NCBI RefSeq assembly: GCF_030013595.1
Contig: NZ_CP122768.1
Strand: one strand, 5' to 3'
DNA from: Escherichia coli
Lineage (GTDB): Bacteria; Pseudomonadota; Gammaproteobacteria; Enterobacterales; Enterobacteriaceae
Length of the DNA stretch: 64,000 nucleotides
In this document: piece after piece, positions 1 through 64,000 of the stretch
How positions within the stretch are numbered: position 1 is the stretch's first letter
Layout of the letters: every line of letters starts with the position of its first letter
Position numbers and translations under genes: made by a program
The notes under the pieces: generated by a model
Told to the model about the DNA's origin: nothing
Seen by the model: only the letters and a program-made list of their open reading frames with translations
Database searches by the model: none

Positions 1-171
1 CTTCATAAAGAATACCGACTCGGCCGTAACATCTGATTCTTTTAAAAATTGATTCTTTTTCATAAGCCATCACACTTTTTTGTCGTTAGCCAGCAAGAGC
101 CGTTTACTGTTAATCTGTCAGGGAGCCACCTCCCTAACAGTAGCAGAGATCTGCTTTTATATATTTATGCA

Positions 172-585
172 TTAACTGCCACGATAGGTTGAATACCCAT
201 ATTGGCTAAGTAATAAAGGCACATGATAATGCTCGTTCACTTTATTGATATGAAATTCAACGGGGATCTCAGGGAAGAAACTTTCAAGATTTTGTTTCTT
301 GAAATAGTCCCCGGTTTTAAATACGACACGGTAATCGCCCGTAGTTGCAGTTTGCTCGGGCCACAGTGCCTTAATTCGTCCATCCTTATCTGTTTTGGCG
401 GTATTAAGTTGTAACCAGCCGTTATCCGCTTTCTTTTCAAGAGTGACTGTCACGTCGGCAGCGGGTTTTCCTGTTTGCTGGTTCAAAATGTGCACGCTAA
501 GAATGTTTTGTTGTGCAGCATAGACCAAAGAAGGTAATGAAAATGCAGCCGTTACTACGGAGAGTACTAAATAACGCTTTAACAT
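172..585 (-). CDS. hiuH: 5-hydroxyisourate hydrolase (transthyretin-like periplasmic protein)
   Basis: 137-aa ORF with signal peptide; recognised as HiuH/YedX; conserved position next to hprRS. Confidence 0.9.
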
Positions 586-717
586 GTTTATATCCTTGTC
601 ATGTGAATGAGTTTTGAGGATAGCGAAAAAGCGTCCAGGGTAACCTTACAGAAGCATTACAATTTTGTAATGAACCAGGCTGTTTCTATAACATATGATT
701 TATGGCATATTATTTTC

Positions 718-1389
718 ATGAAGATTTTACTTATTGAAGATAATCAAAGGACCCAGGAATGGGTAACGCAGGGGCTTTCCGAAGCGGGTTATGTCATTGA
801 TGCCGTTTCTGATGGCAGAGATGGGCTTTATCTTGCGCTGAAGGATGATTATGCATTGATCATTCTGGATATTATGCTTCCGGGTATGGATGGCTGGCAG
901 ATCTTACAAACGTTAAGAACAGCAAAGCAAACCCCTGTTATTTGCCTTACTGCAAGGGATTCTGTCGATGACAGAGTCAGAGGGCTGGAGAGTGGAGCAA
1001 ATGATTATCTGGTAAAACCTTTTTCATTTTCTGAGTTGCTGGCAAGGGTTCGGGCACAATTAAGGCAACATCACGCTTTGAATTCAACATTAGAAATCAG
1101 TGGCTTAAGAATGGACTCTGTTAGTCAAAGTGTGAGCAGGGACAATATCAGTATTACACTGACGCGCAAGGAGTTTCAGCTACTTTGGCTACTGGCCTCC
1201 AGAGCTGGCGAAATTATACCCAGAACGGTTATTGCGAGTGAAATTTGGGGAATCAACTTTGATAGTGATACCAATACGGTGGATGTCGCCATTCGCAGGC
1301 TCCGCGCAAAAGTTGATGATCCTTTTCCTGAAAAGCTAATCGCCACAATCCGGGGGATGGGCTATTCATTCGTAGCGGTAAAAAAATAA
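718..1389 (+). CDS. hprR: two-component response regulator (OmpR family)
   Basis: ORF track 607..1389; receiver domain begins at ATG 718 (MKILLIEDN); winged-helix C-terminus. Confidence 0.9.
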   Translation: MKILLIEDNQRTQEWVTQGLSEAGYVIDAVSDGRDGLYLALKDDYALIILDIMLPGMDGWQILQTLRTAKQTPVICLTARDSVDDRVRGLESGANDYLVKPFSFSELLARVRAQLRQHHALNSTLEISGLRMDSVSQSVSRDNISITLTRKEFQLLWLLASRAGEIIPRTVIASEIWGINFDSDTNTVDVAIRRLRAKVDDPFPEKLIATIRGMGYSFVAVKK

Positions 1390-2747
1390 TGAAAAGATTA
1401 TCTATAACCGTCCGTTTAACCTTGCTTTTTATATTGCTGCTGTCTGTTGCTGGCGCTGGAATTGTATGGACTCTCTATAATGGCCTGGCAAGTGAGTTGA
1501 AATGGCGCGATGATACAACACTCATTAACCGGACAGCGCAGATCAAGCAGTTGTTAATTGATGGGGTAAATCCAGATACGTTACCTGTGTACTTTAACCG
1601 GATGATGGATGTTAGTCAGGATATCTTGATCATTCATGGTGATGGCATCAATAAAATTGTTAACCGGACAAATGTCAGTGATGGCATGTTAAATAACATA
1701 CCTGCTAGTGAGACAATCAGCGCAGCTGGCATTTACAGAAGCATTATTAATGACACAGAGATAGATGCTTTACGAATTAATATTGATGAAGTTTCGCCAT
1801 CATTAACGGTTACTGTGGCTAAATTGGCTTCAGCCAGACATAACATGCTTGAACAGTATAAAATCAATAGCATTATAATTTGCATTGTCGCCATTATACT
1901 GTGCTCAGTATTAAGTCCGTTGTTAATCAGAACGGGGTTACGAGAGATCAAAAAGTTGAGTGGTGTAACGGAAGCGCTGAATTATAACGATAGCCGAGAG
2001 CCTGTTGAAGTTAGCGCATTACCGAGAGAACTAAAACCTCTTGGGCAGGCGTTGAATAAAATGCACCAAGCCTTAGTCAAAGATTTTGAACGCCTTAGTC
2101 AATTTGCTGACGATCTCGCTCATGAACTTAGAACGCCAATTAATGCATTACTGGGTCAGAATCAGGTTACGCTCAGTCAAACCAGAAGTATCGCTGAATA
2201 TCAAAAAACAATTGCCGGAAACATTGAAGAGCTGGAAAATATTTCGCGGTTAACAGAGAACATACTGTTTCTTGCCAGGGCAGATAAAAACAATGTTTTG
2301 GTGAAACTGGATTCGCTTTCTCTCAATAAGGAAGTCGAAAATTTGTTGGACTATCTTGAATACCTTTCAGACGAGAAAGAGATTTGCTTTAAGGTCGAGT
2401 GCAATCAGCAAATTTTTGCGGATAAAATTTTACTGCAACGAATGTTATCGAATCTTATTGTTAACGCTATTCGATATTCACCAGAAAAATCGCGCATTCT
2501 TATAACCAGTTTTCTTGATACCAACGGTTCTCTTAATATTGATATCGCCAGTCCTGGAACGAAAATTCATGAGCCTGAAAAACTCTTCCGTAGATTTTGG
2601 CGGGGAGATAATTCGCGTCATTCCGTAGGTCAGGGACTTGGTCTTTCTTTAGTCAAAGCGATTGCCGAATTGCATGGGGGAAGTGCTACGTATCACTATC
2701 TCAATAAGCATAATGTGTTCCGGATTACGTTACCGCAAAGAAATTAA
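1389..2747 (+). CDS. hprS: sensor histidine kinase
   Basis: 452-aa ORF; transmembrane N-terminus; H-box (ELRTPIN) and ATPase motifs; start overlaps hprR stop. Confidence 0.9.
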   Translation: MKRLSITVRLTLLFILLLSVAGAGIVWTLYNGLASELKWRDDTTLINRTAQIKQLLIDGVNPDTLPVYFNRMMDVSQDILIIHGDGINKIVNRTNVSDGMLNNIPASETISAAGIYRSIINDTEIDALRINIDEVSPSLTVTVAKLASARHNMLEQYKINSIIICIVAIILCSVLSPLLIRTGLREIKKLSGVTEALNYNDSREPVEVSALPRELKPLGQALNKMHQALVKDFERLSQFADDLAHELRTPINALLGQNQVTLSQTRSIAEYQKTIAGNIEELENISRLTENILFLARADKNNVLVKLDSLSLNKEVENLLDYLEYLSDEKEICFKVECNQQIFADKILLQRMLSNLIVNAIRYSPEKSRILITSFLDTNGSLNIDIASPGTKIHEPEKLFRRFWRGDNSRHSVGQGLGLSLVKAIAELHGGSATYHYLNKHNVFRITLPQRN

Positions 2748-2853
2748 CATAGGGCTTCAGTACGCCATAAATTAACCGTGAAAAACGCAGCCACGTCGTG
2801 AGTACTAACGCGGCTGCGATTGATTATGCGCTTACATTCAAACGTAACAGGGA

Positions 2854-3705
2854 TTAACCCGCGTAAGCTGCCAGCATTTCCTGCGCCGCCAGTTTACCCA
2901 ACGCATTCGCTGCGAAAGGACTGTCGCCGGTGAGAACTTTACGGTCCTTATGTACTCGCCCGGTGATGTCGTCATTAATGATGTTCATGCCCATTTTCTT
3001 CAGCTCTTCGCCAAAGTACCAGGTGAGATGACCCGGCATATAGCCTATCTCTGGTGTTTGTTTGTCTGCGGCGTCTGGGAATGCGCAAATGGAATAACCA
3101 TTCAGTGGGTTATCGCCGTGGCGAAGTGCCAGAAAAGCCGCCGGGCCGTGGCAAAGGGAGATAACAAAACGGTCATTTTTGATTGCCCACTGTAAAGCGG
3201 CAGCTACGTCCTGGCTTTCAGGTAAACCAATAAGTGCGCCATGACCACCAGGAACAAAGATTGCTGCATATTCGCTGTCAGCGTTGAGGCTGGCGACAAC
3301 ATCCGCGAGTTTCTTCGGATTGCGGAACAAAGATTTATGCTGCTCAAAGAATGGCATTACTTTTTCATCTTTGTGCGGCATAGCCCAGTATTCAAACTTG
3401 GTCATCAGACCGGAAATGGTCGCCACTTCGAATTCGAAACCTGCAGCGTGGAGATGATACAACGGCAGCAATGTTTCAATCGGATGGTTACCGGTCGAGA
3501 ACAGTTTTCCGTTATCGGTCGGCAAATAACGTTCGTCCGCGGCGATCACCAGAATTTTATGTTTACCGCGATACGGTTTTGGATAGTCCACGCCATCAAG
3601 ATCAGAGACAGGACTGGTATATTGGCTAAGCGAATATTCTGAAGGGAAGAATGCATTATCTTCAGCAATATCGACCTGCGGATTTTTACTTGTTTGAACA
3701 GTCAT
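2854..3705 (-). CDS. hchA: Hsp31 chaperone / glyoxalase III (DJ-1/PfpI family)
   Basis: 283-aa ORF recognised as HchA. Confidence 0.92.
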   Translation of the reverse strand: MTVQTSKNPQVDIAEDNAFFPSEYSLSQYTSPVSDLDGVDYPKPYRGKHKILVIAADERYLPTDNGKLFSTGNHPIETLLPLYHLHAAGFEFEVATISGLMTKFEYWAMPHKDEKVMPFFEQHKSLFRNPKKLADVVASLNADSEYAAIFVPGGHGALIGLPESQDVAAALQWAIKNDRFVISLCHGPAAFLALRHGDNPLNGYSICAFPDAADKQTPEIGYMPGHLTWYFGEELKKMGMNIINDDITGRVHKDRKVLTGDSPFAANALGKLAAQEMLAAYAG

Positions 3706-4295
3706 AGTGTATTCCTTATTGTTGCTTAGTTAGGGTAGTCACTATATTTGCGACTGAGCTGGTCGCTATTTTTAACCAGGCTGGAAAATTGAGTCAATAT
3801 ATCGAAAGCGGTAGTCGTGGGTGTAAGTATGTAATGATGATGCTGCACTGGTGTTGAATATTATTCACGCCAAATTTTCCTTATTGAGCTACGTCGTCGC
3901 AAGTGGCCTCAATGATTTTAGACCATTATCAGAGGTACGGGGCGGCGGGGAGAGATTTAGTGCTGTGGAATATCGTGGTGCTGATGAATATTTATATCCC
4001 GGATTGGCAGAGAAAAAGCTTTTTTCATGCACTATTTTTGCAAATATTTCTATATGGGGGGCGGTTTTGTTGCAGATTAATTCATAAAGAAATGCATTTG
4101 GGTGTTGGCTGGAAGAGACGCTGGTAGATTTTATTGAGCCAGGAGGGGCGGGGTAATGTGCTGTATCGATATGCTTTGGCAAATGCGTGTGCCGCAGATG
4201 GAGATGAAATGCCAATAAAAAAGCCTGAGTTCGATGAGGGACGAACTCAGGCTATTGTTAAGTTTTACAGTAACACGCCGCGGCGCGTTGGCTGA

Positions 4296-5483
4296 TTAGA
4301 ACTGGTAGACTAAGCCCACAGCTACGATATCATCGGTAGCGATGCCGTTTTCTTTGTAGAAGTCGTCGTCGTTGTCCAGCAGGTTGATTTTGTAATCAAC
4401 GTAGGTGGACATGTTTTTGTTGAAGTAGTAGGTCATACCAATATCAACATATTTAACCAGATCTTTGTTGGTGTAATGATGATTGCCCTGGCTGTCGAAG
4501 TTATCACTATTTACACCGCCTAAATCCTTACCTTTAGATTGCAGGTAAGCGATGGACGGGCGCAGACCGAAGTCGAACTGATACTGAGCAACCACTTCAA
4601 AGTTTTGGGTTTTGTTAGCGATCGCATCAGCATCACCGTAACCAGTCATGTTACGGGTTTCAGCATACATAGCTGCTAAGTAAACGTTATTAGCGTCGTA
4701 TTTAGCACCAACGGTCCATGCTTCTGCTGTTTCACCGCCAGCAGTTGCATCGAAGCGATCTCCATAACGAGTGTTATGAGTACCTTTGTGAACCTGATTG
4801 TCGGTACGGTCAGAGTTAGAGTAAGCAGCGCCCAGACTTAAACCAAAGTCAAAGTCATAGGAAGTGGACATACCGAAGCCGTCGCCGTTCTCTTTAGCTA
4901 ACTTACGGCCATTACCGTTACCAGAACCTTCCTGACCGAATAATCCATCATCTTCATTATTACCCTGATATTGCAGAGCAAAGTTCAGGCCATCGACCTG
5001 GCCAAAGAAGCCATTGTTACGGTAGGTTGCAACACCATTAGCACGACCGTTCATGAAGTTGTCGGCACCAGCATAGGTATCGCCACCAAATTCTGGCAGC
5101 ATATCGGTCCATGCTTCGATGTCATATACGACACCGTAGTTACGACCATAGTCGAAAGTACCATTCTGACCAAAGCCTAAACCTGCAAATGCCAGACGCG
5201 TTGCGGTATTACCTTTGTCGCTTTCAGGACCGTTTGCGCCAATGTTAAATTCCCACTGACCATAACCAGTGAATTGGTCAGCGATCTGAGTTTCACCTTT
5301 GAAACCGATACGGGCATATGACATGTCGCCATCGCTGCCAGCATCATCAGAGAAGTAGTGCAGGCCCGCTACTTTTCCGTACAAATCCAGTTTATTACCA
5401 TCTTTATTATAGACTTCAGCCGCATTTGCTGCGCCAGCAACTAATAACGCCGGGACCAGCATTGCCAGAACTTTTCTTTTCAT
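4296..5483 (-). CDS. yedS: OmpC/OmpF-family outer membrane porin, apparently intact
   Basis: ORF 4296..5513; signal peptide from ATG 5483 ([21 protein letters not shown]); porin motifs; C-terminal aromatic residue. Confidence 0.8.
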
Positions 5484-6111
5484 TATGTATTCCCTTGTGA
5501 TTATAATCTTCATGAATATATCAATAAGTGCTGTTATCCAAAAAAAAGCACATTTGGATACTATTCTATGAAGTTCATTTTATTTTAAAGATTACATGTA
5601 ACAAATGTATTTAAAAGATTTCAAAATGTTTCCAATCTGTTTAATATAATTCAGAATTATGAATTCTGAATATAAATATTCACGAATATTATGAATGCAT
5701 ATCAATATGTTATGAGTTGAGCGGAAACATAGGGAGTATCAATGATTGTTGTGCTAAACGGCTGGTGTGATCTCGCGCACATTAATGAAGGCATAAAAAA
5801 AGCCGGCATCATGCCGGCCCAAAAAATATAAACAAGACGATAAAAGGCTAATAACGGAAGCATCATGACACAGAATAATAAAAAGGGATAATTGTAATCA
5901 GTGCTAATATATTGATTGAATGAATTAATAAAGCCGATATCAAAGATAAATAAAATCGCTCAAAACGATTTTTCCTGTATTCACTGCCATTGCGCAAAAA
6001 TTATCTATTTGTTCAAAAAATGATTGAGTCTTGACTGGCTCATCCAATGTGGAAAAATGTGACTTTTATCACATAATAGTACTAAGTCTGAATTTTCCGG
6101 GTTATCTCAAA

Positions 6112-6414
6112 ATGGAATACGGTTCGACAAAGATGGAAGAGAGACTCACTCGCAGCCCTGGTGGCAAATTGGCTTTGTGGGCTTTCTATACATGGTGTGG
6201 CTATTTTGTCTGGGCAATGGCGCGTTACATCTGGGTGATGAGCCGGATCCCCGATGCCCCCGTGTCGGGATTTGAAAGCGATTTAGGCTCTACCGCGGGA
6301 AAGTGGTTAGGGGCACTGGTTGGCTTTTTATTTATGGCTCTGGTCGGGGCATTGTTAGGCAGCATTGCCTGGTACACCCGACCTCGTCCCGCACGTAGCA
6401 GACGCTATGAATAA
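6112..6414 (+). CDS. yedR: inner membrane protein
   Basis: ORF 6031..6414 opens on TTG; first ATG at 6112 (MEYGST); two hydrophobic helices. Confidence 0.7.
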
Positions 6415-6452
6415 AAACTGCTAAGGTTGCGACCCTTGGCAACGGAGCGCGT

Positions 6453-7148
6453 ATGGACGTACAACACTGGCAGGTACAGTTCGAAAACTGGTTGAAAAAC
6501 CATCATCAGCACCAGGACGCGGCCCATGACGTGTGTCATTTTCGCCGCGTCTGGGCTACGGCACAGAAGCTGGCGGCAGATGACGATGTCGATATGCTGG
6601 TGATTTTAACCGCCTGTTATTTTCACGATATTGTGAGCCTGGCGAAAGATCATCCGCAACGGCAGCGTTCTTCAATCCTGGCGGCAGAAGAGACGCGTCG
6701 CCTGCTCCGTGAAGAGTTCGTGCAATTTCCGGCGGAGAAAATTGAGGCCGTTTGTCATGCCATTGCCGCGCACAGTTTCAGCGCGCAAATCGCCCCCTTA
6801 ACAACGGAAGCTAAAATCGTCCAGGATGCGGATCGGCTGGAAGCCCTGGGGGCGATTGGCCTGGCGCGCGTGTTTGCCGTTTCAGGGGCATTGGGCGTGG
6901 CGCTGTTTGATGGCGAAGATCCGTTCGCACAGCATCGCCCGCTGGATGATAAACGCTACGCGCTGGATCATTTCCAGACTAAGTTGCTGAAGCTACCGCA
7001 AACCATGCAAACCGCAAGAGGCAAGCAGCTGGCGCAGCACAACGCGCAATTTTTAGTCGAGTTTATGGCGAAGCTCAGTGCCGAACTGGCGGGGGAGAAT
7101 GAAGGTGTCGATCACAAGGTGATAGATGCGTTTTCACCCGCGGGCTGA
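6453..7148 (+). CDS. yedJ: HD-domain phosphohydrolase
   Basis: 231-aa ORF with HD motif (CYFHDIV). Confidence 0.85.
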
Positions 7149-7214
7149 GCGCGTGGCCCTAAATGGCTGTAATTATGTTAACCTGTCGGCCATCTCAGAT
7201 GGCCGGTTAAATCT

Positions 7215-8633
7215 ATGCAGGAAAATATATCAGTAACCGATTTATACAGCACCGGGAATGCCGCACAGGCAATGCTGGAGAAACTGCTGCAAATTTATGA
7301 TGTTAAAACGCTGGTGGCGCAGCTTAATGGTGTGGGTGAGAATCACTGGAGCGCGGCAATTTTAAAACGTGCGCTGGCGAATGACTCGGCATGGCATCGT
7401 TTAAGTGAGAAAGAGTTCGCCCATCTGCAAACGTTGTTACCCAAACCACCGGCACATCATCCGCATTATGCGTTTCGCTTTATCGATCTATTTGCCGGAA
7501 TTGGCGGCATCCGTCGCGGTTTTGAATCGATTGGCGGACAGTGCGTGTTTACCAGCGAATGGAACAAACATGCGGTACGCACTTATAAAGCCAATCATTA
7601 TTGCGACCCGGCGACGCATCATTTTAATGAAGATATCCGCGACATCACCCTCAGCCATAAAGACGGCGTGAGTGATGAGGCGGCGGCGGAACATATTCGT
7701 CAACACATTCCTGAACACGATGTATTACTGGCGGGTTTTCCTTGTCAGCCATTTTCGCTGGCTGGCGTATCGAAAAAGAACTCGCTCGGGCGGGCGCATG
7801 GTTTTGCCTGCGATACCCAGGGCACGCTGTTCTTTGATGTGGTGCGCATTATCGACGCGCGTCGTCCGGCGATGTTTGTGCTCGAAAACGTCAAAAACCT
7901 GAAAAGTCACGATAAAGGAAAAACGTTCCGCATCATCATGCAGACGCTGGAGGAACTGGGCTATGACGTGGCTGATGCAGAAGATAACGGGCCGGACGAT
8001 CCGAAAATCATCGATGGTAAACATTTCCTGCCGCAGCACCGTGAACGCATCGTGCTGGTGGGGTTTCGTCGCGATCTGAATCTGAAAGCCGATTTTACCC
8101 TGCGTGATATCAGCGAATGTTTCCCTGCGCAGCGAGTGACGCTGGCCCAGCTGCTGGACCCGATGGTCGAGGCGAAATATATCCTGACGCCGGTGTTGTG
8201 GAAGTACCTCTATCGTTATGCGAAAAAACATCAGGCACGCGGTAACGGCTTCGGTTATGGAATGGTTTATCCGAACAATCCGCAAAGCGTCACGCGTACG
8301 CTGTCTGCGCGTTATTACAAAGATGGCGCGGAAATTTTAATCGATCGCGGTTGGGATATGGCCACGGGTGAGAAAGACTTTGACGATCCGCTGAATCATC
8401 AACATCGTCCACGTCGGTTAACGCCTCGGGAATGCGCGCGCTTAATGGGTTTTGAAGCGCCGGGAGAAGCGAAATTCCGCATTCCGGTTTCGGACACTCA
8501 GGCCTATCGCCAGTTCGGTAACTCGGTGGTCGTACCGGTCTTTGCCGCGGTGGCAAAACTGCTTGAGCCAAAAATCAAACAGGCGGTGGCGTTGCGTCAG
8601 CAAGAGGCACAACATGGCCGACGTTCACGATAA
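7215..8633 (+). CDS. dcm: DNA-cytosine C5 methyltransferase (CCWGG)
   Basis: 472-aa ORF; FxGxG SAM motif ([12 protein letters not shown]); catalytic PCQ ([11 protein letters not shown]). Confidence 0.95.
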
Positions 8634-9084
8634 GGCCACACGCAGCAAAAATATGCGCGCAATTGCCACGCGTGATACGGCGATTGAGAAGCGTCTCGCC
8701 AGTTTGTTAACCGGGCAGGGACTGGCGTTTCGCGTTCAGGACGCCAGTCTGCCCGGACGCCCGGATTTTGTCGTTGATGAATATCGCTGCGTGATATTTA
8801 CCCACGGCTGCTTCTGGCATCATCATCACTGCTATCTGTTTAAAGTGCCTGCGACTCGAACCGAGTTCTGGCTGGAGAAGATAGGTAAAAATGTTGAGCG
8901 GGATCGCCGTGATATCAGTCGCTTGCAGGAGCTTGACTGGCGTGTACTGATTGTCTGGGAGTGTGCGTTACGTGGGCGCGAGAAGCTGACGGATGAAGCG
9001 CTTACCGAGCGTCTGGAAGAGTGGATCTGCGGCGAAGGTGCCAGCGCGCAGATCGACACGCAGGGGATTCATTTACTCGCTTGA
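8614..9084 (+). CDS. vsr: very-short-patch repair endonuclease
   Basis: ATG at 8614 ([17 protein letters not shown]) overlapping dcm 3' end; 156 aa. Confidence 0.93.
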
Positions 9085-9993
9085 TGCGTCCTGAATAACT
9101 GGCGCAACTACGGGTTTGGCCGGGAAGAGATATTTTCCCAACGTGACCAGTACCACTGCGAAGACAATTACGCCGAGCGCCAGCCATTCAATCTTCGACA
9201 GCGTCTCTCCGCCCAGTCCCGTACCCAGCAAGACCGCGACCACCGGGTTAACGTAGGCGTAGCTGGTGGCGAGAGCCGGACTGACGTTGCGGATTAAATA
9301 CATATAAGCGTTAATGGCGATAATCGAACCAAACAGCGCCAGATAGCCGACCGCAAGGAAGCCTGAAAGGGAAGGGAGCGCCGTCAGTTTTTCACCCGCA
9401 ATTATCGACGCGATCATTAACACCACGCCTGCCGCCAGCATCTCAATCGCACCCGCCATCATCCCTACAGGTAAGGTAATGCGCGAGCCATAAACCGAGC
9501 CAAACGCCCAGCTAATCGAGCCGATTAAAATCAGAATCGCGCCCCACGGATTGCCGCTTAAATTTCCACCGCTATTGAGCATGATGATTCCGGCAAGCCC
9601 AATGGCGATACCCACCCATTCCAGTTTGCGCGTTTTAATGCCAAACAGGCGGCTGAAGCACAGGGTAAAGAGGGGCACGGTTGCAACCACTACGGCGGCG
9701 ATGCCGGAAGGAACATTTTGATGTTCGGCAACCGTCACCATGCCATTACCGACAGCCAGCAATAACAGGCCAATCAGCGCGGCATTGAGCAACGGACGTA
9801 GCGGGGGGAGTTTGTGTCCGCGCAGTAGCAAAAATGCCAGCAATAAAATACCGGCTGCCAGGAATCGAACGCCCGCCATCATTAACGGAGGCCAGCTTTC
9901 CACGCCAATCCGAATGACAAAATAGGTTGAGCCCCAAATGATATACAACGCAAACAGCGCGCCAAAAAGCGGTAACAACTGGCGGAAACGCAT
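9073..9993 (-). CDS. yedA: EamA/DMT-family transporter
   Basis: 306-aa polytopic membrane ORF. Confidence 0.88.
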   Translation of the reverse strand: MRFRQLLPLFGALFALYIIWGSTYFVIRIGVESWPPLMMAGVRFLAAGILLLAFLLLRGHKLPPLRPLLNAALIGLLLLAVGNGMVTVAEHQNVPSGIAAVVVATVPLFTLCFSRLFGIKTRKLEWVGIAIGLAGIIMLNSGGNLSGNPWGAILILIGSISWAFGSVYGSRITLPVGMMAGAIEMLAAGVVLMIASIIAGEKLTALPSLSGFLAVGYLALFGSIIAINAYMYLIRNVSPALATSYAYVNPVVAVLLGTGLGGETLSKIEWLALGVIVFAVVLVTLGKYLFPAKPVVAPVIQDASSE

Positions 9994-10165
9994 AATCCCT
10001 CACGGTGGAAATAAAAAGGTGGGTCATAGTAAACGTGAAAATCATTCTGCTGGCGAGAGATATAATTGCACTTGATTGTTAAAAAAATGTTGACCTGTGA
10101 AGCAAGTATCAGAGCTGCCGTTTTTGCTTCATACTTACACCCTTCAACAATAAAAATGAGAGGGA

Positions 10166-11083
10166 ATGCTTTTGGCCGGGAGTAGTTTACTGACGTTGCT
10201 CGATGATATCGCCACACTGCTGGACGATATTTCCGTGATGGGCAAACTGGCGGCGAAGAAAACCGCCGGTGTATTAGGGGATGACTTATCGCTCAATGCG
10301 CAACAAGTTTCAGGCGTGCGGGCCAACCGGGAACTTCCCGTGGTCTGGGGCGTGGCGAAAGGATCGCTGATCAATAAAGTGATTCTGGTGCCGCTGGCGC
10401 TGATCATCAGTGCGTTTATCCCGTGGGCGATTACGCCACTGTTGATGATTGGCGGCGCGTTTCTCTGCTTTGAAGGGGTAGAGAAAGTGCTGCATATGCT
10501 GGAGGCGCGTAAACATAAAGAAGATCCGGCGCAGAGTCAGCAACGTCTGGAGAAGCTGGCGGCGCAGGATCCGCTGAAGTTTGAAAAGGACAAAATAAAA
10601 GGGGCGATTCGTACCGATTTTATATTGTCTGCGGAAATTGTCGCCATCACGCTGGGGATTGTGGCCGAAGCGCCGTTGCTTAATCAGGTGCTGGTGCTTT
10701 CAGGCATCGCGCTGGTAGTGACCGTGGGCGTCTACGGTCTGGTAGGGGTTATCGTTAAGATTGATGACCTGGGGTATTGGCTGGCGGAAAAATCCAGCGC
10801 ACTGATGCAGGCATTAGGTAAAGGGTTATTGATCATTGCGCCCTGGCTGATGAAAGCGTTATCGATTGTCGGCACGCTGGCGATGTTCCTCGTCGGCGGT
10901 GGGATTGTGGTACATGGAATTGCGCCGCTGCATCACGCCATTGAACATTTCGCCGGGCAGCAAAGTGCAGTGGTGGCGATGATATTACCGACTGTTTTAA
11001 ATCTGATTCTTGGTTTTATCATCGGCGGCATCGTGGTGCTGGGAGTGAAAGCAGTAGCGAAAATGCGTGGTCAGGCACATTAA
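10166..11083 (+). CDS. yedI: DUF808 inner membrane protein
   Basis: 305-aa ORF, hydrophobic, conserved position. Confidence 0.85.
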
Positions 11084-11161
11084 TACTCGCACTGGCTATT
11101 ATGCAAAATTCGCCATCTTCAACTAAGGTGAACAAGTTTCACTCGAAAAAAGGAGGCGAGT

Positions 11162-11404
11162 ATGAGCTTTATGGTTAGTGAGGAAGTTACGGTTAAAGAG
11201 GGCGGCCCGCGGATGATTGTCACTGGATACTCCAGCGGTATGGTTGAGTGTCGTTGGTATGACGGTTACGGGGTCAAGCGGGAAGCTTTTCATGAAACCG
11301 AGCTTGTTCCGGGGAGGGGAGTCGTCCTGCGGAAGAAGTTTGAAAGGGTATCATTAACACCAGGCCGGATCACATCCGGCCTGGTGTACCAATGCCTGCA
11401 ATGA
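11162..11404 (+). CDS. yodC: small protein YodC, C-terminus altered by apparent frameshift
   Basis: 80-aa ORF; N-terminal 50 aa match recalled YodC; ORF then reads through the downstream hairpin. Confidence 0.6.
   Translation: MSFMVSEEVTVKEGGPRMIVTGYSSGMVECRWYDGYGVKREAFHETELVPGRGVVLRKKFERVSLTPGRITSGLVYQCLQ
11358..11386 (+). terminator. GC-rich palindromic hairpin (REP-like or terminator) downstream of the expected yodC end
   Basis: caccaggccggatcacatccggcctggtg is a perfect inverted repeat. Confidence 0.45.
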
Positions 11405-11513
11405 ATGATAGTCGCGTCTTATCATGCCACCATTATAAAATTATCGCTGTTTTGCGGTACGTTATCGCCGGGTTATGCCAGAATCATAAAAAAGCAGGTT
11501 GGGTGTCGTCAGG

Positions 11514-14038
<2,525 letters not shown>

Positions 14039-14217
14039 TTACCAGGATGATTCTCAAAACAGCACAAATTATCAAAGATGATTTTTTCGGGAGCGATCCC
14101 GTTGACGCCAGAGCCACCAAGGGGTGACGCGCGTCACATTTCTATTCATAAGTAGCGTTAATCATTCATATCACGAATATTTTCTTGTCAGCGAAAAAAA
14201 TTGCGGATAAGGTGATG

Positions 14218-14304
14218 AACACATCAGATTTCCTGGTGTAACGAATTTTTTAAGTGCTTCTTGCTTAAGCAAGTTTCATCCCGACCCCCTCAGGGTCGGG
14301 ATTT
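14218..14304 (+). ncRNA. dsrA: DsrA small regulatory RNA (Hfq-dependent)
   Basis: Sequence aacacatcagatttcctggtgtaacgaatttttt...cccgaccccctcagggtcgggattt matches DsrA including intrinsic terminator. Confidence 0.9.
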
Positions 14305-14317
14305 TTTTATTGTGCAT

Positions 14318-14545
14318 TCAACGATTCACTTCAGAGACGCTGAAGTCATGAATATCCAGTTCGAAGGCATCCGCCAATTCACGCCATGTATGATATTCAC
14401 GTCCATCGACGCTAACGTGTTCAGAATCGTTCTGGCTGCGATGAACTTCGCTTTCGCTAATTTCATTGATCGCCGCCAGCAGGGCATCGACATCGACGCT
14501 GACCTCACGTTTTGCGGTATCGCTGTACTCTTTTGCGGTTTTCAT
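14318..14545 (-). CDS. yodD: stress-induced small protein
   Basis: ORF 14318..14560; start at MKTAKEYSDTAK; 75 aa. Confidence 0.85.
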   Translation of the reverse strand: MKTAKEYSDTAKREVSVDVDALLAAINEISESEVHRSQNDSEHVSVDGREYHTWRELADAFELDIHDFSVSEVNR

Positions 14546-14617
14546 CATCTTTCCTCGCAACCGTTACTCTGTTGTTGCCGCCAGTCGTTAAGTCCGCCTG
14601 GCATCTCTTAAGTATAG

Positions 14618-14896
<279 letters not shown>

Positions 14897-14939
14897 TTTA
14901 ATTCAGCCTGACTGGTGGGAAACCACCAGTCAGAATGTG

Positions 14940-30223: not shown

Positions 30224-30637
30224 ATGAAAAAACTCGCAATTGCAGGCGCGCTCATGTTGCTGGCGGGCTGTGCCGAAGTCGAAAACTATAACAATGTCGT
30301 GAAAACCCCCGCGCCGGACTGGCTGGCGGGCTACTGGCAGACCAAAGGGCCGCAACGTGCGCTGGTCAGTCCGGAAGCGATAGGCAGCCTGATTGTCACT
30401 AAAGAGGGCGATACCCTCGATTGCCGTCAGTGGCAGCGGGTGATTGCCGTGCCGGGTAAATTGACATTGATGTCTGATGATCTCACTAACGTTACCGTAA
30501 AACGTGAGCTGTACGAGGTTGAGCGTGACGGTAACACCATTGAGTACGATGGTATGACGATGGAGCGTGTGGATCGCCCGACGGCAGAGTGTGCCGCCGC
30601 GCTGGATAAAGCGCCGTTACCGACGCCACTGCCGTAA
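30224..30637 (+). CDS. yedD: lipoprotein YedD
   Basis: ORF 30221..30637; lipobox LLAGC; 137 aa. Confidence 0.88.
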   Translation: MKKLAIAGALMLLAGCAEVENYNNVVKTPAPDWLAGYWQTKGPQRALVSPEAIGSLIVTKEGDTLDCRQWQRVIAVPGKLTLMSDDLTNVTVKRELYEVERDGNTIEYDGMTMERVDRPTAECAAALDKAPLPTPLP

Positions 30638-30670
30638 TGAAATCTCCCCGGCTTGCCGCCGGGGATGAAT

Positions 30671-32158
30671 TTAAATCACCTCTTCGATAACCCACACGCT
30701 GACGCTGCCGCCGTTGCAAAAGAAGGTCGCTTCGCCGTTTTCGTCAGTCACTACGCTCTCTTGCCGGTTCCCCAGAAAATCACGCCAGGTTTTATTGCCG
30801 TAATTCTCTCCCAGATGAATGGTTTTTTCGCCATCATCCCCGTTCGACATGACCACCACGCAGCCGGGATATTCGTCAGTGCCACTGCGGCTAAAGGCAA
30901 TGCAGTTCGGATGGTCGAAAAATAACGTCTGTACACCGTGGGCGAAACGCTGACGGGCGAGAATTAACTCATCAAGCTGTTCGATTATTGGCATATCTAT
31001 CGGATAGGTTTGCCCGTCACCACCGACATCTTCGTAATGCGCACCGTAGAGGTCCGGATAGAACACCGAAGGAACGCCATTTTCCCGCAACAAAATTAGA
31101 GCATACGCCAGCGGTTTAAACCACGGTTCGACCGGCGCTTCGAGGGCTTGCAACGGTTGGGTGTCATGATTGGCAACGAGGGTTACGGCGTGGAAAGGAT
31201 CGGCTTCCACTAATGTACCCGTGAAAATCTGCGTCATGTCGTAGTCGCGCCCCATGCGCGATGCTTCATGGAATTTCATCTGCAGCGGCGCATCAAACAG
31301 CATGGTTTTGCCTTCCACCTGATCAATATACGTTTGCAGTTTATCGACTTCATGCGACCAGTATTCAGCCACAATAAATAGCGGCTTTGGTGCAACTTCC
31401 TGTACGTGTTCGATCCACTCTTTATAAAACCACGCCGGAATATGTTTGACCGCATCAAGACGAAAACCGTCGCATTGCGTTTGTTCCATCACCCAGCGCG
31501 CCCAGTATTTAATCTCTTCCGTCACGGCATGATTGCGGAAATCGATATTCTCGCCCATCAGGTAATCGAAATTACCGAGTTCATCATCAACCTGATCGTT
31601 CCAGCCTTCGCCGGTGTAGTCGTTAACAATTTTAAAAATGCCATCTTCATCAGGGTTTTCGATATGGTCGATACCGCTAAAACATTTAAAATCCCAGATA
31701 AACTGCGAGTATTGCCCGGCACGTGCGGGGAAGGTGTAACGCGTCCAGCCTTCGCACTCAATGATTTCTTCGTCAATTTGCGTACGATCGTCAGCATTTA
31801 CACGCTGCACGCGAATAGCTTCTTTTTCATCCGCGCCCATTTTGTGATTGACTACCACGTCCAGCAGCACCGCAATGTCATTACGTTTCAGAGCGTCAAT
31901 GGCGGCCAGCAGTTGTGTTTTATCGCCATATTTAGTAGGGATGCTGCCTTTCTGATCAAACTCGCCTAAATCAAATAAATCATAGGAGTCGTAGCCGACC
32001 GAATACCCGCCCGATGCGCCTTTATAGGCGGGCGGCAACCAGACCATATTGATACCAATATCATTAAAACCGTCGGCGCGCTCGGCCAGTTCAGGCCAGA
32101 GCTTACCGCCTTCCGGGTAATACCAGTGAAAACATTGTAACAGCGTGGGATTACGCAT
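30671..32158 (-). CDS. amyA: cytoplasmic alpha-amylase
   Basis: 495-aa ORF, GH13 motifs. Confidence 0.93.
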
Positions 32159-32235
32159 TCTTCGACTCCATTCAAGGGGAACATTAGAAGCGTAGCCGTA
32201 ATCGGATTATTCGCGAGCCATCGGCTCGTTAAGAT

Positions 32236-32601
32236 TCAAAAGAGGTTATCCTGCGGAGCCAGCACAAAGCCGCCCTGATCGCCATAGGCACTTAACACCG
32301 ATTTTTGCATCGATGACTGACCGACCAGTTTCGCCAGTTCATCCATCCGAATCTGTAATAACTGCTTCACCTTGCTTTCGTTATCGAGAATCAGGCGCAG
32401 CATCGGGCGGAGTTGCTCCTGCATCGTGGTGGACGGCTCAACCTCTTCAGTCAGGTGTGCAATCTCCTGCACCGCATTCACATACGCCATTTCGCTGGCG
32501 ATGAGTTCGTCCCACTGTTCTTCCGTTGCCAGGCGTAACATGAGCTGGCTTTTTTCGACGAGTTGTTGCCAGGCGAAATACAAATGCGGTGCGTGGTTCA
32601 T
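32236..32601 (-). CDS. fliT: flagellar chaperone / FlhDC anti-activator FliT
   Basis: 121-aa ORF. Confidence 0.92.
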
Positions 32602-33011
32602 CAGACTGGGTCCTGAATCAAAGAAGGGGAGAGTAACGACTCTTTCCAGGCATCGGCAATATTGCGCATTAATGCTTCCACTTCTTCGACTGCGGAGACA
32701 TCGTTGCGTAAATTGGCTTGCAGCAAGCGCCTGACCATATAGCTATAAAGAGCAATCAAGTTTTGGGTTAATTCGTCTTTGCTCTCTTCATCAAGACTCA
32801 CCCGCAGCCCGTTCTCAATGATGTTGATCGCTTTTGACAAAGAGACGCCTTTGCCTTGCTGATTGTTGTCCTGCATAAACAGGCGCGCTCTAACCAGTGC
32901 GCTCAGCACTCCATCAAATAGCATGGTGACCAGCTGTTGCTGGCTGGCGCTCATTACGGCGCTTTCGACGCCAATTTGTGCATAGGCCTGGGTGCCTTTT
33001 GCCGCGTACAT
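32601..33011 (-). CDS. fliS: flagellin-specific chaperone FliS
   Basis: 136-aa ORF. Confidence 0.93.
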
Positions 33012-33035
33012 GACCTGTCTCCCGATAAATAATGA

Positions 33036-34442
33036 TTACTTGGAATTACTGTTGTTTTCGAACTGCTGCGTTAAGTAGCTGCTGGTGCTATTTAACGAGG
33101 TCATTAAAACGTCCAGTTGGGTAAATTGTTCTTTGTAGCGAGCGACCTGCGCATCAATGCGATCGCTGGCGGCGTTGTAGTCTTTAGTTAACTTATTCAG
33201 GGTCTTACTAACGCCATCGGTAGCGGCTTTAATAATGCCCGTTGTCGAAAGCCAACTGGTCAGGTTGCTGCCGATGGTGGTCGTGATGCCGGTTTTTTTA
33301 CCATCGCCAACAATCAATGCACCTACGCCGCTGGCATCTTTTTTCAATGCAGCGGTGAGTTTGTCGGCATCCAGCTCCAGTTTGCCATCGCTGGGATCGG
33401 TCGTGATACCAATCTGCGCCAACGTTTTATAGTTGGAAGAACTAACGGTATTACTCAGCATCGACTTCAACTGCGTCTGAATCGTCCGCAACGTGGAGTC
33501 GCCGAGCAGTGCGCCATTGCTAGAACTCTGGCTATCAGCTCCCGCATCTACGGCGGTGTATTTGGTCAGGCTGCTGAAGGTATCTATTAGCGAGTTATAG
33601 GCATTCACCCAGTCTTTAATCGCCGTTTGCGCTTTGGAGGTGTCCTGAGTGATGGTCAGCGTCTGGTTGCCCGTGGTGACATCGTTCAGGTTCAGGGTGA
33701 TGTTTTCCAGCGCGTCGCTGATGGTGTTGCTGCTGTTCTCGATGGCGACGTTGTTGACCGTCAGCTGCGCATTCTGGGCGGCGACCGAGACCTCCATGCC
33801 GTTGCTGCTGGCACTGGCGTCATAGCCTATAAAACTTTGTAGCGCATCATCACCGCTAACCGAGAGCGTCATCGCATTGTCAAGGCCGGTGTCATTTGAT
33901 GTGACTGACAGACGATATTCACCGTTACCCACGTTAATGATGCTCGCGCTAACACCCGATTTTGCGTTGTTGATGGCATCACGGATCCCGCTTAACGACG
34001 AGTTAGCCGCGCTGATATCAATGGTAATCGGATCTTTGTCGCCGCCTTGTTGAATGGTGAGTTTGCTGTCGCTGGTGGCGATCGCCGTTTTCGTATCGTC
34101 TCTGGTGGTACGCGTGGTCAGGGTTTGCGCCTGCGCCAGATGGGTGACGCTGATGGTGTATTTCCCGGCGATGGCGTTACCTGCGGTGGTGGCACTGAAC
34201 GCGGTGGTGCTGCTGGTGGTGCTGGTGGCGGAAAAAAGATCGGCTTTAGACAATGCAGTATTGGCGGTCTGGAAAGTCGTCAGCGCGCTTTTCAGCGTAC
34301 CGTAGGCGCTAAGTTTAGCGGTAAACGACGATTGCTGATTTGAAATAGGGGTTAGCGTCGCTTTTTGCGCGGCGGTGAGGCTATCAAGGATTGAACTTAA
34401 ATCCAGGCCTGACCCGACTCCCAGCGATGAAATACTTGCCAT
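33036..34442 (-). CDS. fliD: flagellar filament cap protein FliD
   Basis: 468-aa ORF. Confidence 0.93.
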   Translation of the reverse strand: MASISSLGVGSGLDLSSILDSLTAAQKATLTPISNQQSSFTAKLSAYGTLKSALTTFQTANTALSKADLFSATSTTSSTTAFSATTAGNAIAGKYTISVTHLAQAQTLTTRTTRDDTKTAIATSDSKLTIQQGGDKDPITIDISAANSSLSGIRDAINNAKSGVSASIINVGNGEYRLSVTSNDTGLDNAMTLSVSGDDALQSFIGYDASASSNGMEVSVAAQNAQLTVNNVAIENSSNTISDALENITLNLNDVTTGNQTLTITQDTSKAQTAIKDWVNAYNSLIDTFSSLTKYTAVDAGADSQSSSNGALLGDSTLRTIQTQLKSMLSNTVSSSNYKTLAQIGITTDPSDGKLELDADKLTAALKKDASGVGALIVGDGKKTGITTTIGSNLTSWLSTTGIIKAATDGVSKTLNKLTKDYNAASDRIDAQVARYKEQFTQLDVLMTSLNSTSSYLTQQFENNSNSK

Positions 34443-34485
34443 GCGATTTCCTTTTATCTTTCGACACGTAAAACGAATACCGGGG

Positions 34486-34512
34486 TTATCGGCCTGAATT
34501 GCGCAAAGTTTA
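34486..34512 (-). promoter_or_regulatory. sigma28 (FliA) class III promoter of fliDST
   Basis: Minus-strand TAAACTTT-N11-GCCGATAA matches sigma28 consensus. Confidence 0.7.
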
Positions 34513-34604
34513 CGTTTAATTGTTTTTTTTAATAGCGGGAATAAGGGGCAGAGAAAAGAGTATTTCGGCGACTAACAAAAAATGGCTGTTTGTGAAAAAA
34601 ATTC

Positions 34605-34631
34605 TAAAGGTTGTTTTACGACAGACGATAA
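34605..34631 (+). promoter_or_regulatory. sigma28 (FliA) class III promoter of fliC
   Basis: TAAAGGTT-N11-GACGATAA about 75 bp upstream of fliC start. Confidence 0.7.
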
Positions 34632-34707
34632 CAGGGTTGACGGCGATTGAGCCGACGGGTGGAAACCCAATACGTAATCAACGACTTGCAATATAGGATA
34701 ACGAATC

Positions 34708-36360
34708 ATGGCACAAGTCATTAATACCAACAGCCTCTCGCTGATCACTCAAAATAATATCAACAAGAACCAGTCTGCGCTGTCGAGTTCTATCGAGCGT
34801 CTGTCTTCTGGCTTGCGTATTAACAGCGCGAAGGATGACGCCGCAGGTCAGGCGATTGCTAACCGTTTTACTTCTAATATTAAAGGCCTGACTCAGGCTG
34901 CACGTAACGCCAACGACGGTATTTCTGTTGCACAGACCACCGAAGGCGCGCTGTCCGAAATCAACAACAACTTACAGCGTATTCGTGAACTGACGGTTCA
35001 GGCTTCTACCGGGACTAACTCTGATTCGGATCTGGACTCCATTCAGGACGAAATCAAATCCCGTCTGGACGAAATTGACCGCGTATCCGGTCAAACCCAG
35101 TTCAACGGTGTGAACGTACTGGCGAAAGACGGTTCGATGAAAATTCAGGTTGGTGCGAACGATGGCCAGACTATCACTATCGACCTGAAAAAAATTGACT
35201 CTGATACGCTGGGGCTGAGTGGGTTTAATGTGAATGGTGGCGGTTCTGTCGCTAACACTGCTGCATCTAAAGCTGACTTGGTAGCTGCTAATGCAACTGT
35301 GGTCGGCAACAAATATACTGTGAGTGCGGGTTACGATGCTGCTAAAGCGTCTGATTTGCTGGCTGGAGTTAGTGATGGTGATACTGTTCAGGCAACCATT
35401 AATAACGGCTTCGGAACGGCGGCTAGTGCAACGAATTACAAGTATGATAGTGCAAGTAAGTCTTACTCTTTTGATACCACAACGGCTTCAGCTGCCGATG
35501 TTCAGAAATATTTGACCCCAGGTGTTGGTGATACCGCTAAGGGCACTATTACTATCGATGGTTCTGCACAGGATGTTCAGATCAGTAGTGATGGTAAAAT
35601 TACGGCAAGCAATGGAGATAAACTCTACATTGATACAACTGGGCGCTTAACGAAAAACGGCTCTGGTGCATCTTTGACTGAGGCTAGTCTGTCCACACTT
35701 GCAGCCAATGATACCAAAGCGACAACCATTGACATCGGCGGTACCTCTATCTCCTTTACCGGTAATAGTACTACGCCGGACACTATTACTTATTCAGTAA
35801 CAGGTGCAAAAGTTGATCAGGCAGCTTTCGATAAAGCTGTATCAACCTCTGGAAACAATGTTGATTTCACTACCGCAGGTTATAGCGTAAACGGCACAAC
35901 TGGCGCTGTAACAAAAGGTGGTAATTCGGTTTATGTTGATAACAACGGGGCGTTGACCACATCTGATACTGTAGATTTTTACCTACAGGATGATGGTTCA
36001 GTGACTAACGGCAGCGGTAAGGCAGTTTATAAAGATGCTGACGGTAAATTGACGACAGATGCTGAAACAAAAGCAGCTACGACAGCCGATCCCCTGAAAG
36101 CTCTGGACGAAGCCATCAGCTCCATCGACAAATTCCGCTCCTCCCTCGGTGCCGTTCAAAACCGTCTGGATTCTGCGGTGACCAACCTGAACAACACCAC
36201 TACCAACCTGTCTGAAGCGCAGTCCCGTATTCAGGACGCCGACTATGCGACCGAAGTGTCCAATATGTCGAAAGCGCAGATCATTCAGCAGGCCGGTAAC
36301 TCCGTGCTGGCAAAAGCTAACCAGGTACCGCAGCAGGTTCTGTCTCTGCTGCAGGGTTAA
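34708..36360 (+). CDS. fliC: flagellin (H antigen), 550 aa
   Basis: Conserved N-terminus ([12 protein letters not shown]) and C-terminus ([12 protein letters not shown]) flanking a T/S/G/A-rich variable centre. Confidence 0.95.
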
Positions 36361-36402
36361 TCGTCGTACCTGATTAACTGAGACTGACGGCAACGCCAAA
36401 TT

Positions 36403-36502
<100 letters not shown>

Positions 36503-36533
36503 ACTTGAATGGTAATTTGTCAGCAACGTGCTT

Positions 36534-36557
36534 CCCCGCCACCGGCGGGGTTTTTTC
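36534..36557 (+). terminator. rho-independent terminator
   Basis: ccccgccaccggcgggg hairpin followed by tttttt. Confidence 0.7.
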
Positions 36558-36678
36558 TGTCCGCAATTTACCGGTAACCCCCAAATAACCCCTCATTTCA
36601 CCCACTAATCGTCCGATTAAAAACCCTGCAGAAACGGATAATCATGCCGATAACTCATATAACGCAGGGCTGTTTATC

Positions 36679-37398
36679 GTGAATTCACTCTATACCGCTG
36701 AAGGTGTAATGGATAAACACTCGCTGTGGCAGCGTTATGTCCCGCTGGTGCGTCACGAAGCATTGCGCCTGCAGGTTCGACTGCCCGCGAGCGTGGAACT
36801 AGACGATCTGCTACAGGCGGGCGGCATTGGGTTACTTAATGCCGTCGAACGCTATGACGCCCTACAAGGAACGGCATTTACAACTTACGCAGTGCAGCGT
36901 ATCCGTGGCGCTATGCTGGATGAACTTCGCAGCCGTGACTGGGTGCCGCGCAGCGTGCGACGCAACGCGCGTGAAGTGGCACAGGCAATAGGGCAACTGG
37001 AGCAGGAACTTGGCCGCAACGCCACGGAAACTGAGGTAGCGGAACGTTTAGGGATCGATATTGCCGATTATCGCCAAATGTTGCTCGACACCAATAACAG
37101 CCAGCTCTTCTCCTACGATGAGTGGCGCGAAGAGCACGGCGATAGCATCGAACTGGTTACTGATGATCATCAGCGAGAAAACCCGCTACAACAACTGCTG
37201 GACAGTAATCTGCGCCAGCGGGTGATGGAAGCCATCGAAACGTTGCCGGAGCGCGAAAAACTGGTATTAACCCTCTATTACCAGGAAGAGCTGAATCTCA
37301 AAGAGATTGGCGCGGTGCTGGAGGTCGGGGAGTCGCGGGTCAGTCAGTTACACAGCCAGGCCATTAAACGGTTACGCACTAAACTGGGTAAGTTATAA
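36679..37398 (+). CDS. fliA: flagellar sigma factor sigma28
   Basis: 239-aa ORF from GTG; sigma70 regions 2 and 4. Confidence 0.95.
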   Translation: MNSLYTAEGVMDKHSLWQRYVPLVRHEALRLQVRLPASVELDDLLQAGGIGLLNAVERYDALQGTAFTTYAVQRIRGAMLDELRSRDWVPRSVRRNAREVAQAIGQLEQELGRNATETEVAERLGIDIADYRQMLLDTNNSQLFSYDEWREEHGDSIELVTDDHQRENPLQQLLDSNLRQRVMEAIETLPEREKLVLTLYYQEELNLKEIGAVLEVGESRVSQLHSQAIKRLRTKLGKL

Positions 37399-37443
37399 CG
37401 TCAGTAAATGCCGCACTTTAACTTTGACTACCAGGAGTTCTTA

Positions 37444-37995
37444 ATGATGGTGCAGCACCTGAAAAGACGGCCATTAAGCCGCTATCTTAAAGACTTTAAA
37501 CACAGCCAGACCCATTGCGCGCATTGCCGTAAATTACTCGATCGTATTACCCTCGTTCGCGATGGCAAAATAGTGAATAAAATCGAGATTTCCCGCCTGG
37601 ACATGCTTCTTGATGAAAATAGCTGGCAAGTGGAACAAAAATCATGGGCGGCATTGTGCCGATTTTGCGGTGATTTACATTGTAAAACGCAGAGTGATTT
37701 TTTCGATATTATCGGCTTTAAGCAATTTCTTTTTGAGCAAACTGAAATGAGCCCTGGTACGGTGCGTGAATATGTCGTTCGTCTGCGCCGTTTGGGGAAT
37801 CATCTTCACGAGCAAAATATTACCCTCGATCAGCTGCAGGACGGTTTCCTTGATGAAATCCTCGCCCCGTGGCTGCCCACCACCAGCACCAACAATTACC
37901 GCATCGCGTTACGGAAGTATCAACACTATCAGCGTCAAACGTGTACCGGACTTGTGCAGAAATCCTCCAGCCTGCCTGCTTCTGATATATATTAA
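37444..37995 (+). CDS. fliZ: regulator FliZ
   Basis: ORF 37408..37995; start at MMVQHLKRRP; 183 aa. Confidence 0.9.
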   Translation: MMVQHLKRRPLSRYLKDFKHSQTHCAHCRKLLDRITLVRDGKIVNKIEISRLDMLLDENSWQVEQKSWAALCRFCGDLHCKTQSDFFDIIGFKQFLFEQTEMSPGTVREYVVRLRRLGNHLHEQNITLDQLQDGFLDEILAPWLPTTSTNNYRIALRKYQHYQRQTCTGLVQKSSSLPASDIY

Positions 37996-38082
37996 ATAAG
38001 AATAAGATGTAGCGGAGTTGTTTTTGTGTTTACAAACAATGGCTCTACACTGCAAACAGACATAACAACATTCGGGGTGAAT

Positions 38083-39974
<1,892 letters not shown>

Positions 39975-39988
39975 CTCCGGAAACGCTC

Positions 39989-40657
39989 ATGCAAGAAAGT
40001 ATACAACTGGTTATTGATTCCTTGCCGTTCCTGCTGAAAGGGGCTGGGTATACGCTGCAACTCAGTATCGGCGGCATGTTTTTTGGCTTACTGCTAGGGT
40101 TTATTCTCGCGCTGATGCGCCTTTCACCAATCTGGCCCGTGCGCTGGCTGGCGCGTTTTTATATCTCTATTTTTCGTGGTACGCCACTCATCGCACAACT
40201 GTTTATGATCTATTACGGCTTGCCGCAGTTTGGCATCGAACTAGATCCCATTCCGTCAGCAATGATTGGTCTGTCGCTAAACACTGCCGCCTATGCTGCC
40301 GAAACGCTGCGTGCCGCCATTTCTTCTATTGATAAAGGTCAGTGGGAAGCTGCTGCCAGTATTGGTATGACGCCGTGGCAGACCATGCGTCGCGCGATTT
40401 TGCCACAGGCGGCGCGGGTGGCGTTGCCGCCGCTGTCGAACAGCTTTATCAGCCTGGTAAAAGATACGTCGCTGGCCGCGACAATCCAGGTGCCGGAGCT
40501 GTTCCGTCAGGCGCAGTTGATTACCTCGCGCACGCTGGAAGTGTTCACCATGTACCTGGCGGCTTCGCTCATCTACTGGATCATGGCGACAGTATTATCG
40601 ACGTTGCAGAACCATTTTGAGAATCAACTTAATCGCCAGGAGAGAGAACCAAAATGA
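39989..40657 (+). CDS. tcyL: cystine ABC transporter permease
   Basis: 222-aa membrane ORF. Confidence 0.92.
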   Translation: MQESIQLVIDSLPFLLKGAGYTLQLSIGGMFFGLLLGFILALMRLSPIWPVRWLARFYISIFRGTPLIAQLFMIYYGLPQFGIELDPIPSAMIGLSLNTAAYAAETLRAAISSIDKGQWEAAASIGMTPWQTMRRAILPQAARVALPPLSNSFISLVKDTSLAATIQVPELFRQAQLITSRTLEVFTMYLAASLIYWIMATVLSTLQNHFENQLNRQEREPK

Positions 40658-41406
40658 GTGCCATTGAAGTCAAGAACCTGGTGAAAAAATTCCACGGTCA
40701 GACGGTGCTGCACGGTATCGACCTTGAGGTGAAGCCTGGCGAAGTAGTGGCAATTATCGGTCCAAGTGGTTCCGGCAAAACCACGTTGCTACGCAGCATA
40801 AATCTGCTGGAACAACCGGAAGCGGGAACCATCACCGTTGGCGATATCACCATTGATACTGCACGTTCATTAAGTCAGCAAAAATCGCTGATTCGCCAGT
40901 TGCGTCAGCACGTCGGGTTTGTCTTCCAGAACTTTAATTTGTTTCCGCATCGTACGGTGCTGGAAAACATTATTGAAGGGCCGGTGATCGTCAAAGGTGA
41001 ACCGAAAGAAGAGGCCACGGCGCGCGCTCGCGAGCTGTTGGCGAAAGTTGGGCTGGCAGGTAAAGAAACCAGCTATCCACGTCGTTTGTCTGGCGGTCAA
41101 CAGCAGCGTGTCGCGATTGCGCGAGCGCTGGCAATGCGTCCTGAAGTGATTTTGTTTGACGAGCCAACGTCGGCGCTGGATCCAGAGCTGGTGGGCGAAG
41201 TCCTGAACACCATCCGCCAGCTGGCGCAGGAAAAGCGCACCATGGTGATTGTGACGCACGAAATGAGCTTTGCCCGGGATGTTGCGGACCGGGCGATCTT
41301 TATGGACCAGGGGCGGATAGTCGAGCAGGGGGCCGCAAAAGCGTTATTTGCCGATCCCGAGCAGCCTCGCACCCGCCAGTTCCTCGAGAAGTTTCTGCTG
41401 CAATAA
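40654..41406 (+). CDS. tcyN: cystine ABC transporter ATP-binding protein
   Basis: 250-aa ORF; Walker A GPSGSGKT; signature LSGGQQQR. Confidence 0.93.
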   Translation: MSAIEVKNLVKKFHGQTVLHGIDLEVKPGEVVAIIGPSGSGKTTLLRSINLLEQPEAGTITVGDITIDTARSLSQQKSLIRQLRQHVGFVFQNFNLFPHRTVLENIIEGPVIVKGEPKEEATARARELLAKVGLAGKETSYPRRLSGGQQQRVAIARALAMRPEVILFDEPTSALDPELVGEVLNTIRQLAQEKRTMVIVTHEMSFARDVADRAIFMDQGRIVEQGAAKALFADPEQPRTRQFLEKFLLQ

Positions 41407-41635
41407 TAAGAAAAAATCAGCCCCGACGATTCACCTGTCGGGGCGGGACGCCATTTCAAGCGTAATAAAAGTGCTTAACAAATCAGCATAACTCATTAAT
41501 AACATAAGAGAATACGATAGCTTGCAAAAGTAATTCATTGCCTGAATAATATAAATTATATATAAATCTTATTTATGTGATAGTTTGAATTATCATTATA
41601 AATGATACTCACTCTCAGGGGCGTTGCGGTTTACT

Positions 41636-42358
41636 ATGCAGGATACGGATTTTTTCAGCTGGCGTCGCACGATGCTGTTGCGTTTTCAGAGGATGGAGGC
41701 CGCAGAAGAGGTCTACCATGAAATAGAGCTTCAGGCTCAGCAGCTGGAGTACGATTACTATTCGTTATGTGTTCGCCACCCGGTACCATTCACGCGACCT
41801 AAAGTGGCTTTCTACACCAATTACCCTGAGGCGTGGGTTAGTTATTATCAGGCAAAAAATTTTCTCGCAATTGATCCGGTGCTGAACCCTGAAAACTTTA
41901 GTCAGGGCCATTTAATGTGGAATGATGACTTATTCAGCGAAGCACAGCCGTTATGGGAAGCTGCGCGCGCACATGGTTTACGCCGCGGTGTCACTCAGTA
42001 TTTAATGCTGCCAAATCGGGCGCTGGGCTTTTTGTCCTTTTCCCGTTGCAGCACGCGCGAAATACCCATTCTTAGTGATGAACTGCAATTAAAAATGCAG
42101 TTACTGGTGCGCGAAAGTCTGATGGCTCTGATGCGTTTAAATGATGAAATAGTGATGACGCCAGAGATGAATTTCAGCAAGCGCGAAAAAGAAATTCTGA
42201 AATGGACGGCGGAAGGGAAGACATCAGCAGAGATAGCGATGATTTTGTCAATCTCTGAGAATACGGTCAATTTCCATCAGAAAAACATGCAGAAAAAAAT
42301 CAATGCACCAAATAAGACCCAGGTGGCCTGTTACGCGGCCGCTACTGGCTTAATTTGA
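41636..42358 (+). CDS. sdiA: LuxR-type AHL-responsive regulator
   Basis: ORF 41624..42358; start at MQDTDFFSWRR; 240 aa. Confidence 0.93.
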   Translation: MQDTDFFSWRRTMLLRFQRMEAAEEVYHEIELQAQQLEYDYYSLCVRHPVPFTRPKVAFYTNYPEAWVSYYQAKNFLAIDPVLNPENFSQGHLMWNDDLFSEAQPLWEAARAHGLRRGVTQYLMLPNRALGFLSFSRCSTREIPILSDELQLKMQLLVRESLMALMRLNDEIVMTPEMNFSKREKEILKWTAEGKTSAEIAMILSISENTVNFHQKNMQKKINAPNKTQVACYAAATGLI

Positions 42359-42385
42359 GCGCTTTTCTTTCTGCGTGCCAGATGC

Positions 42386-42421
42386 AAAAACCGGCTGAAA
42401 GGCACGCTCTCAGCCGGTTTT
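42386..42421. terminator. bidirectional rho-independent terminator between sdiA and yecF
   Basis: aaaaaccggctgaaaggcacgctctcagccggtttt: hairpin flanked by A- and T-runs. Confidence 0.75.
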
Positions 42422-42424
42422 ATA

Positions 42425-42649
42425 TTACTGACGGTAGGCTTGTTTAATTTGCTTAACCGTTTTGGAAAATACTGCAGCCTGGGTTTCGTCTTCGATCAGC
42501 GCAAGCTGTTTTTCCATCTTTAACATCACGCGGCCCGCGTCAGCTTGTCCCATCGCCTGCAGCATCAGCGTCAGCATCGCTTTCAGGCAGGAGACTTCAT
42601 TTGCCAGTTCTTGATTATTCTCGGCAGTAGAAAAATCAGGCGTACTCAT
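42425..42649 (-). CDS. yecF: DUF2594 small protein
   Basis: 74-aa ORF, conserved position. Confidence 0.85.
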
Positions 42650-43107
42650 TTATTTTCCTCGTCATGTTGCAATGAAAATTTGCGGTGAAAAATGTTAAGG
42701 CGGCGGAGTATACCATAAGCTTCGCTAAAAATAGCAGTGGTTGTTTTTTGAGCGTGATATCGGCAGTGCTATAAAATACGTTAATATAATGACCAATAAA
42801 TATTTTTATCATGAATGTTTTTTGCCCGTATTGTTCGGGTTAATTAATGTTACATATTCAGCGGGCTGATTTTCATTTTTGCTGAATAAAGTCAATTTTT
42901 GTCACATTTCATCGCAGGGCTTACAGTGAAACGATCCCGGAAGCCGTTGGTGACGGGCGTGACCATAACTGTGGACAATCGAATTTACAAAAACGAGAGA
43001 AAAATCGAATACCCACCATTTTTAACGTTTCAAAGTTGCAATAAAAACCGCTAATATACGAATGACTAACTATCAGTAGCGTTATCCCTATTTCTGGAGA
43101 TATTCCT

Positions 43108-43764
43108 TTGATCAACGTTCTACTTGTTGATGACCACGAACTGGTGCGCGCAGGGATACGACGCATTCTGGAAGATATAAAGGGTATAAAAGTCGTCGGT
43201 GAGGCATCGTGCGGTGAAGACGCCGTTAAGTGGTGCCGGGCAAATGCCGTTGACGTGGTGCTAATGGACATGAGTATGCCGGGCATTGGCGGTCTTGAGG
43301 CGACGCGTAAAATCGCGCGTTCCACAGCTGATGTCAAAATCATCATGCTTACCGTCCATACAGAAAACCCTTTACCAGCGAAAGTCATGCAGGCCGGTGC
43401 TGCGGGCTACCTCAGCAAAGGCGCGGCTCCGCAGGAAGTCGTGAGTGCGATCCGTTCTGTCTATTCAGGGCAGCGTTACATTGCTTCTGACATCGCTCAA
43501 CAAATGGCGTTAAGCCAGATCGAACCAGAAAAAACAGAAAGCCCATTTGCCAGTTTGTCTGAACGTGAATTGCAGATTATGCTGATGATCACCAAGGGCC
43601 AGAAGGTCAATGAGATCTCAGAACAGCTCAATCTCAGTCCGAAAACGGTGAACAGCTACCGCTATCGTATGTTCAGTAAACTAAACATTCATGGCGATGT
43701 TGAGCTGACTCACCTGGCAATTCGCCATGGTCTGTGTAATGCGGAGACATTATCAAGTCAGTGA
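43108..43764 (+). CDS. uvrY: response regulator UvrY (BarA partner)
   Basis: 218-aa ORF from TTG; receiver plus LuxR HTH. Confidence 0.93.
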
Positions 43765-45593
43765 GTGATCAGTTTGACGCAAAAGCGTTTTTAAAAACCG
43801 TAACCAGCCAGCCAGGCGTTTATCGCATGTATGATGCTGGTGGTACGGTTATCTATGTCGGCAAAGCGAAAGACCTGAAAAAACGGCTTTCCAGCTATTT
43901 CCGTAGCAACCTCGCTTCGCGCAAAACCGAAGCGCTGGTCGCCCAGATCCAGCAAATTGATGTAACGGTTACTCATACAGAAACCGAAGCGCTGTTGCTG
44001 GAACACAACTACATCAAACTCTATCAGCCGCGTTACAACGTTTTGCTACGCGATGATAAATCTTATCCTTTTATCTTCCTGAGTGGCGATACTCACCCGC
44101 GTCTGGCGATGCATCGTGGTGCGAAGCATGCCAAAGGTGAATATTTCGGCCCGTTCCCGAATGGCTATGCCGTACGTGAAACACTGGCGCTACTGCAAAA
44201 GATATTCCCCATTCGCCAGTGCGAAAATAGTGTTTATCGCAATCGCTCGCGTCCGTGTCTGCAATATCAGATAGGGCGCTGTCTGGGACCGTGCGTTGAA
44301 GGACTGGTGAGTGAAGAAGAATACGCTCAGCAGGTCGAGTATGTGCGCCTGTTTTTGTCTGGCAAAGATGATCAGGTGCTTACGCAACTCATTAGCCGTA
44401 TGGAAACTGCCAGCCAGAATCTGGAGTTTGAAGAAGCGGCACGTATTCGCGACCAAATTCAGGCGGTGCGACGCGTCACCGAAAAACAGTTTGTGTCCAA
44501 TACCGGCGACGACCTTGACGTTATTGGTGTGGCGTTCGATGCGGGCATGGCTTGTGTCCACGTATTGTTCATTCGTCAGGGTAAAGTGCTCGGCAGCCGC
44601 AGCTATTTCCCGAAAGTGCCTGGCGGTACGGAACTGAGCGAGGTGGTGGAAACCTTCGTAGGTCAGTTCTATTTACAAGGCAGCCAGATGCGCACCTTAC
44701 CGGGTGAGATCCTGCTCGATTTTAATCTTAGCGATAAAACGCTGCTCGCCGATTCCCTTTCAGAACTGGCGGGACGCAAGATTAATGTTCAAACTAAACC
44801 TCGCGGCGATCGGGCGCGTTATCTGAAACTCGCGCGCACCAATGCGGCGACGGCCTTAACCAGCAAACTTTCGCAGCAATCTACCGTTCACCAGCGACTG
44901 ACCGCACTTGCCAGCGTGTTGAAATTGCCGGAAGTGAAGCGGATGGAGTGCTTTGACATCAGCCATACCATGGGTGAACAAACCGTCGCTTCCTGTGTGG
45001 TGTTTGATGCTAACGGCCCGCTGCGTGCGGAGTATCGGCGCTATAACATTACTGGCATTACGCCGGGCGATGATTATGCGGCGATGAATCAGGTGCTGCG
45101 TCGGCGTTATGGTAAAGCCATCGACGACAGTAAGATCCCGGATGTGATCCTTATTGACGGCGGCAAAGGCCAGCTTGCGCAGGCGAAAAATGTCTTCGCC
45201 GAACTGGATGTCTCATGGGATAAAAATCATCCGCTGCTACTTGGCGTTGCCAAAGGAGCAGATAGGAAGGCTGGGCTGGAAACGCTGTTCTTTGAGCCGG
45301 AAGGTGAGGGATTCAGTTTGCCGCCAGATTCTCCCGCGCTGCATGTTATCCAGCATATTCGCGACGAATCACACGATCACGCGATTGGTGGGCACCGTAA
45401 AAAACGGGCGAAGGTCAAAAATACCAGTTCCCTGGAAACCATTGAAGGCGTCGGGCCAAAACGTCGGCAAATGTTGTTGAAATATATGGGCGGTTTGCAA
45501 GGTTTACGTAACGCCAGCGTTGAGGAAATTGCAAAAGTGCCGGGTATTTCGCAAGGTCTGGCAGAAAAGATCTTCTGGTCGTTGAAACATTGA
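43761..45593 (+). CDS. uvrC: excinuclease ABC subunit C
   Basis: 610-aa ORF; GIY-YIG N-terminus; overlaps uvrY stop. Confidence 0.95.
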
Positions 45594-45649
45594 TGTCTCT
45601 GTAGCAACATAGGGGTAATCTTACTGACAACAGATAGTTACCCGTCATT

Positions 45650-46198
45650 ATGCAATTTAATATCCCTACGTTGCTTACACTGTTCCGTGTCATCCTTATC
45701 CCATTCTTTGTATTGGTCTTTTATCTGCCTGTCACCTGGTCGCCGTTTGCCGCCGCGCTCATTTTCTGCGTCGCGGCGGTGACTGACTGGTTCGATGGTT
45801 TTCTGGCACGCCGCTGGAACCAGAGTACCCGGTTTGGTGCTTTCCTTGACCCTGTAGCAGATAAAGTTCTCGTGGCTATCGCCATGGTGCTGGTAACCGA
45901 GCATTATCACAGCTGGTGGGTGACCTTACCGGCAGCAACGATGATCGCCCGTGAAATTATTATTTCTGCGCTACGCGAATGGATGGCGGAGTTGGGTAAA
46001 CGCAGTAGCGTGGCTGTCTCCTGGATTGGGAAAGTGAAAACCACTGCCCAGATGGTGGCGCTGGCCTGGCTGCTGTGGCGTCCGAACATTTGGGTTGAGT
46101 ACGCCGGTATTGCACTTTTCTTTGTGGCTGCGGTACTGACTCTGTGGTCAATGTTGCAATATTTGAGCGCTGCGCGTGCAGATTTGCTTGATCAGTGA
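45650..46198 (+). CDS. pgsA: CDP-diacylglycerol--glycerol-3-phosphate 3-phosphatidyltransferase
   Basis: 182-aa membrane ORF. Confidence 0.93.
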
Positions 46199-46349
46199 TC
46201 GTTTCGGCGCAATTTTCAGCAAACGATCAAAAGTGGTGAAAAATATCGTTGACTCATCGCGCCAGGTAAGTAGAATGCAACGCATCGAACGGCGGCACTG
46301 ATTGCCAGACGATAATAAAATCAAGTTATTAACTGATTGCTTGATGAAT

Positions 46350-46425
<76 letters not shown>

Positions 46426-46479
46426 GTTTAAAAGGCATCGGCGTCAAGCGGATGTCTGGCTGAAAGGCCTGAAGAATTT

Positions 46480-46553
46480 GGCGCGTTAACAAAGCGGTTA
46501 TGTAGCGGATTGCAAATCCGTCTAGTCCGGTTCGACTCCGGAACGCGCCTCCA
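46480..46553 (+). tRNA. cysT: tRNA-Cys (anticodon GCA)
   Basis: ggcgcgttaacaaagcggttatgtagcggattGCAaatccgtctagtccggttcgactccggaacgcgcctcca. Confidence 0.95.
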
Positions 46554-46565
46554 CTTTCTTCCCGA

Positions 46566-46652
46566 GCCCGGATGGTGGAATCGGTAGACACAAGGGATTT
46601 AAAATCCCTCGGCGTTCGCGCTGTGCGGGTTCAAGTCCCGCTCCGGGTACCA
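46566..46652 (+). tRNA. leuZ: tRNA-Leu (anticodon TAA), long variable arm
   Basis: gcccggatggtggaatcggtagacacaagggattTAAaatccctcggcgttcgcgctgtgcgggttcaagtcccgctccgggtacca. Confidence 0.95.
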
Positions 46653-46694
46653 TGGGAAAGATGAGAATAAAATCAAAGCAATAAGCAGTGTCGT

Positions 46695-46720
46695 GAAACC
46701 ACCTTCGGGTGGTTTTTTTG
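46695..46720 (+). terminator. rho-independent terminator of the tRNA operon
   Basis: aaccaccttcgggtggtt hairpin followed by T-run. Confidence 0.75.
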
Positions 46721-46782
46721 TGTCTTCTTTCTCATTTCCGAAGATGCGTCCGAAGATGATTTTTCTCTGGACGCATCATCAT

Positions 46783-47799
46783 TCATTTTCTCTGGCCACC
46801 AACTACGGGCACTACTTTAACTTTTCGGTCATATGCTGCTGTCTGTCGTGGGTTCTTATGCCCGGAAATTGCTTGCTTCTCTTCCAGGCTGCCTTCCAGA
46901 TCAGAGATACCTTTTGCTTTCAGATCATGAAATGTGAAGTCTATTTGCAGATGAGGATATTTTTCCTGTGCTGCCGCTTTGACATCACGCCAACGAGAGT
47001 TAAAACCATCACGGGTGTACTTGCCTCCGGTAGTTTGATGAATCACAAACAGGCTACTGATTCCCGGTTTTAATGGCAGAGAACGAGCCAGAGCTATCGC
47101 TTTCTGCAGACGAGGCGACCAGGCTTTGATTTGCTTAACGCCGGTTTTTCCCTGACGAATGTAGATCCCGGAATCGAACAGCTGGTCTTTCTGTAATGAA
47201 AGTACATCACTCTGTCTGGCCACACATAAGTAGGCAATCTCCATTGCCACGCGAACAACATCAGGAGACACTTCATAAACGGCCTGATATTCTTCATCCG
47301 TAATATAACGTTCGCGTGCTGTCTCTTTAAACTGCTTAACTCCCTGACAAGGATTCCTCTGGACATAACCTCGTTCATAACCCCAACGGAATACCCTGGA
47401 CATAAAGCTTTTTTCCCTATTTGCCTGAGTTCGGCTTGATAAACCGCGTTGATCCATATAGCGCCGAATATGTTCAGGTTTGATTTTATCCGGGTCGATC
47501 TTCCCGAAGACAGGCAGAACTTTTCCGGAATATTTTGTGTAGTCTTTCCTGGTTTCGACTGCCAAATCCATAAAATCAGGGGAGGTCATGAATTGTTCCG
47601 CGAGCGCCTGAAAAGTATTTCTTTCTTTTTCGTCACCGACCGCTTTTTCATATGCCAGCCATACGGCTGATCGTGGCGCATCCAATGCGCACAGGCGTAT
47701 CGCTTTGTTATCTTTATTCCTGAATTCGTAGGCCGCTTTGCCCTGGTAAACACGAGGCGGCATCCAGTTATCTGCTGGGTTCTTTCTCTTTCCGGCCAT
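46783..47799 (-). CDS. int: phage tyrosine integrase
   Basis: ORF 46783..47826; likely start ATG 47799 with GGAG 9 nt upstream; C-terminal catalytic region. Confidence 0.8.
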   Translation of the reverse strand: MAGKRKNPADNWMPPRVYQGKAAYEFRNKDNKAIRLCALDAPRSAVWLAYEKAVGDEKERNTFQALAEQFMTSPDFMDLAVETRKDYTKYSGKVLPVFGKIDPDKIKPEHIRRYMDQRGLSSRTQANREKSFMSRVFRWGYERGYVQRNPCQGVKQFKETARERYITDEEYQAVYEVSPDVVRVAMEIAYLCVARQSDVLSLQKDQLFDSGIYIRQGKTGVKQIKAWSPRLQKAIALARSLPLKPGISSLFVIHQTTGGKYTRDGFNSRWRDVKAAAQEKYPHLQIDFTFHDLKAKGISDLEGSLEEKQAISGHKNPRQTAAYDRKVKVVPVVGGQRK

Positions 47800-48031
47800 T
47801 AAATATTGCTCCAAAATCAGGTTCATCTTCTTTTCGCGTCGTCACCTCCTGTAAATTGCGAAATTTTATTGGGTTCAAGAAATGGCCCCAGGTTGTTTTT
47901 GGGTGCCCGTCAGCCCTTTCCATGAAGAAAATTCCAGCCCGGCGAAGAGCCTCACATTGCTTTGATTTAAGTGGGCTTCCCGTCAGCTCGACCATTTCTT
48001 CTCTGGTGATTATGTCGTGATCGCTTTTCAT
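47768..48031 (-). CDS. small phage protein, DUF4224-like (excisionase-associated)
   Basis: 87-aa ORF overlapping int start, typical xis-like position. Confidence 0.5.
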   Translation of the reverse strand: MKSDHDIITREEMVELTGSPLKSKQCEALRRAGIFFMERADGHPKTTWGHFLNPIKFRNLQEVTTRKEDEPDFGAIFNGRKEKEPSR

Positions 48032-48240
48032 GGTCTTTCCTCATTATGTAGCTTATTGCGTCATCTGCCTTCTGGCAGGCACGGGCAATATCAGACTCGG
48101 TCAAAGTCTGTTTCCTGACGCTGGCCGACAGTCGGCCAATTTTGATATCAAATGCGGAGAGCAGAGTTGCTCCCGGTTGCCATCGCAGCATTGTGATCCT
48201 CCGGTTACTGGTGAAACGCAATGCTAGCGATGGTGAGTTT

Positions 48241-48423
48241 TTATTTCTGATTAGGCGTAATCAGTTCTGGTGGGGGGAATGCCGATTTCTCCCGCGTGAC
48301 CTTAATGTTTTCTGGCAGGTGTAGCCCAAGTTCGCAGCGACTCCGTGCTTCAATAATGCCATTGGTACCATCGGCAAGTACCAGGTGAACCGCGTCACCA
48401 CGCTTTAATGTGAGTTTAAGCAT
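48241..48423 (-). CDS. hypothetical phage protein
   Basis: 60-aa ORF abutting next gene. Confidence 0.4.
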   Translation of the reverse strand: MLKLTLKRGDAVHLVLADGTNGIIEARSRCELGLHLPENIKVTREKSAFPPPELITPNQK

Positions 48424-48992
48424 TAGCGTACCCTCAGCGAACGTTCGCCGCGTTCCAGATGTGCGCCTGGTACCGGGTTTAATAACTCGGCTGGTGGTGT
48501 TTCTCCACGCGCCAGTATTTCGGCGGCAACCGCCTCCGCAGATTCAATCACTTCTTTAATGGCTCGCTTGTTTGGTGTAATAACCGTTTCTACATCAACA
48601 AGTGACACGCCTTCATACTCATCCGGGATCTTATCTTTGCTATCGATAATTACCCGGATAGCCCCCTGTGCATCAGTAAATGTGTTTTTTGCGGTTTTTA
48701 GTTTATCCAGGCCAGCAGCTTGCAGGCAGGCGAGCATATGCTTCCGAATTGCTTTTTCCTTGCCTTCAAAGGACGTCTTACGGGTAGCCAGGCGAGACAT
48801 TTCTTCAGCGCAGGTACTGGCATTGCCCTGTAAATTACGGCAGATGACCATCATGGCGTCCAGTTTGTCTCCCAGTTCTCCTTCCATACCTTCAAGCGTG
48901 TCGGCGATCATCTCTGGCGTCAGTTCGTCGGAGGTTTCTAACAGGTCAATCAGACTGGCATATTCTTTTGCAATAGCGATAGCAGTGCTCAT
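48423..48992 (-). CDS. Siphovirus Gp157-like phage protein
   Basis: 189-aa acidic ORF; family assignment from recall, tentative. Confidence 0.5.
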   Translation of the reverse strand: MSTAIAIAKEYASLIDLLETSDELTPEMIADTLEGMEGELGDKLDAMMVICRNLQGNASTCAEEMSRLATRKTSFEGKEKAIRKHMLACLQAAGLDKLKTAKNTFTDAQGAIRVIIDSKDKIPDEYEGVSLVDVETVITPNKRAIKEVIESAEAVAAEILARGETPPAELLNPVPGAHLERGERSLRVR

Positions 48993-51214
48993 GCTGTTTG
49001 CTCCTGTGCTGCGGTGAGGGCGGTGAGGCGTTCGGTTTTGATTTCATTCAAACGGCGCAGGCGCGAACCAAGATAAGTTGAATACTCCTTATCACCTTTG
49101 GATTCTGCGGCCTTGCGGTGAACTTCTACTTCCCGCGCAATAAGGCCATAGACTTTATTAACTTCATTGGGGGTTACGGCTGCAGCCAGTGTTTTGGCAA
49201 CACCTGAGAGTCGTTCATCCAGTTCTTCACGCAGTCGGGTAGCATCCTCTGCTTTCTCGCTTGCCTTCTTAATACTGTATTCTGTATTCAGCTCGGCGGT
49301 GTAGGCACTATCGTTATGCATATCCATATAAACATCTGCCGCAAATCCCAGATGAGATAGTGCTTTGACGGTGGCATCAGTAAGAGACTTTTTGGAGGCC
49401 TCTTTTTCCATTACCAGTGCCCCTTTGTTATTTTTTGATATGTAATCCGTGTGGCCATATGACGGAATAAATCCTTTCACTCCGTTCCAGATGTACCAGA
49501 GATCTATCCGGATGGTGTGTACTGACAGGCAGAACAGGGAACCGTCAGCATCCCTGACAGGTTTTTGTCCAATAATTTTCCCTGTCTGATCCTGTATAGG
49601 TTCAAGTAATGGCACACCGCGATCCACTCGCTCCTCCTTGATTTCAACTCCCCAACCAATGCCTTCCATTCCCAGCACTTCAGTCGCACGCATCAAAATA
49701 TATTGTGCGCGTATGGAGTGCAGTCCTGCACCGTAATCATTATGTGTGACATACGCAGGATCGGTCCGCTGAACGCGATTCCAGATAGCCAAATTTGCTT
49801 TGCTCTGGTCATCATTCATTGCTGACAGATAATGCTCCATGCGAATTGATGCAGTTTTTTCCTCGGCATGGGGCGGCTCAACCAGCGCGTCAACGTTCTG
49901 CACCAGGTCTTTTACCTGCTCGCTAAGTTTTTCTTGTGGAGGAGTCTCTTCTGCCGGGGTAATAGCTGCAGGTTCCCTCTGTGATACGGCGTTATTTTCA
50001 GGTACGTCATACACATGGCGAGGCGTGACAAACTGCTCACGCAACTGCTGCAAACTACGTTCTCCAGCATTTGCTGCTTCGCTTTTTTCGCCCTGATTTG
50101 AGGGTGTTTCTGACATCATTCCATCAATTGAGAATCGCCCGCCGCCGTGGTTGGTGACTTTTACATCATCCTTTGGTGCTGTTTCCTTTGGCTTCTCTTC
50201 AACAGCATTTGCATCACGCTGCCCGTTAGCTTGCAGCCAGTTGTCGATGTGACTGCGCAGGGATTGCGGGAAGTGGTACGTGTCTTTTGCGGGGGCGCTC
50301 TGAATAACACCGAATACTGATGCGCGGTCATAGGCAAGGATCTGATCCGTTGTGCGCAAGGCCATTGACCAGCGTTTAAAATCCTCCCGATCCTGGCTGA
50401 TTATTTCGTCTGCCGCTTTCAGGACGCTGGGGGTGATTTTTTCCGGGCCAACGGGTAACAGGGCGCAGGCAATTTCACGATCCAGTGTGGCGTGAGTCTG
50501 TTGGTAAGGACGTGCGGATGCTGTTTCTGGTTTTACCTCCGGCAGCATTTCATCGCGTTTACCGGGATTCTCTACCCATTTTTTTATAAATTTGGAGATA
50601 GTCCAACTGGTCGGGTTTTGTTCCTGGGTATCGCAACTTGCCAAAATTGCATGTACCAGATTATTCAATCCAGCAATATGCATGTACTCGATGGGCTTAC
50701 ACGCCACCATGGCATCAAGAACGATGCGGTTAAACGCGTCAACCTCATCCTCACTGTCAGTATCACTGTTGTCGAGCATCTCCAGGTATTCACGCGTCTG
50801 CGCAAGCAATTCACTGTCGACTTCGTTGGCGTCGTGGCTGAACAGCAGGACGGCGGCGAAGCGTTCACGAGCCGGCAGTTTCATCAGGTCGTTAACCTGT
50901 GCGATATCTGCTGAACCGCTATCTGAATCAGCGGGGGTGTTAACTACCCATTTTTCGCCATCAAAACTGTGTTCTGTGGCAAACGTCTCATCAAACTCAC
51001 CGACGCCAGGGCGCGGTTGGCCCGGGGCATCTTCCCAGATTTTAGGTTTGAAATAGTTGTCGCCGTGGTCAGGGTAGGCTTCCCACAATTTGCCGATGAT
51101 GATGTTCTCGGCAACTTTTTTGTTAGGGGCGTCGATGGCGATGGCCAGCGCCGGGATCGCGCCGTTTTTGAGCGCGCCTTTTTTCGCTTCTAACAAGCCG
51201 TTAAAGATGGTCAT
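48989..51214 (-). CDS. large phage protein: acidic N-terminal region fused to Rad52-like single-strand annealing domain
   Basis: 741-aa ORF; C-terminal FCLSVHTIRIDL...SYGHTDY...KALSHLGFAADVY resembles Rad52/Sak core. Confidence 0.55.
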   Translation of the reverse strand: MTIFNGLLEAKKGALKNGAIPALAIAIDAPNKKVAENIIIGKLWEAYPDHGDNYFKPKIWEDAPGQPRPGVGEFDETFATEHSFDGEKWVVNTPADSDSGSADIAQVNDLMKLPARERFAAVLLFSHDANEVDSELLAQTREYLEMLDNSDTDSEDEVDAFNRIVLDAMVACKPIEYMHIAGLNNLVHAILASCDTQEQNPTSWTISKFIKKWVENPGKRDEMLPEVKPETASARPYQQTHATLDREIACALLPVGPEKITPSVLKAADEIISQDREDFKRWSMALRTTDQILAYDRASVFGVIQSAPAKDTYHFPQSLRSHIDNWLQANGQRDANAVEEKPKETAPKDDVKVTNHGGGRFSIDGMMSETPSNQGEKSEAANAGERSLQQLREQFVTPRHVYDVPENNAVSQREPAAITPAEETPPQEKLSEQVKDLVQNVDALVEPPHAEEKTASIRMEHYLSAMNDDQSKANLAIWNRVQRTDPAYVTHNDYGAGLHSIRAQYILMRATEVLGMEGIGWGVEIKEERVDRGVPLLEPIQDQTGKIIGQKPVRDADGSLFCLSVHTIRIDLWYIWNGVKGFIPSYGHTDYISKNNKGALVMEKEASKKSLTDATVKALSHLGFAADVYMDMHNDSAYTAELNTEYSIKKASEKAEDATRLREELDERLSGVAKTLAAAVTPNEVNKVYGLIAREVEVHRKAAESKGDKEYSTYLGSRLRRLNEIKTERLTALTAAQEQTA

Positions 51215-51244
51215 TGGTCTTTCCTCATTACAGGTCAGTGGTCT

Positions 51245-51565
51245 TTAGTAGGGGATTTCATCAGTATCTGGCGTGTATTCGATGCAAAGTAACTGCTGGA
51301 TTTTGTCATCGATAGCAGCAATACGCTGTTGGGCGTCGGCGACTGTTTTCTGTTTTTGCTCATACAGCTGCTCGACCTGCAAACCGATGATGTCGATTGG
51401 CTGGGGCTGGTTGACGGTAATTTCAATTTCGCGGCTTTCCAGAAGGATGTACCTGTCTGGAAAATTTTTTGACATATCAACAGTCGCAACAAGCAGCTTT
51501 TCGTGGCTGAAAGTTGAAGTTGCATAATTAATAAAGAGTGTTACTGGGATGGTGCGCGCTTCCAT
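51245..51565 (-). CDS. hypothetical phage protein
   Basis: 106-aa ORF with AAGGAG RBS. Confidence 0.5.
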   Translation of the reverse strand: MEARTIPVTLFINYATSTFSHEKLLVATVDMSKNFPDRYILLESREIEITVNQPQPIDIIGLQVEQLYEQKQKTVADAQQRIAAIDDKIQQLLCIEYTPDTDEIPY

Positions 51566-52561
51566 AGCGACTCCTTGGTGATGTATACTCGGGACCGATC
51601 AGCGAATATTGATCAGCTTCCATAGCGTCAGTGTCGTTGGTCTTTCCTCATCACAAGTTTGGTCACTTGTGATAAATCCGAATGGTTTGGTCGCCGTTCG
51701 GGGTAACTGGCCCGCCTTGTGCGGGTCTTTTGCTATCTAAAGGGTGCCGGTTACGTTTCCGGCGTCGTTATGTTTCCATCACGACCGTACGGGGCTGGTC
51801 TTTCCTGTTTTGAGCTGGTCAGGCTCATGGTCAACGCTGGTCAGGCGTGGTACTTCCTCCGGTCTTTCCCTGGTGTCACGCTGCGGGTTTGGCCTCTCCT
51901 GTTGGGGACTCAGGCACAGCGATAAAACCTGGCTGTGTGAAAAAATGGCCCATCGTGCGGACTGGGCAAAGGCTAAACACAGCAAATTGATGATGGGCGC
52001 CCGGAATCGAACCGGGTAACGGGCAGGGAGTTCCCGTTAAACACCTGTTCACCACAACCGGGAGCGCACTCCGCCATTTCAAAATTTAACGACAAAGCTC
52101 AAAGTTGAGTCGATGAAGTGCGCTCTCGTGTTGTAGCCAGGACTCTTCCCTGGTGGTCACACCGTATCGCCTTGATGGTGAATCAATCGCTCATACCTGG
52201 CTGTGGCTTGCACATTCCGGCTAGCTGCTATGGAGACAACGCGTTAAGGCTCCGCTTCCATCCAGACCGCTTCGACACATGTGCCATATGCCGGCGAAGT
52301 CTTTCCCTCTGTCATCGTGTTGGCGCCGACGCGCAAAATTTGATGCCGTCTTTCCGGCTGTCAGAACGTGTTTCTGAACAACTGCCGCTGGGTAAGCGTT
52401 GTTGATGAAAGTGACTTTACAATTTGTATTTGTAATGGTCAACGTATTTTTAAAAAATAATTTGTAGTTAGGGGCAAAAAAATATTCACTGTGTAAAGGT
52501 GTTTTTGTGTTAGGGGGAAAGTTGCATGCCAGCAGCGGCTGGCCTGGAAATTTGAACTGAA

Positions 52562-52975
52562 CTATTTTGTCTGGTTTTTGGCTTCAAGTAGTTCTTTTAG
52601 CAGTAGATCGAAGTGCTCTCTTTTTTCTTTTAGCTCATTGATTAATTTATTTTTTTCGCTCTCAGGCAGTCCTCTGAATAGTTGCAGTAGAGCCTGTTCT
52701 TGCGGGGTTAGTTCTTGATTGTAATTACCCGGGTGTAGCGTGGATTCATCCAAATATTCACCTTCATTCATGAAGAAAAAATGAACAGGGTATCCGGTCA
52801 CTTTTGCTAGCTTGTCTAATTTATCTTTTCTTGGAGTTACCCCATTACACCATGCCTGAACTGATTGAGCCGTAACCCCAATATGGCGAGCTAACTCAGA
52901 TTGAGACCAGCCTAAGTCTTTTAGAATCCGTTGTAGTCGGCTAGCAAAAGCCATGTTTTTCGTTTTTGTGTTCAT
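52562..52975 (-). CDS. phage repressor-like HTH protein (cI-like)
   Basis: ORF 52562..52990 opens on TTG; HTH (GWSQSELARHIGVTAQSVQAW); divergent from cro-like gene; start uncertain. Confidence 0.7.
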   Translation of the reverse strand: MNTKTKNMAFASRLQRILKDLGWSQSELARHIGVTAQSVQAWCNGVTPRKDKLDKLAKVTGYPVHFFFMNEGEYLDESTLHPGNYNQELTPQEQALLQLFRGLPESEKNKLINELKEKREHFDLLLKELLEAKNQTK

Positions 52976-52994
52976 ACCGTAAGGATACAAGGTT

Positions 52995-53060
52995 TAATTG
53001 TAGGGAGCATTGCAAATATAATTTGTAATTACAGTTATGATTTGTAATGATGGCGCGGAC
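52995..53060. promoter_or_regulatory. candidate operator/promoter region between divergent repressor and cro-like genes
   Basis: Repeated ATTTGTAAT half-sites (ttgcaaatataatttgtaattacagttatgatttgtaatga). Confidence 0.45.
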
Positions 53061-53073
53061 ACAAGGAGTCCAT

Positions 53074-53304
53074 ATGGATAAACAACTGCAAGACAAAATT
53101 CTTTCCGTAATGAGTCAATCCGAGTTAGGGCGGCGATTAGGGAAAAAACCACAAACGGTAAGCCTCTGGTTCAAAGGAAGGGTTCCCGGTGAAGAGGTTT
53201 TGCGCACATCTGAAGCTCTTGAATGGCGCGTGACCCCCCATGATCTTAGACCGGATCTTTACCCAAACCCAGATGACAGCTTGCCTAAAACGAAAGCAGC
53301 TTAA
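53074..53304 (+). CDS. Cro-like HTH regulator
   Basis: ORF 53047..53304; ATG 53074 after AAGGAG; HTH (SQSELGRRLGKKPQTVSLW). Confidence 0.7.
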   Translation: MDKQLQDKILSVMSQSELGRRLGKKPQTVSLWFKGRVPGEEVLRTSEALEWRVTPHDLRPDLYPNPDDSLPKTKAA

Positions 53305-53362
53305 CTGTTGGTGAGCCCCAAATCTGATTAAGCGTAATCAATTTTTAGCGACAGGAGACGCT

Positions 53363-53839
53363 ATGGAAAACCAAGAGGAATTACAAAAAGAGATTTTGAC
53401 CTGGGCGGCAAGGGCAGGGCAGGAACTCGTCACGATTGAAATCTGCCGGGCCTGGTTCAGTCAGGGACGCAATGATGAGTTGAGACTACATGAATTTGAG
53501 GACGCGGACGGCAATGTGGACTGGAGAGCCATCAACAACAATCGGCAGAAAATCTTTCGCTGGTTACGTGGCGAGACAACGGCGGCGCGCCGAAAAACTC
53601 AGGTGCTGGCCAGTGTGATGAAAGCCGTGCTACCCGCAGAACGGCGGGCGCGTCTGGAGTCGCCGGGCGATCCCGTTTTGCTGGCAACGCTGGCGGCAAA
53701 AGAAGGGGTGGAAGCGATTAACGCTGTACATCTCCACTTCGCGCCAGAGATAACTATTCAGGAAATTGACGAAGCAATAGCGGCGCTGGTAGCGACGCGA
53801 GGGGCAGTGATAAGCACTGCGCAAGGCCATCATGCATGA
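53363..53839 (+). CDS. hypothetical phage early protein
   Basis: 158-aa ORF after cro-like gene. Confidence 0.5.
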   Translation: MENQEELQKEILTWAARAGQELVTIEICRAWFSQGRNDELRLHEFEDADGNVDWRAINNNRQKIFRWLRGETTAARRKTQVLASVMKAVLPAERRARLESPGDPVLLATLAAKEGVEAINAVHLHFAPEITIQEIDEAIAALVATRGAVISTAQGHHA

Positions 53840-53878
53840 GCGCCTGACCAGCGTTTAACTTATACCGAGGAAAGACCG

Positions 53879-54103
53879 ATGTTAAGACATATTGACCGCA
53901 TTACCTGGCGTAACGGCTGGCACCTGAATGGACGCCCGGCACATGTTGCAGAGATCCAACCTATTTTTGATGGGCGTATGGCTGCCGCGCTTTCGGTGTG
54001 GGAGCAGTATGAATCCAGGAAGGTCGAGTTGCGCGACAAAGGGCTGAGCAATGCGGACTATGAAGCCGGTTGTCGTCAGATAGCCGAAGCTCTGGAGATC
54101 TGA
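53879..54103 (+). CDS. hypothetical phage protein
   Basis: 74-aa ORF preceded by conserved leader ...accgaggaaagaccgATG. Confidence 0.45.
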   Translation: MLRHIDRITWRNGWHLNGRPAHVAEIQPIFDGRMAAALSVWEQYESRKVELRDKGLSNADYEAGCRQIAEALEI

Positions 54104-54105
54104 GT

Positions 54106-55182
54106 ATGAGTCGTTTGCTGATTAACGAAAACCCCCTTCAGGTCCTGCCCACGTTGGCATGCACTATAGGGTTGAATGAAGCCATCGTTCTACAGCAAAT
54201 CCACTACTGGCTGAATTCATCTCAAAATTTCTTCGAAAATCGCCACTGGGTGTACAACAGTGTGACCGATTGGCAAGAACAATTCCCGTTCTGGAGCGAG
54301 TCGACAATAAAACGCGTGCTGGCCAATCTGGAAAAATTGAATGTGGTATTTACTGGGAACTTTAACAGTGATGCCTGGGATAAAACCAAGTGGTATTCAA
54401 TCAATTATGCCCAGTTATGTAAGATTGAAGAGACAACATTCCCTGTGGCCAATCGATTAGGTCAAGTTGACCCAATCGAAGAGGTCAATGTGACCCAAGC
54501 ATCAGGTCAAGTTGACCCATGCGCTAAGGTCAAAATGACCCAATCTCTTACAGAGAATACAACAGAGAGTACTACAGAGAGTACTACAGAGATAAAAGAT
54601 CCCCCTTACCCCCAAAAGGGGGAGGGCGAGGAAATCATTCTCGCTGACGCTCAAAAAGCTCTGAACTACTACAACGAGAAAGTCGGTACACGCTGCCGCG
54701 ACGTTAAACCGTTTGTCATGCTGCTGACTGCCACCACCACCCGCGCTGGTTACAGCGTGGCTGAGATTCAGTTAGTAATTCGTTGGGTTATTGCGACATG
54801 GCGCCGTCGTAGCGGAAGCGTGCCGAAACCTGCGAACATTTGCCGCGTAAACCGGTTTGACGGATATCTGGCTGACGCTGAGGCGTGGGCCACTGCTGAG
54901 GCTGCCGTTGACCCTGCTGAAGTTGTGAAGGGCTACAACGAGATTCTGGGCGACCTGCTACCTATAGCTGAAATTGATACTGACCGCCGTCGGGCAATCC
55001 TGCGCCTGCTGGCACATATGCGCACGCAAACTCTTGGCGCATTTATCGGCTACTTCGAAAAATTCCGCGATAACGCCCCAGACTTCTATTTCGGCGGCGA
55101 ATATCGCACCGGCTGGCGGGCAGGGTTTGATTACCTGATGAAGCCAGAAACACTGCGTAAAACCAGGGAAGGGGCATTATGA
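54106..55182 (+). CDS. phage replisome organizer (O-like initiator)
   Basis: ORF 54070..55182; ATG 54106 after GGAG; iterons inside the coding sequence. Confidence 0.7.
   Translation: MSRLLINENPLQVLPTLACTIGLNEAIVLQQIHYWLNSSQNFFENRHWVYNSVTDWQEQFPFWSESTIKRVLANLEKLNVVFTGNFNSDAWDKTKWYSINYAQLCKIEETTFPVANRLGQVDPIEEVNVTQASGQVDPCAKVKMTQSLTENTTESTTESTTEIKDPPYPQKGEGEEIILADAQKALNYYNEKVGTRCRDVKPFVMLLTATTTRAGYSVAEIQLVIRWVIATWRRRSGSVPKPANICRVNRFDGYLADAEAWATAEAAVDPAEVVKGYNEILGDLLPIAEIDTDRRRAILRLLAHMRTQTLGAFIGYFEKFRDNAPDFYFGGEYRTGWRAGFDYLMKPETLRKTREGAL
54459..54542 (+). repeat. four iterons AGGTCAAnnTGACCCA at 22-23 bp spacing (candidate ori)
   Basis: Copies at 54459, 54482, 54504 and 54527; followed by tandem acagagagtact repeats. 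Confidence 0.7.
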
Positions 55183-56570
55183 ATCCAGAAGAACTGGAAG
55201 CGATCGTTCTCGCTGGTCTGATTAACGGTGGCGCGACGCCTGACGCGTTTGATGTGATTGCCACTACTCCGGAGGAAGCCTTCAGCATCGTGTTTCACCG
55301 TCGCGCTTTCAGCGAAATCAAAAAGCAGGCACTGGCGAACGGCATGATCGACATGTTGTTTATCAGCGAAGCGCTGGGCGGTTCCAGCCTTGCGGATCTG
55401 TCTCAAATATCCCGGATCCCGGCAACGGTACCGAATCTGAAAGGCTATGCCGGGAAAATGGTGCGGGCATGGCGGAGCCGCAAAATGGCGGCATTGTTGC
55501 AATCTGGCGCGGATGGTATCCGTAACGCTGTAAACCAGAGTCAGCGTGATGAGGTTATTGAATCTCATGTTGCTCAGGTGCTGGATATGAGCGCCGCTAC
55601 CGGCACAGTCCAGCCGGTACACATCAAAGAGCTGTTACCGCTCTACATTGACACCGTTGATAAACGGATGTCTGGCGACGCGCAGGAAATGATGCTGAAA
55701 ACCGGAGTCGAGGATCTGGATGTCGCCCTGGGCGGTATCAACATGACCGACCTTGTTGTGGTTGCCGGTCGTCCAGGCATGGGGAAAACGGAATTTACCC
55801 TGAAGATTATCGATGGCGTTACCGCAGATGGCGGCGGCGCACTGTTTTTCAGCATGGAAATGGGCGCTCAGCAGATTGTTGAACGTACCGTTGCCGGGGC
55901 TGGGAATATGTCCACGTCGCGTCTGCGTAATCCAAAAGAAATGGACGATGAGGATTTGACCAGATTAACCGCCGCGCTTGCAATCATGCAGGATCGCGAT
56001 ATCTGGATTGTTGATGCCACTGATTTGACGATTGAGCAGATCCGCGCCATTGCAGAGACTCATAAACGCCGTTATCCGCACCTGAAGTTGATTGGTGTTG
56101 ATTACATGGGCCTGATCAAAAAACCGAAGGCCGAGCGCCACGATCTCGCTGTCGGGCATATCTCCCGCAACATGAAGACTATGGCCATGCGTCTGCATAC
56201 CCCTGTTTTTGCTCTTAGCCAGCTTTCCCGCCAGGTGGATTCTCGACCTGCTGGCCAGCGTCGCCCGGTGATGTCGGACCTGCGCGATTCCGGCAGTGTT
56301 GAGCAGGACGCTGACAGCATTTTGTTTTTGTACCGCGATGAAGTTTACACACCTGATTCACCTGCAAAGGGTATCGCCGAGGTGATTATCGGTAAAAACC
56401 GTTCTGGCGGGGCAGGTGAAATTATTTATCAGGAATTCCGGAATGGGCATTTCCTGCCAATTGATCAACACGTAGCACGCGAAAAATTACGCATCCAGAA
56501 GGAGGCAGAGCAACCGAGAAAACGTGAAAAACGGTATTCAAACAAAAACTTTAATACGGACCCATTTTAA
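55179..56570 (+). CDS. DnaB-family replicative helicase
   Basis: 463-aa ORF; Walker A GRPGMGKTEF. Confidence 0.85.
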   Translation: MNPEELEAIVLAGLINGGATPDAFDVIATTPEEAFSIVFHRRAFSEIKKQALANGMIDMLFISEALGGSSLADLSQISRIPATVPNLKGYAGKMVRAWRSRKMAALLQSGADGIRNAVNQSQRDEVIESHVAQVLDMSAATGTVQPVHIKELLPLYIDTVDKRMSGDAQEMMLKTGVEDLDVALGGINMTDLVVVAGRPGMGKTEFTLKIIDGVTADGGGALFFSMEMGAQQIVERTVAGAGNMSTSRLRNPKEMDDEDLTRLTAALAIMQDRDIWIVDATDLTIEQIRAIAETHKRRYPHLKLIGVDYMGLIKKPKAERHDLAVGHISRNMKTMAMRLHTPVFALSQLSRQVDSRPAGQRRPVMSDLRDSGSVEQDADSILFLYRDEVYTPDSPAKGIAEVIIGKNRSGGAGEIIYQEFRNGHFLPIDQHVAREKLRIQKEAEQPRKREKRYSNKNFNTDPF

Positions 56571-56608
56571 CCACGCATGACCAGCGTGAAATAACCGAGG
56601 AAAGACCA

Positions 56609-57019
56609 ATGACCACCATTTCAGGCAAATTAGAGTACCCGTCGGACAAAGGACACATAGACGACGGTAAAAACTATCTCGACGTCATTTTGTGGAATAT
56701 GAACGCCGGGCCACGTGCGCGCACTCGTGCGGTTTTTGTACCAAGACCCAAAGCAGGCAATTTTTCAACACCAGCTCAGCCTGCCCGTCAGGCATCCGTA
56801 GCCGCAGCGCCAGCAGTGAAATGTAAGGGTAAAACGCACATCGGGATCGCGATTCGCAGAAATGGTGAGCGGCAAGTGAAACTCCACGAAACAGCGACAA
56901 CCTGGTGTGCTTCACCGCATGAAACTTACGACAAGATAACCGGGCAGCGCATTGGTGCGCCTGGTCGCTGTCGCCTGCTGTTGAGCTCCATCACTCCGAT
57001 AGAAAAGAAAGGGGCGTGA
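56609..57019 (+). CDS. hypothetical phage protein
   Basis: 136-aa ORF preceded by conserved leader ...accgaggaaagaccaATG. Confidence 0.45.
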   Translation: MTTISGKLEYPSDKGHIDDGKNYLDVILWNMNAGPRARTRAVFVPRPKAGNFSTPAQPARQASVAAAPAVKCKGKTHIGIAIRRNGERQVKLHETATTWCASPHETYDKITGQRIGAPGRCRLLLSSITPIEKKGA

Positions 57020-57020
57020 T

Positions 57021-57257
57021 ATGACCGGGCAATCAGATTACCTGCCGCCCGGCTTACCACACAACCGCGCCAAATGGCCCCAGGAATACCAGCTTAAAGA
57101 GCACTACGACATGCGAGCGGCGGCGCTGATCCGCCAACTCTTTGAGAAACGTATTCCGAGGGGAAGCGTGATTGAGCAAATCGGAATGACGCCGGATACA
57201 TACCGGGAATTTTTCAGAGAGCGTCTGAACTACTGGAGAGGGGTGATGGAACAATGA
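57021..57257 (+). CDS. hypothetical phage protein
   Basis: 78-aa ORF tightly packed in operon. Confidence 0.4.
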   Translation: MTGQSDYLPPGLPHNRAKWPQEYQLKEHYDMRAAALIRQLFEKRIPRGSVIEQIGMTPDTYREFFRERLNYWRGVMEQ

Positions 57258-57565
57258 AATACAAACGGTGGGTGCGTGCGGAAGTCGTAATCATCAAACA
57301 ATGTGCAGGCAGCATGACAGTTGAACGTATAGGGCAGCTTATTGGCAGAACCGGTGCAGCGGTACGCACAAAAGCGCGCGAGCTGAAAATCTGTATGTAT
57401 CTGCGGGGTAATTATCATCAGTCAGCGAAATACTGCCAGGAGGATATCGAGCTGGCAAGGGAATTACATCAGTCGGGTATTAATCGCCAGGATATCGCGG
57501 AAAAACTCGAAATGCCGATCGGAGCGGTGAATCAGTTTGTTTATTTTGAGCGGAGGATTTCATGA
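57254..57565 (+). CDS. hypothetical phage protein, possible HTH
   Basis: 103-aa ORF overlapping neighbours by 4 nt. Confidence 0.4.
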   Translation: MKYKRWVRAEVVIIKQCAGSMTVERIGQLIGRTGAAVRTKARELKICMYLRGNYHQSAKYCQEDIELARELHQSGINRQDIAEKLEMPIGAVNQFVYFERRIS

Positions 57566-57786
57566 AAGAACTTTTTCTGGCATTTGTGCCCCGGTTTATT
57601 AATGACCAGATCGCACTGACTAATAATGGTGAACAATATGAAATTGCCTGCAGCATGGTGGATGTGAATCCTGGCGAACGGTATGACGCGATGTGTGACC
57701 TGAAAATATTTACCTGGCTGGGTTGGGCTATTCCGTGTGGAGAACCAACCAATATTCGCCCATTTGAGAGCAGGGAGGCTGTATGA
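57562..57786 (+). CDS. hypothetical phage protein
   Basis: 74-aa ORF. Confidence 0.35.
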   Translation: MKELFLAFVPRFINDQIALTNNGEQYEIACSMVDVNPGERYDAMCDLKIFTWLGWAIPCGEPTNIRPFESREAV

Positions 57787-57949
57787 GTGAATTGAAAATA
57801 CGAATGAACCCAAGTCGCAAGGCGATCAAATTTGCGCAGTGTGTCTTGCAGATGGCTGAAGGTGAATGTTATATAAAAGAGTGTCATGGATAACAAGGCA
57901 CTCACTATCAATGATTATCTGTTAAAAAAGCAATCGACAAGGAGTTGAA

Positions 57950-58207
57950 ATGCAGACTCAATTAAAGGTTAAAGGCGGTTATAGTCATTTTTTCTTCGCC
58001 AATATTGAAGTCTCACAAAGAGAGTCAAATGGCGGTTTGGTTGTCGTTAGGGATGTTAATATACCTATTACAACAACAACTCTCTCTCTGTTAGAGAATT
58101 ACGCTGTAGGGCAGGTGTTGACGTTAGAACAAAAGAATGGCGATTTTTTTGATGTGTATTACGTTGGAACTGATGGGAATAACTTTCAGTTTTCAACGCA
58201 CTGCTAA
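57950..58207 (+). CDS. hypothetical phage protein; its 3' end lies in left copy of a ~200-bp direct repeat
   Basis: 85-aa ORF with GGAG RBS. Confidence 0.45.
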   Translation: MQTQLKVKGGYSHFFFANIEVSQRESNGGLVVVRDVNIPITTTTLSLLENYAVGQVLTLEQKNGDFFDVYYVGTDGNNFQFSTHC

Positions 58208-58310
58208 TTTATCAAGGCCCTGTGAGCAGGGCCTTCGAAAGCCTACTAAAGTCTGTTTCATAGAGAGAGTTATTTGCGATTAAAAAGGTATTTGGTCACG
58301 ACCAGCACGA
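58114..58310. repeat. left copy of diverged ~200-bp direct repeat
   Basis: Aligns to 63183..63374 at roughly 85% identity with short indels. Confidence 0.7.
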
Positions 58311-58419
58311 TAGAGAATACATCTTTCAAAGTACCGCCCATATAAAACAGTTACATATGCACTTGATGACTAAGCTGGCACCAGGTTAACACCATGCGCC
58401 AGCTTGAAGGAGACTTCAG

Positions 58420-58593
58420 TTATTGGTTTCTGAGGAAAGCGATTCTTGAAAGGGTCATTTGCGTCTGGCAGTCGACCATTTTCTTGACTTCAGCATCTGT
58501 TCCTTTCTTGACTTCAGCATCTGTTCCCTGCATTGAAACTTTACCGCACATAGCATCCTTAGTTTTGATCCACTGGCGCTGAGAAGGCAGCAA
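58420..58593 (-). pseudogene. 3' fragment of lipoprotein gene split by IS629
   Basis: Joining across the IS with one copy of the ACT target duplication restores one frame to TAA at 58420..58422. Confidence 0.65.
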
Positions 58594-58649
58594 CTTGAAC
58601 CGCCCCGGAAATCCTGGAGACTAAACTCCCTGAGAAAGAGGTAAACAGG

Positions 58650-58976
58650 ATGACTAAAAATACTCGTTTTTCCCCCGAAGTCCGTCAGCGGGCGATTCGT
58701 ATGGTTCTGGAAAGTCAGGATGAATATGACTCACAGTGGGCGGCAATTTGTTCCATTGCCCCAAAGATTGGCTGTACGCCGGAGACTCTGCGTGTCTGGG
58801 TTCGCCAGCATGAGCGGGATACCGGGGGCGGTGATGGTGGGCTCACCAGCGCTGAACGTCAGCGTCTGAAAGAGCTGGAACGTGAAAATCGTGAACTGCG
58901 CCGCAGTAACGATATCCTTCGCCAGGCTTCCGCTTATTTTGCGAAGGCGGAGTTCGACCGCCTCTGGAAAAAATGA
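58650..58976 (+). CDS. IS3-family transposase OrfA
   Basis: 108-aa [25 protein letters not shown] recognised as IS629/IS1203 OrfA. Confidence 0.9.
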
Positions 58977-59863
58977 TGCCACTGCTGGATAAGCTGCGTG
59001 AGCAGTACGGGGTCGGACCGGTATGTAGCGAACTGCATATTGCCCCGTCAACGTATTACCATTGTCAGCAACAGCGACATCATCCGGATAAACGCAGTGC
59101 CCGTGCGCAGCACGATGACTGGCTGAAGAAAGAGATACAGCGCGTATACGATGAAAATCACCAGGTATACGGTGTGCGTAAAGTCTGGCGTCAGTTGTTA
59201 CGGGAAGGTATCAGAGTGGCCAGATGCACTGTGGCACGTCTCATGGCAGTTATGGGACTTGCCGGTGTTCTCCGGGGTAAAAAGGTCCGCACTACCGTCA
59301 GCCGGAAAGCCGTTGCCGCAGGCGACCGCGTAAACCGTCAGTTCGTGGCAGAACGACCTGACCAGCTGTGGGTGGCTGATTTTACTTACGTCAGCACATG
59401 GCAGGGCTTCGTCTATGTGGCGTTTATCATTGATGTGTTTGCCGGATACATCGTGGGGTGGCGGGTCTCATCGTCTATGGAAACGACATTCGTGCTGGAT
59501 GCGCTGGAGCAGGCGTTGTGGGCCCGTCGTCCGTCTGGCACCATCCATCACAGCGATAAAGGCTCTCAGTATGTGTCACTGGCCTATACGGAGCGACTAA
59601 AAGAAGCCGGATTACTGGCATCAACAGGGAGTACAGGCGACTCGTATGACAACGCGATGGCTGAGAGCATCAATGGTCTTTACAAAGCGGAGGTAATACA
59701 CCGTAAGAGCTGGAAAAAACGTGCAGAAGTGGAACTGGCCACACTAACGTGGGTGGACTGGTATAACAATCGACGATTGCTGGGAAGGCTGGGCCATACT
59801 CCTCCGGCAGAAGCAGAAAAAGCTTATTATGCTTCCATCGGAAACGATGATCTGGCAGCCTGA
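58973..59863 (+). CDS. IS3-family transposase OrfB (DDE integrase-like)
   Basis: 296-aa ORF overlapping orfA in -1 frame. Confidence 0.9.
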
Positions 59864-59905
59864 GTTCACAGATAAAACACTCTCCAGGAAACCCGGGGCG
59901 GTTCA

Positions 59906-60680
59906 ACTCTTTTTTCTTCGCCGGGGTTAACTTGCTCCAGACGGTATTCAAATCAGAGTCAGCATTTGCAAATGCCATTCGGGACTGATCAAGGCTTTCA
60001 GATTTTTGCGGCTGAAGTTGTGCCTGCCTCTCTTTTTGCTTCTCCGCCTCATACCTGGCCTGTTCCTGTGCCCTGAGTTGCACCTGTTGTTCCGCTTCAA
60101 TTTGACTCTGTTGGGCATCCTTAGCCTGCTGGATTTTCTGCTGCTCAACGATCGGGTTGATAATGGAAAGCGATGTCAGTAAAGCGGCGCCCACTGATAT
60201 CGGATTATCAGAAGAGGTTTTTACAAAAACGTTTTTCTGATCGTCGGTCGCCTGCACGGTGTAGGTGATACGCCTTGAAAAGGCGTTTGCGTTGTTCTCC
60301 AAAAACAGATTTTCCATTTGCTTATCGAGATTACGATTAAAATTCTTTCTGTAAGCATCTGAAAGCTGGACGTACTCGTTCGCAGGTAGAGTCATCGTCA
60401 CGGTCCCTTCACAAGTTTTCATTGTGCTGCCCGTGTCACTTGATGTTGTGGAGATTTCAGAGACGGCTAGTTTGATCTTGTCCAGTGTGCTTCGTTTGGT
60501 CTGATTAGTGACATCAGGGTATTTATCGACCTGTTCAGAGAGTCCTTCATAAGCAGATTTTTTTAATAAATCCATGAGAGCTGATTGGGTCATTTCCGAA
60601 GAACAACCGATCTCATCTTTTTTGTTATCACAGCCTGTAAGGGCAATGGCGAGTAAGAGTACTGAGTATTTTAATCTCAT
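59906..60680 (-). pseudogene. 5' fragment of lipoprotein gene split by IS629
   Basis: ORF 59670..60680 has lipobox LTGC; after codon 258 it reads into the IS629 right end. Confidence 0.7.
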
Positions 60681-61436
60681 GAATTCCCTTTAGAGTAAGG
60701 ATTGGTTTTTAAGACGCGGTCTGTAATCAGTTCCGAGAGCTACAGTAAACAACGCTGAGCACTGAACGCATCACAGGCAAGGTAAAAGGTGATATCGGCA
60801 AAGGCTGTGAAACCTTTAATTCAACAGATGGGAACGGTATGCACAGGATCCTGTAACGACGCTCCCAAAACTGGAAACCTGTAAGGCATGTTTTCGCTGC
60901 TGAACTTAATATACGAACCTGCACTATCATGAACATATTTTATATCGTTATACCCCGAGTGATTGTGCCCGGCAATGGATAGTGTCCTGGAGGAATTATT
61001 TCTAATGTAAAAGGAAGATATTTAATTTCGATGTGGGATTATTACCTGTCTATAAGAACAATGACTTTATCTGGCAGTAAGCAGACATCTATTAGCTTAC
61101 TGAAGGGGGGCTGTGATTTGACCATTAACGGCATGAGATATATTGTCTATTGGTGATTGTTCTGAGGCCGATATCACGTTAACGACCAAGTAAAATAACA
61201 TGAAAAATTATTTATTAATGATTGCCAGCATTAAATGTAGTGATACCTCATTAGCAGGGTGCTCCGCAATGACTGCGATGAACTAAAAAATCAGTCATAA
61301 CCATGAAAAAAACAAGTGTATCAGCGAAATTAAATCTGGTGAAAGCATTTAATTACTTGTTAATGACGCAATAAAAACATACTATGGAAATGTAACAGCT
61401 AATCTACAGTTCTTGTCAATAGGGGCGCACAAGAAA

Positions 61437-62027
61437 ATGTTAAATGAATTTAAGGAAAAGCTACTATCCGACGATATCCGCGATGTCTACCAACGATACC
61501 TTTTAGGACATGACATCTGGTATTTTCGGGAACAAAAAAAATCAATAACCTTTGCTAAAGATTATGATGAGTTTAAGCTATATATGTCTAAGAAGCTTGA
61601 AATTCATGTAAATAATATTGCAATTGTTGGAAGTGCTAAGATGGGATTCAGCTTGAGCCCTGATAAAAATTATCGAACATTTAACGATGAGTCAGATATA
61701 GACTTGGTTTTAGTATCCGACAGAATTTATAAATCTTCCTGGATGGCATTTATTGAATTACAATCAAAGAATTATTTGCCTGTATATGCTCCTGTAGCTA
61801 AAAATATTTTCAAAGGATTCGTGTCATTGAAGGAGTTAGATATTAGAGTCGATTTTTTTAATAAATGGTCCCGTAACGTTGAACCATTAAAAAAAGACAT
61901 TCAAACTATTTTTGGAATACCTAACGACATCAACTACAGAATTTATGACTCTTGGGAGTCCGTTGAACGCTATCACATAGCTGGGTTGAATAGTCTAAAA
62001 GATAAGTTACAAGGACAATTGATATGA
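61437..62027 (+). CDS. small Pol-beta-superfamily nucleotidyltransferase-like protein
   Basis: ORF 61413..62027 opens on TTG, first ATG 61437; IVGSAKMGFS...ESDIDLVLV fits the GS...DxD pattern; low GC; stop overlaps next start (ATGA). Confidence 0.65.
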   Translation: MLNEFKEKLLSDDIRDVYQRYLLGHDIWYFREQKKSITFAKDYDEFKLYMSKKLEIHVNNIAIVGSAKMGFSLSPDKNYRTFNDESDIDLVLVSDRIYKSSWMAFIELQSKNYLPVYAPVAKNIFKGFVSLKELDIRVDFFNKWSRNVEPLKKDIQTIFGIPNDINYRIYDSWESVERYHIAGLNSLKDKLQGQLI

Positions 62028-63082
62028 GAGCTATTGATCTAATTAAAGTTGAATCGAAAGACATTAAATGGTTGACGGATAATTTGAAATCAGGTGTTAT
62101 TACAGTTGATAATTCATATCAGAGAAAATATATCTGGCAGCAAAAAGACCAAGTGGCCTTAATTGAGACAATATTAATTGGCTACCCAATCCCTGAGATT
62201 TACCTTTGGGCAAATAATACTGATCCTGACACTGGAGATACTAAATATTCAATTGTAGATGGACAGCAAAGGCTAACCACAATCCAGCGATATTTAAATG
62301 ATGAGTTTAAGTTAAGCAAAGCAGCTATAGATGATAAAGAAGCCGACTATAGTGGGAAAATTTTTTCAGAATTGTCGGCAGATAACAAACGTGATTTTTG
62401 GCGATACCAATTCTCATCCAGATTTATTAATGAATCATTGAGATATGATGAGATTGCAAAGTTATTTTTACGTCTAAATAGAACAAATACTACGTTAAAT
62501 CCTCAAGAACTTCGTAATGCTGAATTTAATGGCGAGTTTTTAAGATTAGCCGAAGAAATTGCACAAAATGAATTTTGGGATAATTATAAGATATTTACTC
62601 AGTCAGATATCCGTCGGATGCAAGACATTCAATTCATCAGCACATTATTGATTTTCTTACGAATGGGTATTGAGCAGGATAATACACAAAAATCAATTAA
62701 TCGAGTGTATGATCAATACAATGAGAATTACCCTGAGGCGACTGAGGACAGAATTATCTTTAACGAAGTGTTAAGGATCATATCTCAAATTATCAACAAT
62801 AAACAAGTATTAGAATCAGTTGTAAAGAAAAAAGGCCATTTGTATTTTATATTTGTGCTGGCATACTATTATTTACAGCTTAGTAAATCTAAGCTTGTTG
62901 ATATGAATGTTATTAGTTCAAAGCTCGAGGATTTTTTTAATATTTATGAGTTAAATGAACAAGATAACCCCCATCCACTGGTTGAGGAATATAGATTCCT
63001 CAGCCAAGAGGGTTCAAAGAAGAGTCATAACAGACAGCGTAGATTTGATATTTTGAAAGAATTTTGCTCTTTACATGATTAA
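62024..63082 (+). CDS. DUF262 (ParB-like, GmrSD N-terminal type) protein; no recognisable nuclease domain
   Basis: 352-aa ORF with YQRKYIW and IVDGQQRLTT motifs; helical C-terminal half without HNH/DUF1524 motifs. Confidence 0.75.
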   Translation: MRAIDLIKVESKDIKWLTDNLKSGVITVDNSYQRKYIWQQKDQVALIETILIGYPIPEIYLWANNTDPDTGDTKYSIVDGQQRLTTIQRYLNDEFKLSKAAIDDKEADYSGKIFSELSADNKRDFWRYQFSSRFINESLRYDEIAKLFLRLNRTNTTLNPQELRNAEFNGEFLRLAEEIAQNEFWDNYKIFTQSDIRRMQDIQFISTLLIFLRMGIEQDNTQKSINRVYDQYNENYPEATEDRIIFNEVLRIISQIINNKQVLESVVKKKGHLYFIFVLAYYYLQLSKSKLVDMNVISSKLEDFFNIYELNEQDNPHPLVEEYRFLSQEGSKKSHNRQRRFDILKEFCSLHD

Positions 63083-63182
63083 ATGACGAAAGTGGGTTGT
63101 TTATAAGAATTGAATAAACAACCCATCATTTTAATGTACTCTGAATCCTCTCATTCTTAGTGAAATATTGTTTTTAGAACAC

Positions 63183-63374
63183 GTATTGACGTTAGAACAA
63201 AAAATAGATTTTTTTGTGATGTATTACGTTGGAGTTGATGGGATAATTATATGTTTTCAATACATTGTTAATTTATCAAGACCCTGCGACTAAGGTGTTC
63301 GAAAATCGACTAAAGTCTGTTTCATAGAGAGAGTTACTTGCGTTTAAAAAGGTATTTGGTCACGACCAACACGA
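63183..63374. repeat. right copy of diverged ~200-bp direct repeat (decayed copy of 3' end of 57950..58207 gene)
   Basis: Aligns to 58114..58310; reading frame broken by stops and indels. Confidence 0.7.
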
Positions 63375-63603
63375 GGCCGAATACCTCAGTTTAAGTACCG
63401 CTCATGTACAACAGTAACGTTTGCTGATAGTGTCGCATTATCTTGCAGAGGACGCAGGTTAAATAGAACAAGCATATGTACCTGGTTTTTGTAATATTGG
63501 GTATAACATATGCTTTATAGGAGCGCGCTCAATGACCAACCGAGAAAGAATCTCCTGACAGATACAGTTATTTTCACCCTCTCCATAACATAAGGGAGTT
63601 TTT

Positions 63604-64000
63604 ATGTCGGAAGTGAGTATCGTAGAAGACGCCCCACGCCCAGTAGTCGCCGAATTGGCAGATCTGTTACAAGCACAACCATTTCATCAGAATCAATATG
63701 ATAACTTATGTCGCTTTATGATTTATTTTTCCCTGGCTGAATCAAAGTTAACATCAATGGCTGCTGGCCTTGGTAGAACTGACGCACTGGCACAGGAACT
63801 GGTTGTGCATAACGGCATGGACAGTCAGACCATAGATGATTGCTATCGTTATTTTATACGACGCTATCGAGACAGCCCTGATAGCGATTACCGCTTCAAT
63901 AAACTGGCCCCGCCTGAGTATGTTAAGAATGCAATCAGAGAACGCTTTGTTACGCTACTTCAGATACAGTCTCCAACAATTGAAGATAAAATCAGCTTTG
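63604..64000 (+). CDS. hypothetical phage protein, 3' end beyond window
   Basis: Open frame from ATG 63604 (MSEVSIVEDAPRPVVAELADLL) with AGGGAG RBS, no stop before window end. Confidence 0.5.
   Translation, partial: MSEVSIVEDAPRPVVAELADLLQAQPFHQNQYDNLCRFMIYFSLAESKLTSMAAGLGRTDALAQELVVHNGMDSQTIDDCYRYFIRRYRDSPDSDYRFNKLAPPEYVKNAIRERFVTLLQIQSPTIEDKISF

Follow-up and report, generated by a model that had tools for sequence, protein, structure and literature searches.

MicF is a regulator of YedS, and intact yedS is already known to be common in natural Escherichia coli and has been published previously. A functional YedS was reportedly found by Warner et al. in 2013 (AAC) in a carbapenem-resistant clinical isolate, where it is said to have affected carbapenem resistance. 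For E. coli K-12, the gene order yedS'-rseX-drpB has been described (PMC7648144). Some sources name yedS "ompS1" or "outer membrane protein S1" (PMC2731931 and the protein record P0009), names that hint at orthology to Salmonella OmpS1. The OmpS1 porin of Salmonella is silenced by H-NS and StpA and derepressed by LeuO (regulation summarised in PMC4264507). RseX "and surrounding areas" have been reported to be derepressed without H-NS (PMC8313858).

We analysed a 64,000-nucleotide stretch of E. coli DNA (contig NZ_CP122768.1 of assembly GCF_030013595.1), hereafter called the window, which carries a porin gene on its minus strand. The best overall explanation of this gene, in which we place high confidence, is an intact yedS allele encoding a classical general-diffusion porin. 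The features of the locus are as follows.

4222–4253, minus strand: intrinsic terminator of the porin gene, a 12-bp stem followed by a T-run, 43 nt past the stop codon (terminator scan).
4296–5483, minus strand: intact yedS-type porin CDS, 395 aa plus stop (open reading frame, Pfam Porin_1 match, exact public protein, and collinearity with the K-12 pseudogene but without its lesions).
5421–5483, minus strand: codons 1–21, Sec signal peptide with predicted cleavage after ANA (by homology).
5484–5794, minus strand: AT-rich stretch comprising the 5' UTR and the presumed promoter of the porin gene (GC content 27–33%).
5491–5496, minus strand: Shine-Dalgarno-like AAGGGA, 7 nt upstream of the ATG at 5483 (read from the sequence).
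5766–5781, no strand assigned: CRP-type site TGTGAtctcgcGCACA, between the rseX terminator and the porin gene (pattern match).
5795–5884, minus strand: rseX sRNA gene, directly upstream of the porin gene, with its own terminator at 5820–5800 (Rfam RF01401).

In the ORF list and its translation, the reading frame runs uninterrupted from the ATG at 5483 to the end of the stop codon at 4296 (1188 nt including the stop) and encodes a protein of 395 aa, MKRKVLAML...VGLVYQF. A preliminary description of this DNA had listed a full 395-aa porin ORF with a signal peptide, and its coordinates, length and intactness were all correct, the strand being minus. Alignment to the intact alleles revealed no overlooked frameshift or stop codon in the window gene. 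When called mechanically, the ORF is 30 nt longer and begins at an in-frame ATG at 5513 (405 aa). No Shine-Dalgarno sequence precedes this ATG, and we prefer 5483 as the start because AAGGGA is found at 5491–5496. The 395-aa form is also the one used by RefSeq for the porin gene in other genomes. The RNA fold of the porin terminator has an energy of −32.6 kcal/mol (z = −6.4 relative to shuffled sequences). The 590-bp spacer between hchA and the porin gene (3706–4295) shows a strong skew of G over C (+0.27 to +0.34) and is about 93–97% conserved across E. coli but alignable only in part in other Escherichia species. This spacer contains a 108-aa ORF that has no Pfam match and appears in RefSeq genomes as inconsistent "hypothetical proteins".

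The window protein matches the Pfam family Porin_1 (PF00267) over its whole length (E = 2e-142, residues 27–395 aligned to profile positions 1–337 of 337), and the ORF is therefore not a chance one. In the NCBIfam model of the porin OmpC subfamily it scored 542 bits (cutoff 484), and it scored below the cutoffs of the NCBIfam OmpF and PhoE equivalog models. The term "OmpC-family" used in the preliminary description is thus right at the family level, although the gene is a paralog of ompC. Among proteins of solved structure, the best relatives by sequence were OmpK37 (E = 1.7e-145), followed by Omp36, OmpK36 and OmpC, with E-values ranging from 1e-145 to 1e-124. Because the crystal structures of mature OmpC and OmpK36 align from query residue 22 onwards, residues 1–21 are predicted to form a porin-type signal peptide, the removal of which would leave a mature N-terminus of the AE(V/I)YNK type. 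The signal peptide is identical in all alleles at the yedS locus and shares 18 of its 21 residues with that of OmpC.

An AlphaFold model of the window protein, built from a 70-sequence alignment (pLDDT 86, pTM 0.84), contains 17 strand segments; the first and last of these make up one strand, giving a 16-stranded barrel in which long loops alternate with short turns. Comparison of the model with Foldseek returned OmpK37, OmpK36 and OmpC with TM scores of 0.93–0.96. Alignment with OmpC located the PEFGG motif in loop L3 (residues 117–146) and showed the acidic residues of L3 and the C-terminal YQF to be conserved. Also conserved are the lysine and arginine residues aligned to the basic pore cluster of OmpC, namely K16, R37, R74 and R124 in what we take to be the numbering of the 2J1N structure. 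The protein ends in VGLVYQF, with the terminal F395 nearly invariant across 70 diverse homologs. The pore-lining residues and the fold are those of OmpC/OmpF-type porins and, given 60–70% identity to solved trimeric porins, the protein would be expected to form a homotrimer with diffusion-channel activity.

Comparison with annotated E. coli chromosomes gave the gene order msrP-hiuH-hprR-hprS-hchA, porin, drpB(yedR)-yedJ-dcm-vsr-yedA, with hchA at 2854–3705 on the minus strand and drpB, formerly yedR, from about 6122 on the plus strand. The neighbours are as previously described (hchA and yedR), with the addition of rseX, which also lies in between and had gone unmentioned; its match to Rfam RF01401 scored 97.7 bits (gathering score 50, E = 1.5e-13). 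Over a conserved 10-kb flank, identity is 95–99% to 5,368 E. coli chromosomes and 99.9% to two pig isolates, which marks the window itself as E. coli. In a K-12-type chromosome (O16:H48, NZ_CP043207), the yedS locus is annotated as "frameshifted; internal stop". In this chromosome our alignment identified two lesions, codon 162 changed from CAG to TAG and one base pair deleted at nt 672, which bears out the earlier statement that K-12 yedS is disrupted; the window gene has neither. These two lesions are the only frame-breaking differences between the window gene and the K-12 yedS fragments, with which it is collinear (89% nucleotide identity over the whole gene). The window gene is an intact allele of yedS, a chromosomal ompC paralog.

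The RefSeq label "ompC: porin OmpC" would suggest instead that the gene is the housekeeping osmoporin OmpC itself, an identification with which the NCBIfam "porin OmpC" subfamily score, exceeding its cutoff, and the PGAP calls agree. However, the true ompC, whose neighbourhood we located in a comparator genome by a sequence search for micF, lies elsewhere, with micF and beside rcsD and apbE. There are typically about three matching places per genome, and the neighbours of the window gene (hchA on one side, rseX-drpB on the other) are those of the yedS position. With hchA and rseX as its flanks, neither micF nor rcsD nearby, and 67% amino acid identity between its product and OmpC of strain 503025, we rejected the identification of the window gene as ompC and regard it as extremely improbable. 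PGAP calls the yedS locus "ompC: porin OmpC" in every genome examined (L001–L015 and L026), which results in two apparent ompC genes; such a RefSeq label on the yedS locus can confound automated porin-loss screens in carbapenem-resistance genomics.

Species-representative genomes were scanned with the rseX core as an anchor, and six loci were found, in Escherichia and Citrobacter amalonaticus only; the scan yielded no Salmonella locus. E. albertii, E. whittamii and two unnamed Escherichia clades have an uninterrupted porin gene and show the arrangement hchA-porin-rseX-drpB-yedJ-dcm over as much of the locus as each sequence covers. A record labelled E. coli E69 has the hchA-porin-rseX part, likewise with an uninterrupted porin. 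C. amalonaticus has a more distant porin and the porin-rseX-drpB-yedJ-dcm side of the locus, with no hchA match on the DNA compared. Because the arrangement is found across Escherichia and a porin occupies the site in C. amalonaticus, we consider the yedS locus to be ancestral and not recently acquired. The positional homolog in C. amalonaticus (L019, 2357–3454) is labelled "phosphoporin PhoE" by NCBI, and its named relatives include many OmpC, OmpD (about 74% identity), NmpC or Lc porins. The type of porin at the conserved site thus differs between genera. The search seeded with this homolog returned OmpC-, OmpD- and NmpC-type names and no protein called OmpS1. The best Salmonella match (P0309) is located beside IS elements in an unrelated context and is not syntenic with the yedS locus.

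These comparisons also bear on the idea that the window gene is a recently acquired foreign porin, prophage-borne like NmpC or Lc, which landed at the yedS site. Such an origin could account for a CDS that is much more divergent between strains than its flanks, for the divergent 371-aa allele at the same site in other strains, and for the likeness of the Citrobacter positional homolog to OmpD/NmpC/Lc-type porins. It is opposed by the gene order kept from hchA to dcm in E. albertii, E. whittamii and the two other Escherichia clades, with the side from the porin to dcm kept in C. amalonaticus as well, and by the absence of phage or IS genes flanking the window porin; we rejected it and give it next to no credence. 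The 5' UTR and the signal-peptide codons are moreover common to all alleles, which argues that alleles were exchanged by homologous recombination within the resident gene.

Identities of the coding sequence and of its flanks run in opposite directions. The window allele is 93.9% identical at the nucleotide level to those of E. whittamii and sp. E1V33 and 88.8% identical to that of K-12, whereas the flanking genes show 86–90% identity to E. whittamii and sp. E1V33 and 97.5–98% to K-12. It follows that the allele lineages are older than the species splits or else have crossed between species. This cross-species sharing of alleles is the sole mildly unexpected result of the analysis and is typical of surface-antigen genes. 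Across strains, the flanks, 5' UTR and signal-peptide codons are 93–100% identical, and the rest of the CDS 68–100%; the site holds several deeply divergent coding alleles (62–100% amino acid identity) within conserved flanks. We tentatively propose, as a reading that falls somewhat short of an even chance, that the yedS site is a long-lived hypervariable porin locus under balancing or diversifying selection. The divergent alleles within conserved flanks, the cross-species allele lineage and the repeated inactivation of the gene fit this proposal. If it is true, the locus would carry the signature of an arms race with phage, colicin, antibody or antibiotic entry, fought over a porin that pays off in some hosts and is a burden in others.

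We estimated dN/dS between the window gene and nine intact alleles, of which four come from Escherichia species or clades other than E. coli. The ratio was 0.02–0.05 in the barrel, L3 and the turns, with the exception of the near-identical allele L004 (0.14, from only three substitutions), and 0.08–0.45 in the external loops. Variable sites accounted for 58% of external-loop positions compared with 21% of strand and turn positions (odds ratio 5, p = 2e-11), and insertions relative to the window protein were confined to loops L4 and L6. Loop L3 is nearly invariant among 123 close relatives; among seven more divergent alleles, 8 of its 30 sites vary. The low barrel ratio, which extends to the alleles from the four other Escherichia species or clades, shows that the barrel evolved under strong purifying selection and that selection on the YedS protein has been long-term. 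Judged from these sequence comparisons, the pattern supports a YedS that has been functional over evolutionary time, with its surface under diversifying pressure. The preliminary description had called porins antigenically variable, and the concentration of allelic differences in the predicted surface loops lends this indirect support.

The exact 395-aa protein is present in 410 contigs in public databases, named "porin OmpC" or "Porin OmpN", and full-length 395-aa relatives number in the hundreds. Of 5,426 complete E. coli genomes, 111 carry the window allele at ≥99% nucleotide identity, with humans, pigs, cattle, poultry and wildlife among their sources; a spot check of one found its porin CDS annotated as intact. 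A yedS-type gene is present in about 2,000 complete genomes, and in the rest the site is occupied by porin alleles of greater divergence. Of 14 yedS-type genomes sampled at even spacing, seven had intact genes and seven had pseudogenes, the latter with at least five independent lesions (the stop and 1-bp deletion of K-12, a 1-bp deletion in O157, a different 1-bp deletion, a second nonsense codon, and a deletion of 11 bp). The 11-bp deletion occurs in the two nearest relatives of the window, in a gene otherwise identical to that of the window. The closest of these, the pig isolate HCP5S3_I2 (L001, NZ_CM149870.1, locus 4591–5767), is 99.9% identical over the flanks and has the deletion (GGCAATCATCA) at nt 1045 of the gene, which, barring an assembly error, looks like the trace of a very recent loss. 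In a 4.83-Mb record labelled "DH5alpha" (L003, NZ_CM135829.1, locus 4592–5707), an intact, divergent 371-aa porin and not the K-12 pseudogene occupies the yedS site; NZ_CM135829.1 is probably not a true DH5alpha/K-12 genome.

Since the nearest relatives of the window are broken and half of the sampled genomes carry pseudogenes, yedS is dispensable, and the independent losses in K-12 and many other lineages suggest that it is dispensable and sometimes costly. The gene may even be unused in the lineage of the window, whose nearest relatives carry the same allele in destroyed form. Taken to its end, this reasoning would make the intact ORF a silent relic, never expressed in this lineage and a pseudogene-in-waiting, for which one can cite the five or more independent lesions, the 11-bp deletion in an otherwise identical gene, and the AT-rich upstream region within a segment reported to be silenced by H-NS. 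The barrel dN/dS of 0.02–0.05, which holds in comparisons with many intact alleles from E. coli and from four other Escherichia species or clades, speaks against a relic, as does the preservation of the pore residues, signal peptide, Shine-Dalgarno sequence and terminator. The exact protein is also widespread, and a functional YedS was reportedly present in a clinical isolate (the 2013 work of Warner and colleagues). We consider the silent relic unlikely and retain the reading of an intact yedS allele that encodes a general-diffusion porin.

The 550 bp upstream of the porin gene have a GC content of 27–33%, and region 5484–5794 is 93–100% conserved in all strains, whichever coding allele follows. 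A promoter scan returned nine promoter-like sites, with 6.7 ± 3.0 expected, and gave no basis for naming a yedS promoter; the promoter-like hexamers at 5670–5643 and 5604–5577 are no more frequent than in shuffled sequence. In the CRP-type site downstream of the rseX terminator, all 13 aligned strains have the half-site GCACA and 12 of them have TGTGA; the window keeps both. The K-12 counterpart of this site, TGTGAtcaggcGCACA, appears in a 2026 preprint (PMC12871828) as a new site bound by CRP in vitro with high affinity (Kd 4.9 nM) and is there assigned to yedS. The CRP-type pattern has three matches in the window compared with 0.32 expected by chance. A second site of this type, the perfect palindrome TGTGActtttaTCACA at 6058–6073, is positioned about 50 nt upstream of the drpB start (6122). 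On the plus strand, positions 5887–5892 read GATAAT in the window and its nearest relative, as opposed to a perfect TATAAT in 11 other aligned strains; this hexamer overlaps the 5' edge of the oppositely oriented rseX and may act as a −10 element on the drpB side.

Predicted pairing of MicF or RseX with the translation-initiation region of yedS gave nothing significant relative to dinucleotide shuffles, in a duplex-energy test that the published RseX-ompC pair also failed. Because the upstream region is AT-rich, the segment is reportedly silenced by H-NS, and a CRP site is present, we suggest that yedS is probably a conditionally expressed, "quiescent" porin gene with weak expression under standard conditions, in analogy with the quiescent porins OmpS1/OmpS2, OmpN and OmpK37.

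Based on these features, we propose that YedS would be exported by means of its 21-residue signal peptide and would fold into a 16-stranded beta-barrel, with loop L3 narrowing the pore as in the structural model, to reside in the outer membrane presumably as a trimer. The CRP site could couple yedS to the carbon status of the cell. Once expressed, YedS may let small hydrophilic solutes, among them beta-lactams and carbapenems, enter the cell by another route, and may present a variable surface target for antibodies and possibly for phages.

K-12 is thus not representative, since many natural strains have retained a third OmpC-like porin. According to the report attributed to Warner et al. (2013), intact yedS can offer carbapenem entry when OmpC and OmpF are lost, and the state of yedS is worth recording when permeability-based resistance is predicted. 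The loop variation, the cross-species allele lineages and the recurrent loss may be of interest for the study of surface-antigen evolution and phage receptors. The practical value of the finding is small, and it contains nothing mechanistically new.

Of the related systems, Salmonella OmpS1 may be paralleled by yedS in its silencing, for which the AT-rich upstream region of yedS, situated in a segment reported to be H-NS-repressed, is consistent but indirect evidence; control of yedS by LeuO or OmpR would be proposed only by this analogy. OmpK37 of Klebsiella pneumoniae (PDB 6v78), a quiescent porin of the OmpN/OmpS2 type, is the best match of solved structure (TM 0.93, at the E-value given above) and, like YedS, is a minor porin alongside major OmpC- and OmpF-type porins. 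It differs in coming from another genus, in its identity of about 64%, and in gaps in loops L4, L5 and L7. OmpC shares with the window protein the fold, a near-identical signal peptide, the PEFGG motif of L3, the pore residues and the C-terminal YQF. At 67% identity, the window protein is the longer of the two (395 aa vs 363 aa), with extended L4, L5 and L7, and its gene occupies a different locus, without micF or rcsD and with an AT-rich upstream region unlike that of a major constitutive porin. Closest of all is K-12 yedS (b1964–b1966), which is the same gene at the same position in the order hchA, porin, rseX, drpB. It belongs to a different allele lineage (88.8% nucleotide identity, compared with 97.5–98% for the flanks), and whereas the K-12 copy is broken, that of the window is whole.

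Follow-up and report, generated by a model that had tools for sequence, protein, structure and literature searches.

In this stretch of Escherichia coli DNA (64,000 nucleotides of contig NZ_CP122768.1, hereafter the window), the known gene yodC is shifted out of frame by a single base, an ordinary type of lesion already flagged by NCBI's PGAP in other genomes. Four guanines stand in the record where other strains have five. The missing G is probably a homopolymer miscount, a one-base under-call, in a long-read-based assembly consensus. The record is one G short in the G5 run across yodC codons 50-52, and the last nine codons (EGSRPAEEV) and their stop are put out of frame. The ORF continues past its usual end, across the hairpin of the 3′ untranslated region, and closes at an in-frame TGA 61 nt beyond. 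If a miscount is the cause, the organism itself carries the normal G5 allele and makes the normal 60-aa YodC. The result is chiefly a point of annotation and quality control, as yodC in this record merits a frameshift flag, and it has little biological weight.

The yodC reading frames

A strong Shine-Dalgarno sequence, AAGGAGG (11150..11156, + strand), lies 5 nt 5′ of the yodC ATG and is unchanged in all strains aligned. As written in the window, the yodC ORF occupies 11162..11404 on the + strand, with an ATG start, 80 codons and a TGA. Its product reads MSFMVSEEVTVKEGGPRMIVTGYSSGMVECRWYDGYGVKREAFHETELVPG as far as the shift and RGVVLRKKFERVSLTPGRITSGLVYQCLQ beyond it, up to the stop. The ORF reaches 80 codons because the G-run at 11311..11314 (+ strand), the site of the one-base deletion, is G4; the clone-mates of this strain and nearly all other E. 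coli have G5. This run is the first G-run in the sequence ccGGGGaGGGGa, which covers 11309-11320. The shift spares the conserved YodC core, codons 1-51 (11162..11314, + strand), which is identical to that of the E. coli 60-aa YodC. The normal tail, EGSRPAEEV with its TGA at 11341-11343, is intact at 11314..11343 (+ strand), equals the tail of the 60-aa protein, and now lies in the -1 frame. In its place the ORF has an out-of-frame extension at 11315..11404 (+ strand), 29 codons and the TGA at 11402-11404, that is absent from every aligned orthologue.

The sequence-only reading had proposed a one-base frameshift in the yodC G-run, and named alignment to K-12 yodC as the test. That alignment confirms the proposal: K-12 has G5 and a 60-aa product, rather than the same run length as the window and an 80-aa product. 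The bases are GGGGG in K-12 BW25113, VCSW5, CS6L, CH10468 and HCP5S3_I2 where the window has GGGG, so that codons 50-52 change from CCG GGG GAG to CCG GGG AGG (CCA GGG GAG, a synonymous variant, occurs in some strains). Between the window and strain VCSW5, the single missing base is the sole difference across 417 bases. The gene order yedI-yodC-dgcQ is also that of K-12. The 30-codon read-through described after ...HETELVPG is there as well, consisting of 29 sense codons after Gly51 and a stop. The 60-aa YodC was correctly taken as the true product, since 60 aa is the length encoded in K-12 and in almost all other complete E. coli genomes. The same reading had placed EGSRPAEEV and the TGA at 11341..11343 in the +1 frame. 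The content and the coordinates stand, but the frame label does not: counted from the ATG at 11162, the tail reads in -1 (equivalently +2), since the final G of the Gly51 codon, at 11314, serves again as the first base of GAG, the codon that opens the tail. Taken together, the gene has the form of a frameshifted pseudogene, with a one-base indel relative to intact orthologues and homology that continues in another frame.

The downstream hairpin and the altered tail

A perfect 14-bp GC-rich hairpin with a 3-nt loop, CAC, begins 13 nt past the normal yodC stop (11357..11387) and is translated in the shifted frame. The sequence-only reading was right that the shifted frame crosses a perfect palindrome, the arms of which are 11357-11370 and 11374-11387. 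Folded with its flanks, the hairpin has an energy of -33.2 kcal/mol (z = -5.6 versus shuffles). The palindrome occurs once in the window against 0 occurrences expected by chance, and a 45-nt probe covering most of the hairpin finds one location per genome. The same downstream hairpin is present in K-12, and the MG1655 record lists no repeat feature at this site. The hairpin has the GC-rich stem-loop of an intrinsic terminator, a perfect 14-bp stem, but not the U-tract. The stem is followed by ACCAATGCC, and a scan of 10900-11700 returned 0 terminator-like sites. As no T-tract follows the stem, the hairpin is not a canonical intrinsic terminator. A search of 11000-11600 against Rfam gave nothing beyond a chance lncRNA match (E = 0.56).

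The yodC-dgcQ intergenic region (11344-11425) differs among strains. In strains such as EM10-18-28 (L005:779-925), a longer REP-like palindrome replaces the hairpin, and the extra REP-like sequence near the hairpin comes to ~67 bases in total. Judging from these alignments, the region 3′ of yodC appears to be a variable site for palindromic elements. Further downstream, an A-to-T change at window position 11504 converts a Shine-Dalgarno-like GGGAG to GGGTG, 9-13 nt upstream of the annotated GTG start of dgcQ (11514). This change is derived in the window's lineage and common to the clone-mates, and it might lower translation of dgcQ, a cellulose-regulating diguanylate cyclase.

The 80-aa ORF matches Pfam DUF2158 (PF09926) over residues 9-47 with 30.5 bits, against a gathering cut-off of 22.3; the 60-aa form scores 31.4 bits. 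Neither form was matched in an NCBIfam search, and a PDB sequence search for YodC returned nothing meaningful. We aligned 14 sequences of YodC, taken from E. coli and from enterobacterial genera related to it. Gly51 is the last invariant residue in the alignment. The tail after it is less conserved between genera than any other part of YodC and varies in sequence, yet it always ends 8-10 residues on, and all 14 orthologues are 59-61 aa long. The 80-aa ORF falls outside this family length, and adding back one G restores it. In the AlphaFold2 model, residues 1-53 form a confidently predicted barrel of five strands, with block means of pLDDT of 82-92 over residues 1-50. In the 80-aa form, pLDDT is <50 for residues 54-80, and the 29-residue extension is predicted to be disordered. 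By residue count the normal nine-residue tail has a net charge of about -2, versus about +5 for the extension. In structural comparison, the YodC core is matched best, though with weak E-values, by small barrels of the SH3/KOW-like type (NdhS, Ssl0352).

In Salmonella, mass spectrometry has detected YodC, a small protein that depends on sigma-S (PMC5437024). For E. coli, a preprint reports that expression changes strongly in a yodC deletion mutant (10.1101/2025.03.20.643886). If the deletion is real, the DUF2158 core would be kept and the variable acidic tail swapped, giving a modest handle on the role of that tail. Ribosomes would also have to unwind the 3′ hairpin. Its melting by translation might lower the protection or definition of the mRNA 3′ end, with conceivable effects on 3′-end stability or on dgcQ.

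The deletion in the clone and in the species

The nearest complete genome, HCP5S3_I2 (99.9%), shows ~40 substitutions relative to the window across ~62 kb, and the yodC run is the only single-base indel between the two. When these differences were polarised with outgroups, ~10 substitutions at first appeared to be specific to the window. We located clone-mates by exact look-up of proteins that carry the strain's own substitutions: Dcm Q395H, FliK A342E and DcyD E108V. Each of these alleles occurs in 102-127 index blocks of a public assembly collection, and the window therefore belongs to a well-sampled clone. Look-up of a prophage helicase returned a widely shared prophage instead of more clone-mates.

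Four clone-mates (GCA_053639275.1, GCA_002968075.1, GCA_012650045.1 and GCA_049544575.1) align to the window along 8.1-12.4 kb without a single mismatch, homopolymer lengths aside, and carry the same substitutions that set it apart from the nearest complete genome. All four assemblies have G5 and a called 60-aa YodC. Since every clone-mate examined is G5, the G4 run is private to this assembly. Comparison of window 1716-49974 with GCA_053639275.1 yielded four differences, namely the yodC G-run, an A8/A9 tract and two SNPs. Both SNPs are private to the clone-mate, and at these positions the window agrees with other relatives. Within these ~48 kb, nothing but the missing G is private to the window, which has no private substitution there. 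A useful outcome for method is that clone-mate assemblies can stand in for read support on single-base indels.

The A8 tract (5540-5547) lies 5′ of an ompC-like porin gene and is A9 in three clone-mate drafts; it is a variable homopolymer in the porin promoter or leader region. We considered it as a second under-call in the window and rejected the idea, as HCP5S3_I2, SCU-482 and VCSW5 also have A8, which makes it the common state and A9 the derived one. No gaps separate the window from two relatives (L036 and L038) in its prophage part. In GCA_030347985.1, a long-read-scale clone-mate, a private G6-to-G5 deletion at window 48272 (L030 ~19285), a lesion of the same type as that in yodC, splits a small prophage gene.

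Several other variants lie in the window. The fliP gene (- strand, ORF 16926-17663) has a premature TAG at codon 87 (Q87stop, window 17405) that is derived relative to HCP5S3_I2 and outgroups. It is common to clone-mate GCA_053639275.1 (0 mismatches over 10020-31146, no fliP gene call), and it is therefore a real nonsense mutation at the level of the lineage, which is probably non-flagellate. The yedK gene (- strand) carries W201stop (TAG, window 27894), an allele that the VCSW5 annotation lists as an 'internal stop' pseudogene. HCP5S3_I2 is missing 11 bases at 4477-4487, and its ompC-like porin gene has a frameshift flag from PGAP; the window copy is intact. HCP5S3_I2 also has an ISVsa5 insertion in yecU (42702-42710) that the window does not have. 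An IS copy at 58596-59905 of the window is 95% identical to an IS3-family copy located elsewhere in relatives. Over window 1-42710 (compared with L008/L009), lineage-specific substitutions are mostly non-synonymous in both the window's clone and HCP5S3_I2. On the window side, 5/7 coding substitutions are non-synonymous (one of them nonsense) and 7/10 substitutions are transversions. This pattern is consistent with recent, weakly purged mutations.

The deletion is rare among complete genomes. We found the yodC locus in 5,363 of 5,426 complete RefSeq E. coli genomes, and surveyed them for G4 with a 44-base probe for which megablast seeds only when the G4 junction is present. The junction occurs in 2 of the 5,426, FORC_082 and UID2309220027. 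PGAP labels both genes (FORC82_RS09320 and ACYTV1_RS04630) as 'yodC, frameshifted' pseudogenes. Equivalent probes for G6 and for AGGG each found 0 among the 5,426, and a minority of complete genomes have AGGGG in place of G5. In a collection of ~15 billion proteins, the exact 80-aa product is absent and the 60-aa YodC is present on at least 1,000 contigs. The collection does contain ~80-aa proteins with the same PG/RGVVL junction (the slash marks the breakpoint), carried by other haplotypes; P0135 is listed on 24 contigs, P0136 on 12 and P0137 on 10. Many other ~80-aa YodC variants have breakpoints elsewhere in the gene, because any one-base deletion in yodC enters a single alternative frame that is open to 11402-11404.

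Contigs L014 and L016-L019, which have the G4 junction, also lack single bases at homopolymers in the neighbouring dgcQ, a pattern typical of noisy long-read assemblies. Descent of the G4 alleles as a single lineage, with the 'SLRPG' (AGA) SNP as its marker, was rejected, as that haplotype is present in 934 of the 5,426 genomes. A single lineage is also contradicted by the backgrounds of the G4 contigs, which differ (44-63 mismatches to the window). One separate allele type (P0019), in which a lone G is lost at codon 42, is found on 99 contigs and has no match among the complete genomes.

Origin of the missing base

An error in the consensus is, in our judgement, the best account of the missing G, and its main competitor is a real and very recent slipped-strand deletion from G5 to G4. 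A real deletion would leave the strain with a C-terminally altered 80-aa YodC, or effectively a pseudogene; we give this distinctly less credence, at roughly one chance in three. Homopolymer slippage is a normal mutational route, and the change may be tolerated, because the tail after Gly51 is the least conserved part of YodC. The PG/RGVVL breakpoint is found on several haplotypes, and some of the contigs that carry it (L010-L012, L015) have no other indels in 2.7 kb. Genuine nonsense mutations in fliP and yedK are already in the lineage; fliP Q87stop, for example, is common to short-read clone-mates. The quality of the assembly also speaks for a real mutation. Its other homopolymers of at least 5 bases are clean, and there is no further private 1-bp indel in ~62 kb, so that similar errors nearby are lacking. 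In 1716-49974, 229 homopolymers of at least 5 bases (15 of them of 7-8 bases) match the clone-mate, with the exception of one A8 tract. Poor polishing should leave more errors than this, and longer runs should fail before a G5 does.

Against a real mutation, G4 is in none of the clone-mates examined, all four of the independent clone-mate assemblies being G5, as expected if the lesion lies in the record rather than in the organism. No private substitution in ~48 kb marks a branch long enough to make an indel likely. In real divergence of E. coli, substitutions exceed indels by about 10:1 in mutation-accumulation work, and a lone homopolymer deletion without substitutions therefore fits a consensus error better. 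The deletion is found in only 2/5,426 complete genomes, both assembled as complete chromosomes, in which such errors are a recognised hazard at homopolymers. On other contigs, G4 recurs in unrelated backgrounds together with the dgcQ homopolymer deletions. The exact 80-aa product is missing from the ~15 billion proteins even though the clone's Dcm, FliK and DcyD alleles are listed there. The window also reads across the ~1.3-kb IS copy (58596-59905); one clone-mate contig of short-read type breaks off at 58595, the base just before it. The source assembly resolved this repeat, so long reads were probably used, and another long-read-scale assembly of the same clone has its own private G6-to-G5 deletion, the one at window 48272.

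As ALTERNATIVES, programmed frameshifting and phase variation were considered, and both fail their defining tests. It is very improbable that G4 is productively decoded, either as a functional 80-aa isoform or through a -1 slip of tRNA-Gly on the GGGG at 11311-11314 that restores wild-type YodC. The sequence would permit the slip: GGG (11312-11314) re-pairs perfectly as GGG (11311-13), after which GAG GGG AGU ... UGA gives the exact wild-type tail. The codon in the A site would be AGG (11315-11317), which E. coli uses rarely and decodes slowly. It is equally improbable that a real G4 and a -1 slip, aided by the AGG that the deletion created, let one gene make some 60-aa YodC alongside the 80-aa form, which, if true, would be a bacterial chromosomal case of compensatory frameshifting after a homopolymer indel. 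The two-frame layout is not conserved, though, with G5 or AGGGG in essentially all of the 5,363 genomes and G5 in the clone, and every orthologue aligned ends at 59-61 aa. GUU CCG GGG AGG does not fit the X XXY YYZ heptamer, and the hairpin (11357) is ~42 nt past the run, which is too far for a stimulatory structure (5-9 nt). We think still less of the idea of phase variation, with the G-run as a contingency locus that would switch YodC between two C-termini. The deletion does recur on several haplotypes, including the AGGGG haplotype as AGGG, and an adjoining second G-run also shows deletions (the PGEG/VVL variants). But the tract is just 5 nt long, the clone-mates are uniformly G5, many of the recurrent cases are on error-laden contigs, and the 5,426 genomes yielded 0 cases of G6, 2 of G4 and 0 of AGGG.

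A precedent for decoding across such a lesion is viral. In herpesvirus thymidine kinase, low-level compensatory frameshifting occurs on a G-run after an indel (review PMC5009743). The thymidine kinase 'savior indel' (PMC5009743) resembles the yodC case in that a G-run indel could in principle be corrected by slippage on that same run. The kinase gene has 7 Gs and its frameshifting has been measured, whereas yodC has 4 Gs and the slip is a matter of sequence logic. The residual homopolymer errors of long-read assemblies are also a likeness, being of the same class: a single-base deletion in a G/C-run that is private and absent from short-read-type clone-mate assemblies. A difference is that no further such error is found in ~62 kb of the window. 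The PGAP yodC pseudogenes of FORC_082 and UID2309220027 have the same G5-to-G4 deletion and the same PG/RGVVL junction as the window. Their haplotypes differ from it, with a T at the position equivalent to 11327 and other SNPs, and so these are independent events or independent errors. A further close counterpart is K-12 yodC itself (b1957, NP_416466.1), a 60-aa DUF2158 protein that shares residues 1-51, the Shine-Dalgarno sequence, the start, the locus and the hairpin with the window. K-12 has G5 and ends in EGSRSAEEV and a stop at 60 aa, and the window has G4 and 80 codons.

Follow-up and report, generated by a model that had tools for sequence, protein, structure and literature searches.

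A chromosomal fliC gene of Escherichia coli with an H14-type hypervariable region in a minority allele

Which H antigen is specified by the flagellin gene in this 64,000-nt stretch of Escherichia coli DNA (NZ_CP122768.1; here called the window)? The original prediction, made from the sequence alone, was of a 550-aa flagellin with conserved termini and a long centre rich in T, S, G, A, and D, differing in length from the K-12 protein (given as 498 aa) and implying another H serotype. In the flagellar filament, the termini of flagellin make up the coiled-coil core (D0/D1) and the centre makes up the exposed outer domains, which carry the H epitopes.

The product of the window gene is 100% identical to the annotated FliC protein WP_034173522.1 of strains HCP5S3_I2 and LCP30S3_I5. 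Pfam profiles recognize Flagellin_N (PF00669) at aa 5–140 (E 1.4e-46; 158.5 bits, cut-off 26.6) and Flagellin_C (PF00700) at aa 463–548 (E 4.6e-32; 110.6 bits, cut-off 23), with the E. coli-type middle family FliC at aa 330–454 scoring well over its curated cut-off. Together, T, S, G, A, and D make up 61.9% of the centre (aa 175–460). The predicted layout of the protein is borne out. At the locus (Table 1), fliT-fliS-fliD are on the minus strand, divergent from fliC-fliA-fliZ on the plus strand; this order is shared with K-12 (in the opposite orientation) and with H14-type genomes. At some distance, a short integrase pseudogene fragment (~26857–26997, identified from the HCP5S3_I2 annotation) lies just 3' of fliE (~26518–26832), and may be a relic of an old insertion bordering the fli region.

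Table 1. Positions in the window of fliC, its parts, and its surroundings.
Feature	Position	Strand	Remarks
fliS	32601..33011	-	neighbour of fliC
fliD	33036..34442	-	neighbour of fliC
sigma-28 (FliA) type promoter motif, TAAAGGTT-N11-GACGATAA	34605..34631	+	read in the sequence, upstream of fliC
fliC CDS	34708..36360	+	intact ORF, 550 aa + stop; H14-type flagellin by similarity
Conserved N-terminal part, aa 1–174 (D0/D1 core-forming helices)	34708..35229	+	164/175 columns match K-12
Hypervariable centre, aa 175–460, H-antigen-specific	35230..36087	+	K-12 centre unalignable
Conserved C-terminal part, aa 461–550 (D1/D0 helices)	36088..36357	+	Flagellin_C; last 69 columns = K-12
fliC 3' untranslated region, REP-like hairpins and putative intrinsic terminator	36361..36560	+	matches K-12 FliX stretch
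fliA	36679..37398	+	neighbour of fliC; fliZ, tcyJ, and dcyD come next

The fliC gene of K-12 MG1655 (b1923) has 1497 nt including the stop codon and encodes 498 aa, the length given in the original prediction; the window protein is 52 aa longer. Aligned end to end, the two proteins are 65% identical, but nearly all of this comes from the termini, with 164 identities in columns 1–175 and 69 in the final 69 columns. In the middle there are mostly one to seven identities per 25-column block and many gaps, and the central ~286 aa of the window protein are unrelated in sequence to K-12 save for one short motif. Far from being identical to that of K-12 fliC, the centre is essentially unalignable with it, and the b1923-like central region that marks K-12 (H48) flagellin is absent from the window. 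The stretch originally singled out as variable, 35200–36000, corresponds to aa 165–431, and so to most, though not the whole, of the variable centre. Likeness to the K-12 gene is found in the locus, the promoter region (276/278), the 3' untranslated region, and the terminal domains.

At first glance, near-identical termini and a short motif common to both centres (TKATTI..GGT) might suggest a flagellin of the K-12 type (H48) into which the 52 extra residues had been inserted. This can hardly be the case, and was rejected: outside the one block that holds the motif, only 1–7 of 25 columns match across the centre, with many gaps, and no K-12-type genome is among the matches listed for a blastn search with the centre. 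The difference very probably reflects recombination that replaced the central segment and had its breakpoints inside the conserved ends. Recombination of the central segment via the conserved ends is the usual route of H-type exchange in E. coli, and the difference from K-12 is ordinary strain-to-strain variation.

To which H type the centre belongs was examined by searches of 5426 complete E. coli genomes, by megablast with the whole of fliC and by the more sensitive blastn with the 859-nt centre (35230–36088). The whole gene matched 5373 of the genomes by way of its conserved ends, with only 46 covering at least 80% of it. The centre has full-length matches in 47 genomes, at 96.3–100% identity; among the blastn matches listed, no other E. 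coli flagellin type covers more than ~11% of it. Six full-length fliC genes that were compared with the window gene are as long as it is, and their alignment with it has no gaps. Among the 47 strains, five have been typed as H14, in papers or by record name: FAM21845 (O68:H14; PMC5514686), CEC15 (O180:H14; PMC10680302), STEC435 (O91:H14; PMC10675304), SI-NP020 (uncl:H14; PMC8209727), and 873.10 (O18ac:H14 by the name of record NZ_CP061754.1). All five have 96.4% nucleotide identity to the window over 100% of the 859-nt centre. Since the full-length matches include strains typed H14, the window gene can be assigned to the H14 type of fliC, on the strength of its similarity to strains typed by others; those typings were probably for the most part made in silico. 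What a gene sequence gives is an H genotype, the serotype itself requiring expression and antiserum. With this reservation, the end-to-end match supports the expectation that the H type is other than that of K-12. In strain 873.10 (1127–4131 of the stretch of NZ_CP061754.1 compared), the H14 fliC is split by an IS3, and this strain is probably non-flagellated despite its name.

The 47 centres fall into three groups by identity to that of the window. The first, at 99.8–100%, has four members: the pig isolates HCP5S3_I2 and LCP30S3_I5, the environmental isolate OZ197100, and the alfalfa-sprout isolate 06-00048. The second has six (97.3–97.6%), and the third has 37 (96.3–96.7%, nearly all 96.4%), representing the common H14 allele; all five strains typed H14 are in this last group. 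The window protein, RefSeq WP_034173522.1, is thus a minority allele, seen in four complete genomes; no strain whose serotype has been published was found to carry it. A literature search for the strain names 2012EL-2448, which carries the common allele, and 06-00048, the sole named non-pig carrier of the exact protein, found no match, and H14 is absent from the text of PMC7168681.

With WP_000079702.1 of strain 2012EL-2448 taken as the common H14 reference (also found, for example, in the O91:H14 strain STEC435), the two flagellins occupy the same locus, are both 550 aa long without indels, and are 97.6% identical as proteins; nucleotide identity is 96.6% for the whole gene and 96.4% for the centre. 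The genes have 56 nucleotide differences, with 42 synonymous changes and 13 amino acid differences. These 13 are all inside aa 180–410 (window residue first): S180A, A300S, S319F, G320S, D335N, D358N, and N384D, and a cluster of six in aa 395–410, N395D, T397A, G405V, N406A, S407P, and V410I. The N-terminal part has no amino acid differences and 17 synonymous changes. By the Nei-Gojobori method, dS is 0.15 for the N-terminal and 0.13 for the C-terminal end, with dN and dN/dS of 0 for both; for the centre (aa 175–460), dS is 0.085, dN 0.022, and dN/dS 0.26. Strain 06-00048 has the same protein as the window, with two nucleotide differences in the centre and 25 synonymous ones in the ends. Mosaic E. 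coli flagellins arising by recombination, with breakpoints within the conserved ends, have been described (PMC7018530), and the 06-00048 pattern reads as mosaicism of the kind expected from such recombination. In the terms of the same study, the window allele would be an isoform within the H14 hypervariable-region form.

The 13 substitutions, six of them within 16 residues, could change epitopes. If surface-region changes had altered the dominant ones, the allele might be serologically distinct from reference H14, as a new H factor or subtype; all 13 are in the variable centre, and there is a precedent in H1 and H12, which are highly similar and share one hypervariable-region form yet are separate antigens (PMC7018530). 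This is nevertheless judged improbable. At 97.6% protein identity and without indels the two proteins remain close, and intermediate alleles 4, 5, and 10 residues from the window protein (in strains 1105, 23AR0806, and 19KM1831) suggest a continuum and not a separate type. The dN/dS value for the centre likewise gives no overall sign of diversifying selection.

As to the structure of the outer domains, the closest solved structure to the window centre, and the only solved flagellin with a matching centre, is that of enteropathogenic E. coli (EPEC) O127:H6 (PDB 7SN7 / 7SQJ). The two proteins are of similar length (548 aa for H6, 550 for the window), and the window centre is collinear with 7SN7 residues 173–455 (E 2e-22, 40.5% identity); H6 is however another H type, with 60% of central residues different and 30 gap columns. 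In H6 flagellin, the outer domains D2–D4 tetramerise to form a sheath around the filament core, for which dimer and tetramer contacts and a seam have been described; outer-domain-sheath flagellins are of the H6, H7, and Achromobacter types (PMC8931119). As the window centre is, by sequence, homologous to and collinear with the H6 centre, a three-domain outer region like D2–D4 of H6 is likely for H14 flagellin. There is only a slight chance that WP_034173522.1 is antigenically separable, as an undescribed H14 subfactor, and/or that its H6-like outer domains form a filament sheath; if they do, the sheath may affect swimming in viscous media.

Whether the gene would be expressed can be considered from its flanking sequences. 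The sigma-28 consensus is TAAAGTTT-N11-GCCGATAA, and the motif upstream of fliC (Table 1) has the features of a class 3 (sigma-28 dependent) promoter, to judge from its sequence. The stretch from fliD into fliC (34443–34720) is identical to K-12 at 276 of 278 positions, with the motif invariant. At the other end, the 3' untranslated region has a near-identical counterpart 3' of fliC in K-12, where RefSeq annotates the ncRNA fliX (sRNA FliX). It includes a putative intrinsic terminator, a GC-rich hairpin (stem 36534–36550) followed by a T run, to 36560. An Rfam scan of the fliC locus gave weak matches only, to the REP-derived families naRNA4 and ES036, both below gathering scores. A ~155-nt REP part of the fliC 3' untranslated region is missing from the H14-type strain 1105.

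A gene of this kind might be present and still not determine the phenotype, if the strain were non-motile (H-) or had another flagellin, of the flk, fll, or flm type, at a locus outside the window. Natural inactivation of an H14 fliC is known, in the IS3-split gene of 873.10; some E. coli genomes have two fliC-like places; and the view here is limited to 64 kb, with flhDC and other flagellin loci outside it. For the window strain such an explanation seems unlikely, however. No sign of a silent fliC could be read in the ORF, promoter region, or terminator, all of which are intact in the window; fliA, fliZ, fliD, and fliS beside it are all full-length ORFs; and the ~99.9%-identical HCP5S3_I2 chromosome has one fliC-like place only.

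The window gene is thus very probably an intact chromosomal fliC at its normal locus, a minority allele with an H14 hypervariable region, and specifies H14, not H48. Direct support for this reading comes from the identity of the gene as fliC, its integrity, its allele, and its similarity to H14 strains. Its conserved N- and C-terminal helices (D0/D1) would polymerise to build the core of the filament, with the ~286 residues of the centre folded into surface-exposed outer domains bearing the H-antigen epitopes, so that fliC would confer H14 in place of the H48 of K-12. By extension, expression of the gene and reaction of its product with H14 antiserum would be expected, as would an outer-domain fold like that of H6; a sheath may also form.

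Beyond fliC, the window is ~99.9% identical by BLAST to the chromosome of HCP5S3_I2, a UK pig isolate, over nearly its full length, and the two are identical at 33226–36800. They differ by an ISVsa5 insertion missing from the window, by the place of an IS3, and, in a porin gene, by an indel of 11 nt. The porin ORF (4296..5513, minus strand) is intact in the window, encoding 405 aa, with 11 additional bases at 4477–4487; the HCP5S3_I2 copy is annotated in RefSeq as "ompC, frameshifted." At ~42702–42710, the gene yecU is uninterrupted in the window, and has the IS4-like ISVsa5 inserted in HCP5S3_I2. The stretch 46350–64000 of the window has a prophage that adjoins a tRNA-Gly/Cys/Leu cluster (46350–46652) and begins with an integrase ORF (46783..47826, minus strand). 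In this stretch, an exonuclease ORF (48989..51214, minus strand) is intact in the window at 741 aa and split by IS3 in HCP5S3_I2; the window has its own IS3 copy at another site (58593–59905). A DUF262-family gene is found close to the window end.

The significance of these results is limited to strain description: both the gene and its antigen type are already known, it has no unusual feature, and no new biology is involved. The window strain is closely related to pig isolates from the UK, and its flagellin is of the H14 genotype, a type that less than 1% of the complete genomes searched have (47 of 5426). Its conserved ends, swapped centre, and synonymous mosaicism in the ends make up the textbook picture of H-antigen diversity.

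Follow-up and report, generated by a model that had tools for sequence, protein, structure and literature searches.

The glyW-cysT-leuZ chromosomal tRNA operon occupies positions 46350..46652 on the forward strand of the window, the whole 64,000-nucleotide stretch of Escherichia coli DNA analysed here (NZ_CP122768.1), as supported by ARAGORN, Rfam tRNA matches and identity to K-12. ARAGORN placed tRNA-Gly(GCC) at 46350-46425, tRNA-Cys(GCA) at 46480-46553 and tRNA-Leu(UAA), encoded by leuZ, at 46566-46652; leuZ is intact and identical to its K-12 counterpart. Directly 3' of leuZ, as in the K-12 ncRNA annotation, lies a forward-strand copy of the small RNA 3'ETS-leuZ (46653..46719), a sponge for RyhB and RybB, together with an intrinsic terminator (~46697-46719). 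The gene order in K-12 MG1655 is pgsA, glyW, cysT, leuZ, 3'ETS-leuZ and yecA, with 128 bp separating the 3'ETS and yecA at the empty site. Alignment revealed that the window follows K-12 through leuZ, the 67-nt 3'ETS and the terminator, save for one base at 46663 that falls outside the RyhB-complementary block, and that complete divergence begins at 46723, just past the terminator. The initial annotation had described an integrase and a full early region right after the leuZ terminator, at a position held by yecA in K-12; the alignment, the int, xis and early genes found downstream of 46723 and the MG1655 annotation bear out both statements.

The closest relative of the element beyond this point is the RefSeq-annotated prophage of strain HCP5S3_I2 (NZ_CM149870.1), which is colinear and 99.9% identical, the differences being IS insertions alone; the arrangement does not reflect chance. 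The first gene of the element encodes a tyrosine integrase on the reverse strand (46783..47826; RefSeq relatives start at 47799, giving 338 aa), as indicated by the PHROG integrase family (phrog_1, 4e-51), Pfam domains PF00589 (4.7e-8) and PF22022, phmmer matches to lambda Int structures at 1e-8, and alignments with lambda Int and within the integrase clade. Of the canonical R-K-H-R-H/W-Y residues, the integrase has five of six: an HDLK motif puts lysine where lambda has its second arginine (R311, in HELR). The integrases of mEp390, ZF40 and ST64B all have this lysine, so the substitution is a clade trait and no lesion. The tyrosine in QTAAYDRK is likewise invariant across the clade and, by our reading just past the printed lambda alignment, corresponds to lambda Y342. 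Adjacent to the integrase gene lies a reverse-strand excisionase gene of the DUF4224 family (47768..48031; phrog_1266, 1.8e-34; annotated by RefSeq in the relative).

Further along, four reverse-strand genes (48241..51565; PHROG families 2482, 253, 2489 and 2479) make up a leftward early operon, encoding a 60-aa protein (48241-48423), a Gam-like/Gp157 protein (48423-48992), a 741-aa exonuclease that is intact in the window (48989-51214) and a 106-aa protein (51245-51565). In the relative, an IS3-family element lies inside the exonuclease gene. A PHROG search yielded no N-family match among the proteins of this operon. A promoter scan and direct sequence reading identified a pL-like promoter on the reverse strand at 52414..52442 (TTGACC, 17-nt spacer, TAAAGT), which is overlapped by ATTACAAAT-type operator-like repeats found also between cI and cro. 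The CI-like helix-turn-helix repressor (52562..52990, reverse strand) was assigned by PHROG transcriptional regulator/repressor families and RefSeq annotation. It is followed on the forward strand (53047..54103; phrog_35, phrog_163 and phrog_2465) by genes for a Cro-like regulator (53047-53304), a CII-like/YdaT-family protein (53363-53839) and a 74-aa protein (53879-54103), and then by a replication module (54070..56570) comprising an O-like initiator (54070-55182; phrog_428, 3e-73) and a DnaB-type replicative helicase (55179-56570; phrog_19, 2.6e-110). The window thus holds the immunity switch, with CI-, Cro- and CII-like genes and shared operator-like repeats, as well as the replication module by which a prophage is recognized.

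Five small forward-strand early genes follow (56609..58207; PHROG families 5148, 1105, 323 and 2241, and RefSeq annotation), located at 56609-57019, 57021-57257 (theta-subunit-like), 57254-57565 (DNA-binding), 57562-57786 and 57950-58207. Next comes an LprI-family cargo gene on the reverse strand (58420..60680; phrog_5094), split into fragments 58420-58595 and 59904-60680 by a forward-strand IS3-family element (58596..59903) that is 98.9% identical to IS629. The latter was delimited by phage-collection matches and BLAST breakpoints and contains an ALIL frameshift pseudoknot (58931-59047; Rfam RF01497, 119 bits). It is missing from the equivalent site in the relative, where the LprI-family gene is uninterrupted (L001 15447-16394). 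A composition profile set apart a two-gene forward-strand cargo cassette of low GC content (61413..63082; 32-34%). One product is a 352-aa GmrSD_N/DUF262 protein (PF03235, 1e-24; PADLOC NsnA, 4e-41, and PD-T4-2_A, 2.5e-19), while PADLOC and further family searches returned no family match for the other, of 204 aa. A Menshen (NsnABC) defence system was considered and rejected, as the NsnA-like protein alone matches and its neighbour matches nothing. The start of a hypothetical forward-strand gene (63604..64000), corresponding to L001 20654-21202 in the relative, runs past the window end. Compared with relatives, all core early genes (int, xis, exonuclease, cI, cro, O-like and dnaB) are full length.

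Beyond the point at which the window stops, the HCP5S3_I2 prophage carries on with Q, holins, endolysin, terminase, portal, protease, decoration and capsid proteins, followed by a tail module with baseplate, sheath, tube and late control D, and finally by attR and yecA. Three more distant lysogens show the same full layout with late genes. Across these four prophages the attL-attR distance is 43.7-48.5 kb, in keeping with the earlier estimate that the element exceeds 17 kb. Many members of the family show decay: the closest relative has an IS within its large terminase gene and a frameshift that makes one small-terminase copy a pseudogene, and internal stops turn Q (L004) or portal (L005) into a pseudogene in two other family members.

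Three-way alignment of attL, attR and the K-12 attB defined a common 126-bp identity block, with copies in four lysogens, that spans 46597..46722 (forward strand) in the window. Its start lies in the leuZ anticodon loop, and it takes in the rest of the tRNA gene, 3'ETS-leuZ and the terminator, ending 61 bp from the end of int; beyond it, the phage arms are unrelated. All four lysogens contain the same repeat pair, with attR followed directly by the spacer and yecA exactly as in K-12, where leuZ, 3'ETS and yecA are contiguous. The distal direct repeat and the empty-site strain, both proposed initially as checks, were found in these lysogens and in K-12, respectively, and the lack of late genes or of an att repeat downstream that had been named as a possible refutation was not seen in any of the four relatives. 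As the repeat extends from the anticodon loop through 3'ETS-leuZ to the terminator, insertion takes place within leuZ itself, and the gene is restored in the process. The initial annotation was hence right about a prophage insertion but not in placing it "next to" leuZ, since the 126-bp identity begins inside the anticodon loop. Nor is the leuZ-yecA junction "replaced": it is split, with the original 3' part at attR and yecA behind it.

An anticodon-loop class is said to have been included by Williams in 2002 among the sublocations used by tRNA-gene-targeting integrative elements. In the present case, identity starts within leuZ and passes its 3' end, and the intact tRNA lies at the integrase-proximal junction, as in that class. 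The single mismatch within the block (46663; G in the attL of the window, A in attR and K-12) is not systematic across lysogens and therefore does not locate the crossover. It is compatible with strand exchange where the identity block begins on its 5' side, within the anticodon loop; we infer exchange there from the left identity boundary that the window phage has in common with mEp390. With exchange at this point, a lysogen would express leuZ with a phage-derived 3' half, the 3'ETS and terminator behind it would likewise be phage DNA, and the 3'ETS-leuZ copy in the window would be phage-supplied. The proposed attP would bear its own leuZ copy from the anticodon loop on, plus 3'ETS-leuZ and the operon terminator; the integrase (46783-47826) would recombine this copy with the 3' half of chromosomal leuZ by Campbell-type site-specific recombination. 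At attL, the junction beside the integrase gene, this would leave leuZ whole, as it is in the window; at attR, the distant junction beyond the window end, yecA would adjoin a half-tRNA that lacks a promoter and is followed by a 3'ETS.

To gauge prevalence, we consider complete E. coli genomes: int and xis adjoin leuZ in 429 of 5,426 (~8%), ST131 included, and 432 have the same attR-yecA junction. The att repeat occurs at 7,117 places in 5,424 genomes, that is ~1,690 more copies than genomes; as the prophage explains just ~430 of these, other elements use the leuZ site too.

Taken together, we are highly confident that positions 46597-64000 represent the leftmost 17.4 kb of a ~44-48-kb temperate phage genome, integrated Campbell-type into the leuZ 3' half, and that the early region and head genes of this phage are of lambda type and its contractile tail is of P2 type. 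The distal part in the strain of the window, beyond the window end, presumably resembles that of the relative. It is very unlikely that the element is instead a non-phage integrative island with a merely phage-like early region. Such elements do sit at leuZ in O145:H28 and APEC, most surplus att-repeat copies in E. coli come from elsewhere than this prophage, and the window stops before the distal part; however, the 99.9% colinear relative has the full lysis, packaging, head and tail set, and a phage layout just as complete is seen in the three more distant relatives. Loss of chromosomal DNA upon insertion, be it yecA or the original junction, is extremely improbable, as this idea draws on the word "replacing" in the title of the initial annotation and on the absence of yecA from the window, whereas attR, spacer and yecA stand as in K-12 in four of four lysogens and the attR-yecA junction recurs in the 432 genomes.

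Whether the temperate phage integrated at leuZ is still inducible is an evenly balanced matter: the chances are about equal that the window's strain carries a defective remnant, integrated in the same way but yielding neither excision nor particles. IS elements are frequent in the family, and one splits the LprI-like gene in the window; the closest relative has damaged exonuclease and terminase genes, and other members have a stop in Q or portal. Moreover, phage-collection searches found no deposited virion genome matching the early region. A record named 'vB_EcoM-705R4' was rejected as virion DNA, as it ends in yecA and is hence an extracted prophage. Against a remnant speaks that the core early genes in the window are all full length and that its IS disrupts a cargo gene alone.

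Comparison with known phages shows how these parts are combined. mEp390 (Hendrixvirinae, NC_019721) has an integrase 63% identical to that of the window, with the HDLK motif, and an excisionase upstream. The attP annotated for mEp390 has the same left boundary and is made up of a leuZ 3' half that starts in the anticodon loop, followed by a 3'ETS-like spacer and a terminator. This copy has diverged, however: one T-stem pair is changed in a compensated manner and the spacer differs, and the remaining genome lacks DNA-level similarity to the window phage. Lambda shares the early order of int, xis, recombination genes, cI, cro, cII-like and replication genes, the later order seen in the relative (Q, lysis, terminase, gpW, portal, protease C, D, E and FI) and Campbell-model integration by a lambda-Int-family enzyme. 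In contrast to lambda, the window phage has no N homologue in the leftward operon, a DnaB-type helicase instead of P, an att site in a tRNA gene rather than between gal and bio, lysine at the second catalytic arginine and, in its family, a contractile, P2-like tail. The resemblance to P2 is confined to this tail module as seen in the relative, with baseplate V, W, J and I, tail fibre, sheath, tube, X and late control D in P2 order, whereas the early, head and packaging genes resemble those of lambda.

The one unusual item inside this otherwise ordinary prophage is a structured RNA motif of ~185 nt in the pL leader (52113..52300, reverse strand), with six helices including a pseudoknot, which covariance model R1 scores at 139 bits (E=5.5e-42). 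Pair counts revealed strong covariation with compensatory changes. The motif is present in >100 distinct Enterobacterales phages and prophages, namely lambda-like phages (including Stx2 phages, mEp390 and mEp460), epsilon15-like phages and P1/P7-like phage-plasmids. It matches 95 phage records with one copy per genome, always lies in sense orientation in an early-operon leader, often beside phage tRNA genes, and has gone almost entirely unannotated. Searching divergent copies against Rfam 15 in three lenient scans yielded sub-threshold chance matches alone. In its lambdoid setting, in phages without N, the motif stands between pL and an intrinsic terminator; in the window, a terminator scan placed a hairpin with a T-run (51938..51967, reverse strand) between the motif and the first leftward gene, and phage BUCT708 has a stronger terminator at the same relative position. 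A lambda-type N/nut system downstream of pL was rejected, given the missing N family match and the structured RNA in the leader. HK022 put is reportedly a two-hairpin element of ~70 nt downstream of both pL and pR. Like put, the motif belongs to the nascent leader just past pL of a lambdoid phage without N, with a terminator next. Unlike put as so described, it is ~185 nt long, has six helices and a pseudoknot, occurs once per genome and extends to P1-like and epsilon15-like phages. The 95 matching records do not include HK022, and a put-type antiterminator was therefore rejected. Tentatively, the motif might be an undescribed class of structured phage RNA regulating early transcripts in cis, for example by terminator read-through or processing of tRNA-bearing transcripts.

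As to integration at leuZ, the finding is correct but already known, given the ~8% prevalence, the attP of mEp390 and the listing of leuZ as a prophage or island insertion site in papers on STEC O121, STEC O145 and APEC O78, including integrative elements in O145:H28 and a 'leuZ-associated island' in APEC. Compared by site alone, the elements of STEC O121:H19, STEC O145:H28 and APEC O78 occupy the same chromosomal position, but some are integrative elements and no phages. The prophage itself is one more copy of a widespread E. coli family at a documented tRNA site and matters little. As the att block includes the whole 3'ETS-leuZ, lysogeny probably swaps the expressed host copy of this RyhB/RybB sponge for a phage copy. 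In the present case, host and phage copies differ by a single base outside the RyhB-complementary block; that of mEp390 is much more diverged, making a regulatory effect testable there. If the leader motif, in turn, controls early transcription, lambdoid phages would have a second RNA-based substitute for N/nut, one that they share with P1-like and epsilon15-like phages.

Alignment of the window to K-12 showed where the chromosome gives way to the prophage. K-12 MG1655 has the order pgsA, glyW, cysT, leuZ, the 67-nt ncRNA 3'ETS-leuZ and, after a further 128 bp, yecA. Within the window, ARAGORN called tRNA-Gly(GCC) (46350-46425), tRNA-Cys(GCA) (46480-46553) and tRNA-Leu(UAA) (46566-46652), with uvrC and pgsA located upstream, matching the annotated relative, a 99.9% identical prophage in NZ_CM149870.1 (strain HCP5S3_I2; pig faeces, United Kingdom). 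The window and K-12 agreed across leuZ, the 3'ETS and the terminator with a single base difference, at 46663, and from 46723 on they were unrelated, bearing out the initial annotation's proposal of a switch directly after the leuZ terminator.

As the window ends inside the element, the distal part was read from lysogens. NZ_CM149870.1 covers the whole query, and direct BLAST returned colinear blocks of 99.76-99.95% identity, with no differences other than IS elements, of which the window has one and the relative two at other places. Beyond the window, the relative encodes DUF1367 and DUF1364 genes, antiterminator Q, two holins, an endolysin and terminase, the large terminase gene being broken by ISVsa5 and a small-terminase copy being a frameshifted pseudogene. 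These are followed by gpW, portal, S49 protease, decoration protein, major capsid protein and FI, and by a P2-type tail comprising baseplate, sheath, tube, tail protein X and late control D. At its far end lies a 105-nt feature annotated by PGAP as 'tRNA-OTHER', and then directly yecA, tyrP, yecH and ftnA. Three more distant lysogens (dog, marsupial and ST131 blood isolates), 96-97.5% identical across the shared parts, showed the same layout and flanks, and across the four lysogens the att repeats lay at distances of 43,656, 45,512, 44,057 and 48,459 bp. Late genes and an att repeat were thus present in every relative looked at, confirming the observation of a prophage at leuZ and supporting its interpretation. 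In many relatives, essential late genes are interrupted by IS elements or stop codons.

Three-way alignment of attL (the leuZ-proximal junction), attR (the far junction beside yecA) and attB (the K-12 empty site) delimited a 126-bp identity block at 46597-46722. It begins in the leuZ anticodon loop (ATTTAAAATCC), covers the 3' half of the tRNA and the entire 3'ETS-leuZ, and ends after the T-run of the terminator; the phage-side sequences at both junctions are unrelated to K-12. At attL, leuZ is intact. Because attR retains only the half-tRNA with the 3'ETS, PGAP made its odd 'tRNA-OTHER' call (2720-2824 in L002, the relative's attR-side locus), which joins the half-tRNA to upstream phage sequence and is an artefact of annotation caused by the duplication of the leuZ 3' half. 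The only mismatch between attL and attR is at 46663, which is G at attL versus A at attR and in K-12. This G is common to the window and its closest relative; the other lysogens carry A on both sides, one of them with a different variant at attR. As the G is absent from the other lysogens, we rejected the mismatch as a marker of the crossover. Nearly all empty sites have A at this position, and the G is compatible with a phage allele.

The whole 3'ETS-leuZ small RNA, a sponge of RyhB and RybB, lies inside the att repeat (46653-46719 in the window; attR copy at 2825-2891 in L002), and each lysogen therefore holds two copies. On the Campbell model, attL sequence beyond the crossover, in the 3' direction, comes entirely from the phage. 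Since, moreover, the left boundary of the identity block falls in the anticodon loop both in this phage and in mEp390, we infer from the sequences that the leuZ 3' half, 3'ETS and terminator expressed by the lysogen would be supplied by the phage; the expressed 3'ETS-leuZ copy is probably phage-derived. The variant at 46663 (A11G in the 3'ETS) falls outside positions 24-43, the block complementary to RyhB, and no effect on RyhB pairing is predicted, as judged by position alone given that whole-length duplex prediction is inflated by A/U runs. The 3'ETS copy in the mEp390 attP is far more diverged than the window and attR copies are from each other.

The tyrosine integrase beside this site (46783-47826, minus strand; phrog_1, 4e-51; Pfam PF00589 and PF22022) was aligned to lambda Int structures, which revealed equivalents of R212, K235, H308 and H333. 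The tyrosine nucleophile (QTAAYDRK), located just past the printed lambda alignment, is invariant across the integrase clade. Lambda R311, the second catalytic arginine (motif HELR), is replaced by lysine in the window integrase (HDLK; FTFHDLKAKG). The integrases of mEp390 (63% identical), Pectobacterium phage ZF40 (64%) and Salmonella phage ST64B (49%) all share HDLKAKG unchanged, which identifies the lysine as a clade feature, not a lesion. The mEp390 record has an annotated attP directly beside int. On the other strand this attP reads as the 3' half of leuZ, in which a T-stem pair is compensated, followed by a 3'ETS-like spacer that has diverged and by a terminator; leuZ targeting by this integrase clade is therefore already on record.

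Prophages of this kind are widespread. The integrase and excisionase of this prophage lie beside leuZ in 429 of 5,426 complete E. coli genomes, and the same attR-yecA junction occurs in 432 of the 5,426. The att block itself was found at 7,117 places in 5,424 genomes, that is, about 1,690 more copies than matching genomes; as only about 430 of these extra copies belong to this prophage, other elements also use the leuZ site. In the literature, STEC O121:H19 is described with leuZ as one of its prophage sites; in STEC O145:H28 leuZ hosts an integrative element, and for APEC O78 a 'leuZ-associated island' is listed. A megablast search against deposited phages returned the IS629-like element only, with no virion genome covering the early region. 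The 'phage' record vB_EcoM-705R4, a 93.6% match to the late region, was rejected as proof of a virion: because it ends in yecA, it represents a member of the leuZ prophage family extracted from a chromosome. The element is a common, already known kind of prophage at a known site, and the initial annotation had it right.

Within the window, the minus-strand genes, directed towards leuZ, comprise the integrase, a DUF4224 excisionase (phrog_1266, 1.8e-34), a 60-aa protein, a Gam-like/Gp157 protein, an exonuclease (741 aa, intact), a 106-aa protein and a CI-like repressor. No N-like protein was found among the proteins of the leftward operon. The plus strand encodes Cro-like and CII-like/YdaT-family regulators, an O-like initiator, a DnaB-type helicase and five small genes, followed by cargo, namely an LprI-family gene split by an IS and then a low-GC cassette. 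The interrupting IS3-family element (58596-59903; 98.9% identical to IS629, with an ALIL frameshift pseudoknot) is missing from the 99.9% identical relative, which has two other IS3-family copies, in the exonuclease gene and after the DUF262 gene, in addition to its ISVsa5. The cassette (61413-63082; GC 32-34%) encodes a 204-aa protein with no family match and a GmrSD_N/DUF262 protein resembling Menshen NsnA and PD-T4-2_A, making it candidate anti-phage defence cargo, although it lacks the partner genes of a known defence system. Two direct copies of a sequence of about 250 bp (58100-58360 and 63170-63425; BLAST identity 82%) bracket the cargo block. The left one takes in a terminator-like hairpin as well as the 3' end of the 57950-58207 gene. 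The arrangement suggests that the cargo entered through recombination at this junction. Across the prophage family, the segment between the replication and Q modules is a variable cargo hotspot (15400-21200 in L001, the relative's early side; 12300-19500, 12400-19300 and 13600-19600 in L004, L005 and L006 from the three further lysogens), holding ORF6N, LprI-like, GIY-YIG, ImmA/IrrE, SMEK, methyltransferase or DUF262 genes depending on the member.

Ahead of the leftward early operon is a pL-like promoter (52442-52414, minus strand), which is overlapped by operator-like repeats also present between cI and cro. Between this promoter and the first leftward gene lie about 830 nt with no convincing ORF, unannotated in all four relatives. 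By blastn, this leader has a full-length match (71%) in phage BUCT708, and a core of about 170 nt is 70-76% identical in unrelated phages, where it is mostly unannotated. Conserved small ORFs were rejected as the reason for this conservation, the similarities being scattered over several frames and both strands and no leader ORF being conserved over its whole length. A covariance model placed a structured RNA motif of about 185 nt at 52300-52113 (minus strand, 139 bits), downstream of which lies a terminator-like site (51967-51938, minus strand).

From an alignment of 53 representatives, less than 92% identical to each other, we propose a pseudoknotted fold of six helices, which shows strong covariation. 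It would open with a 5' hairpin (GCA loop), followed by a long-range helix around a variable arm, the invariant single strand GGUAGCCGGAAUGUGCAAG, and a 3-bp closing helix containing a 4-bp hairpin with the loop YUCACCA, whose CACC would pair with a downstream GGUG to form the pseudoknot; a 3' hairpin with the loop GAAGAGA completes the model. Pseudoknot variants are fully compensated (AACC/GGUU and UGGUC/GACCA). For copies all selected by an exact 17-mer, and a structure partly read from those same sequences, 92.8% of cells were paired versus 31-50% when partners were slid by 1-3 columns, changes on both sides occurred in 15 of 33 pairs (115 cells), and none of 500 shuffles reached the observed pairing by any measure.

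Searching IMG/VR with the invariant 17-mer recovered at least 120 stretches, corresponding to at least about 100 distinct copies. Using the SPN1S copy as query, 95 deposited phage records matched, including Stx2a and Stx2c phages, mEp390, mEp460, the cdtI phage and TL-2011b as well as P7, D6, RCS47, SJ46, SopranoGao and Uetakeviruses. Copies of the motif come from more than 100 distinct phages of Enterobacterales, spanning lambda-like, epsilon15-like and P1-like types, and hardly ever carry an annotation; the covariance model placed exactly one in each phage genome. The window copy matched 625 of 5,426 E. coli genomes, including 154 plasmid places. In one-genome-per-species data, 24 of 36 17-mer hits passed the covariance model (22 in Enterobacterales, two on very short metagenome-bin contigs); the hits outside Enterobacterales were rejected as chance, as 12 of the 36 failed the model and about 35 chance hits are expected in 298 Gb. 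Rfam 15 contains no family for the motif, lenient scans of three divergent copies returned nothing, and hits to RprA, tRNA-Sec and others were far under gathering scores. Among the papers covered by a full-text search, none printed the motif sequence. HK022 put, Pas sRNAs, AgvB, AsxR and STnc100 were rejected on architecture, genome position or missing Rfam match, the latter four being located elsewhere in the genome or belonging to Rfam families without a match to the motif.

In all cases the motif has the sense orientation and opens a transcription unit. A CI-like repressor gene on the same strand lies about 270 nt upstream in 31 of the 99 distinct copies listed, and an Stx2a phage has this arrangement too; nutL and putL occupy this same slot. 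In Uetakeviruses the terminase and portal genes are separated by a small divergent operon with the motif at its head, and the epsilon15 record annotates repressor, IHF and RNase III sites upstream of this position. P7 and SJ46 carry the motif with a tRNA gene on one side and ban on the other. About a third of the copies listed adjoin a same-strand tRNA gene: in 24 copies tRNA-Arg(UCU), some 60 nt downstream, and in nine an adjacent tRNA(CAU) (examples at L008 2786-2859, L012 2333-2405 and L135 1835-1907). The window has only a degenerate tRNA-like T-arm hairpin (CCCGGTTCGATTCCGGG; about 52013-51991, minus strand) downstream of the motif.

Promoter-like sites 50-125 nt upstream were enriched (31 of 87 copies versus 1 of 87 in the control) and terminators within 150 nt downstream were rare (9 of 87), figures that together weaken the reading as a stand-alone, terminated sRNA gene. 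BUCT708 has the order promoter, motif, strong terminator and first gene, as does the window with a weaker terminator. Among candidate functions, we prefer a cis-acting leader that would govern read-through or processing of early transcripts; its main rival is a processed trans-acting RNA. Of the features of this element, it is the leader RNA motif that merits follow-up.

Follow-up and report, generated by a model that had tools for sequence, protein, structure and literature searches.

Putative tandem arm-type integrase sites in the attL of an Escherichia coli prophage inserted in leuZ

The arm-type sites of phage lambda, P'1-P'3, P1 and P2, follow the consensus C/AAGTCACTAT. Lambda has five of them, bound by the N-terminal domain of its integrase (Int), and sites for IHF, Xis and Fis lie between the arms and the core (PMC4880445). 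In this paradigm Int is heterobivalent and, aided by bending proteins, forms bridges between the arms and the core (PMC4880445). Of the same integrase family as the locus described here (47-64% identity) are the serU/tRNA-Leu prophages ST64B, ZF40 and Chris1 of Salmonella, Pectobacterium and Citrobacter. For ST64B, one paper deals with IntA-mediated reintegration (PMC12455584). We found no published arm-site mapping for ST64B, ZF40 or Chris1. Anticodon-loop sites are reportedly a class of tRNA integration sites set out by Williams in 2002. Crossover centred on the anticodon is recognised as such a class, the 'A' sites of Islander, in which the identity block starts at the anticodon loop and runs through the tRNA 3' end (PMC4383910).

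We analysed a 64-kb stretch of E. coli DNA (hereafter the window) that contains the uvrC-pgsA-glyW-cysT-leuZ region with tRNA genes at 46350-46425, 46480-46553 and 46566-46652, the last of which was called as leuZ by ARAGORN. leuZ is the last gene of the glyW-cysT-leuZ operon and the integration target, and its 3' half in this lysogen is a copy supplied by the phage. A preliminary description of the window had pointed out a repeated motif and an inverted repeat between the tRNA terminator and the 3' end of an integrase gene. This placement was correct, with the terminator at 46695-46716 and the integrase stop codon at 46783-46785 (Table 1). The motif belongs to a prophage of about 45-50 kb inserted in leuZ. 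According to its RefSeq annotation, a near-identical lysogen has early genes of the lambdoid type, followed further along by lambda-like head genes and P2-like tail genes. Of 5,426 complete E. coli genomes, 439 contain the 78-nt motif region, every time beside this integrase. About 8% of complete E. coli genomes carry the prophage whose attL is delimited here, among them those of ST131 strains such as JJ1886.

Table 1. Features of the leuZ attachment site and the adjoining integrase region (positions in the window)
Feature	Position	Strand	Basis
leuZ, tRNA-Leu(UAA)	46566..46652	+	ARAGORN; Rfam tRNA; RefSeq annotation of syntenic genomes
att identity block, 125 bp, at both prophage ends	46598..46722	+	attL (window, HCP5S3_I2) compared with attR and empty site
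Anticodon loop TTTAAAA, presumed 7-nt overlap (crossover) region	46598..46604	.	attL/attR/attB identity starts here
IHF-like site AATCAAAGCAATA, 1 mismatch to WATCAANNNNTTR (weak candidate)	46671..46683	+	pattern scan of reconstructed attP
leuZ intrinsic terminator hairpin and T-run, phage-borne copy	46695..46716	+	terminator scan; fold
P' arm-type site nearer core (putative)	46736..46746	-	int-sense CATCTTCGGAA; exact repeat, invariant in relatives, ZF40 position match
Imperfect hairpin after int stop	46739..46781 (43 nt)	-	repeat search, folds, conservation in lineages A, B, C
P' arm-type site nearer int (putative)	46748..46758	-	int-sense CATCTTCGGAC; exact repeat, invariant in relatives, ZF40 position match
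Second direct repeat TTTTCTCTGG	46761-46770, 46786-46795	+	repeat search; second copy overlaps last int codons
Tyrosine integrase	46783..47799	-	338 aa from RefSeq start; ORF reaches 47826 (347 aa)
DUF4224 / PHROG 1266 'excisionase' gene	47768..48031	-	overlaps int start; Pfam, PHROGs

The limits of the attachment site were given by a comparison of attL, attR and the empty site. Approximately 5,000 complete E. coli genomes with an empty site match the window only up to 46722-46725, and yecA follows leuZ there. In strain HCP5S3_I2, which is 99.7% identical to the window across attL, the far prophage end repeats 46598-46722 exactly, beginning with the first base of the anticodon loop, and RefSeq labels the displaced fragment 'tRNA-OTHER'. 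The phage therefore brings along 125 bp copied from the leuZ 3' region, with which the gene is rebuilt on integration. This block contains the leuZ 3' half, the trailer and the terminator, starting at the anticodon loop and running to the terminator T-run. Unlike in the described anticodon-loop class, with which it shares its starting point, it extends 70 nt past the tRNA and takes in the operon terminator. Since the empty-site match stops at 46722 and the attR repeat comprises 46598-46722, the motif (46737-46758) lies outside the identity block in prophage-only DNA, in the phage arm next to int, which corresponds to the P' position of lambda.

The preliminary description had considered the motif as a possible attL core, i.e. 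the site of strand exchange. The motif is indeed close to the tRNA and adjoins int, and a search of the other prophage end in a near-identical prophage recovered a motif-like copy, a similar 10-mer. However, this attR copy lies 115 nt to the phage side of the identity block and not at the junction, the true duplicated block is 46598-46722, and the motif is absent from attB: among the empty leuZ loci that we compared it was never found without the prophage. In the free-phage genomes of ZF40, ST64B and Chris1 the attP ends at the same tRNA position, the anticodon loop, and it is the tRNA fragment and not the repeats that stands where host homology ends. The attL/attR/attB comparison thus refuted the motif as att core, and we regard the probability of this reading as virtually nil.

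Based on the start of the identity block, crossover would take place in or next to the anticodon loop, and the inverted core-type sites would come from the anticodon stem (46593-46597 / 46605-46609). At position 46664 attL has G, and A is found in the attR and attB of the same genome or of related ones. This is consistent with an exchange to its left but suggestive only, and G46664 is a weak crossover marker because the attL of the commonest E. coli variant likewise has A. In the reconstructed attP we found four one-mismatch matches to WATCAANNNNTTR, compared with 0.73 in shuffled sequences, and no perfect match. Two relatives (L078 and L081) showed perfect WATCAANNNNTTR matches beyond the core, in a flank that is possibly part of a neighbouring element in tandem and not of their own P arm. 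attL is delimited as a presumed core in the leuZ anticodon loop, a phage-supplied block at 46598-46722 and the repeats as probable accessory Int sites.

Some att regions of relatives showed peculiarities of their own. A feature annotated as 'tRNA-OTHER' in RefSeq (L003:27720-27824; attR of NZ_CM149870.1) is a displaced leuZ 3' fragment joined to phage DNA and not a functional tRNA. In four IMG/VR contigs (L010, L012, L015 and L016), the leuZ 3' fragment, about 190 nt past the int stop, is preceded by unrelated DNA (...gagggattttaaaaactatcaacc...) instead of the leuZ 5' half, which suggests that a second element may have integrated in tandem at the same anticodon-loop site. L058 and L078 have a similar neighbouring element.

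The sequence around the motif reads ...tttccgaagatgcgtccgaagatgatttttctctggacgcatcatcattca... in the window. As previously described, the motif is repeated: TCCGAAGATG occurs exactly twice on the plus strand, at 46737-46746 and 46749-46758 with a start-to-start distance of 12 nt, and no further exact copy was present in the 64-kb window. In the sense of int it reads CATCTTCGGA. A chance or neutral 12-bp duplication without function has to be weighed at this point, as such repeats are not rare window-wide: a chance model predicted 0.36 exact 10-mer repeats at 10-15 nt spacing per 64 kb, with at least one in 30% of simulated windows, and the window holds three. Within one given 60-nt stretch the chance of such a repeat is about 3e-4. 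By itself the TCCGAAGATG repeat is not significant window-wide, and its weight comes from comparison with relatives. There, invariant sites amid diverged flanks and a family-wide architecture with conserved geometry, as described below, argue against a duplication without function, which we consider extremely unlikely. The second direct repeat, TTTTCTCTGG, was judged incidental and dropped because it is not conserved: relatives carry GGTCAGAAAAAATGA... and ...GCGGAAAAA... in its place.

Among relatives whose integrases are 81-87% identical (from IMG/VR and genome contigs), the arrangement CATCTTCGGA-NN-CATCTTCGGAA was invariant while the approximately 60 nt of DNA between stop codon and terminator were heavily substituted. 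The sole departures were first-base changes, namely AATCTTCGGA in two sequences and GATCTTCGGA in one, and some of these relatives carry a third partial copy of the motif. In the wider family with 47-69% integrase identity, which covers Serratia, Yersinia, Xenorhabdus, Arsenophonus, Pantoea, Pectobacterium, Edwardsiella, Aeromonas and Photobacterium as well as the phages ZF40, ST64B, Chris1 and 689R5, two to four tandem repeats with 11-13 nt spacing are located at or just after the int stop. At least two tandem copies were found around the int stop in 97 of 104 family loci, compared with 73 of 312 control windows inside int; for at least three copies the respective numbers were 41 of 104 and 1 of 312. 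The motif itself varies by lineage (ATCTTCTGAA, ATATAGTGAA, ATATTAGGAA, ATGGCGAA, ATATTATGAA, TTTTCTCA, ATACCAAG and others), with constant position and spacing. A pattern scan of IMG/VR for the tandem site added only one new contig.

The geometry of the sites, expressed as site starts relative to the centre of the anticodon loop, was likewise shared. The int-proximal sites start at -157 and -145 in the window type, -155 and -143 in ZF40, -131, -118 and -108 in ST64B, and -131, -118 and -107 in Chris1. In the other arm, which lies outside the window and for the window type was taken from related lysogens, sites were found at +109 in the window type, +46 (inverted) and +110 in ZF40, +47 (inverted) and +110 in ST64B, and +112 in Chris1. 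In four lineages with unrelated motifs and two tRNA targets, the other arm therefore holds an extra copy at approximately +110 nt relative to the anticodon loop. At +46, the related lysogens of the window type also showed an inverted match of 7/10. The +109 site has two mismatches in the commonest E. coli variant, where it reads CGTCTTCTGA. Loci L010, L046, L058, L078 and L081, in which a different element abuts or possibly abuts the core, were left out of the other-arm geometry.

Based on this conservation and geometry, together with the copy in the other arm and the arm-binding-type N-terminal domain of the integrase (see below), we consider it highly probable that both TCCGAAGATG copies are tandem P' arm-type Int-binding sites of attL at leuZ. 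Arm-type integrase sites had been among the explanations offered in the preliminary description, and this explanation was strongly supported by the family-wide tandem repeats. The three phages of the family share the arrangement of int stop, two to three tandem repeats, a tRNA 3' fragment up to the anticodon loop, an inverted site at about +46 and a direct one at about +110. They differ from the window in the sequence of the repeats (TTTTCTCA, ATTAGGAA and ATACCAAG), and ST64B and Chris1 also in their target, which is tRNA-Ser, while ZF40 targets tRNA-Leu. Similarities to lambda att include tandem direct repeats in the int-side arm with separated copies in the other arm, a three-domain tyrosine recombinase for which lambda Int gives the best sequence and fold matches, and an excisionase gene directly upstream of int; the IHF-like (one-mismatch) matches between arms and core are weak candidates for a further one. 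In contrast to lambda, the motif is unrelated (CATCTTCGGA), there are two P' copies instead of three, and the core is located in a tRNA anticodon loop and not between gal and bio. Because the phage carries 125 bp of host-identical DNA, the putative P' sites are approximately 145-157 bp from the presumed crossover, i.e. about 150 bp and farther than the P' sites of lambda. The family map combines two to four tandem sites by int with one inverted site (near +46) and one direct site (near +110), all of lineage-specific sequence, and with residue 27 of the integrase, which tracks the motif (see below). It represents a natural series for the evolution of arm-site specificity and a practical rule for att-site annotation in this integrase family. 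The current understanding of site-specific recombination is unchanged, and the arm-site system is of an already well-known kind.

The integrase showed the three-domain layout of lambda Int, with an N-terminal arm-binding-type domain at residues ~1-60. Among proteins in the PDB, lambda Int was the closest solved structure by sequence and matched colinearly. An AF2 model (pLDDT 85) predicted three strands and a helix at residues 17-55, and Foldseek aligned the whole model to full-length lambda Int with an E value of 1.8e-15. The predicted fold of the N-domain was closest to lambda Int(1-64) bound to P'2 DNA. The model thus predicts a separate N-terminal arm-binding-type domain ahead of the core-binding and catalytic domains. 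Unlike the fold, the N-domain sequence showed no detectable homology to lambda Int: a Pfam search with the N-terminal 70 aa gave no arm-binding family and only a sub-threshold match to DpnD_N, and a PDB profile search with the N-domain alignment gave no lambda match, the best hit being a methyl-CpG-binding domain with an E value of 0.16. The catalytic residues R195, K218, H291, H314 and Y323 are present. The canonical R-K-H-R-H-Y set is incomplete, as the second catalytic Arg (R311 in lambda Int) is replaced by Lys (K294 in FHDLKAKG, HDLK; window 46918-46920, minus strand), which was invariant in 26 of 26 aligned family members. This is a variant catalytic signature that concerns the chemistry and not the use of arm sites.

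The identity of residue 27 (window 47719-47721, minus strand), located in strand 2 of the N-domain after a conserved 'EF', followed the motif across the family loci (L004-L193): H was found with TAGGAA in 12 of 13 cases, K with TCTGAA in 11 of 11, Q with AGTGAA in 6 of 7 and R with GGCGAA in 5 of 5. Residue 27 might therefore be a specificity determinant, a possibility that rests on a correlation confounded by phylogeny. When N-domain identity was compared with repeat-unit similarity in a Mantel-type test that corrected for the remainder of the protein, the partial r was 0.07 (P ~0.09), and the remainder itself correlated better with motif similarity (partial r 0.22, P 0.0005).

This absence of an N-domain-specific signal in the Mantel-type test might indicate that the tandem repeats bind another protein than the integrase N-domain, for example the DUF4224 excisionase, a factor of the host or a regulator of the phage. 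An excisionase-family gene next to int, and the binding of tandem direct repeats by lambda Xis, would fit as well. Against this, the sites of lambda Xis are confined to the P arm, and tandem copies by int with dispersed copies in the other arm are the pattern of Int (PMC4880445). The same motif is present in both arms at conserved distances, the predicted arm-binding-type domain of the integrase needs such sites, and residue 27 of this domain tracks the motif. Binding of the repeats by a protein other than Int is therefore very unlikely in our assessment.

With the repeats read as arm-type sites of Int, a mechanism can be proposed by analogy with lambda. The integrase would be heterobivalent, with its small N-terminal domain on the arm-type sites and its core-binding and catalytic domains on the inverted core-type sites that the leuZ anticodon stem provides. 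The strands would be exchanged in or adjoining the 7-nt anticodon loop (46598-46604), approximately 150 bp from the arm sites, and bending by IHF or a similar protein would join arms and core in the intasome. The complex would be completed by one or two further arm-type sites of the other arm (~+110 and ~+46 from the loop). The adjacent DUF4224 'excisionase', a candidate recombination directionality factor, would presumably set directionality. For this scheme we infer physical binding by Int, the exact crossover point, the involvement of IHF and the role of the excisionase.

The motif also overlaps with an inverted repeat. The preliminary description had noted an inverted match of gacgcatcatc to gatgcgtc; the inverted repeat is present but its extent was understated, as the real arms are 17 nt long (46740-46756 / 46764-46780) and 82% complementary. 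They contain a perfect 9-bp core of GATGCGTCC (46743-46751) and GGACGCATC (46769-46777), and in the inner stem 46764-46767 pairs with 46753-46756. The 5' arm of the hairpin is 46769-46777, and the 3' arm, 46743-46751, is made up of the last part of one arm site, the 2-nt spacer and the first part of the site that follows. RNA of the inverted repeat folds with approximately -21 kcal/mol on either strand, and a 101-nt segment that includes the leuZ terminator gave z = -4.9 in int sense and -4.3 on the plus strand relative to dinucleotide shuffles.

Alternatively, the function might reside in the inverted repeat (46739-46781), which would form a stem-loop at the int mRNA 3' end and serve as terminator, exonuclease barrier or processing site, with the direct repeat as its by-product. 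In a weaker version, compatible with the arm-site reading, the hairpin would add a function of its own to that of the arm sites. The stem-loop starts 2 nt past the int stop and folds with -21 kcal/mol. In lineage A the non-site 5' arm ATGCGTYCG is kept while the flanks diverge, and single changes give U.G pairs in the int-sense strand only, so that the int-sense strand folds with -15 to -18 kcal/mol compared with -10 to -13 (z ~0) for the opposite strand. In lineages B (Serratia-type, ATCTTCTGAA) and C (Morganella-type, ATTCTGAA) the post-stop segment is again complementary to the junction of sites 1 and 2, with differing sequences. In Escherichia whittamii (L114:2215-2256) a 7-nt deletion in the hairpin loop left both stem arms intact, and the ST64B lineage has a canonical GC-rich hairpin with a T-run at the same place. 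In the hairpin alignment 89.6% of cells were paired, compared with 23-45% in slid controls, for a single consensus structure that under-represents lineages A and B because they pair in different registers.

Several results argue against the hairpin as the functional unit. The stem has no U-tract (its tail is UUCGGAAAUGAG), and the terminator scan gave no minus-strand call at the inverted repeat. The idea that it is the integrase terminator, also put forward in the preliminary description, thus holds only as far as a real and partly conserved hairpin is concerned, at most a 3'-end element of a non-canonical type, and a canonical intrinsic terminator was ruled out. A search against Rfam at E<=1 returned only the three tRNAs and sub-threshold noise, which rules out a known RNA family. 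Covariation was not significant, as one pair showed a double change and 42 of 500 shuffles reached the observed pairing. The hairpin is missing in many lineages, including ZF40, Chris1, L067, L073, L078, L081 and many other loci, where the repeats abut or overlap the stop codon. The tandem repeats are nevertheless retained in these lineages, so that they are not there for the sake of the hairpin, which also leaves the copy in the other arm unexplained. Taken together, it seems doubtful that the inverted repeat is the functional unit.

A comparable element in lambda is the sib/tI hairpin, likewise a stem-loop of the int 3' untranslated region with a possible influence on the fate of the int mRNA. 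sib lies beyond attP, is separated from int by integration, and is an RNase III substrate with terminator function. In contrast, the window hairpin is located between int and core, remains joined to int in the prophage and has a stem of only ~13 bp without a U-tract. A retroregulator of the sib type was rejected, since the window hairpin is not beyond attP and integration leaves int linked to it. ST64B differs again in having a canonical terminator between int and the repeats instead of the window's arm-site-overlapping hairpin.

The arm-site function thus remains the preferred reading of the repeats, and the hairpin is possibly a lineage-restricted element of the int mRNA 3' end that is secondary to it. 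A dual-coded element, in which the same nucleotides would be Int arm sites in DNA and the 3' arm of an int-sense RNA stem-loop controlling termination, stability or processing, is in our opinion unlikely. If dual coding were true, selection would keep the non-site 5' arm complementary to the arm-site sequence of each lineage, and integrase expression would be tied to the sequence of the integrase's own binding sites.

Two of the lineages mentioned above showed further particularities. In the ST64B lineage (L006:2498-2545, L193 and L087) the T-run after the int stop merges into the first TTTTCTCA arm-type repeat. Escherichia whittamii (L114) carries the integrase and arm sites as in the window, except for the first arm site, which reads GATCTTCGGA.

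The prophage of NZ_CM149870.1 (L002 and L003), the closest relative in a complete genome, contains insertions of an IS3-family element and of ISVsa5 in its exonuclease and terminase regions, and this copy is probably defective for this reason. The window prophage encodes an intact 741-aa ORF at 48989-51214, the position that corresponds to the exonuclease of the relative. Tandem repeats were also seen elsewhere in the window. A GGTGGTGCTG-type repeat with 12-nt spacing at 34203-34235, in host DNA and unrelated to the prophage, looks like a Gly-rich low-complexity stretch. In addition, about four tandem copies of ACAGAGA(G/A)TAC with a 12-nt period, followed by an A-rich stretch, were found at 54550-54597 inside an ORF at 54070-55182 (plus strand). 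They are located just upstream of an ORF for a DnaB-like helicase (55179-56570), and look like origin iterons within a replication-initiator gene, as in lambda O.

Follow-up and report, generated by a model that had tools for sequence, protein, structure and literature searches.

The window (the whole 64,000-nucleotide stretch of Escherichia coli DNA that was analysed) holds a gene of 741 aa on the minus strand (48989..51214), whose product combines a RecE/YdfE-type N-terminal module, an acidic linker, a predicted Rad52-fold annealase domain and a helical tail. The gene is a single ORF without interruption and has a good Shine-Dalgarno sequence at its start (GAGGAAAGACCA-ATG, with GAGG 8 nt upstream of the ATG). 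A match to PHROG 2489 spans the full length of the protein. Of the 5426 complete E. coli genomes examined, 462 (~8.5%) carry the locus, and the gene also occurs across many enterobacterial prophages.

The 741-aa gene lies in the early-left operon of a Rac-like lambdoid prophage, between a CI-like repressor and xis/int, which is the recE-recT slot of Rac. The repressor, an HTH protein matching HTH_3 and Phage_CI_repr in Pfam (52562..52990, minus strand), stands at the head of the leftward region. Its divergent neighbour genes match YdaS_toxin and YdaT_toxin in Pfam, and the prophage was classed as Rac-like because of these two genes. An excisionase-like DUF4224 gene (47768-48031, minus strand; PF13986, excisionase in PHROGs) and a tyrosine integrase gene (46783-47826, minus strand; PF00589) together form xis/int (46783..48031) and mark the left end of the prophage, beside three tRNA genes (46350-46649) that were the only Rfam matches at 45.5-54.5 kb. 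Upstream of the 741-aa gene, the operon encodes a 106-aa protein (51245..51565, minus strand; phrog_2479, E 2.4e-50; no Pfam match) with a homolog at the same position in locus L001, and further downstream a 60-aa protein (48241..48423, minus strand; phrog_2482), with a gene at the same position in loci L001 and L004. From repressor to integrase, the operon consists of genes for the 106-aa, 741-aa, Gp157, 60-aa and DUF4224 proteins, and we found no nuclease domain among them and no cognate exonuclease next to the putative SSAP gene. The uninterrupted ORF, the good RBS and the position in a prophage operon bear out the initial annotation, which had described a 741-aa phage protein.

The partner gene encodes a 189-aa protein of the Sipho_Gp157 family (48423..48992, minus strand; PF05565, E 2.5e-28), and it belongs to phrog_253, labelled 'Mu Gam-like end protection'. 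When support for this label was sought, Pfam yielded PF05565 alone and no sequence relative was found in the PDB. The Gp157 gene and the 741-aa gene share an ATGA overlap, and AGGAG lies 9 nt upstream; judged by sequence, the Gp157 gene is translationally coupled to the 741-aa gene. It lies directly downstream in all 79 viral loci having downstream sequence (79/79), and also in PMG1 and in loci L008, L009, L011 and L014. According to PMC8093625, Gam, DUF1351 and Gp157 genes can replace one another beside Erf-type SSAP modules. Pairing with a putative SSAP places the uncharacterised Gp157 family in a concrete functional setting, and the strictly conserved, apparently coupled genes for a Rad52-like SSAP and Gp157 make up a defined two-gene unit that is a candidate recombineering tool.

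A single fused gene

The 741-aa protein was initially regarded either as a fusion to a partner domain or as the result of a missed internal start. Our results showed that it is a true fusion with no missed start, since the full-length architecture is collinear in ~30 representative, divergent clusters (28-47% identity) and kept in 75 of the 80 closest viral loci, a good RBS is present at the annotated start and no usable one before Met459, and the N-terminal domains are under purifying selection. Their dN/dS was 0.15, and that of the linker 0.58, both calculated against a 97.7%-identical allele with few differences.

If the functional annealase were instead a ~280-aa product from near Met459, the upstream 450 codons would be a separate protein or a mis-called extension. 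Met459 does lie at the domain boundary, a long disordered linker does part the two halves, and most of the 4605 representatives of the C-terminal domain's sequence family stand alone at 240-290 aa; however, the N-terminal domains fold confidently in the AF2 model, and the scan for internal RBS and start sites found no Shine-Dalgarno sequence suitably spaced from Met459, where a GAGG is 20 nt upstream. Nor are there two separate genes, as the reading frame is continuous and the architecture collinear. We consider an internal start or two genes very unlikely. The scan returned weak motifs only, at codons 388, 530 and 602, with nothing at the domain boundary, and the internal start was rejected. 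An extra short isoform may be made besides the 741-aa product.

The Rad52-type C-terminal domain

The Rad52-fold core (aa 459-635; 49310..49840, minus strand) is predicted to consist of N-terminal helices, a long beta-sheet with a hairpin, and the conserved helix EASKKSLTDATVKALSHLGF. It is followed by a C-terminal three-helix bundle (aa 636-741; 48992..49309, minus strand), for which AF2 placed helices at 636-678, 682-706 and 709-740 with pLDDT >87. The bundle also occurs in stand-alone family members and is well conserved (mean majority-residue frequency 0.61). For the C-terminal domain, AF2 gave a model with a pLDDT of 94.5 that showed the beta-sheet/hairpin and helix core of RAD52 and Mgm101. 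When the full-length model was compared with the PDB using Foldseek, RAD52 was the sole significant match (E 5e-5 to 2e-4, probability 1.0). Mgm101 matched the Rad52-type domain as a structural relative, and the BFVD matches included 'RAD52-like DNA recombinase', 'Rad52/59/22', SAK3 and Erf.

Pfam searches returned no family at E<=1 for the 741-aa protein or for its 291-aa C-terminal fragment, and the protein did not reach the PF04098 gathering score of 20.3 bits. Among 120 sampled family members, 45 matched PF04098 at E<=0.1 (best 3.1e-6) and 14 at E<=5e-4, a level at which no other Pfam family appeared; the homolog gp29 of Vibrio phage VvAW1 gave a weak match of 17.5 bits. Searches of PDB sequences with phmmer and with profile hmmsearch were weak, reaching RAD52 only at E ~2 with a sensible alignment. 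The family profile aligned in register with RAD52 residues 49-159, not significantly (E 2.2). In this alignment, T612-D613 lies opposite T148-D149 and K617 opposite R153, and K608 and K609 are conserved. The conserved basic helix of the domain contains K608, K609 and K617. We take R55, K152, R153 and R156 of RAD52 to be the residues of its inner ssDNA-binding groove; in the same E 2.2 alignment K152 is replaced by V616 and R156 by S620, which suggests that the basic groove is only partly conserved.

Placement in the Rad52 superfamily follows from the predicted structure together with the family members that match PF04098, and the model supports the C-terminal ~280 residues as a Rad52-fold annealase-type domain with a helical tail. 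The earlier description of the C-terminus as Rad52/Sak-like therefore stood for the fold, as seen in the AF2 model, in the Foldseek match to RAD52 and in the relatives, and failed for a PF04098 match of the protein itself and for the Sak subfamily. The suggested structure prediction gave the Rad52 fold; the suggested HMM search of the C-terminal half gave no direct Pfam match and reached PF04098 through family members. When the family profile was compared by hhalign with an alignment of 30 sequences of the ul36 Sak subfamily (all PF04098), the probability was <1% and E 0.13, with the conserved helix alone aligned, and a single ul36 Sak sequence gave a non-significant E of 0.4. Placement in the Sak subfamily was rejected on these values.

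The PF04098 SSAPs include the human RAD52 N-terminal domain and Sak of lactococcal phage ul36, with Mgm101 as a structural relative. The 741-aa protein shares with them the signature helix (E/K)A.KK(S/A).TDA.K(K/R)AL...G, and it is likewise phage-encoded, in the early recombination/replication region. It differs in adding a 458-residue N-terminal extension and the three-helix C-terminal bundle, and an SSB gene comes after ul36 Sak, whereas the Gp157 gene follows here. The stand-alone members gp54 of Pseudomonas phage PMG1, F116 p19 and VvAW1 gp29 share the Rad52-like domain and the helical tail (31-36% identity), but they are ~250-270 aa long and without the N-terminal module. In PMG1 the Gp157 gene likewise follows the annealase-family gene, whereas in VvAW1 genes for a DUF1351 protein and a DEDD exonuclease lie downstream in its place.

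The N-terminal module and the exonuclease label

The first 450 residues have a pI of 4.77 (75 D+E vs 46 K+R), in agreement with their initial description as acidic, and the last 291 residues are near neutral (pI 6.1). It had also been stated that the first ~450 residues contain no recognisable motif; this did not hold, as the N-terminus is of YdfE/RecE type. Residues 1-337 make up three folded domains, and these share homology with the N-terminal regions found in RecE-like 'ExoVIII' proteins of prophages. Over D1-D3 (~320 aa), the protein aligned with the N-terminus of the 823-aa protein of phage Tritos (25% identity, E 1e-18). D1 (aa 1-92; 50939..51214, minus strand) is an alpha/beta domain of YdfE_N type (AF2 pLDDT ~90) with 34% identity over aa 20-88 to the product of the E. 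coli K-12 ydfE pseudogene (E 3e-8). PF27430 (YdfE_N) and PF27432 (YdfE_C) are present on N-terminal homologs with 50-97% identity and on two full-length homologs, P0042 and P0021, a link that reaches the 741-aa protein through the precomputed annotation of homologs and not through direct scoring. D2 (aa 107-226; 50537..50896, minus strand) is helical (pLDDT 68-92) and falls within the Tritos alignment. D3 (aa 234-337; 50204..50515, minus strand) is also helical (pLDDT ~90) and is common to Rac RecE (~aa 261-370): aa 232-336 matched profile positions 261-370 of NCBIfam NF007259 (exodeoxyribonuclease VIII) at E 8.8e-13, phrog_607 and phrog_2082 matched the same stretch, and BLASTP aligned aa 243-308 with RecE 263-332 (E 0.013).

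The acidic linker (aa 338-458, ~120 aa; 49841..50203, minus strand) is predicted to be disordered (AF2 pLDDT 30-46) and contains short conserved motifs, including VTNHGGGRFSIDGM at aa 353-366. Most long-form homologs have the motif LGxG[RK]FS[IV][DE]GL, which resembles SRGEFVDGI of RecE. Among 26 long forms, only four alanines in aa 1-337 were at least 85% conserved, compared with 81 conserved positions in aa 459-741, and no acidic or histidine position was conserved in the N-terminal 337 residues. Foldseek with the full-length model gave no significant PDB or BFVD match for the N-terminal domains, and the full-length profile search found no relatives of the N-terminus among PDB sequences.

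PHROG 2489 is labelled 'exonuclease', and some RefSeq/PGAP copies are named 'exonuclease family protein'; elsewhere the gene product is called a hypothetical protein. The labels arise because the N-terminus is homologous to RecE-type 'exodeoxyribonuclease VIII' and to YdfE, and they look like annotation carried over from this part. Read literally, they would make the 741-aa protein a RecE/ExoVIII-like exonuclease that resects dsDNA ends. This agrees with the full-length PHROG match, the RefSeq name, the NCBIfam match at aa 232-336 and the same position as recE in Rac. However, no nuclease Pfam domain (PD-(D/E)XK, DEDD or other) was found in the protein, and the similarity to RecE is confined to a non-catalytic region of RecE (~aa 261-370). 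The search for a RecE-type C-terminal nuclease ended at profile position 370 of NF007259, and BLASTP gave nothing significant past RecE aa 332; the nuclease domain of RecE occupies residues 564-866, and the RecE N-terminal domain has no known function (PMC11611040). Moreover, RAD52 provided the sole significant PDB fold matches, the N-terminal 337 residues lack conserved acidic or histidine positions, and the Pfam family named 'Exonuc_VIII' (PF06630) covers aa 3-194 of a homolog and not a nuclease domain. We judge an exonuclease to be highly improbable. A widespread label is corrected in this way, since a protein called 'exonuclease' or hypothetical in ~8.5% of complete E. coli genomes has a Rad52-type annealase domain as its sole recognisable functional domain.

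Proposed function and exchange of modules

We propose that the 741-aa gene probably encodes a prophage recombination protein, an SSAP of the Rad52 superfamily. Its Rad52 domain would oligomerise, bind ssDNA in a basic groove and, at resected ends or replication forks, anneal it with complementary ssDNA. Phage recombination, genome repair and replication would draw on this annealing, as would mosaic formation. Because the operon contains no nuclease, end resection would be left to host enzymes, and Gp157 might protect or handle DNA ends. It is well known that SSAP modules can lack an exonuclease of their own, as P22 Erf does. The 741-aa protein resembles Erf in having no dedicated exonuclease, whereas the two-component Red-alpha/beta and RecET systems have an adjacent exonuclease gene. 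In lambda Redbeta and P22 Erf, too, an annealing core is joined to a distinct C-terminal region for partner binding (in part from PMC11611040), and the helical tail may bind a partner in the manner of the Redbeta C-terminal domain. Redbeta and Erf belong to other SSAP families, however, and lack both a large N-terminal module and a disordered acidic linker.

A protein with this fold might also be no recombinase, binding ssDNA ends for protection or replication initiation in a DdrA-like manner, or serving as a decoy or trigger in conflict with recombinase-sensing host defences. For some proteins with a Rad52 fold, DdrA among them, protection of DNA ends but no annealing is reported. The apparently only partly conserved groove, with V616 opposite RAD52 K152 in the E 2.2 alignment, the 'Mu Gam-like end protection' label of the partner Gp157 and the operon without a cognate exonuclease would suit such a role, and phage recombinases are reported as targets of defence systems and satellites (PMC11846896). 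On the other hand, the characterised Rad52-fold proteins that match here (RAD52, Mgm101) are annealases, the BFVD matches bear annealase-type names (SAK3, Erf), the gene lies where lambdoid early-left operons classically have their recombination genes, and SSAP modules lacking an exonuclease have the precedent of Erf. We regard a non-recombinase role as unlikely.

Related N-terminal and middle modules are joined to a PD-(D/E)XK nuclease in RecE and to a DEDD nuclease in other sister proteins. RecE resembles the 741-aa protein in its operon position in a Rac-like prophage, in D3, in the linker (GEFVDGI compared with GRFSIDGM), and in being a large protein with a long non-catalytic N-terminal part before a functional C-terminal domain. 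It differs in its PD-(D/E)XK nuclease domain, in place of which the 741-aa protein has an annealase fold as C-terminal effector, in having its own PF06630 domain instead of D1 and D2 of YdfE/Tritos type, and in being followed by recT rather than the Gp157 gene. The Tritos/Qin-type 823-aa 'ExoVIII' is homologous over D1-D3 and is also encoded in an early-left operon adjoining xis/int, but it ends in a DEDD 3'-5' exonuclease domain (PF16473, Rv2179c-like, E 2e-67) and no Gp157 gene lies downstream. The homolog P0019 has PF06630 at aa 3-194 and a Rad52-like C-terminus, and RecE and the Tritos protein are 40% identical over their middle regions. Our literature searches on Gp157, YdfE, the RecE N-terminus and fused Rad52-like SSAPs did not turn up this architecture.

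The N-terminal module and the linker motifs may form an adaptor without catalytic activity. Related modules would, in sister prophages, deliver a PD-(D/E)XK (RecE) or DEDD nuclease to a common partner or substrate, and here the module would deliver an annealase. We tentatively suggest, as a possibility less likely than not, that the YdfE/RecE-type module and the motif-bearing acidic linker are a portable targeting or regulatory adaptor, which lambdoid prophages swap among PD-(D/E)XK 5'-3' exonucleases, DEDD 3'-5' exonucleases and Rad52-type annealases. If so, the N-terminal ~600 residues of RecE would have a nuclease-independent function and might dock to the host replisome, SSB, an end-processing factor or DNA ends. 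In that case the annealase fusion, with its obligate Gp157, would offer a recombination system free of nuclease in which RecE N-terminal function could be dissected. Full-length RecE enables linear-linear recombineering (PMC11611040), and the combination of part of the RecE N-terminal region and of Tritos-type N-terminal domains with different C-terminal effectors offers a comparative route to the function of the RecE N-terminus. The E. coli K-12 ydfE pseudogene is itself a truncated remnant of a Tritos/Qin-type 'ExoVIII' gene.

Reading frame and prophage setting

The 741-aa gene is a single uninterrupted ORF of 741 codons on the minus strand (48989..51214), and a GAGG Shine-Dalgarno sequence precedes its ATG at a spacing of 8 nt. 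Residues 1-450 have a pI of 4.77 (75 D+E versus 46 K+R), and the last 291 residues are near neutral. Therefore, the initial annotation had correctly described a 741-aa protein with a large acidic N-terminal region. This gene forms part of a Rac-like lambdoid prophage inserted alongside pgsA and three clustered tRNA genes. Leftward from a CI-like HTH repressor (52562-52990), we found a 106-aa gene (phrog_2479), the 741-aa gene, a Sipho_Gp157 gene (PF05565, E 2.5e-28), a 60-aa gene, a DUF4224 excisionase-like gene and a tyrosine integrase, while YdaS-like, YdaT-like and DnaB-like genes run rightward. The corresponding slot in Rac is occupied by recE and recT. Of 5426 complete E. coli genomes, 462 carry the same block at 95-100% identity. 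In RefSeq the gene is named 'hypothetical protein' or 'exonuclease family protein'; the latter would make it a true exonuclease, an unlikely reading for a protein that lacks a nuclease domain. No other gene from the repressor to the integrase codes for such a domain either.

Three other regions were noted. The interval of ~1 kb that separates the 106-aa gene from the repressor (51566-52561) contained no genuine-looking ORF of at least 80 aa and no Rfam match, and the matching gap is also empty in the RefSeq annotation of a homologous prophage in strain TUM11353; small genes, promoters or an sRNA may lie there. An IS3-family insertion sequence lies inside the prophage at 58650-59863 (HTH_Tnp_1 orfA, then rve orfB). 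The stretch 60000-64000 (ORFs 61413-62027 and 62024-63082) has a low GC content (36-39% vs about 50%), includes a GmrSD_N (DUF262) restriction-like gene, and probably represents a defence moron or island, either inside the prophage or next to it.

Fusion architecture and the Rad52-fold domain

The length of the protein had been attributed either to a fusion or to a missed internal start. Long-form homologs were collinear with the 741-aa protein over its entire length, starting at residue 1 (28-47% identity). Long forms were also encoded at 75 of the 80 closest viral-contig loci, and no usable RBS was found at the domain-boundary Met459. AlphaFold2 confidently predicted three folded N-terminal domains, D1 (aa 1-92, alpha/beta), D2 (107-226, helical) and D3 (234-337, helical), followed by a disordered linker (aa 338-458). 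Relative to a 97.7%-identical allele, dN/dS was 0.15 for D1-D3 and 0.58 for the linker, from small counts. Two genes or an internal start are thus unlikely, since the architecture is conserved and an RBS is lacking; the collinear long forms, their prevalence in viral loci and the folded N-terminal domains support a genuine fusion.

Direct sequence searches with the 741-aa protein returned no matches in Pfam and none against PDB sequences using phmmer. An exhaustive profile search assigned residues ~465-741 to a large family: 4605 representatives were found at E<=1e-3, mostly stand-alone proteins of 240-290 aa with about 30 long forms of 670-815 aa. Among 120 sampled members, PF04098 (Rad52_Rad22) matched 45 at E<=0.1 (best 3e-6) and 14 at E<=5e-4, a level reached by no other Pfam family. 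The AlphaFold2 model of this domain, built with the family alignment, was of high confidence (pLDDT 94.5, pTM 0.81). In a Foldseek search of an independent full-length model against the PDB, RAD52 chains were the only significant matches (E 5e-5 to 2e-4, probability 1.0), and the BFVD matches were phage proteins named RAD52-like recombinase, Rad52/59/22, SAK3 and Erf. These structural results support the same Rad52 assignment as the PF04098-matching members. The family profile aligned in register with RAD52 residues 49-159, not significantly on its own (E 2.2); in this alignment, the signature helix EASKKSLTDATVKALSHLG places K617 opposite RAD52 R153 and T612-D613 opposite T148-D149. Profile-profile comparison with the ul36 Sak subfamily was not significant, and we therefore placed the domain in a divergent branch of the Rad52 superfamily linked to PF04098, outside the Sak subfamily proper. 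The earlier proposal of a Rad52-type C-terminal third is supported. Residues 636-741 form a well-conserved predicted three-helix bundle, also present in stand-alone members.

The N-terminal module and the probable origin of 'exonuclease' labels

No motif had been recognised in the first ~450 residues, a view overturned by RecE-type and YdfE homology. Positions 261-370 of the NCBIfam exodeoxyribonuclease VIII model matched aa 232-336 (E 8.8e-13), aa 18-331 aligned with positions 20-339 of an 823-aa phage Tritos protein called 'exonuclease VIII' (25% identity, E 1e-18), and the K-12 Qin pseudogene product YdfE matched D1 (34% identity, E 3e-8). Precomputed Pfam matches on homologs were PF27430 YdfE_N and PF27432 YdfE_C. 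Among 26 long forms, conserved (85%) positions numbered 81 in the C-terminal part versus four alanines only in the N-terminal 337 residues, where no polar residue was conserved; this pattern favours a scaffold or adaptor over an enzyme. We hold the adaptor role itself as a tentative, rather doubtful assignment.

The C-terminal effector varies among N-terminal relatives: Tritos carries a DEDD Rv2179c-like 3'-5' exonuclease domain (PF16473, E 2e-67) in place of the Rad52-like domain, and its middle region is 40% identical to that of RecE. In the long form P0019 (814 aa), the N-terminal domain of RecE itself precedes a Rad52-like C-terminus, and a Gp157 gene is the neighbour. These differing combinations indicate that N- and C-terminal modules have been shuffled combinatorially. 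PF06630 'Exonuc_VIII' matched aa 3-194 of P0019 (locus L009, 5001-7445; E 4.6e-77), so this model captures the non-catalytic N-terminal domain of RecE. Through the family name, proteins that lack a nuclease domain may acquire 'exonuclease' annotations. The labels of this kind on the 741-aa protein (PHROG 2489, PGAP) seem to have come from its non-catalytic N-terminal part.

The 823-aa 'exonuclease VIII' common in Qin/Tritos-type prophages (Tritos locus L005, 3375-5846) thus has a DEDD Rv2179c-like, not RecE-type, nuclease, and the ~8 kb examined around it contained no annotated annealase gene. In K-12, the ydfE pseudogene (locus L099, 6079-6999), cut by IS2E, looks like a 5' remnant of this gene type.

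In the linker (49841-50203), short motifs recur as a mosaic among homologs (alignment A3): LGxG[RK]FS[IV][DE]GL, which is VTNHGGGRFSIDGM in the 741-aa protein and resembles RecE SRGEFVDGI; SNQGEK; GYGVYA; IVAxACG; and, in some homologs and in Tritos, ERTGPFY...GRANK. Their combinations differ among long forms, and the presence of some of them in Rac RecE and the Tritos DEDD-type protein suggests shared peptide docking sites.

Gp157 coupling, proposed role and mobility

A Gp157-family gene lay directly downstream on the same strand in all 79 viral loci extending far enough, usually overlapping by 4 nt or 1 nt; the junction here, GCATGAGC, has an ATGA overlap with AGGAG 9 nt upstream. The partner also neighbours the stand-alone members PMG1 and P0077, whereas phage VvAW1 has a DUF1351 protein and then a DEDD exonuclease instead. 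In a survey of Firmicutes SSAPs, Gam, DUF1351, DUF2483 and Gp157 genes were interchangeable Erf-module neighbours (PMC8093625). In PHROGs, the Gp157 family carries the putative designation 'Mu Gam-like end protection'.

A disordered acidic linker thus connects the Rad52-fold domain and its helical tail to a non-catalytic module of RecE/YdfE type, and this assembly sits in the prophage recombination slot, translationally coupled to Gp157. The protein is probably an annealase; it may instead be a non-annealing Rad52-fold protein serving end protection, replication or as a decoy. As an annealase, its Rad52 domain would oligomerise and anneal complementary ssDNA generated by host nucleases, its tail could, like the C-terminal domain of Redbeta, bind a partner, and Gp157 might handle or protect DNA ends. 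The N-terminal module and linker motifs might anchor the effector on a partner or substrate that RecE-type and DEDD-type proteins also use. The parts are of known kinds (Rad52-superfamily SSAP, RecE N-terminal region, Gp157); in the searchable literature we found no description of a Rad52-type SSAP combined with a RecE/YdfE N-terminus, of the strict pairing of this combination with Gp157, or of evidence for the module as an interchangeable adaptor.

The TUM11353 prophage (NZ_CP134380.1), compared with 46300-47826, carries the same recombination module at 97.7% identity and adjoins tRNA-Ser and mtfA rather than pgsA and three tRNAs; the module therefore travels between prophages at different integration sites. 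In two pig E. coli strains (NZ_CM149870.1 and NZ_CM149862.1), a match of 100% identity to the query region was split by a ~1.3-kb insertion annotated as an IS3-family transposase, indicating that the recombination module is disrupted in some hosts.

Follow-up and report, generated by a model that had tools for sequence, protein, structure and literature searches.

Phages P1 and P7 (immI) and P4 (seqA, seqB and seqC) have a small RNA with short complementary elements in several copies, whose specificity differs between related phages through matched changes in the RNA and its targets. Lambdoid early regions are known for their mosaic boundaries. The IsrB RNAs of Salmonella prophages are expressed in lysogens (PMC2330248, PMC7067206), and the last 47 nt of the host RNA RprA are an active species in vivo (PMC9262595). 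Here we compare with these systems a locus in a prophage at leuZ of Escherichia coli (NZ_CP122768.1). The window analysed is a 64,000-nucleotide stretch of this contig, in which positions 51566-52561 form the leader of a repressor-controlled early-left (PL-type) operon.

This gene-free kilobase beside the repressor is neither junk nor a dead gene, and contains at least two conserved, unannotated RNA genes. Four RNA modules make up the leader: a large structured RNA, a decayed tRNA, an RprA-like tail with its terminator, and an antisense sRNA on the plus strand (Table 1). PGAP places no annotation over the region in 480 genomes. Rfam searches of the window, sister loci, P1 and Gifsy-2 at gathering and permissive thresholds explained neither the large RNA nor the sRNA, and neither was described in the literature when this was searched by topic and by sequence string.

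Table 1. Features of the leader and its surroundings, in window coordinates
Feature	Position	Strand	Basis or remark
Signature start, DUF4224 gene next to integrase gene	48033	minus	
Signature start GAGGAAAGACCAATG of 741-aa exonuclease-family gene	51214-51228	minus	Pfam/PGAP context
106-aa gene	51245-51565	minus	one flank of the region
Antisense face of the sRNA: start-site remnant GAGGAAAGACCAACG (ATG to ACG) and 31-codon upstream ORF (51623-51528) overlapping the 106-aa gene start	51528-51647	minus	
Antisense sRNA gene, about 140 nt	51584-51733; predicted start about 51596	plus	terminator scan, family comparison
sRNA -10, TATACT	51584-51589	plus	
sRNA seed CGTTGGTCTTTCCTC, single-stranded	51635-51649	plus	contains the motif of the preliminary description
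sRNA SL2, loop TTGGTC	51650-51673	plus	
sRNA SL3, loop containing TTTGGTC	51678-51702	plus	
sRNA terminator hairpin, then TTTT	51709-51727; 51728-51731	plus	
Two RBS-like GGAAAGACC sites, lacking a usable start codon	51869-51861, 51805-51797 (span 51797-51869)	minus	motif scan
RprA-like (processed form) module UUUGCUGUGUUUAGCCUUUGCCC with intrinsic terminator	51940-51989; hairpin 51967-51948, U-tract 51945-51940	minus	Rfam, terminator scan
Pseudo-tRNA: variable-arm-like hairpin, canonical T-arm CCCGGTTCGATTCCGGG, 3' acceptor-like CGCCCAUCA	51991-52052; T-arm 52016-52000	minus	sequence
Large structured RNA, about 245 nt, P1-P6 and pseudoknot	52052-52297	minus	covariation, alignment A2
Two TGACAGnnGGAAAGAC repeats (GGAAAGAC)	52314-52299, 52363-52348 (span 52299-52363)	minus	repeat family D11
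PL-like promoter, TTGACC-17-TAAAGT	52414-52470; -35 52442-52437, -10 52419-52414	minus	promoter scan
HTH repressor gene	52562-52990	minus	other flank of the region
Signature start, 74-aa gene	53869	plus	
Signature start, 136-aa gene	56599	plus	

Coding potential and promoter of the leader

The stretch between the 106-aa gene and the repressor had been described beforehand as ORF-poor, and the ORF listing agrees, with only short overlapping ORFs, none of them conserved. The further claim that it is GC-rich holds in a modest sense, the GC fraction being approximately 0.54 over 51600-52400 against 0.38-0.45 in the adjacent immunity region. Its placement in the slot where lambdoid phages carry N and nut functions was also correctly recognized, with a PL-like promoter and operator-like repeats at the repressor end. 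The repeats, of the ATTTGTAAT type (palindrome I1, direct repeats D6 and D8), recur in the cro-side operators at 53008-53049. The same arrangement, a cI terminator followed by a promoter and then the RNA, is present in locus L050.

Two coding explanations had been put forward for the region, a decayed protein-coding gene and a small arginine-rich protein from the 73-aa ORF at 52221-52442. ORFs of 68-95 codons do occur on both strands and one of them contains ARRRQHDDRGKD, but stops appear in every frame among homologues, and they interrupt the arginine-rich ORF in every homologue examined. The start of that ORF also falls within the PL -35, and indels of lengths not divisible by three distinguish the variable hairpins of the region, whose base pairing nevertheless persists. 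None of the homologous prophages carries an intact gene in its place; the extra genes of the variant prophages L129 and L130 do not represent an undecayed version of the region but belong to a cassette of 0.5-0.7 kb that has entered between PL and the RNA, at a point that BLAST maps between 52340 and 52364 and that is flanked by TGACAGnnGGAAAGAC repeats. Three-frame translation of 51560-51945 produced fragments only, and an ATG inside a hairpin of the large RNA was rejected as a gene start, ORF length and frame varying among members. We regard a coding origin of either kind as extremely improbable. What stands of the preliminary description is the structured leader, since the region is non-coding and holds a large conserved structured RNA for which the covariation check against homologous prophages was positive; the small protein and the decayed gene fall away, and the sRNA and its targets had been missed.

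The large structured RNA, the decayed tRNA and the RprA-like tail

The core helices P1-P5 of the large RNA lie at 52297-52113, and P6 closes the structure by pairing approximately 52133-52117 with 52075-52056 around a variable 41-nt insert. Alignment A2, which holds 44 non-redundant homologues drawn from more than 120 viral contigs, was used to assess this fold. Pairing was found in 98.2% of 1354 cells, against 25-48% with the partners slid, double (compensatory) changes were present at 11 pairs, and the observed score was reached in none of 500 shuffles. Helices P1, P2, P4 and P5 and the pseudoknot PK2 (loop UUCACCA with GGUG) are supported by covariation, which together with a full-length covariance model (CM) match marks the RNA as a family of its own. 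PK1 (loop GCACAU with AUGUGC) is invariant and hence a candidate pseudoknot to which the covariation test does not apply. Compensatory variants of P6 are seen among homologues, and the helix is missing from P1-like copies. Because G-U pairs occur in the minus sense only, minus is the sense strand. Across phages of several host genera, more than 50 positions are invariant.

Our covariance model R1 matches the window at 52113-52297 on the minus strand over model positions 1-183 with 137 bits (E 1e-38), a match that exists by construction since the window sequence is part of the seed alignment. Independent members score 118-183 bits in 24 genome-collection contigs, 22 from Enterobacterales and two short ones binned as Bacillota and Lachnospiraceae, which are true copies, probably in mis-binned contigs. 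Outside the Enterobacterales, 17-mer matches in GTDB genomes (L141, L164, L155 and others) were mostly chance and had no CM match. In phage P1 the model scores 138 bits at 71020-71221, between trnI and ban, and the RNA is also present in P7, D6, Stx2c phages, epsilon15-like phages and Enterobacterales prophages. Klebsiella phage SopranoGao carries it at the genome end, after the lysis genes. Approximately 11% of complete E. coli genomes have a copy, including the pandemic ST131 lineage; it is annotated in none of 625 E. coli genomes and is absent from the 535-feature record of P1. No Rfam 15 family reached the gathering threshold over the large RNA, and a scan of 51200-52700 at E<=10 gave chance-level matches over the core. 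The families above threshold in the window (tRNAs, DsrA, rseX and ALIL) all lie elsewhere.

Of 127 homologous loci, 34 have a tRNA-Arg(tct) gene that begins 0-1 nt past P6, and eight have tRNA-Ile2 directly 5' of the RNA; every such neighbour shares the strand of the RNA and is separated from it by 0-12 nt. As the RNA can be flush with tRNA-Arg(UCU) on one strand, tRNA-processing enzymes could generate its ends. The most likely reading is that tRNA-type processing releases it as a stable RNA, and a conserved host machine is the most likely candidate for its target.

The RNA could instead be a cis-acting processive antiterminator, a functional analogue of HK022 put or N/nut that would modify RNA polymerase to pass the terminator at 51967-51940 and continue into the genes for recombination, xis and int. 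In lambdoid loci the RNA lies 45-110 nt downstream of PL-type promoters, in the nutL/putL slot, and the region encodes no N-like protein; strong terminators follow the RNA in lambdoid and Uetakevirus loci, whereas the P1 copy between trnI and ban has no terminator after it and the SopranoGao copy sits past the lysis genes. Binding to a conserved host enzyme would suit the many invariant positions. However, the RNA is three times the size of put, is present as a single copy per genome with no PR-side partner, and shows no similarity to HK022 (R1 with filters off over HK022 23500-32500 found nothing better than 5 bits). An RNase P cut at the abutting tRNA would moreover separate the RNA from the polymerase. 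We consider an antiterminator unlikely.

Less likely still is a ligand- or tRNA-sensing cis-regulator (a riboswitch or a T-box-like element) or a self-cleaving ribozyme that processes the tRNA-containing transcript. Such RNAs typically have this complexity, with a covarying pseudoknot, a second invariant candidate and many invariant junction nucleotides, but no known ribozyme or riboswitch family in Rfam matched and no adjacent expression platform is evident. The P5 loop, GAAGAGN, shows AGA, the codon of the tRNA-Arg(UCU) that abuts in 27% of loci, yet it is unchanged in P1-like copies beside tRNA-Ile2. The last letters of the P4 loop, CACCA, resemble the 3' end of a tRNA, and the loop is paired with GGUG. 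Against a regulator of this kind, the downstream genes vary by context (recombination genes, DUF2829, ban or none). The P5 loop was also considered as a target of the sRNA and set aside, as the match was only 7 bp in some members and was not present in the window.

Following the large RNA, the pseudo-tRNA holds the slot of the intact tRNA-Arg(UCU) of other members. It does not form a cloverleaf, the T-arm and variable-arm-like hairpin alone being intact and the acceptor strands unpaired. ARAGORN found no tRNA or tmRNA in the region, and the best Rfam match, tRNA-Sec, scored 19.3 bits against a threshold of 47. The RprA-like module behind it scores 34 bits (E 0.075) against RprA (RF00034), where the threshold is 70, and its 3' conserved block and terminator alone align well. 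The same module is found in L002, L256 and L259 (50, 44 and 38 bits, below the Rfam threshold everywhere) and recurs after an RNA or tRNA in lambdoid and Uetakevirus loci. The PL-proximal noncoding transcript probably ends at its terminator. Given the similarity of the tail to RprA, prophages may be drawing on the RprA/RpoS network of the host.

The antisense sRNA and the start-site signature

The repeated motif noted in the preliminary description, GGTCTTTCC, has seven exact copies in the 64-kb window against 0.38 expected, a count that none of 100 shuffles reached. Three of the seven are in the region, at 51639, 51797 and 51861, and two further GTCTTTCC 8-mers lie at 52299 and 52348. All motif copies fall within the prophage and read GGAAAGACC in the local transcription (mRNA) sense, and four in the window are real gene starts. 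A DNA-level operator was rejected on the grounds that the copies follow the transcription direction on both prophage arms and that several are SD-ATG contexts. A tandem or type III toxin-antitoxin-like repeat array was rejected as well, the spacing being irregular and a toxin gene absent. A duplicated gctATGGAAGC-type segment, also noted before, is present at 51557-51576 and 51615-51634 (repeat family D2). Its source is an insertion of approximately 30 nt that only some members of the sRNA family have (alignment A4), among them the window copy, in its 5' part.

The sRNA family comprises 78 loci and 34 variants, in which the -10, three hairpins and the terminator are conserved; unrelated elements that share the terminator hairpin alone and surfaced in a 19-mer terminator search were excluded via the -10, seed and loop pattern. 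Covariation figures refer to SL2, as the two subfamilies align differently at SL1 and SL3: SL2 is paired in 100% of 195 cells, with double changes at four of six pairs and U-G pairs in the plus sense. The family to which the window copy belongs has a poor, TTCCAT-like -35. In position and orientation the gene corresponds to isrB, with a CAT at 51563-51565 and an SD at 51572-51577 ahead of the -10, compared with a CAT at 5953-5955 and a -10 (TAGAAT) at 5976-5981 in Gifsy-2. The isrB model (RF01386) gave 15.2 bits (E 1.3), below its threshold of 35; the positive control, Gifsy-2 IsrB-1, gave 99.3 bits.

The seed is the complement of a 15-nt SD-spacer-ATG signature, GAGGAAAGACCnATG, in which the start codon is paired via G-U, and this signature stands at four gene starts in the window. 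The predicted duplex between the sRNA and the start of the 741-aa gene has an energy of -40.6 kcal/mol, against a mean of -23.8 (SD 5.6) over 62 ORF starts, and this start is the best predicted trans target. The seeds of the 78 loci fall into five classes, with a TAGG variant at two loci, and each class matches the start-site signature of its own phage. In a swap control, a locus of approximately 10 kb had, besides the self site, 0.95-5.0 occurrences of the motif of its own class. The motifs of the other classes did not occur, the exception, under the one-mismatch tolerance of the control, being the GAGGTATG class against the GAGGCATG and GAGGAAAG classes, which are one or two mismatches from GAGGTATG. 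The sRNA has the sequence features of a base-pairing repressor, namely a seed complementary to the SD and start codon of its targets and matched changes across relatives.

The seed-signature match is partly automatic because one of the signature copies lies opposite the sRNA, on the other strand, and homogenisation of start sites within a phage, by any process, would yield it without regulation. The copy in question is the start-like site at 51640 (GAGGAAAGACCAACG), which had been read as a gene remnant and is the antisense image of the sRNA seed rather than a dead gene start; sister loci have an intact GAGGAAAGACCAATG there, heading a short ORF. One could argue from this that the GGAAAGACC sites are conserved gene-boundary linkers and scars of lost cassettes, and that any antisense transcript produced is a by-product with no regulatory role in trans. 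Mosaic boundaries are typical of lambdoid early regions, the GGAAAGAC repeats at 52299 and 52348 flank the cassette insertion point, the 51640 copy resembles a gene junction (stop codons, an SD and a mutated ATG), and seed complementarity would follow from the antisense position. Recombination linkers, however, should be common between phages, whereas the signatures differ between groups and are uniform within them, and the seed changes along with the signature, down to a 1-nt insertion, GGAGCATAAACCAATG. Across the 34 variants, moreover, the sRNA keeps a -10 and a terminator of its own, together with covarying hairpins whose U-G pairs are of the plus sense, and its positional homologue IsrB is a detected RNA (PMC2330248). 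An incidental transcript over linkers is not, in our view, a likely explanation.

If the sRNA does act on the signature, the leader itself may be among the sites it reads, and the two RBS-like GGAAAGACC sites at 51797-51869 are candidate sRNA-binding (decoy) sites. Related loci have equivalents, some with an intact ATG, at approximately 143-201 nt upstream of the seed, and the leader block that holds them is approximately 90% conserved with BUCT708.

Proposed working and comparison with known systems

We think it probable that the leader is an assembly of separable RNA modules, from which the large RNA would be processed out, and that the sRNA would repress the signature genes and bind the leader decoys. 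The proposal starts from the observed sequences, structures, covariation, strandedness, positions and seed-signature matches, and predicts from them expression, processing and all functional consequences. Transcription from PL would produce, in this order, the pseudoknotted RNA of approximately 245 nt, the decayed tRNA and the RprA-like tail that ends at the intrinsic terminator. RNase P and RNase E would separate these modules into individual stable RNAs, in the way known from tRNA 3' trailers and from the stable RNAs beside tRNA-Arg in T4. The sRNA of approximately 140 nt would come from the plus strand, immediately upstream of the first protein gene. Its pairing with the signature starts of the 741-aa gene, the DUF4224 gene and the two rightward genes would block their translation, and its pairing with the extra GGAAAGACC sites might destabilise or terminate the leader transcript. 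Immunity would thereby gain an RNA layer, addressed in a phage-specific manner and comparable to c4 of P1.

A broader joint reading, possible but tentative, would combine a new class of pseudoknotted phage RNA (P1, epsilon15-like, Stx2c and Rac-like), acting on a conserved host machine or sensing tRNA-Arg(UCU), with a "translation-start code". For the first part, the AGA in the P5 loop and a CACCA-mimicking P4 loop that pairs with an internal GGUG would amount to T-box-like logic in Gram-negative phages. For the second, the key genes of each lineage would have an identical 15-nt signature and one sRNA to read it, creating RNA-level immunity or exclusion groups that are independent of the protein repressor.

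A strongly conserved RNA backed by covariation that has gone without annotation in P1, which is among the best-annotated phages, gives phage RNA biology something concrete and new to work on. With the sRNA, it becomes possible to test why several unrelated genes of one phage have identical, phage-specific RBS regions. Should it control the signature genes, it would add a second, RNA-based immunity layer over recombination, excision and replication-region genes, and this would matter for superinfection, for how stable prophages are and for attempts to engineer orthogonal translation control. More generally, ORF-poor stretches beside phage repressors can be dense in RNA genes that standard annotation misses.

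Several known systems resemble parts of the locus. Like HK022 put and lambda nut, the large RNA lies between PL, which it follows closely, and terminators further on, and the phage that carries it has no N gene. Unlike put (approximately 70 nt, two hairpins), it spans approximately 245 nt, has a covarying pseudoknot and an invariant candidate, is single copy, and occurs in non-leader contexts too. In T4, rnaC and rnaD are likewise structured non-tRNA RNAs flush against a phage tRNA-Arg(UCU) on the same strand. Neither has sequence or CM similarity to the large RNA, and the T4 order is tRNA-Arg, rnaD, rnaC, whereas here the RNA precedes the tRNA. As a short regulatory-type RNA in the position of a tRNA trailer, the predicted tail can be likened to tRNA 3' external transcribed spacers such as 3'ETS-leuZ, and MALAT1-mascRNA provides a parallel for the tRNA-type processing that an adjoining RNA might undergo here. 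With GOLLD and ROOL the large RNA has in common that it is an elaborate conserved phage-borne RNA, often beside tRNAs, with no associated protein; it differs in being much smaller, restricted to Enterobacterales phages and without a match to those Rfam models.

The tail resembles the processed 47-nt form of RprA in that the most conserved block, UUGCUGUGUGUAGUCUUUGCCC, is directly followed by the terminator hairpin and U-tail, and a near-identical block occurs in BUCT708-type loci. Unlike RprA, it comprises the 3' half only (34-50 bits against 70) and lies in a phage leader after a tRNA or pseudo-tRNA instead of being a stand-alone Rcs-regulated gene.

The sRNA is closest to IsrB-1 and IsrB-2 of the Salmonella prophages Gifsy-2 and Gifsy-1, respectively. 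All are prophage-borne plus-strand sRNAs between two leftward early-left genes, with the -10 immediately behind the start site of the first gene of the recombination/exonuclease operon, a loop containing UUUGGUCG and a Rho-independent terminator. The window sRNA differs in being approximately 50 nt longer with an extra hairpin, SL2, its resemblance in the isrB model being only distant, and in having a 15-nt single-stranded seed complementary to a multi-gene signature, where IsrB has no long seed. In its proposed working it is most like C4 of P1/P7 and the CI RNA of P4 (RF01695), small phage RNAs that pair with repeated sites in their own early transcripts, RBSs included. No sequence similarity to C4 or CI RNA was found, RF01695 giving no match at E<=10 for the sRNA or the region. 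Unlike those RNAs, which are processed from a leader, the window sRNA has its own promoter and terminator, and its predicted targets are the start sites of dispersed genes in both early operons.

An early-left leader occupied by two RNA genes

The ORF-poor stretch of approximately 1 kb at 51566-52561 contains two RNA genes, a plus-strand antisense sRNA and a large structured RNA on the minus strand. Neither has an Rfam 15 entry or an annotation in any genome examined, and neither was found described in the searchable literature. A segment of E. coli chromosome, the window contains DsrA, rseX and glyW-cysT-leuZ, with a prophage inserted immediately after leuZ (46566-46652 and, downstream, ~46653-46780). 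In E. coli K-12 the glyW-cysT-leuZ 3' external transcribed spacer is known as an sRNA sponge. Leftward prophage genes comprise an integrase, a DUF4224 gene, a Gp157-family gene and a 741-aa exonuclease-family gene, while the immunity and early-right side carries an HTH repressor, a YdaS-like Cro, a YdaT protein, replication genes and a helicase. An IS3-family element with an ALIL frameshifting pseudoknot also lies within the prophage (58931-59047); in the near-identical HCP5S3_I2 prophage (locus L001, 5092-6305) the IS3 copy instead splits the exonuclease-family gene.

Of 5,426 complete E. coli genomes, 480 have the sequence of the region at 95-100% identity, JJ1886 and other ST131 strains among them, and in none of the 480 does PGAP annotate anything within it. 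Its GC content is ~0.54, against 0.38-0.45 in the immunity region. Since a minus-strand promoter sits here amid operator-like repeats that it has in common with the cro side, we regard the region as the leader of a PL-type operon. The suggestion of a structured leader in the preliminary description holds in spirit, the structure being that of a covarying large RNA. Its observation that no credible ORF is present was borne out, and its alternatives of a decayed gene or a small protein were rejected: the ORFs are short, overlapping and unconserved. Type I-E CRISPR arrays of E. coli TUM1586, EC2001 and 2020CK-00188 contain matches to 51829-51861, 52291-52323 and 51634-51666. The two that were checked are exact 32-33-nt spacers with I-E repeats on either side, and the third overlaps the sRNA seed.

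Features of the region and of related loci (window positions unless a locus is named)
Feature	Position	Strand	Basis or remark
DUF4224 gene adjoining integrase gene, signature start	48031
741-aa exonuclease-family gene, signature start	51214
106-aa gene	51245-51565		first leftward gene after the repressor; bounds the region
Antisense sRNA	~51596-51733	plus	terminator scan and family comparison
Hairpin and TTTT of sRNA	51709-51731	plus	terminator scan
RprA-like tail UUUGCUGUGUUUAGCCUUUGCCC fused to terminator hairpin and U-tract	51989-51940	minus	terminator scan
Pseudo-tRNA	52052-51991	minus
Large structured RNA	52297-52052	minus	homologue alignment and covariation
Cassette insertion in variant prophages	between 52340 and 52364		L129 2275-2787; L130 2277-2956
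Sigma-70-like promoter	52442-52414	minus	amid operator-like repeats recurring at the cro side
Repressor	52562-52990		bounds the region
74-aa gene after ydaT, signature start	53879
136-aa gene after helicase, signature start	56609
P6 inserts with tRNA-like pieces	L003 (SPN1S) ~2993-2890; L010; L014

The antisense sRNA and its predicted targets

The sRNA family was collected by searching with a 19-mer of the terminator and filtering on the -10 hexamer, seed and loop pattern, which gave 78 loci with 34 variants. All 78 have a -10 hexamer (TATACT, TAGAAT, TACAAT or TATAAT), a single-stranded block (C/G)(A/G)TTGGT(C/T)(T/A)T(T/G/A)C(C/T)(T/C), hairpin SL2, a third hairpin and the terminator. SL2 was paired in 195 of 195 cells (100%), with double changes at four of its six pairs and many U-G pairs in the plus sense. 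Compared with the syntenic prophage-like BUCT708, the terminator part is ~95% conserved; the upstream 8-bp hairpin has completely changed in sequence, with its pairing and loop TTGGTC kept. By these comparisons the sRNA is a genuine structured gene, with a predicted promoter and terminator of its own. The -35 of the window's subfamily is weak. Two more plus-strand terminator-like hairpins follow the terminator (51743-51766 and 51783-51800), the second including another GGTCTTTCC, and read-through forms would bear extra anti-signature elements. The sRNA-bearing prophages L256 (8142-8289; CATGACC class) and L267 (14168-14315; CATAACC class) abut the ryeA/sdsR locus, suggesting integration at or beside this sRNA gene pair.

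Read as its reverse complement, the single-stranded block gives an SD-spacer-ATG start site. In each phage group, one 15-16-mer heads several genes on both genome arms, and seeds and signatures correspond as follows: CATTGGTCTTTCCTC with GAGGAAAGACCAATG, CATTGGTCATGCCTC with GAGGCATGACCAATG, CATTGGTCATACCTC with GAGGTATGACCAATG, CATTGGTTATGCTCC with GGAGCATAACCAATG and CATTGGTTTATGCTCC with GGAGCATAAACCAATG. As a swap control, motifs were counted per ~10-kb locus with the seed-antisense site left out and one mismatch tolerated. The own-class motif occurred 0.95-5.0 times per locus and other-class motifs not at all, save between the GAGGTATG class and the GAGGCATG and GAGGAAAG classes, which are one or two mismatches from it. 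The seed-signature match is partly automatic because the sRNA is antisense to one signature copy; what is non-trivial is the uniformity of signatures inside each phage combined with their divergence from phage to phage, and the structured nature of the sRNA gene. The best predicted duplex was with the start of the 741-aa gene (-40.6 kcal/mol versus a mean of -23.8). We infer from these matches that the sRNA would regulate the signature genes.

The sRNA accounts for the repeated motif seen initially. The repeated motif was confirmed, with seven exact copies of GGTCTTTCC in 64 kb against 0.38 expected and no shuffle reaching seven. Of the three inside the region, one is the seed (51639) and the others are extra leader GGAAAGACC sites (51797 and 51861) that recur at the same offsets in sister phages, there sometimes with an intact ATG. 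Further 8-mers were noted at two other positions, 52299 and 52348. The duplicated start-like segment is likewise real (repeat family D2) and originates from a 30-nt insertion in the window's sRNA copy. An apparent dead gene start at 51640 (ATG to ACG) proved to be the opposite strand of the seed; in RNA, one pair with the target AUG becomes G-U. A 31-codon upstream ORF (51623-51528, minus) extends over the 106-aa gene's start codon in a different frame, and in sister loci begins at an intact signature site. Translational coupling of the two, under antisense control by the sRNA, is possible.

The large RNA and its cassette

A blastn search of phage genomes matched 52122-52293, at ~72% identity, to unannotated gaps in phages of widely different kinds. 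In the Uetakeviruses SPN1S, Tyrion and PAT1 the gap lies between the large terminase and portal genes; further matches were to Klebsiella phages SopranoGao and ST512-KPC3phi13.3, the P1-like SJ46 and BUCT708. A first alignment contained invariant blocks with hairpins between them showing compensatory stem changes. Using an invariant 17-mer, at least 120 viral contigs were collected, which yielded 118 unique sequences that fell into 44 clusters at 93% identity. The structure test on these 44 covered helices P1, P2, P4 and P5 and two loop-to-downstream pairings. Of 1,354 cells, 98.2% were paired, versus 25-48% with the partners slid. This covariation analysis, of the kind that the preliminary description had called for, found both sides changed at 11 pairs (98 cells), and 0 of 500 shuffles reached the observed covariation score. 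Pseudoknot PK2 changes from CACC (loop)/GGUG to AACC/GGUU in four sequences, and the candidate pairing PK1 is invariant throughout. G-U pairs are frequent (43 of 44 at one position) and would read A-C on the other strand, which places the RNA on the minus strand. P6, a long closing helix around a variable insert, has compensatory variants (GAUGAG/CUCAGC, AGGUAAG/CUUUCC and CAAAAG/CUUUUUG) and 48 G-U pairs in 346.

A covariance model built from this alignment found full-length copies in 24 genome-collection contigs, 22 from Enterobacterales and two short ones binned as Bacillota. The phage P1 copy (71020-71221, 138 bits) lies between trnI and ban, where the 535-feature P1 annotation has nothing; P7, D6 and Stx2c phages also carry the RNA. 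No Rfam 15 family matched it. A sub-threshold STnc100 match (33 versus 47 bits) occurs in P1 upstream of tciA (locus L171 781-900; P1 record 70080-70199, plus), in an operon that also carries the large RNA.

In 34 of 127 loci P6 is followed after 0-1 nt by a same-strand tRNA-Arg(UCU) gene, and in the eight P1-like loci tRNA-Ile2 ends ~12 nt ahead of the RNA. Loci with no called tRNA show remnants, either 5' halves with a D-arm-like hairpin or T-arm-like hairpins in the P6 insert; the window's consists of a variable-arm-like hairpin, a perfect T-arm and CGCCCAUCA. P6 inserts of several members contain T-arm-like hairpins (for example GTCAGTTCGATTCGGAC and TGCGGTTCGATTCCGCC) and tRNA 3'-end-like pieces, and the RNA seems to have taken up tRNA fragments on repeated occasions.

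Uetakeviruses have a conserved TTGAC(A/C)-17-TACCTT element upstream of the RNA, and an ATTACC...GGTAAT palindrome overlaps this element. In lambdoid loci the RNA begins 45-110 nt past a PL-like promoter, itself after a cI-like gene; for this setting a put-like antiterminator is a minority reading, and no similarity to HK022 (put) was found. Downstream genes vary between contexts. Given this variation, the tRNA adjacency and the promoter position, a discrete RNA with ends set by tRNA-processing enzymes and acting in trans would fit best, and a riboswitch fits less well.

With Rfam, the tail beyond the pseudo-tRNA scored 34 bits against the RprA model, aligning with its 3' half (38-50 bits in sister loci), and AAUUGCUGUGUGUAGUCUUGGCC in BUCT708 is almost identical to the most conserved block of RprA. 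All scores were below 70 bits, and the tail was not assigned to the RprA family; the resemblance is to the processed 47-nt form only. In RprA itself, the final 47 nt occur naturally as an active species (PMC9262595). A long terminator hairpin comes after the RprA-like block, and the two are found behind tRNA-Arg in Uetakeviruses and behind the large RNA in other lambdoid loci; RNA, tRNA and tail therefore move as one cassette. The large RNA is present in only 22 of 75 sRNA loci, so it and the sRNA are modules independent of each other. In two variant E. coli prophages a 0.5-0.7 kb insertion, flanked by the TGACAGnnGGAAAGAC repeats, lies exactly between the two GGAAAGAC copies at 52299 and 52348, and this spot between PL and the large RNA is therefore a site of cargo insertion. 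The insertion encodes a leftward 74- or 124-aa gene and a small opposite-strand coiled-coil-like gene, and could be cargo or a toxin-antitoxin-like pair.

Relation to known phage RNAs

The large RNA showed no similarity to T4 rnaC/rnaD. For the proposed action of the sRNA, P1/P7 c4 and P4 CI RNA would be the closest parallels. These act through short complementary elements on repeated sites in their own early transcripts, with phage-specific matching. The sole Rfam signal for the window sRNA was isrB at 15 bits; membership of that family, whose threshold is 35 bits, was rejected. The genuine IsrB-1 of Gifsy-2 scores 99 bits. The two nevertheless have the same geometry, with the -10 just behind the start site of the downstream leftward gene (the exonuclease VIII gene in Gifsy-2), and both are antisense to the early-left operon with a UUUGGUCG loop and a terminator. 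The match and geometry together make the window sRNA a distant relative or positional analogue of IsrB, which has been detected in lysogens and associates with ProQ (PMC2330248, PMC7067206, PMC5391140). A precedent is STnc6030, a prophage antisense RNA that serves as a self-specific exclusion factor (PMC7067206).

Follow-up and report, generated by a model that had tools for sequence, protein, structure and literature searches.

A compact tRNA-like RNA in the early leader of an Escherichia coli prophage, in the position of a phage tRNA-Arg gene and beside an RprA-like module

The early leader of a lambdoid prophage of Escherichia coli encodes a compact, four-arm tRNA-like structure (TLS) of about 65 nucleotides on the minus strand (51992–52058, delimited from alignments A3 and A8 with their pair counts). 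The structure is conserved across diverged phage lineages, stands in the position where homologous phage cassettes carry a genuine tRNA-Arg(UCU), and is followed by a module that resembles the 3' half of the small RNA RprA. Coordinates refer to the stretch of 64,000 nucleotides of E. coli DNA that was analysed (the window), and all features of the leader described here lie on its minus strand. The TLS is most likely a cutting signal rather than a decoding tRNA. On balance, and with modest confidence, we favour the explanation that it is a tRNA-derived processing module, at which cuts by RNase P and RNase E would release a mimic of processed RprA.

A T arm within a compact tRNA-like fold

A sequence-only reading of this DNA had picked out a T-stem/loop, and the minus strand from 52020 to 51994 indeed reads gttaCCCGGTTCGATTCCGGGcgccca, exactly as that reading gave it. 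The segment forms a hairpin with a 5-bp stem, CCCGG/CCGGG (52016–52012 with 52004–52000), and a 7-nt loop, TTCGATT (52011–52005). Judged against 200 dinucleotide-preserving shuffles and counting both strands of the window, a TTCGATT loop with five flanking Watson–Crick pairs occurs at one site where 0.025 are expected. A looser definition (TTCRANY loop, G-U pairs allowed) finds five sites versus 1.4 expected, three of which are the true tRNAs glyW, cysT and leuZ. The hairpin recurs in six diverged lineages, its loop kept as UUCGA(U/C/A)U, and because of this conservation it is not a product of chance. Two of the five stem pairs show compensatory changes (CG/GC/UA and CG/GC).

The sequence-only reading had also offered a tRNA-like RNA element as one interpretation, and comparative analysis bears this out: the T arm belongs to a four-arm tRNA-like fold supported by covariation. 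We analysed ten distinct sequences from six lineages, which come from few viral contigs. The T arm (52000–52016; stem CCCGG/CCGGG, loop UUCGAUU) is 100% paired in the ten sequences. Preceding it is an anticodon-like arm (52017–52039), whose 7-bp stem is UAACGGG/CCCGUUA and whose 9-nt loop is AACUCCCUG; it is likewise 100% paired, with three compensatory pairs (four by a hand-parsed count). The loop retains CCCU in all lineages, and in lineages F and G it is 7 nt long (CUCCCUA and UUCCCUA). A miniature D-like arm (52040–52049, AAC-AGGU-GUU) has a 3-bp stem and a 4-nt loop with an invariant GG; 96.7% of its cells are paired, and its middle pair changes from A-U to U-A between lineages. In tRNAs the GG of the D loop docks on the T loop, and the GG of the AGGU loop is its counterpart in the TLS.

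The fourth arm is acceptor-like. Its inner helix, stacked directly under the T stem, pairs the 5' strand GGUG (52050–52053) with CGCC (51996–51999); it is 93.3% paired over three of its four pairs, one of which covaries (UG/UA/CG), and at the fourth (52050 with 51999) nine of the ten sequences have G-C. The acceptor-like 3' strand (51992–51999, CGCC-CAUC) does not encode CCA. Its outer half, CAUC, could pair weakly with GUUG at 52055–52058; in a fixed register this outer helix is 65% paired, and its 5' strand, GUUGU, doubles as the end of the upstream helix P_L described below. Spacer nucleotides, a variable loop and an encoded CCA are all absent from the fold. Placed in register with the homologous tRNA-Arg, the TLS would have its position +1 at G 52055, and its acceptor 3' strand would end near 51994.

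Taken as a whole, the 22 pairs of the fold are formed in 92.3% of alignment cells versus 79.5% in shuffled alignments, and the covariation score is 0.417 versus 0.175, with 0 of 500 shuffles reaching the observed value in either case. Slid-partner controls gave at most 50.5% pairing. Seven pairs carry double-sided compensatory changes. Within the T, anticodon-like and D-like stems, every substitution keeps pairing except for one U-U in the D-like stem, and the loops UUCGAnU, AGGU and CCCU stay constant while the stem sequences drift. A T arm with the T-loop consensus abuts an acceptor-like helix coaxially, and covariation indicates that the fold is under selection. A 1-nt indel in the anticodon-like loop excludes a coding segment, and a search with the covariance model R1 found the TLS only in homologous leaders.

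Three other structural models were considered and set aside. The first, a three-way junction in which the acceptor had 8 bp and a bulge and the linker AACAGG was unpaired, was superseded by the data from six lineages, which yield the mini D arm and the short inner acceptor and place the ‘bulged' nucleotide of that model within P_L. The second follows the single-sequence minimum free energy fold in pairing a linker GGUG with CGCC; it shows no covariation, is broken in lineage A' and in sequences L271 and L300, and is incompatible with the covarying D-like hairpin. The third, a tRNA-Sec-style acceptor taken from the Rfam alignment (GGAGUGCGC/GCGCCCAUC), fails in lineage A'.

The element is not a decoding tRNA

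ARAGORN calls in the window are limited to glyW, cysT and leuZ, with none at the motif and no tmRNA, and its relaxed and mitochondrial modes returned contradictory identities (Val, Gln, His) that we discarded. The Rfam tRNA model reported no match at E ≤ 10 in a search of 401 nt. The best match within the tRNA clan, to tRNA-Sec, scores 19.3 bits versus a gathering score of 47 bits, and 15.2 bits in lineage A'. The element departs from the standard cloverleaf (7-bp acceptor, 4-bp D stem with an 8–11-nt loop, 5-bp anticodon stem with a 7-nt loop, and a variable loop): the T arm is its sole canonical part, with the D stem at 3 bp and the anticodon-like stem at 7 bp. Where a discriminator and CCA would be expected, the window has CGCCCAUC-AUCA and no CCA; A-CC(G) after the acceptor is kept in lineage D only. 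The element is no decoding tRNA.

The sequence-only reading had stated that no full cloverleaf can be drawn. This holds for a canonical cloverleaf, for which ARAGORN makes no call, but not for the compact, non-canonical one that the comparative data support. It had further proposed that the tRNA interpretation be dropped if there were no covariance-model match and if any likeness to a tRNA 3' half stopped at the T loop. Both are what we found, and this criterion was too strict: it would have discarded the idea, which comparative structure and slot homology rescue.

A non-coding cassette in a lambdoid leader

The TLS lies in an ORF-free, early-left leader of about 1 kb, downstream of the repressor gene. 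Homologue annotation and Pfam identify an HTH repressor, a Cro-like gene, Gp157 and an integrase, which define a lambdoid-type prophage; a P4-satellite context, suggested by the order integrase, large ORF, 106-aa ORF and leader, was rejected on the same evidence. Unlike P4, the leader has no match to C4, isrK or a1b1. A PL-like promoter (52414–52442, TTGACC-17-TAAAGT), conserved in homologues, is the only sigma-70-like site on the minus strand within 51400–53100. An inverted repeat overlapping it (TTACAA..TTGTAA) could be an operator. Similarity to the HK022 putL site was also sought, and the leader has none, so a put-like antiterminator was rejected.

Downstream of the promoter, a conserved structured 5' domain (52137–52293), delimited by BLAST and a consensus fold, is common to Uetakevirus-like, P1-like and Lastavirus phages. 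Its consensus fold comprises 32 pairs, five of them with double-sided changes, and the domain matched no family in Rfam. It is followed by the long-range helix P_L, whose 5' strand (52116–52134) reads ACAAC-AC-GAGAGCGCACUU and whose 3' strand (52054–52072) reads GGAGUGCGCUC-CCG-GUUGU and ends where the TLS or the tRNA begins. P_L appears in the minimum free energy fold with z = -4.0; of its 19 predicted pairs, seven show double-sided changes across seven phages, and its end changes from ACAAC/GUUGU in the window to GCAAC/GUUGC in lineage A'.

The slot of a genuine tRNA-Arg(UCU)

Comparison of homologous leaders reveals a widespread phage cassette with a common order: promoter, the conserved 5' domain (in some cassettes), helix P_L, either tRNA-Arg(UCU) or the TLS, an RprA-like trailer sRNA and a terminator. 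Among the matches listed, which do not amount to an unbiased census, a genuine tRNA-Arg(UCU), as called by ARAGORN, follows the invariant P_L 3' strand (AGUGC.CUC...GUUG) in at least 104 instances, and the TLS does so in at least 32. The cassette tRNA-Arg of Salmonella phage SPN1S scores 71 bits with the Rfam tRNA model. In the homologue L231, an E. coli-type P_L is followed by a real tRNA-Arg(UCU), a hairpin, an RprA-like seed and a terminator, so that a terminator-bearing sRNA module stands directly downstream of a tRNA; the window has the TLS in the position of that tRNA. BUCT708 carries the same cassette with the tRNA precisely missing. Given the shared slot, ‘tRNA-gene derivative' is also a reasonable description.

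The TLS resembles the phage tRNA-Arg(UCU) genes of SPN1S and Klebsiella phage ST512-KPC3phi13.3 in its position directly after the P_L 3' strand, in the first acceptor nucleotides GUGG, and in having a T arm and a GG-containing D region. In some TLS lineages the likeness extends to the register of the acceptor, the discriminator A and the trailer. A perfect 6-bp acceptor, in register with that of the tRNA, occurs in lineages D and F; D retains A-CC after it, and lineage E retains the trailer of the tRNA cassette, GAAUCACG..CGUGAU. Unlike these tRNAs, the TLS has a D arm shrunk to 3 bp and a 4-nt loop, lacks positions 8–9 and 26, the variable loop and an encoded CCA, has a 7-bp anticodon-type stem with a CCCU loop of 7–9 nt, and fails both the ARAGORN and the Rfam tRNA models. 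This reduced architecture is kept in settings as different as the lambdoid PL leader, the Uetakevirus-like cassette and the promoter-proximal type G.

The TLS is present in 447 of 5426 complete E. coli genomes (about 8%), is unannotated, and is absent from Rfam. Pattern scans added little: a scan of genome contigs used an overly strict pattern and gave E. whittamii as its one relevant find, the other matches being mostly spurious, and a scan of metagenomes was too loose, with three relevant sequences among the matches listed (at least about 120). Our literature search found no report of this tRNA-like element or of a phage RprA homologue; a preprint on Pas sRNAs concerns other loci.

An RprA-like module beyond an A/U-rich spacer

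Next to the TLS lies a copy of the RprA 3' half (51940–51988), comprising UUGCUGUGUUUAGCCUUUGCCC, a terminator hairpin (51967–51948) and a U run. With the Rfam RprA model (RF00034) the module reaches 34 bits in the window, and its counterpart in lineage A' 56.2 bits, versus a gathering score of 70 bits; there is no full-length match at that score, and similarity at the sequence level is limited to the 3' half, which in lineage A' is near-identical to that of K-12 RprA, terminator included. The adjacent module resembles processed RprA and is not an rprA gene. RprA's RNase E site, its seed UUGCUGUGUGUAGUCUUUGCCC and its terminator are all reproduced, but the 5' half is missing, and with it the stem-loops and the segment annotated for pairing with narP and rpoS; the seed in the window carries two substitutions (GUUUAGCC). 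The RprA-like seed follows the TLS in lineages A, A' and G.

An A/U-rich spacer, AUCAAUUU (51984–51991), separates the TLS from the module, and CAA|UUU within it fits the RNase E motif RN|WUU; RprA itself is cut at GA|AUU, and RNase E also generates the 5' end of leuZ-3'ETS from its tRNA precursor (PMC5222698). The last 47 nt of RprA are a functional species (PMC9262595). RNase E cuts 1–3 nt past tRNA CCA ends (PMC2190699). The arrangement is like that of 3'ETS-leuZ in that a terminator-bearing, Hfq-type sRNA module sits in the 3' trailer of a tRNA (in L231) or of the TLS (in the window), with an A/U-rich, RN|WUU-like site in between. It differs in that 3'ETS-leuZ is a sponge for RyhB and RybB whereas the phage trailer resembles RprA, and in that the ‘tRNA' of the window is a non-decoding, phage-encoded mimic in an early leader, for which processing is predicted.

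A proposed processing pathway

We envisage the following course for a tRNA-derived processing module. The TLS would be a diverged derivative of, or a replacement for, the cassette's tRNA gene. A transcript from PL would be made upon induction or infection, and the tRNA-maturation machinery would recognise its tRNA-like fold. RNase P would cut on the 5' side of the TLS, immediately after P_L, and RNase E would cut the A/U-rich trailer, as it does after leuZ and within RprA. These cuts would free the structured RNA upstream and, with a 5'-monophosphate end, an Hfq-type mimic of processed RprA, which may itself be an active sRNA.

The acceptor is imperfect in lineage A, to which the window belongs, and in A' and G, where there are four inner pairs and the outer pairs compete with P_L, and no RCCA follows the TLS; because of these two features, recognition by RNase P would be weakened. 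RprA-like modules exist apart from any tRNA or TLS, in types B and C and in phage 606R2, and so the TLS is not needed for production of the sRNA. Conversely, lineages D and F keep the TLS with no recognisable RprA-like module, and for this reason the TLS may serve some separate function. Nor does a pure punctuation role explain why CCCU in the anticodon-like loop is so strictly conserved.

Should the processing model hold, the TLS would be a phage or bacterial tRNA-derived fold kept solely as a handle for host tRNA-maturation enzymes, and one early transcript would give rise to several non-coding RNAs: the conserved structured RNA, the mimic of a tRNA, and an RNA copying the half of the host regulator RprA that is active after processing. 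It would link phage-borne tRNAs, 3'ETS trailer sRNAs and the mimicry of core host sRNAs by phages, subjects that are mostly treated separately. The case of the TLS also illustrates that tRNA finders and Rfam thresholds overlook a coherent family of reduced tRNA-like genes.

Alternative explanations

A decaying tRNA pseudogene, that is, a cassette tRNA that has lost its D arm, variable loop and CCA and persists as a neutral, functionless remnant, is in our judgement unlikely, although several observations would fit it. The element occupies the slot of a real tRNA-Arg, tRNA finders miss it, and its acceptor stem is degenerate in lineages A, A' and G, with CCA not encoded. Within E. coli, all 447 genomes match a 77-nt query that covers the T arm and the RprA-like module with 95% identity or more, so that recent selection is unreadable at this level. 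Across lineages, however, decay does not account for stem substitutions that preserve pairing in six lineages (one U-U excepted), for seven compensatory pairs, for loops that remain constant while stems drift, or for the same reduced architecture in very different cassette contexts.

A further alternative is that the TLS is released as a stable RNA that acts in trans, engaging a host or defence factor that recognises tRNAs, for instance as a decoy for an anticodon nuclease or for a modification or processing enzyme; the elbow and the CCCU loop would be its working parts, and the neighbouring sRNA would be incidental. We regard this as quite unlikely. It would accommodate the retention of the CCCU loop and of the T-loop/GG elbow determinants in all lineages, the persistence of the TLS in D and F apart from the RprA-like module, the canonical-looking loops of F and G (7 nt, with U at position 33), and the alternation with a real tRNA-Arg at one locus. 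Against it, no associated protein gene separates phages with the TLS from phages lacking it, and a loop that varies from 7 to 9 nt is odd for a mimic of an anticodon loop. A combined scheme, in which a stable trans-acting mimic has been swapped for tRNA-Arg and the same transcript delivers a processed-RprA mimic that would rewire Rcs/RpoS-linked regulation, we likewise consider rather improbable.

The location in an early-operon leader recalls the C4 and CI immunity RNAs, which are RNase P substrates (PMC5499578), and one could suppose that the TLS is an RNase P-processed antisense RNA whose loop pairs with repeats (CAGGGA...) in its own transcript and so controls downstream expression. Indeed, the loop sequence UCCCUG is complementary to CAGGGA in GGGAAAGACC-type repeats at 52151–52146 and 51872–51867. 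Nevertheless this reading is highly improbable. The window contains no match at E ≤ 10 to the Rfam C4 model (RF01695, clan CL00128) or to c4-a1b1, models that score 74.9 and 44.1 bits, respectively, on the P4 positive control. Energies of loop–leader duplexes are no better than those of shuffled loops (fractions 0.29, 0.05 and 0.40), and on this comparison antisense targeting by the CCCU loop appears improbable. Relatives lacking the TLS also carry the repeats, and the phage has a protein repressor and Cro-type immunity genes. The C4 RNA of P1 and P7, the CI RNA of P4 and the M3 RNA of phi80 are, like the TLS, small structured RNAs of phage early leaders that exploit host tRNA-processing enzymes, but they are hairpin-like and ‘lack a T loop equivalent' (PMC5499578), whereas the TLS combines a true T arm with a cloverleaf-like junction.

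The remaining idea, likewise raised by the sequence-only reading, is that the motif is the 3' end of a host tRNA left at a former att site by past integration or excision; tRNA 3' ends are common integrase targets and the prophage adjoins leuZ, but this is barely credible and already contradicted, for the 63-nt core, searched against 5426 E. coli genomes, matches this prophage family alone and no host tRNA gene or other locus, the motif at 52000 lies inside the early leader about 4 kb from the integrase (46783–47826) and the att end, leuZ (46566–46652), its 3'ETS and its terminator are intact with the prophage starting downstream of them, and the same element is found in prophages at other sites, such as serU in strain RM9387. 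In phage records the similarity to unrelated tRNAs is confined to 18–19 nt of the T arm, matching actinophage tRNA-Pro genes at chance level (E = 2–6).

Relation to other tRNA-like RNAs

The tRNA-like domains of tmRNA and of bacterial Y RNA (YrlA) are reduced mimics that keep the acceptor/T-arm stack and an analogue of the D loop. The TLS is also a reduced tRNA mimic with such a stack and a D-loop analogue, but unlike them it yields no tmRNA call and no Rfam match and has no CCA end; the flanking annotation of the homologous E. coli locus contains none of rsr, ssrA and smpB. A functional parallel to the proposed processing comes from eukaryotes. At the MALAT1-mascRNA locus a tRNA-like fold recruits RNase P, which separates an upstream structured non-coding RNA from the downstream RNA. 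The logic that we propose for the TLS would be the same, as a functional analogy between RNAs that have no sequence relationship.

A T-arm motif in the leader of a prophage early-left operon

Comparison with homologous loci annotated in RefSeq/GenBank, together with Pfam, identified the surrounding region as a lambdoid-type temperate phage. An HTH repressor gene (52562-52990, minus strand) is accompanied by a Cro/YdaS-like gene (53047-53304, plus strand) with replication genes to its right, and the left-hand operon comprises a 106-aa ORF, a 741-aa ORF, Gp157, a DUF4224 protein and the integrase. Approximately 1 kb without conserved ORFs separates the repressor gene from the 106-aa ORF. The minus strand of this stretch contains a single predicted sigma-70-like promoter (TTGACC-17-TAAAGT, 52442..52414) and a predicted intrinsic terminator (51967..51940). 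The T-arm motif gttaCCCGGTTCGATTCCGGGcgccca (52020..51994, minus strand; a 7-nt TTCGATT loop on a 5-bp stem) therefore lies in the early-left operon leader, in agreement with the sequence-only reading, which had placed a T-stem/loop inside a prophage leader. The exact loop with five Watson-Crick pairs occurs once in the window against 0.025 expected from 200 dinucleotide shuffles, and a looser definition gives five sites where 1.4 are expected, the genuine tRNAs glyW, cysT and leuZ (46350-46652) accounting for three of them. The motif is thus confirmed and unlikely to be due to chance, and its conservation across lineages settles that it is real.

Ten sequences fit one compact cloverleaf

An IMG/VR scan with the conserved hairpin that precedes the motif revealed a modular organisation of the segment bounded by this hairpin and by a conserved module farther downstream; more diverged versions came from a second scan, which used the invariant helix strand plus a T loop as its anchor. 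Ten distinct sequences from six lineages entered the structure comparison: lineage A (the window), A' (contigs L025 and L033), D (L028, L030 and E. whittamii L060), E (L217), F (L257) and G (L249, L255, L271 and L300). One compact cloverleaf accommodates all ten, bearing out the earlier suggestion of a tRNA-like RNA element, which in the window occupies 51992..52058 (minus strand). An initial three-way-junction model, in which the 8-bp acceptor was bulged, gave way to this cloverleaf, as did a single-sequence minimum-free-energy alternative fold.

In a MAFFT alignment of the ten sequences, 92.3% of cells at the 22 cloverleaf pairs were paired, compared with 79.5% in column shuffles (0/500), the covariation score was 0.417 versus 0.175 (0/500), and slid-partner controls reached at most 50.5% paired. 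Pairing is complete (100%) in the T arm, with compensatory changes in two of five pairs, and in the 7-bp anticodon-like arm, with three compensatory pairs; the middle pair of the 3-bp D-like arm switches from A-U to U-A. The inner acceptor helix is 93.3% paired with one covarying pair, and the outer acceptor (GUUG with the 3' tail) is 65% paired in a fixed register. Stems drift while loops are kept: the T loop reads UUCGA(U/C/A)U and the D-like loop AGG(U/G) across lineages, and the anticodon-like loop keeps CCCU within 7 nt in F (CUCCCUA) and G (UUCCCUA) and 9 nt in the window, a 1-nt indel in this loop excluding a coding explanation. The tRNA elbow is built by the D-loop-type GG and the T loop; both are retained in the element, where they probably interact with each other. 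Against this pattern of drifting stems and constant loops, we regard a neutral tRNA pseudogene as unlikely.

The element occupies a phage tRNA slot

Directly 5' of the element is the 3' strand of P_L, a long-range helix strongly predicted between 52134-52116 and 52072-52054 (minus strand; z = -4.0), for which seven phages give 19 predicted pairs, seven with double-sided changes. After this strand, at least 104 cassette instances carry a genuine tRNA-Arg(UCU) and at least 32 a tRNA-like RNA. The slot tRNA of Salmonella phage SPN1S reaches 71 bits against the Rfam tRNA model. The G of GUUG|UGG serves as its G1, and the GUGG with which it opens also begins the tRNA-like RNA. In contig L231 a P_L of the window's E. 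coli type is followed by a genuine tRNA-Arg, then by a hairpin and by an RprA-like seed plus terminator; 'Stenotrophomonas phage' BUCT708 carries this cassette precisely minus the tRNA. Lineage E has kept the tRNA cassette's trailer; in the tRNA register, the acceptors of D and F are perfect over 6 bp, and D retains A-CC after the acceptor. The element is thus the positional homologue of a phage tRNA gene, and it very probably derives from some such gene. Of the proposed tRNA-gene remnant from a former att site, descent from a tRNA gene is thus reasonable, for a phage gene; the att origin is not supported, no tRNA gene being matched in 5426 complete E. coli genomes. We consider it highly likely that the element is a tRNA-like RNA under selection and located in a tRNA slot.

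The insert enclosed by P_L is variable. GUUGU at the end of this helix has two possible partners, the ACAAC upstream and a downstream strand of (CA)CCACAAC type that closes the 'cargo' in Tyrion, SopranoGao and LLS, and these alternative pairings could act as a switch. Viral contig L249 (~10640-11300) has two tandem cassettes, the first with Tyrion-type cargo closed by GUUGUGG/CCGCAAC and the second with P_L, a lineage-G tRNA-like RNA and an RprA-like seed. A structured 5' domain of ~160 nt (window 52137-52293, minus strand; L053 2501-2672; L052 2501-2589; L187-L191) is conserved in very different phages (a lambdoid prophage, Uetakevirus-like, P1-like and Lastavirus), with 32 predicted pairs, five showing compensatory changes; of seven other phages checked, four have a tRNA gene no more than ~200 nt from the domain. 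The leaders of BUCT708 (OM816834) and BUCT709 (OM816835) are 72% identical to this prophage leader, RprA-like module included, which is odd for a Stenotrophomonas host and may make that host assignment questionable.

An RprA-like module follows the element

Eight bases 3' of the element begins a copy of the RprA 3' half (51940-51988, minus strand), comprising RNase E site, seed and terminator, identified by the Rfam RprA model and alignment. Under this model the window copy reaches 34 bits and the A' copy 56.2 bits. The match at sequence level lies in the 3' half, over which A' is near-identical to K-12 RprA, including the terminator. RprA's final 47 nt exist naturally as an active species (PMC9262595), made by RNase E cutting at GA|AUU; the same enzyme, whose motif is RN|WUU, cuts a tRNA precursor to give leuZ-3'ETS its 5' end (PMC5222698). 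The spacer 3' of the tRNA-like RNA matches this motif, as AUCAA|UUU in the window and AAAA|AUU in A'. An RprA-like seed follows the tRNA-like RNA in lineages A, A' and G; the module occurs without it in cassette types B and C, phages LLS and 606R2, and is not recognisable in lineages D and F, where the tRNA-like RNA is present.

Further RprA-like copies were found in L025, L003, L007, L009, L196, L195 and L194, and N4-like Erwinia phages have similar modules, as do the PL leaders of temperate phages LLS and 606R2. The majority carry no annotation, and a few are covered by ORFs labelled hypothetical proteins.

A possible role in RNA processing

The early-left transcript may be processed in the manner of a tRNA precursor. 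RNase P would cut on the 5' side of the tRNA-like RNA, directly after P_L, and RNase E within the A/U-rich trailer, the two cuts together yielding a 5'-monophosphate mimic of processed RprA with its 3' end at the terminator. The phage non-tRNA RNase P substrates C4, CI and M3 'lack a T loop equivalent' (PMC5499578), whereas the element has one and is for that reason a closer tRNA mimic. The proposal is weakened because the window's lineage has an imperfect acceptor and lacks CCA, because the outer acceptor pairs compete with P_L, and because the RprA-like module is not strictly dependent on the tRNA-like RNA. Nor does it account for the conserved CCCU loop, which hints at a function of the RNA itself. 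A trans-acting tRNA mimic or decoy seems to us quite improbable. We lean slightly towards the overall reading, in which a tRNA-like RNA kept by selection in a tRNA slot acts as a processing module, and consider it somewhat less likely than not that processing is its main role.

Other origins of the motif

A tRNA gene was rejected. ARAGORN reported no tRNA or tmRNA at the element, and Rfam searches gave nothing there over 20 kb at E <= 1 and, over 401 nt at E <= 10, a sole match to tRNA-Sec at 19.3 bits against a gathering score of 47, so that no tRNA covariance model matches at threshold; relaxed ARAGORN modes on three variants made mutually contradictory calls. Similarity to tRNA genes was likewise confined to the T arm: the 63-nt core matched this prophage family only, and no tRNA gene, in 5426 complete E. 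coli genomes, and across 50,697 phage records the part that matched unrelated actinophage tRNA-Pro genes was the 18-19-nt T arm alone (E = 2-6).

A P4-like satellite with CI/C4 RNA was suspected first and rejected, the C4 model scoring 74.9 bits in P4's leader and having no match in the window. A C4/CI-like antisense RNA is very improbable, its loop complementarity being no better than that of shuffled loops. An att-site remnant of a host tRNA can be virtually dismissed, given the core's lack of any E. coli tRNA gene match, the prophage's position downstream of an intact leuZ with its 3' trailer and terminator, the integrase ~4 kb from the element, and the same element in a prophage at another site, serU, in strain RM9387.

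Distribution and genomic surroundings

The element is present in 447 of the 5426 complete E. coli genomes, always (447/447) as lineage A joined to the RprA-like module; lineage D is in none. No feature is annotated at the element in RefSeq records among the matches listed, neither the tRNA-like RNA nor the conserved 5' domain has a family in Rfam 15, and full-text literature searches turned up no account of these two or of a phage RprA homologue. We would place the element with the tRNA-like or tRNA-derived elements used in RNA processing. Phage tRNAs and tRNA-trailer sRNAs come together at this locus with the mimicry of a core host sRNA. A pattern scan of metagenomes also returned an abundant metagenomic family of tRNA-like 3' ends (GGTGAACAGGAAATATGGGCATGACACGCAAGGGGTCGCAGGTTCAAGTCCTGCACGGCCCAC; L085, L089, L092 and many more) and a second family (GGGTGAGTGGTGAACAGG...GCAGGTTCGAATCCTGCCTCACC), neither related to this locus.

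The prophage is inserted just downstream of the glyW-cysT-leuZ operon (46350-46730, plus strand), in which the leuZ 3' trailer is apparently intact and the terminator present. This trailer is the known 3'ETS-leuZ sponge; a host tRNA-trailer sRNA and an analogously laid-out phage cassette lie ~5 kb apart. An ALIL pseudoknot, an IS3-family frameshift element (58931-59047, plus strand), scores 119 bits in Rfam, which indicates an insertion sequence within the prophage region. The motif GGAAAGAC has ten copies in the window against 1.9 expected (47542, 48033, 51217, 51640, 51798, 51862, 52299 and 52348, minus strand; 53869 and 56599, plus strand), every one inside the prophage and in the sense orientation of the early operons. 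In four cases an ORF start codon follows 2 nt later, an arrangement resembling a ribosome-binding site. Five are in the ORF-free leader, where at least the first two read as 4-bp stems with a GAAAGA loop, the first having compensating stems in a relative; the motif is similar to CsrA sites or boxB.
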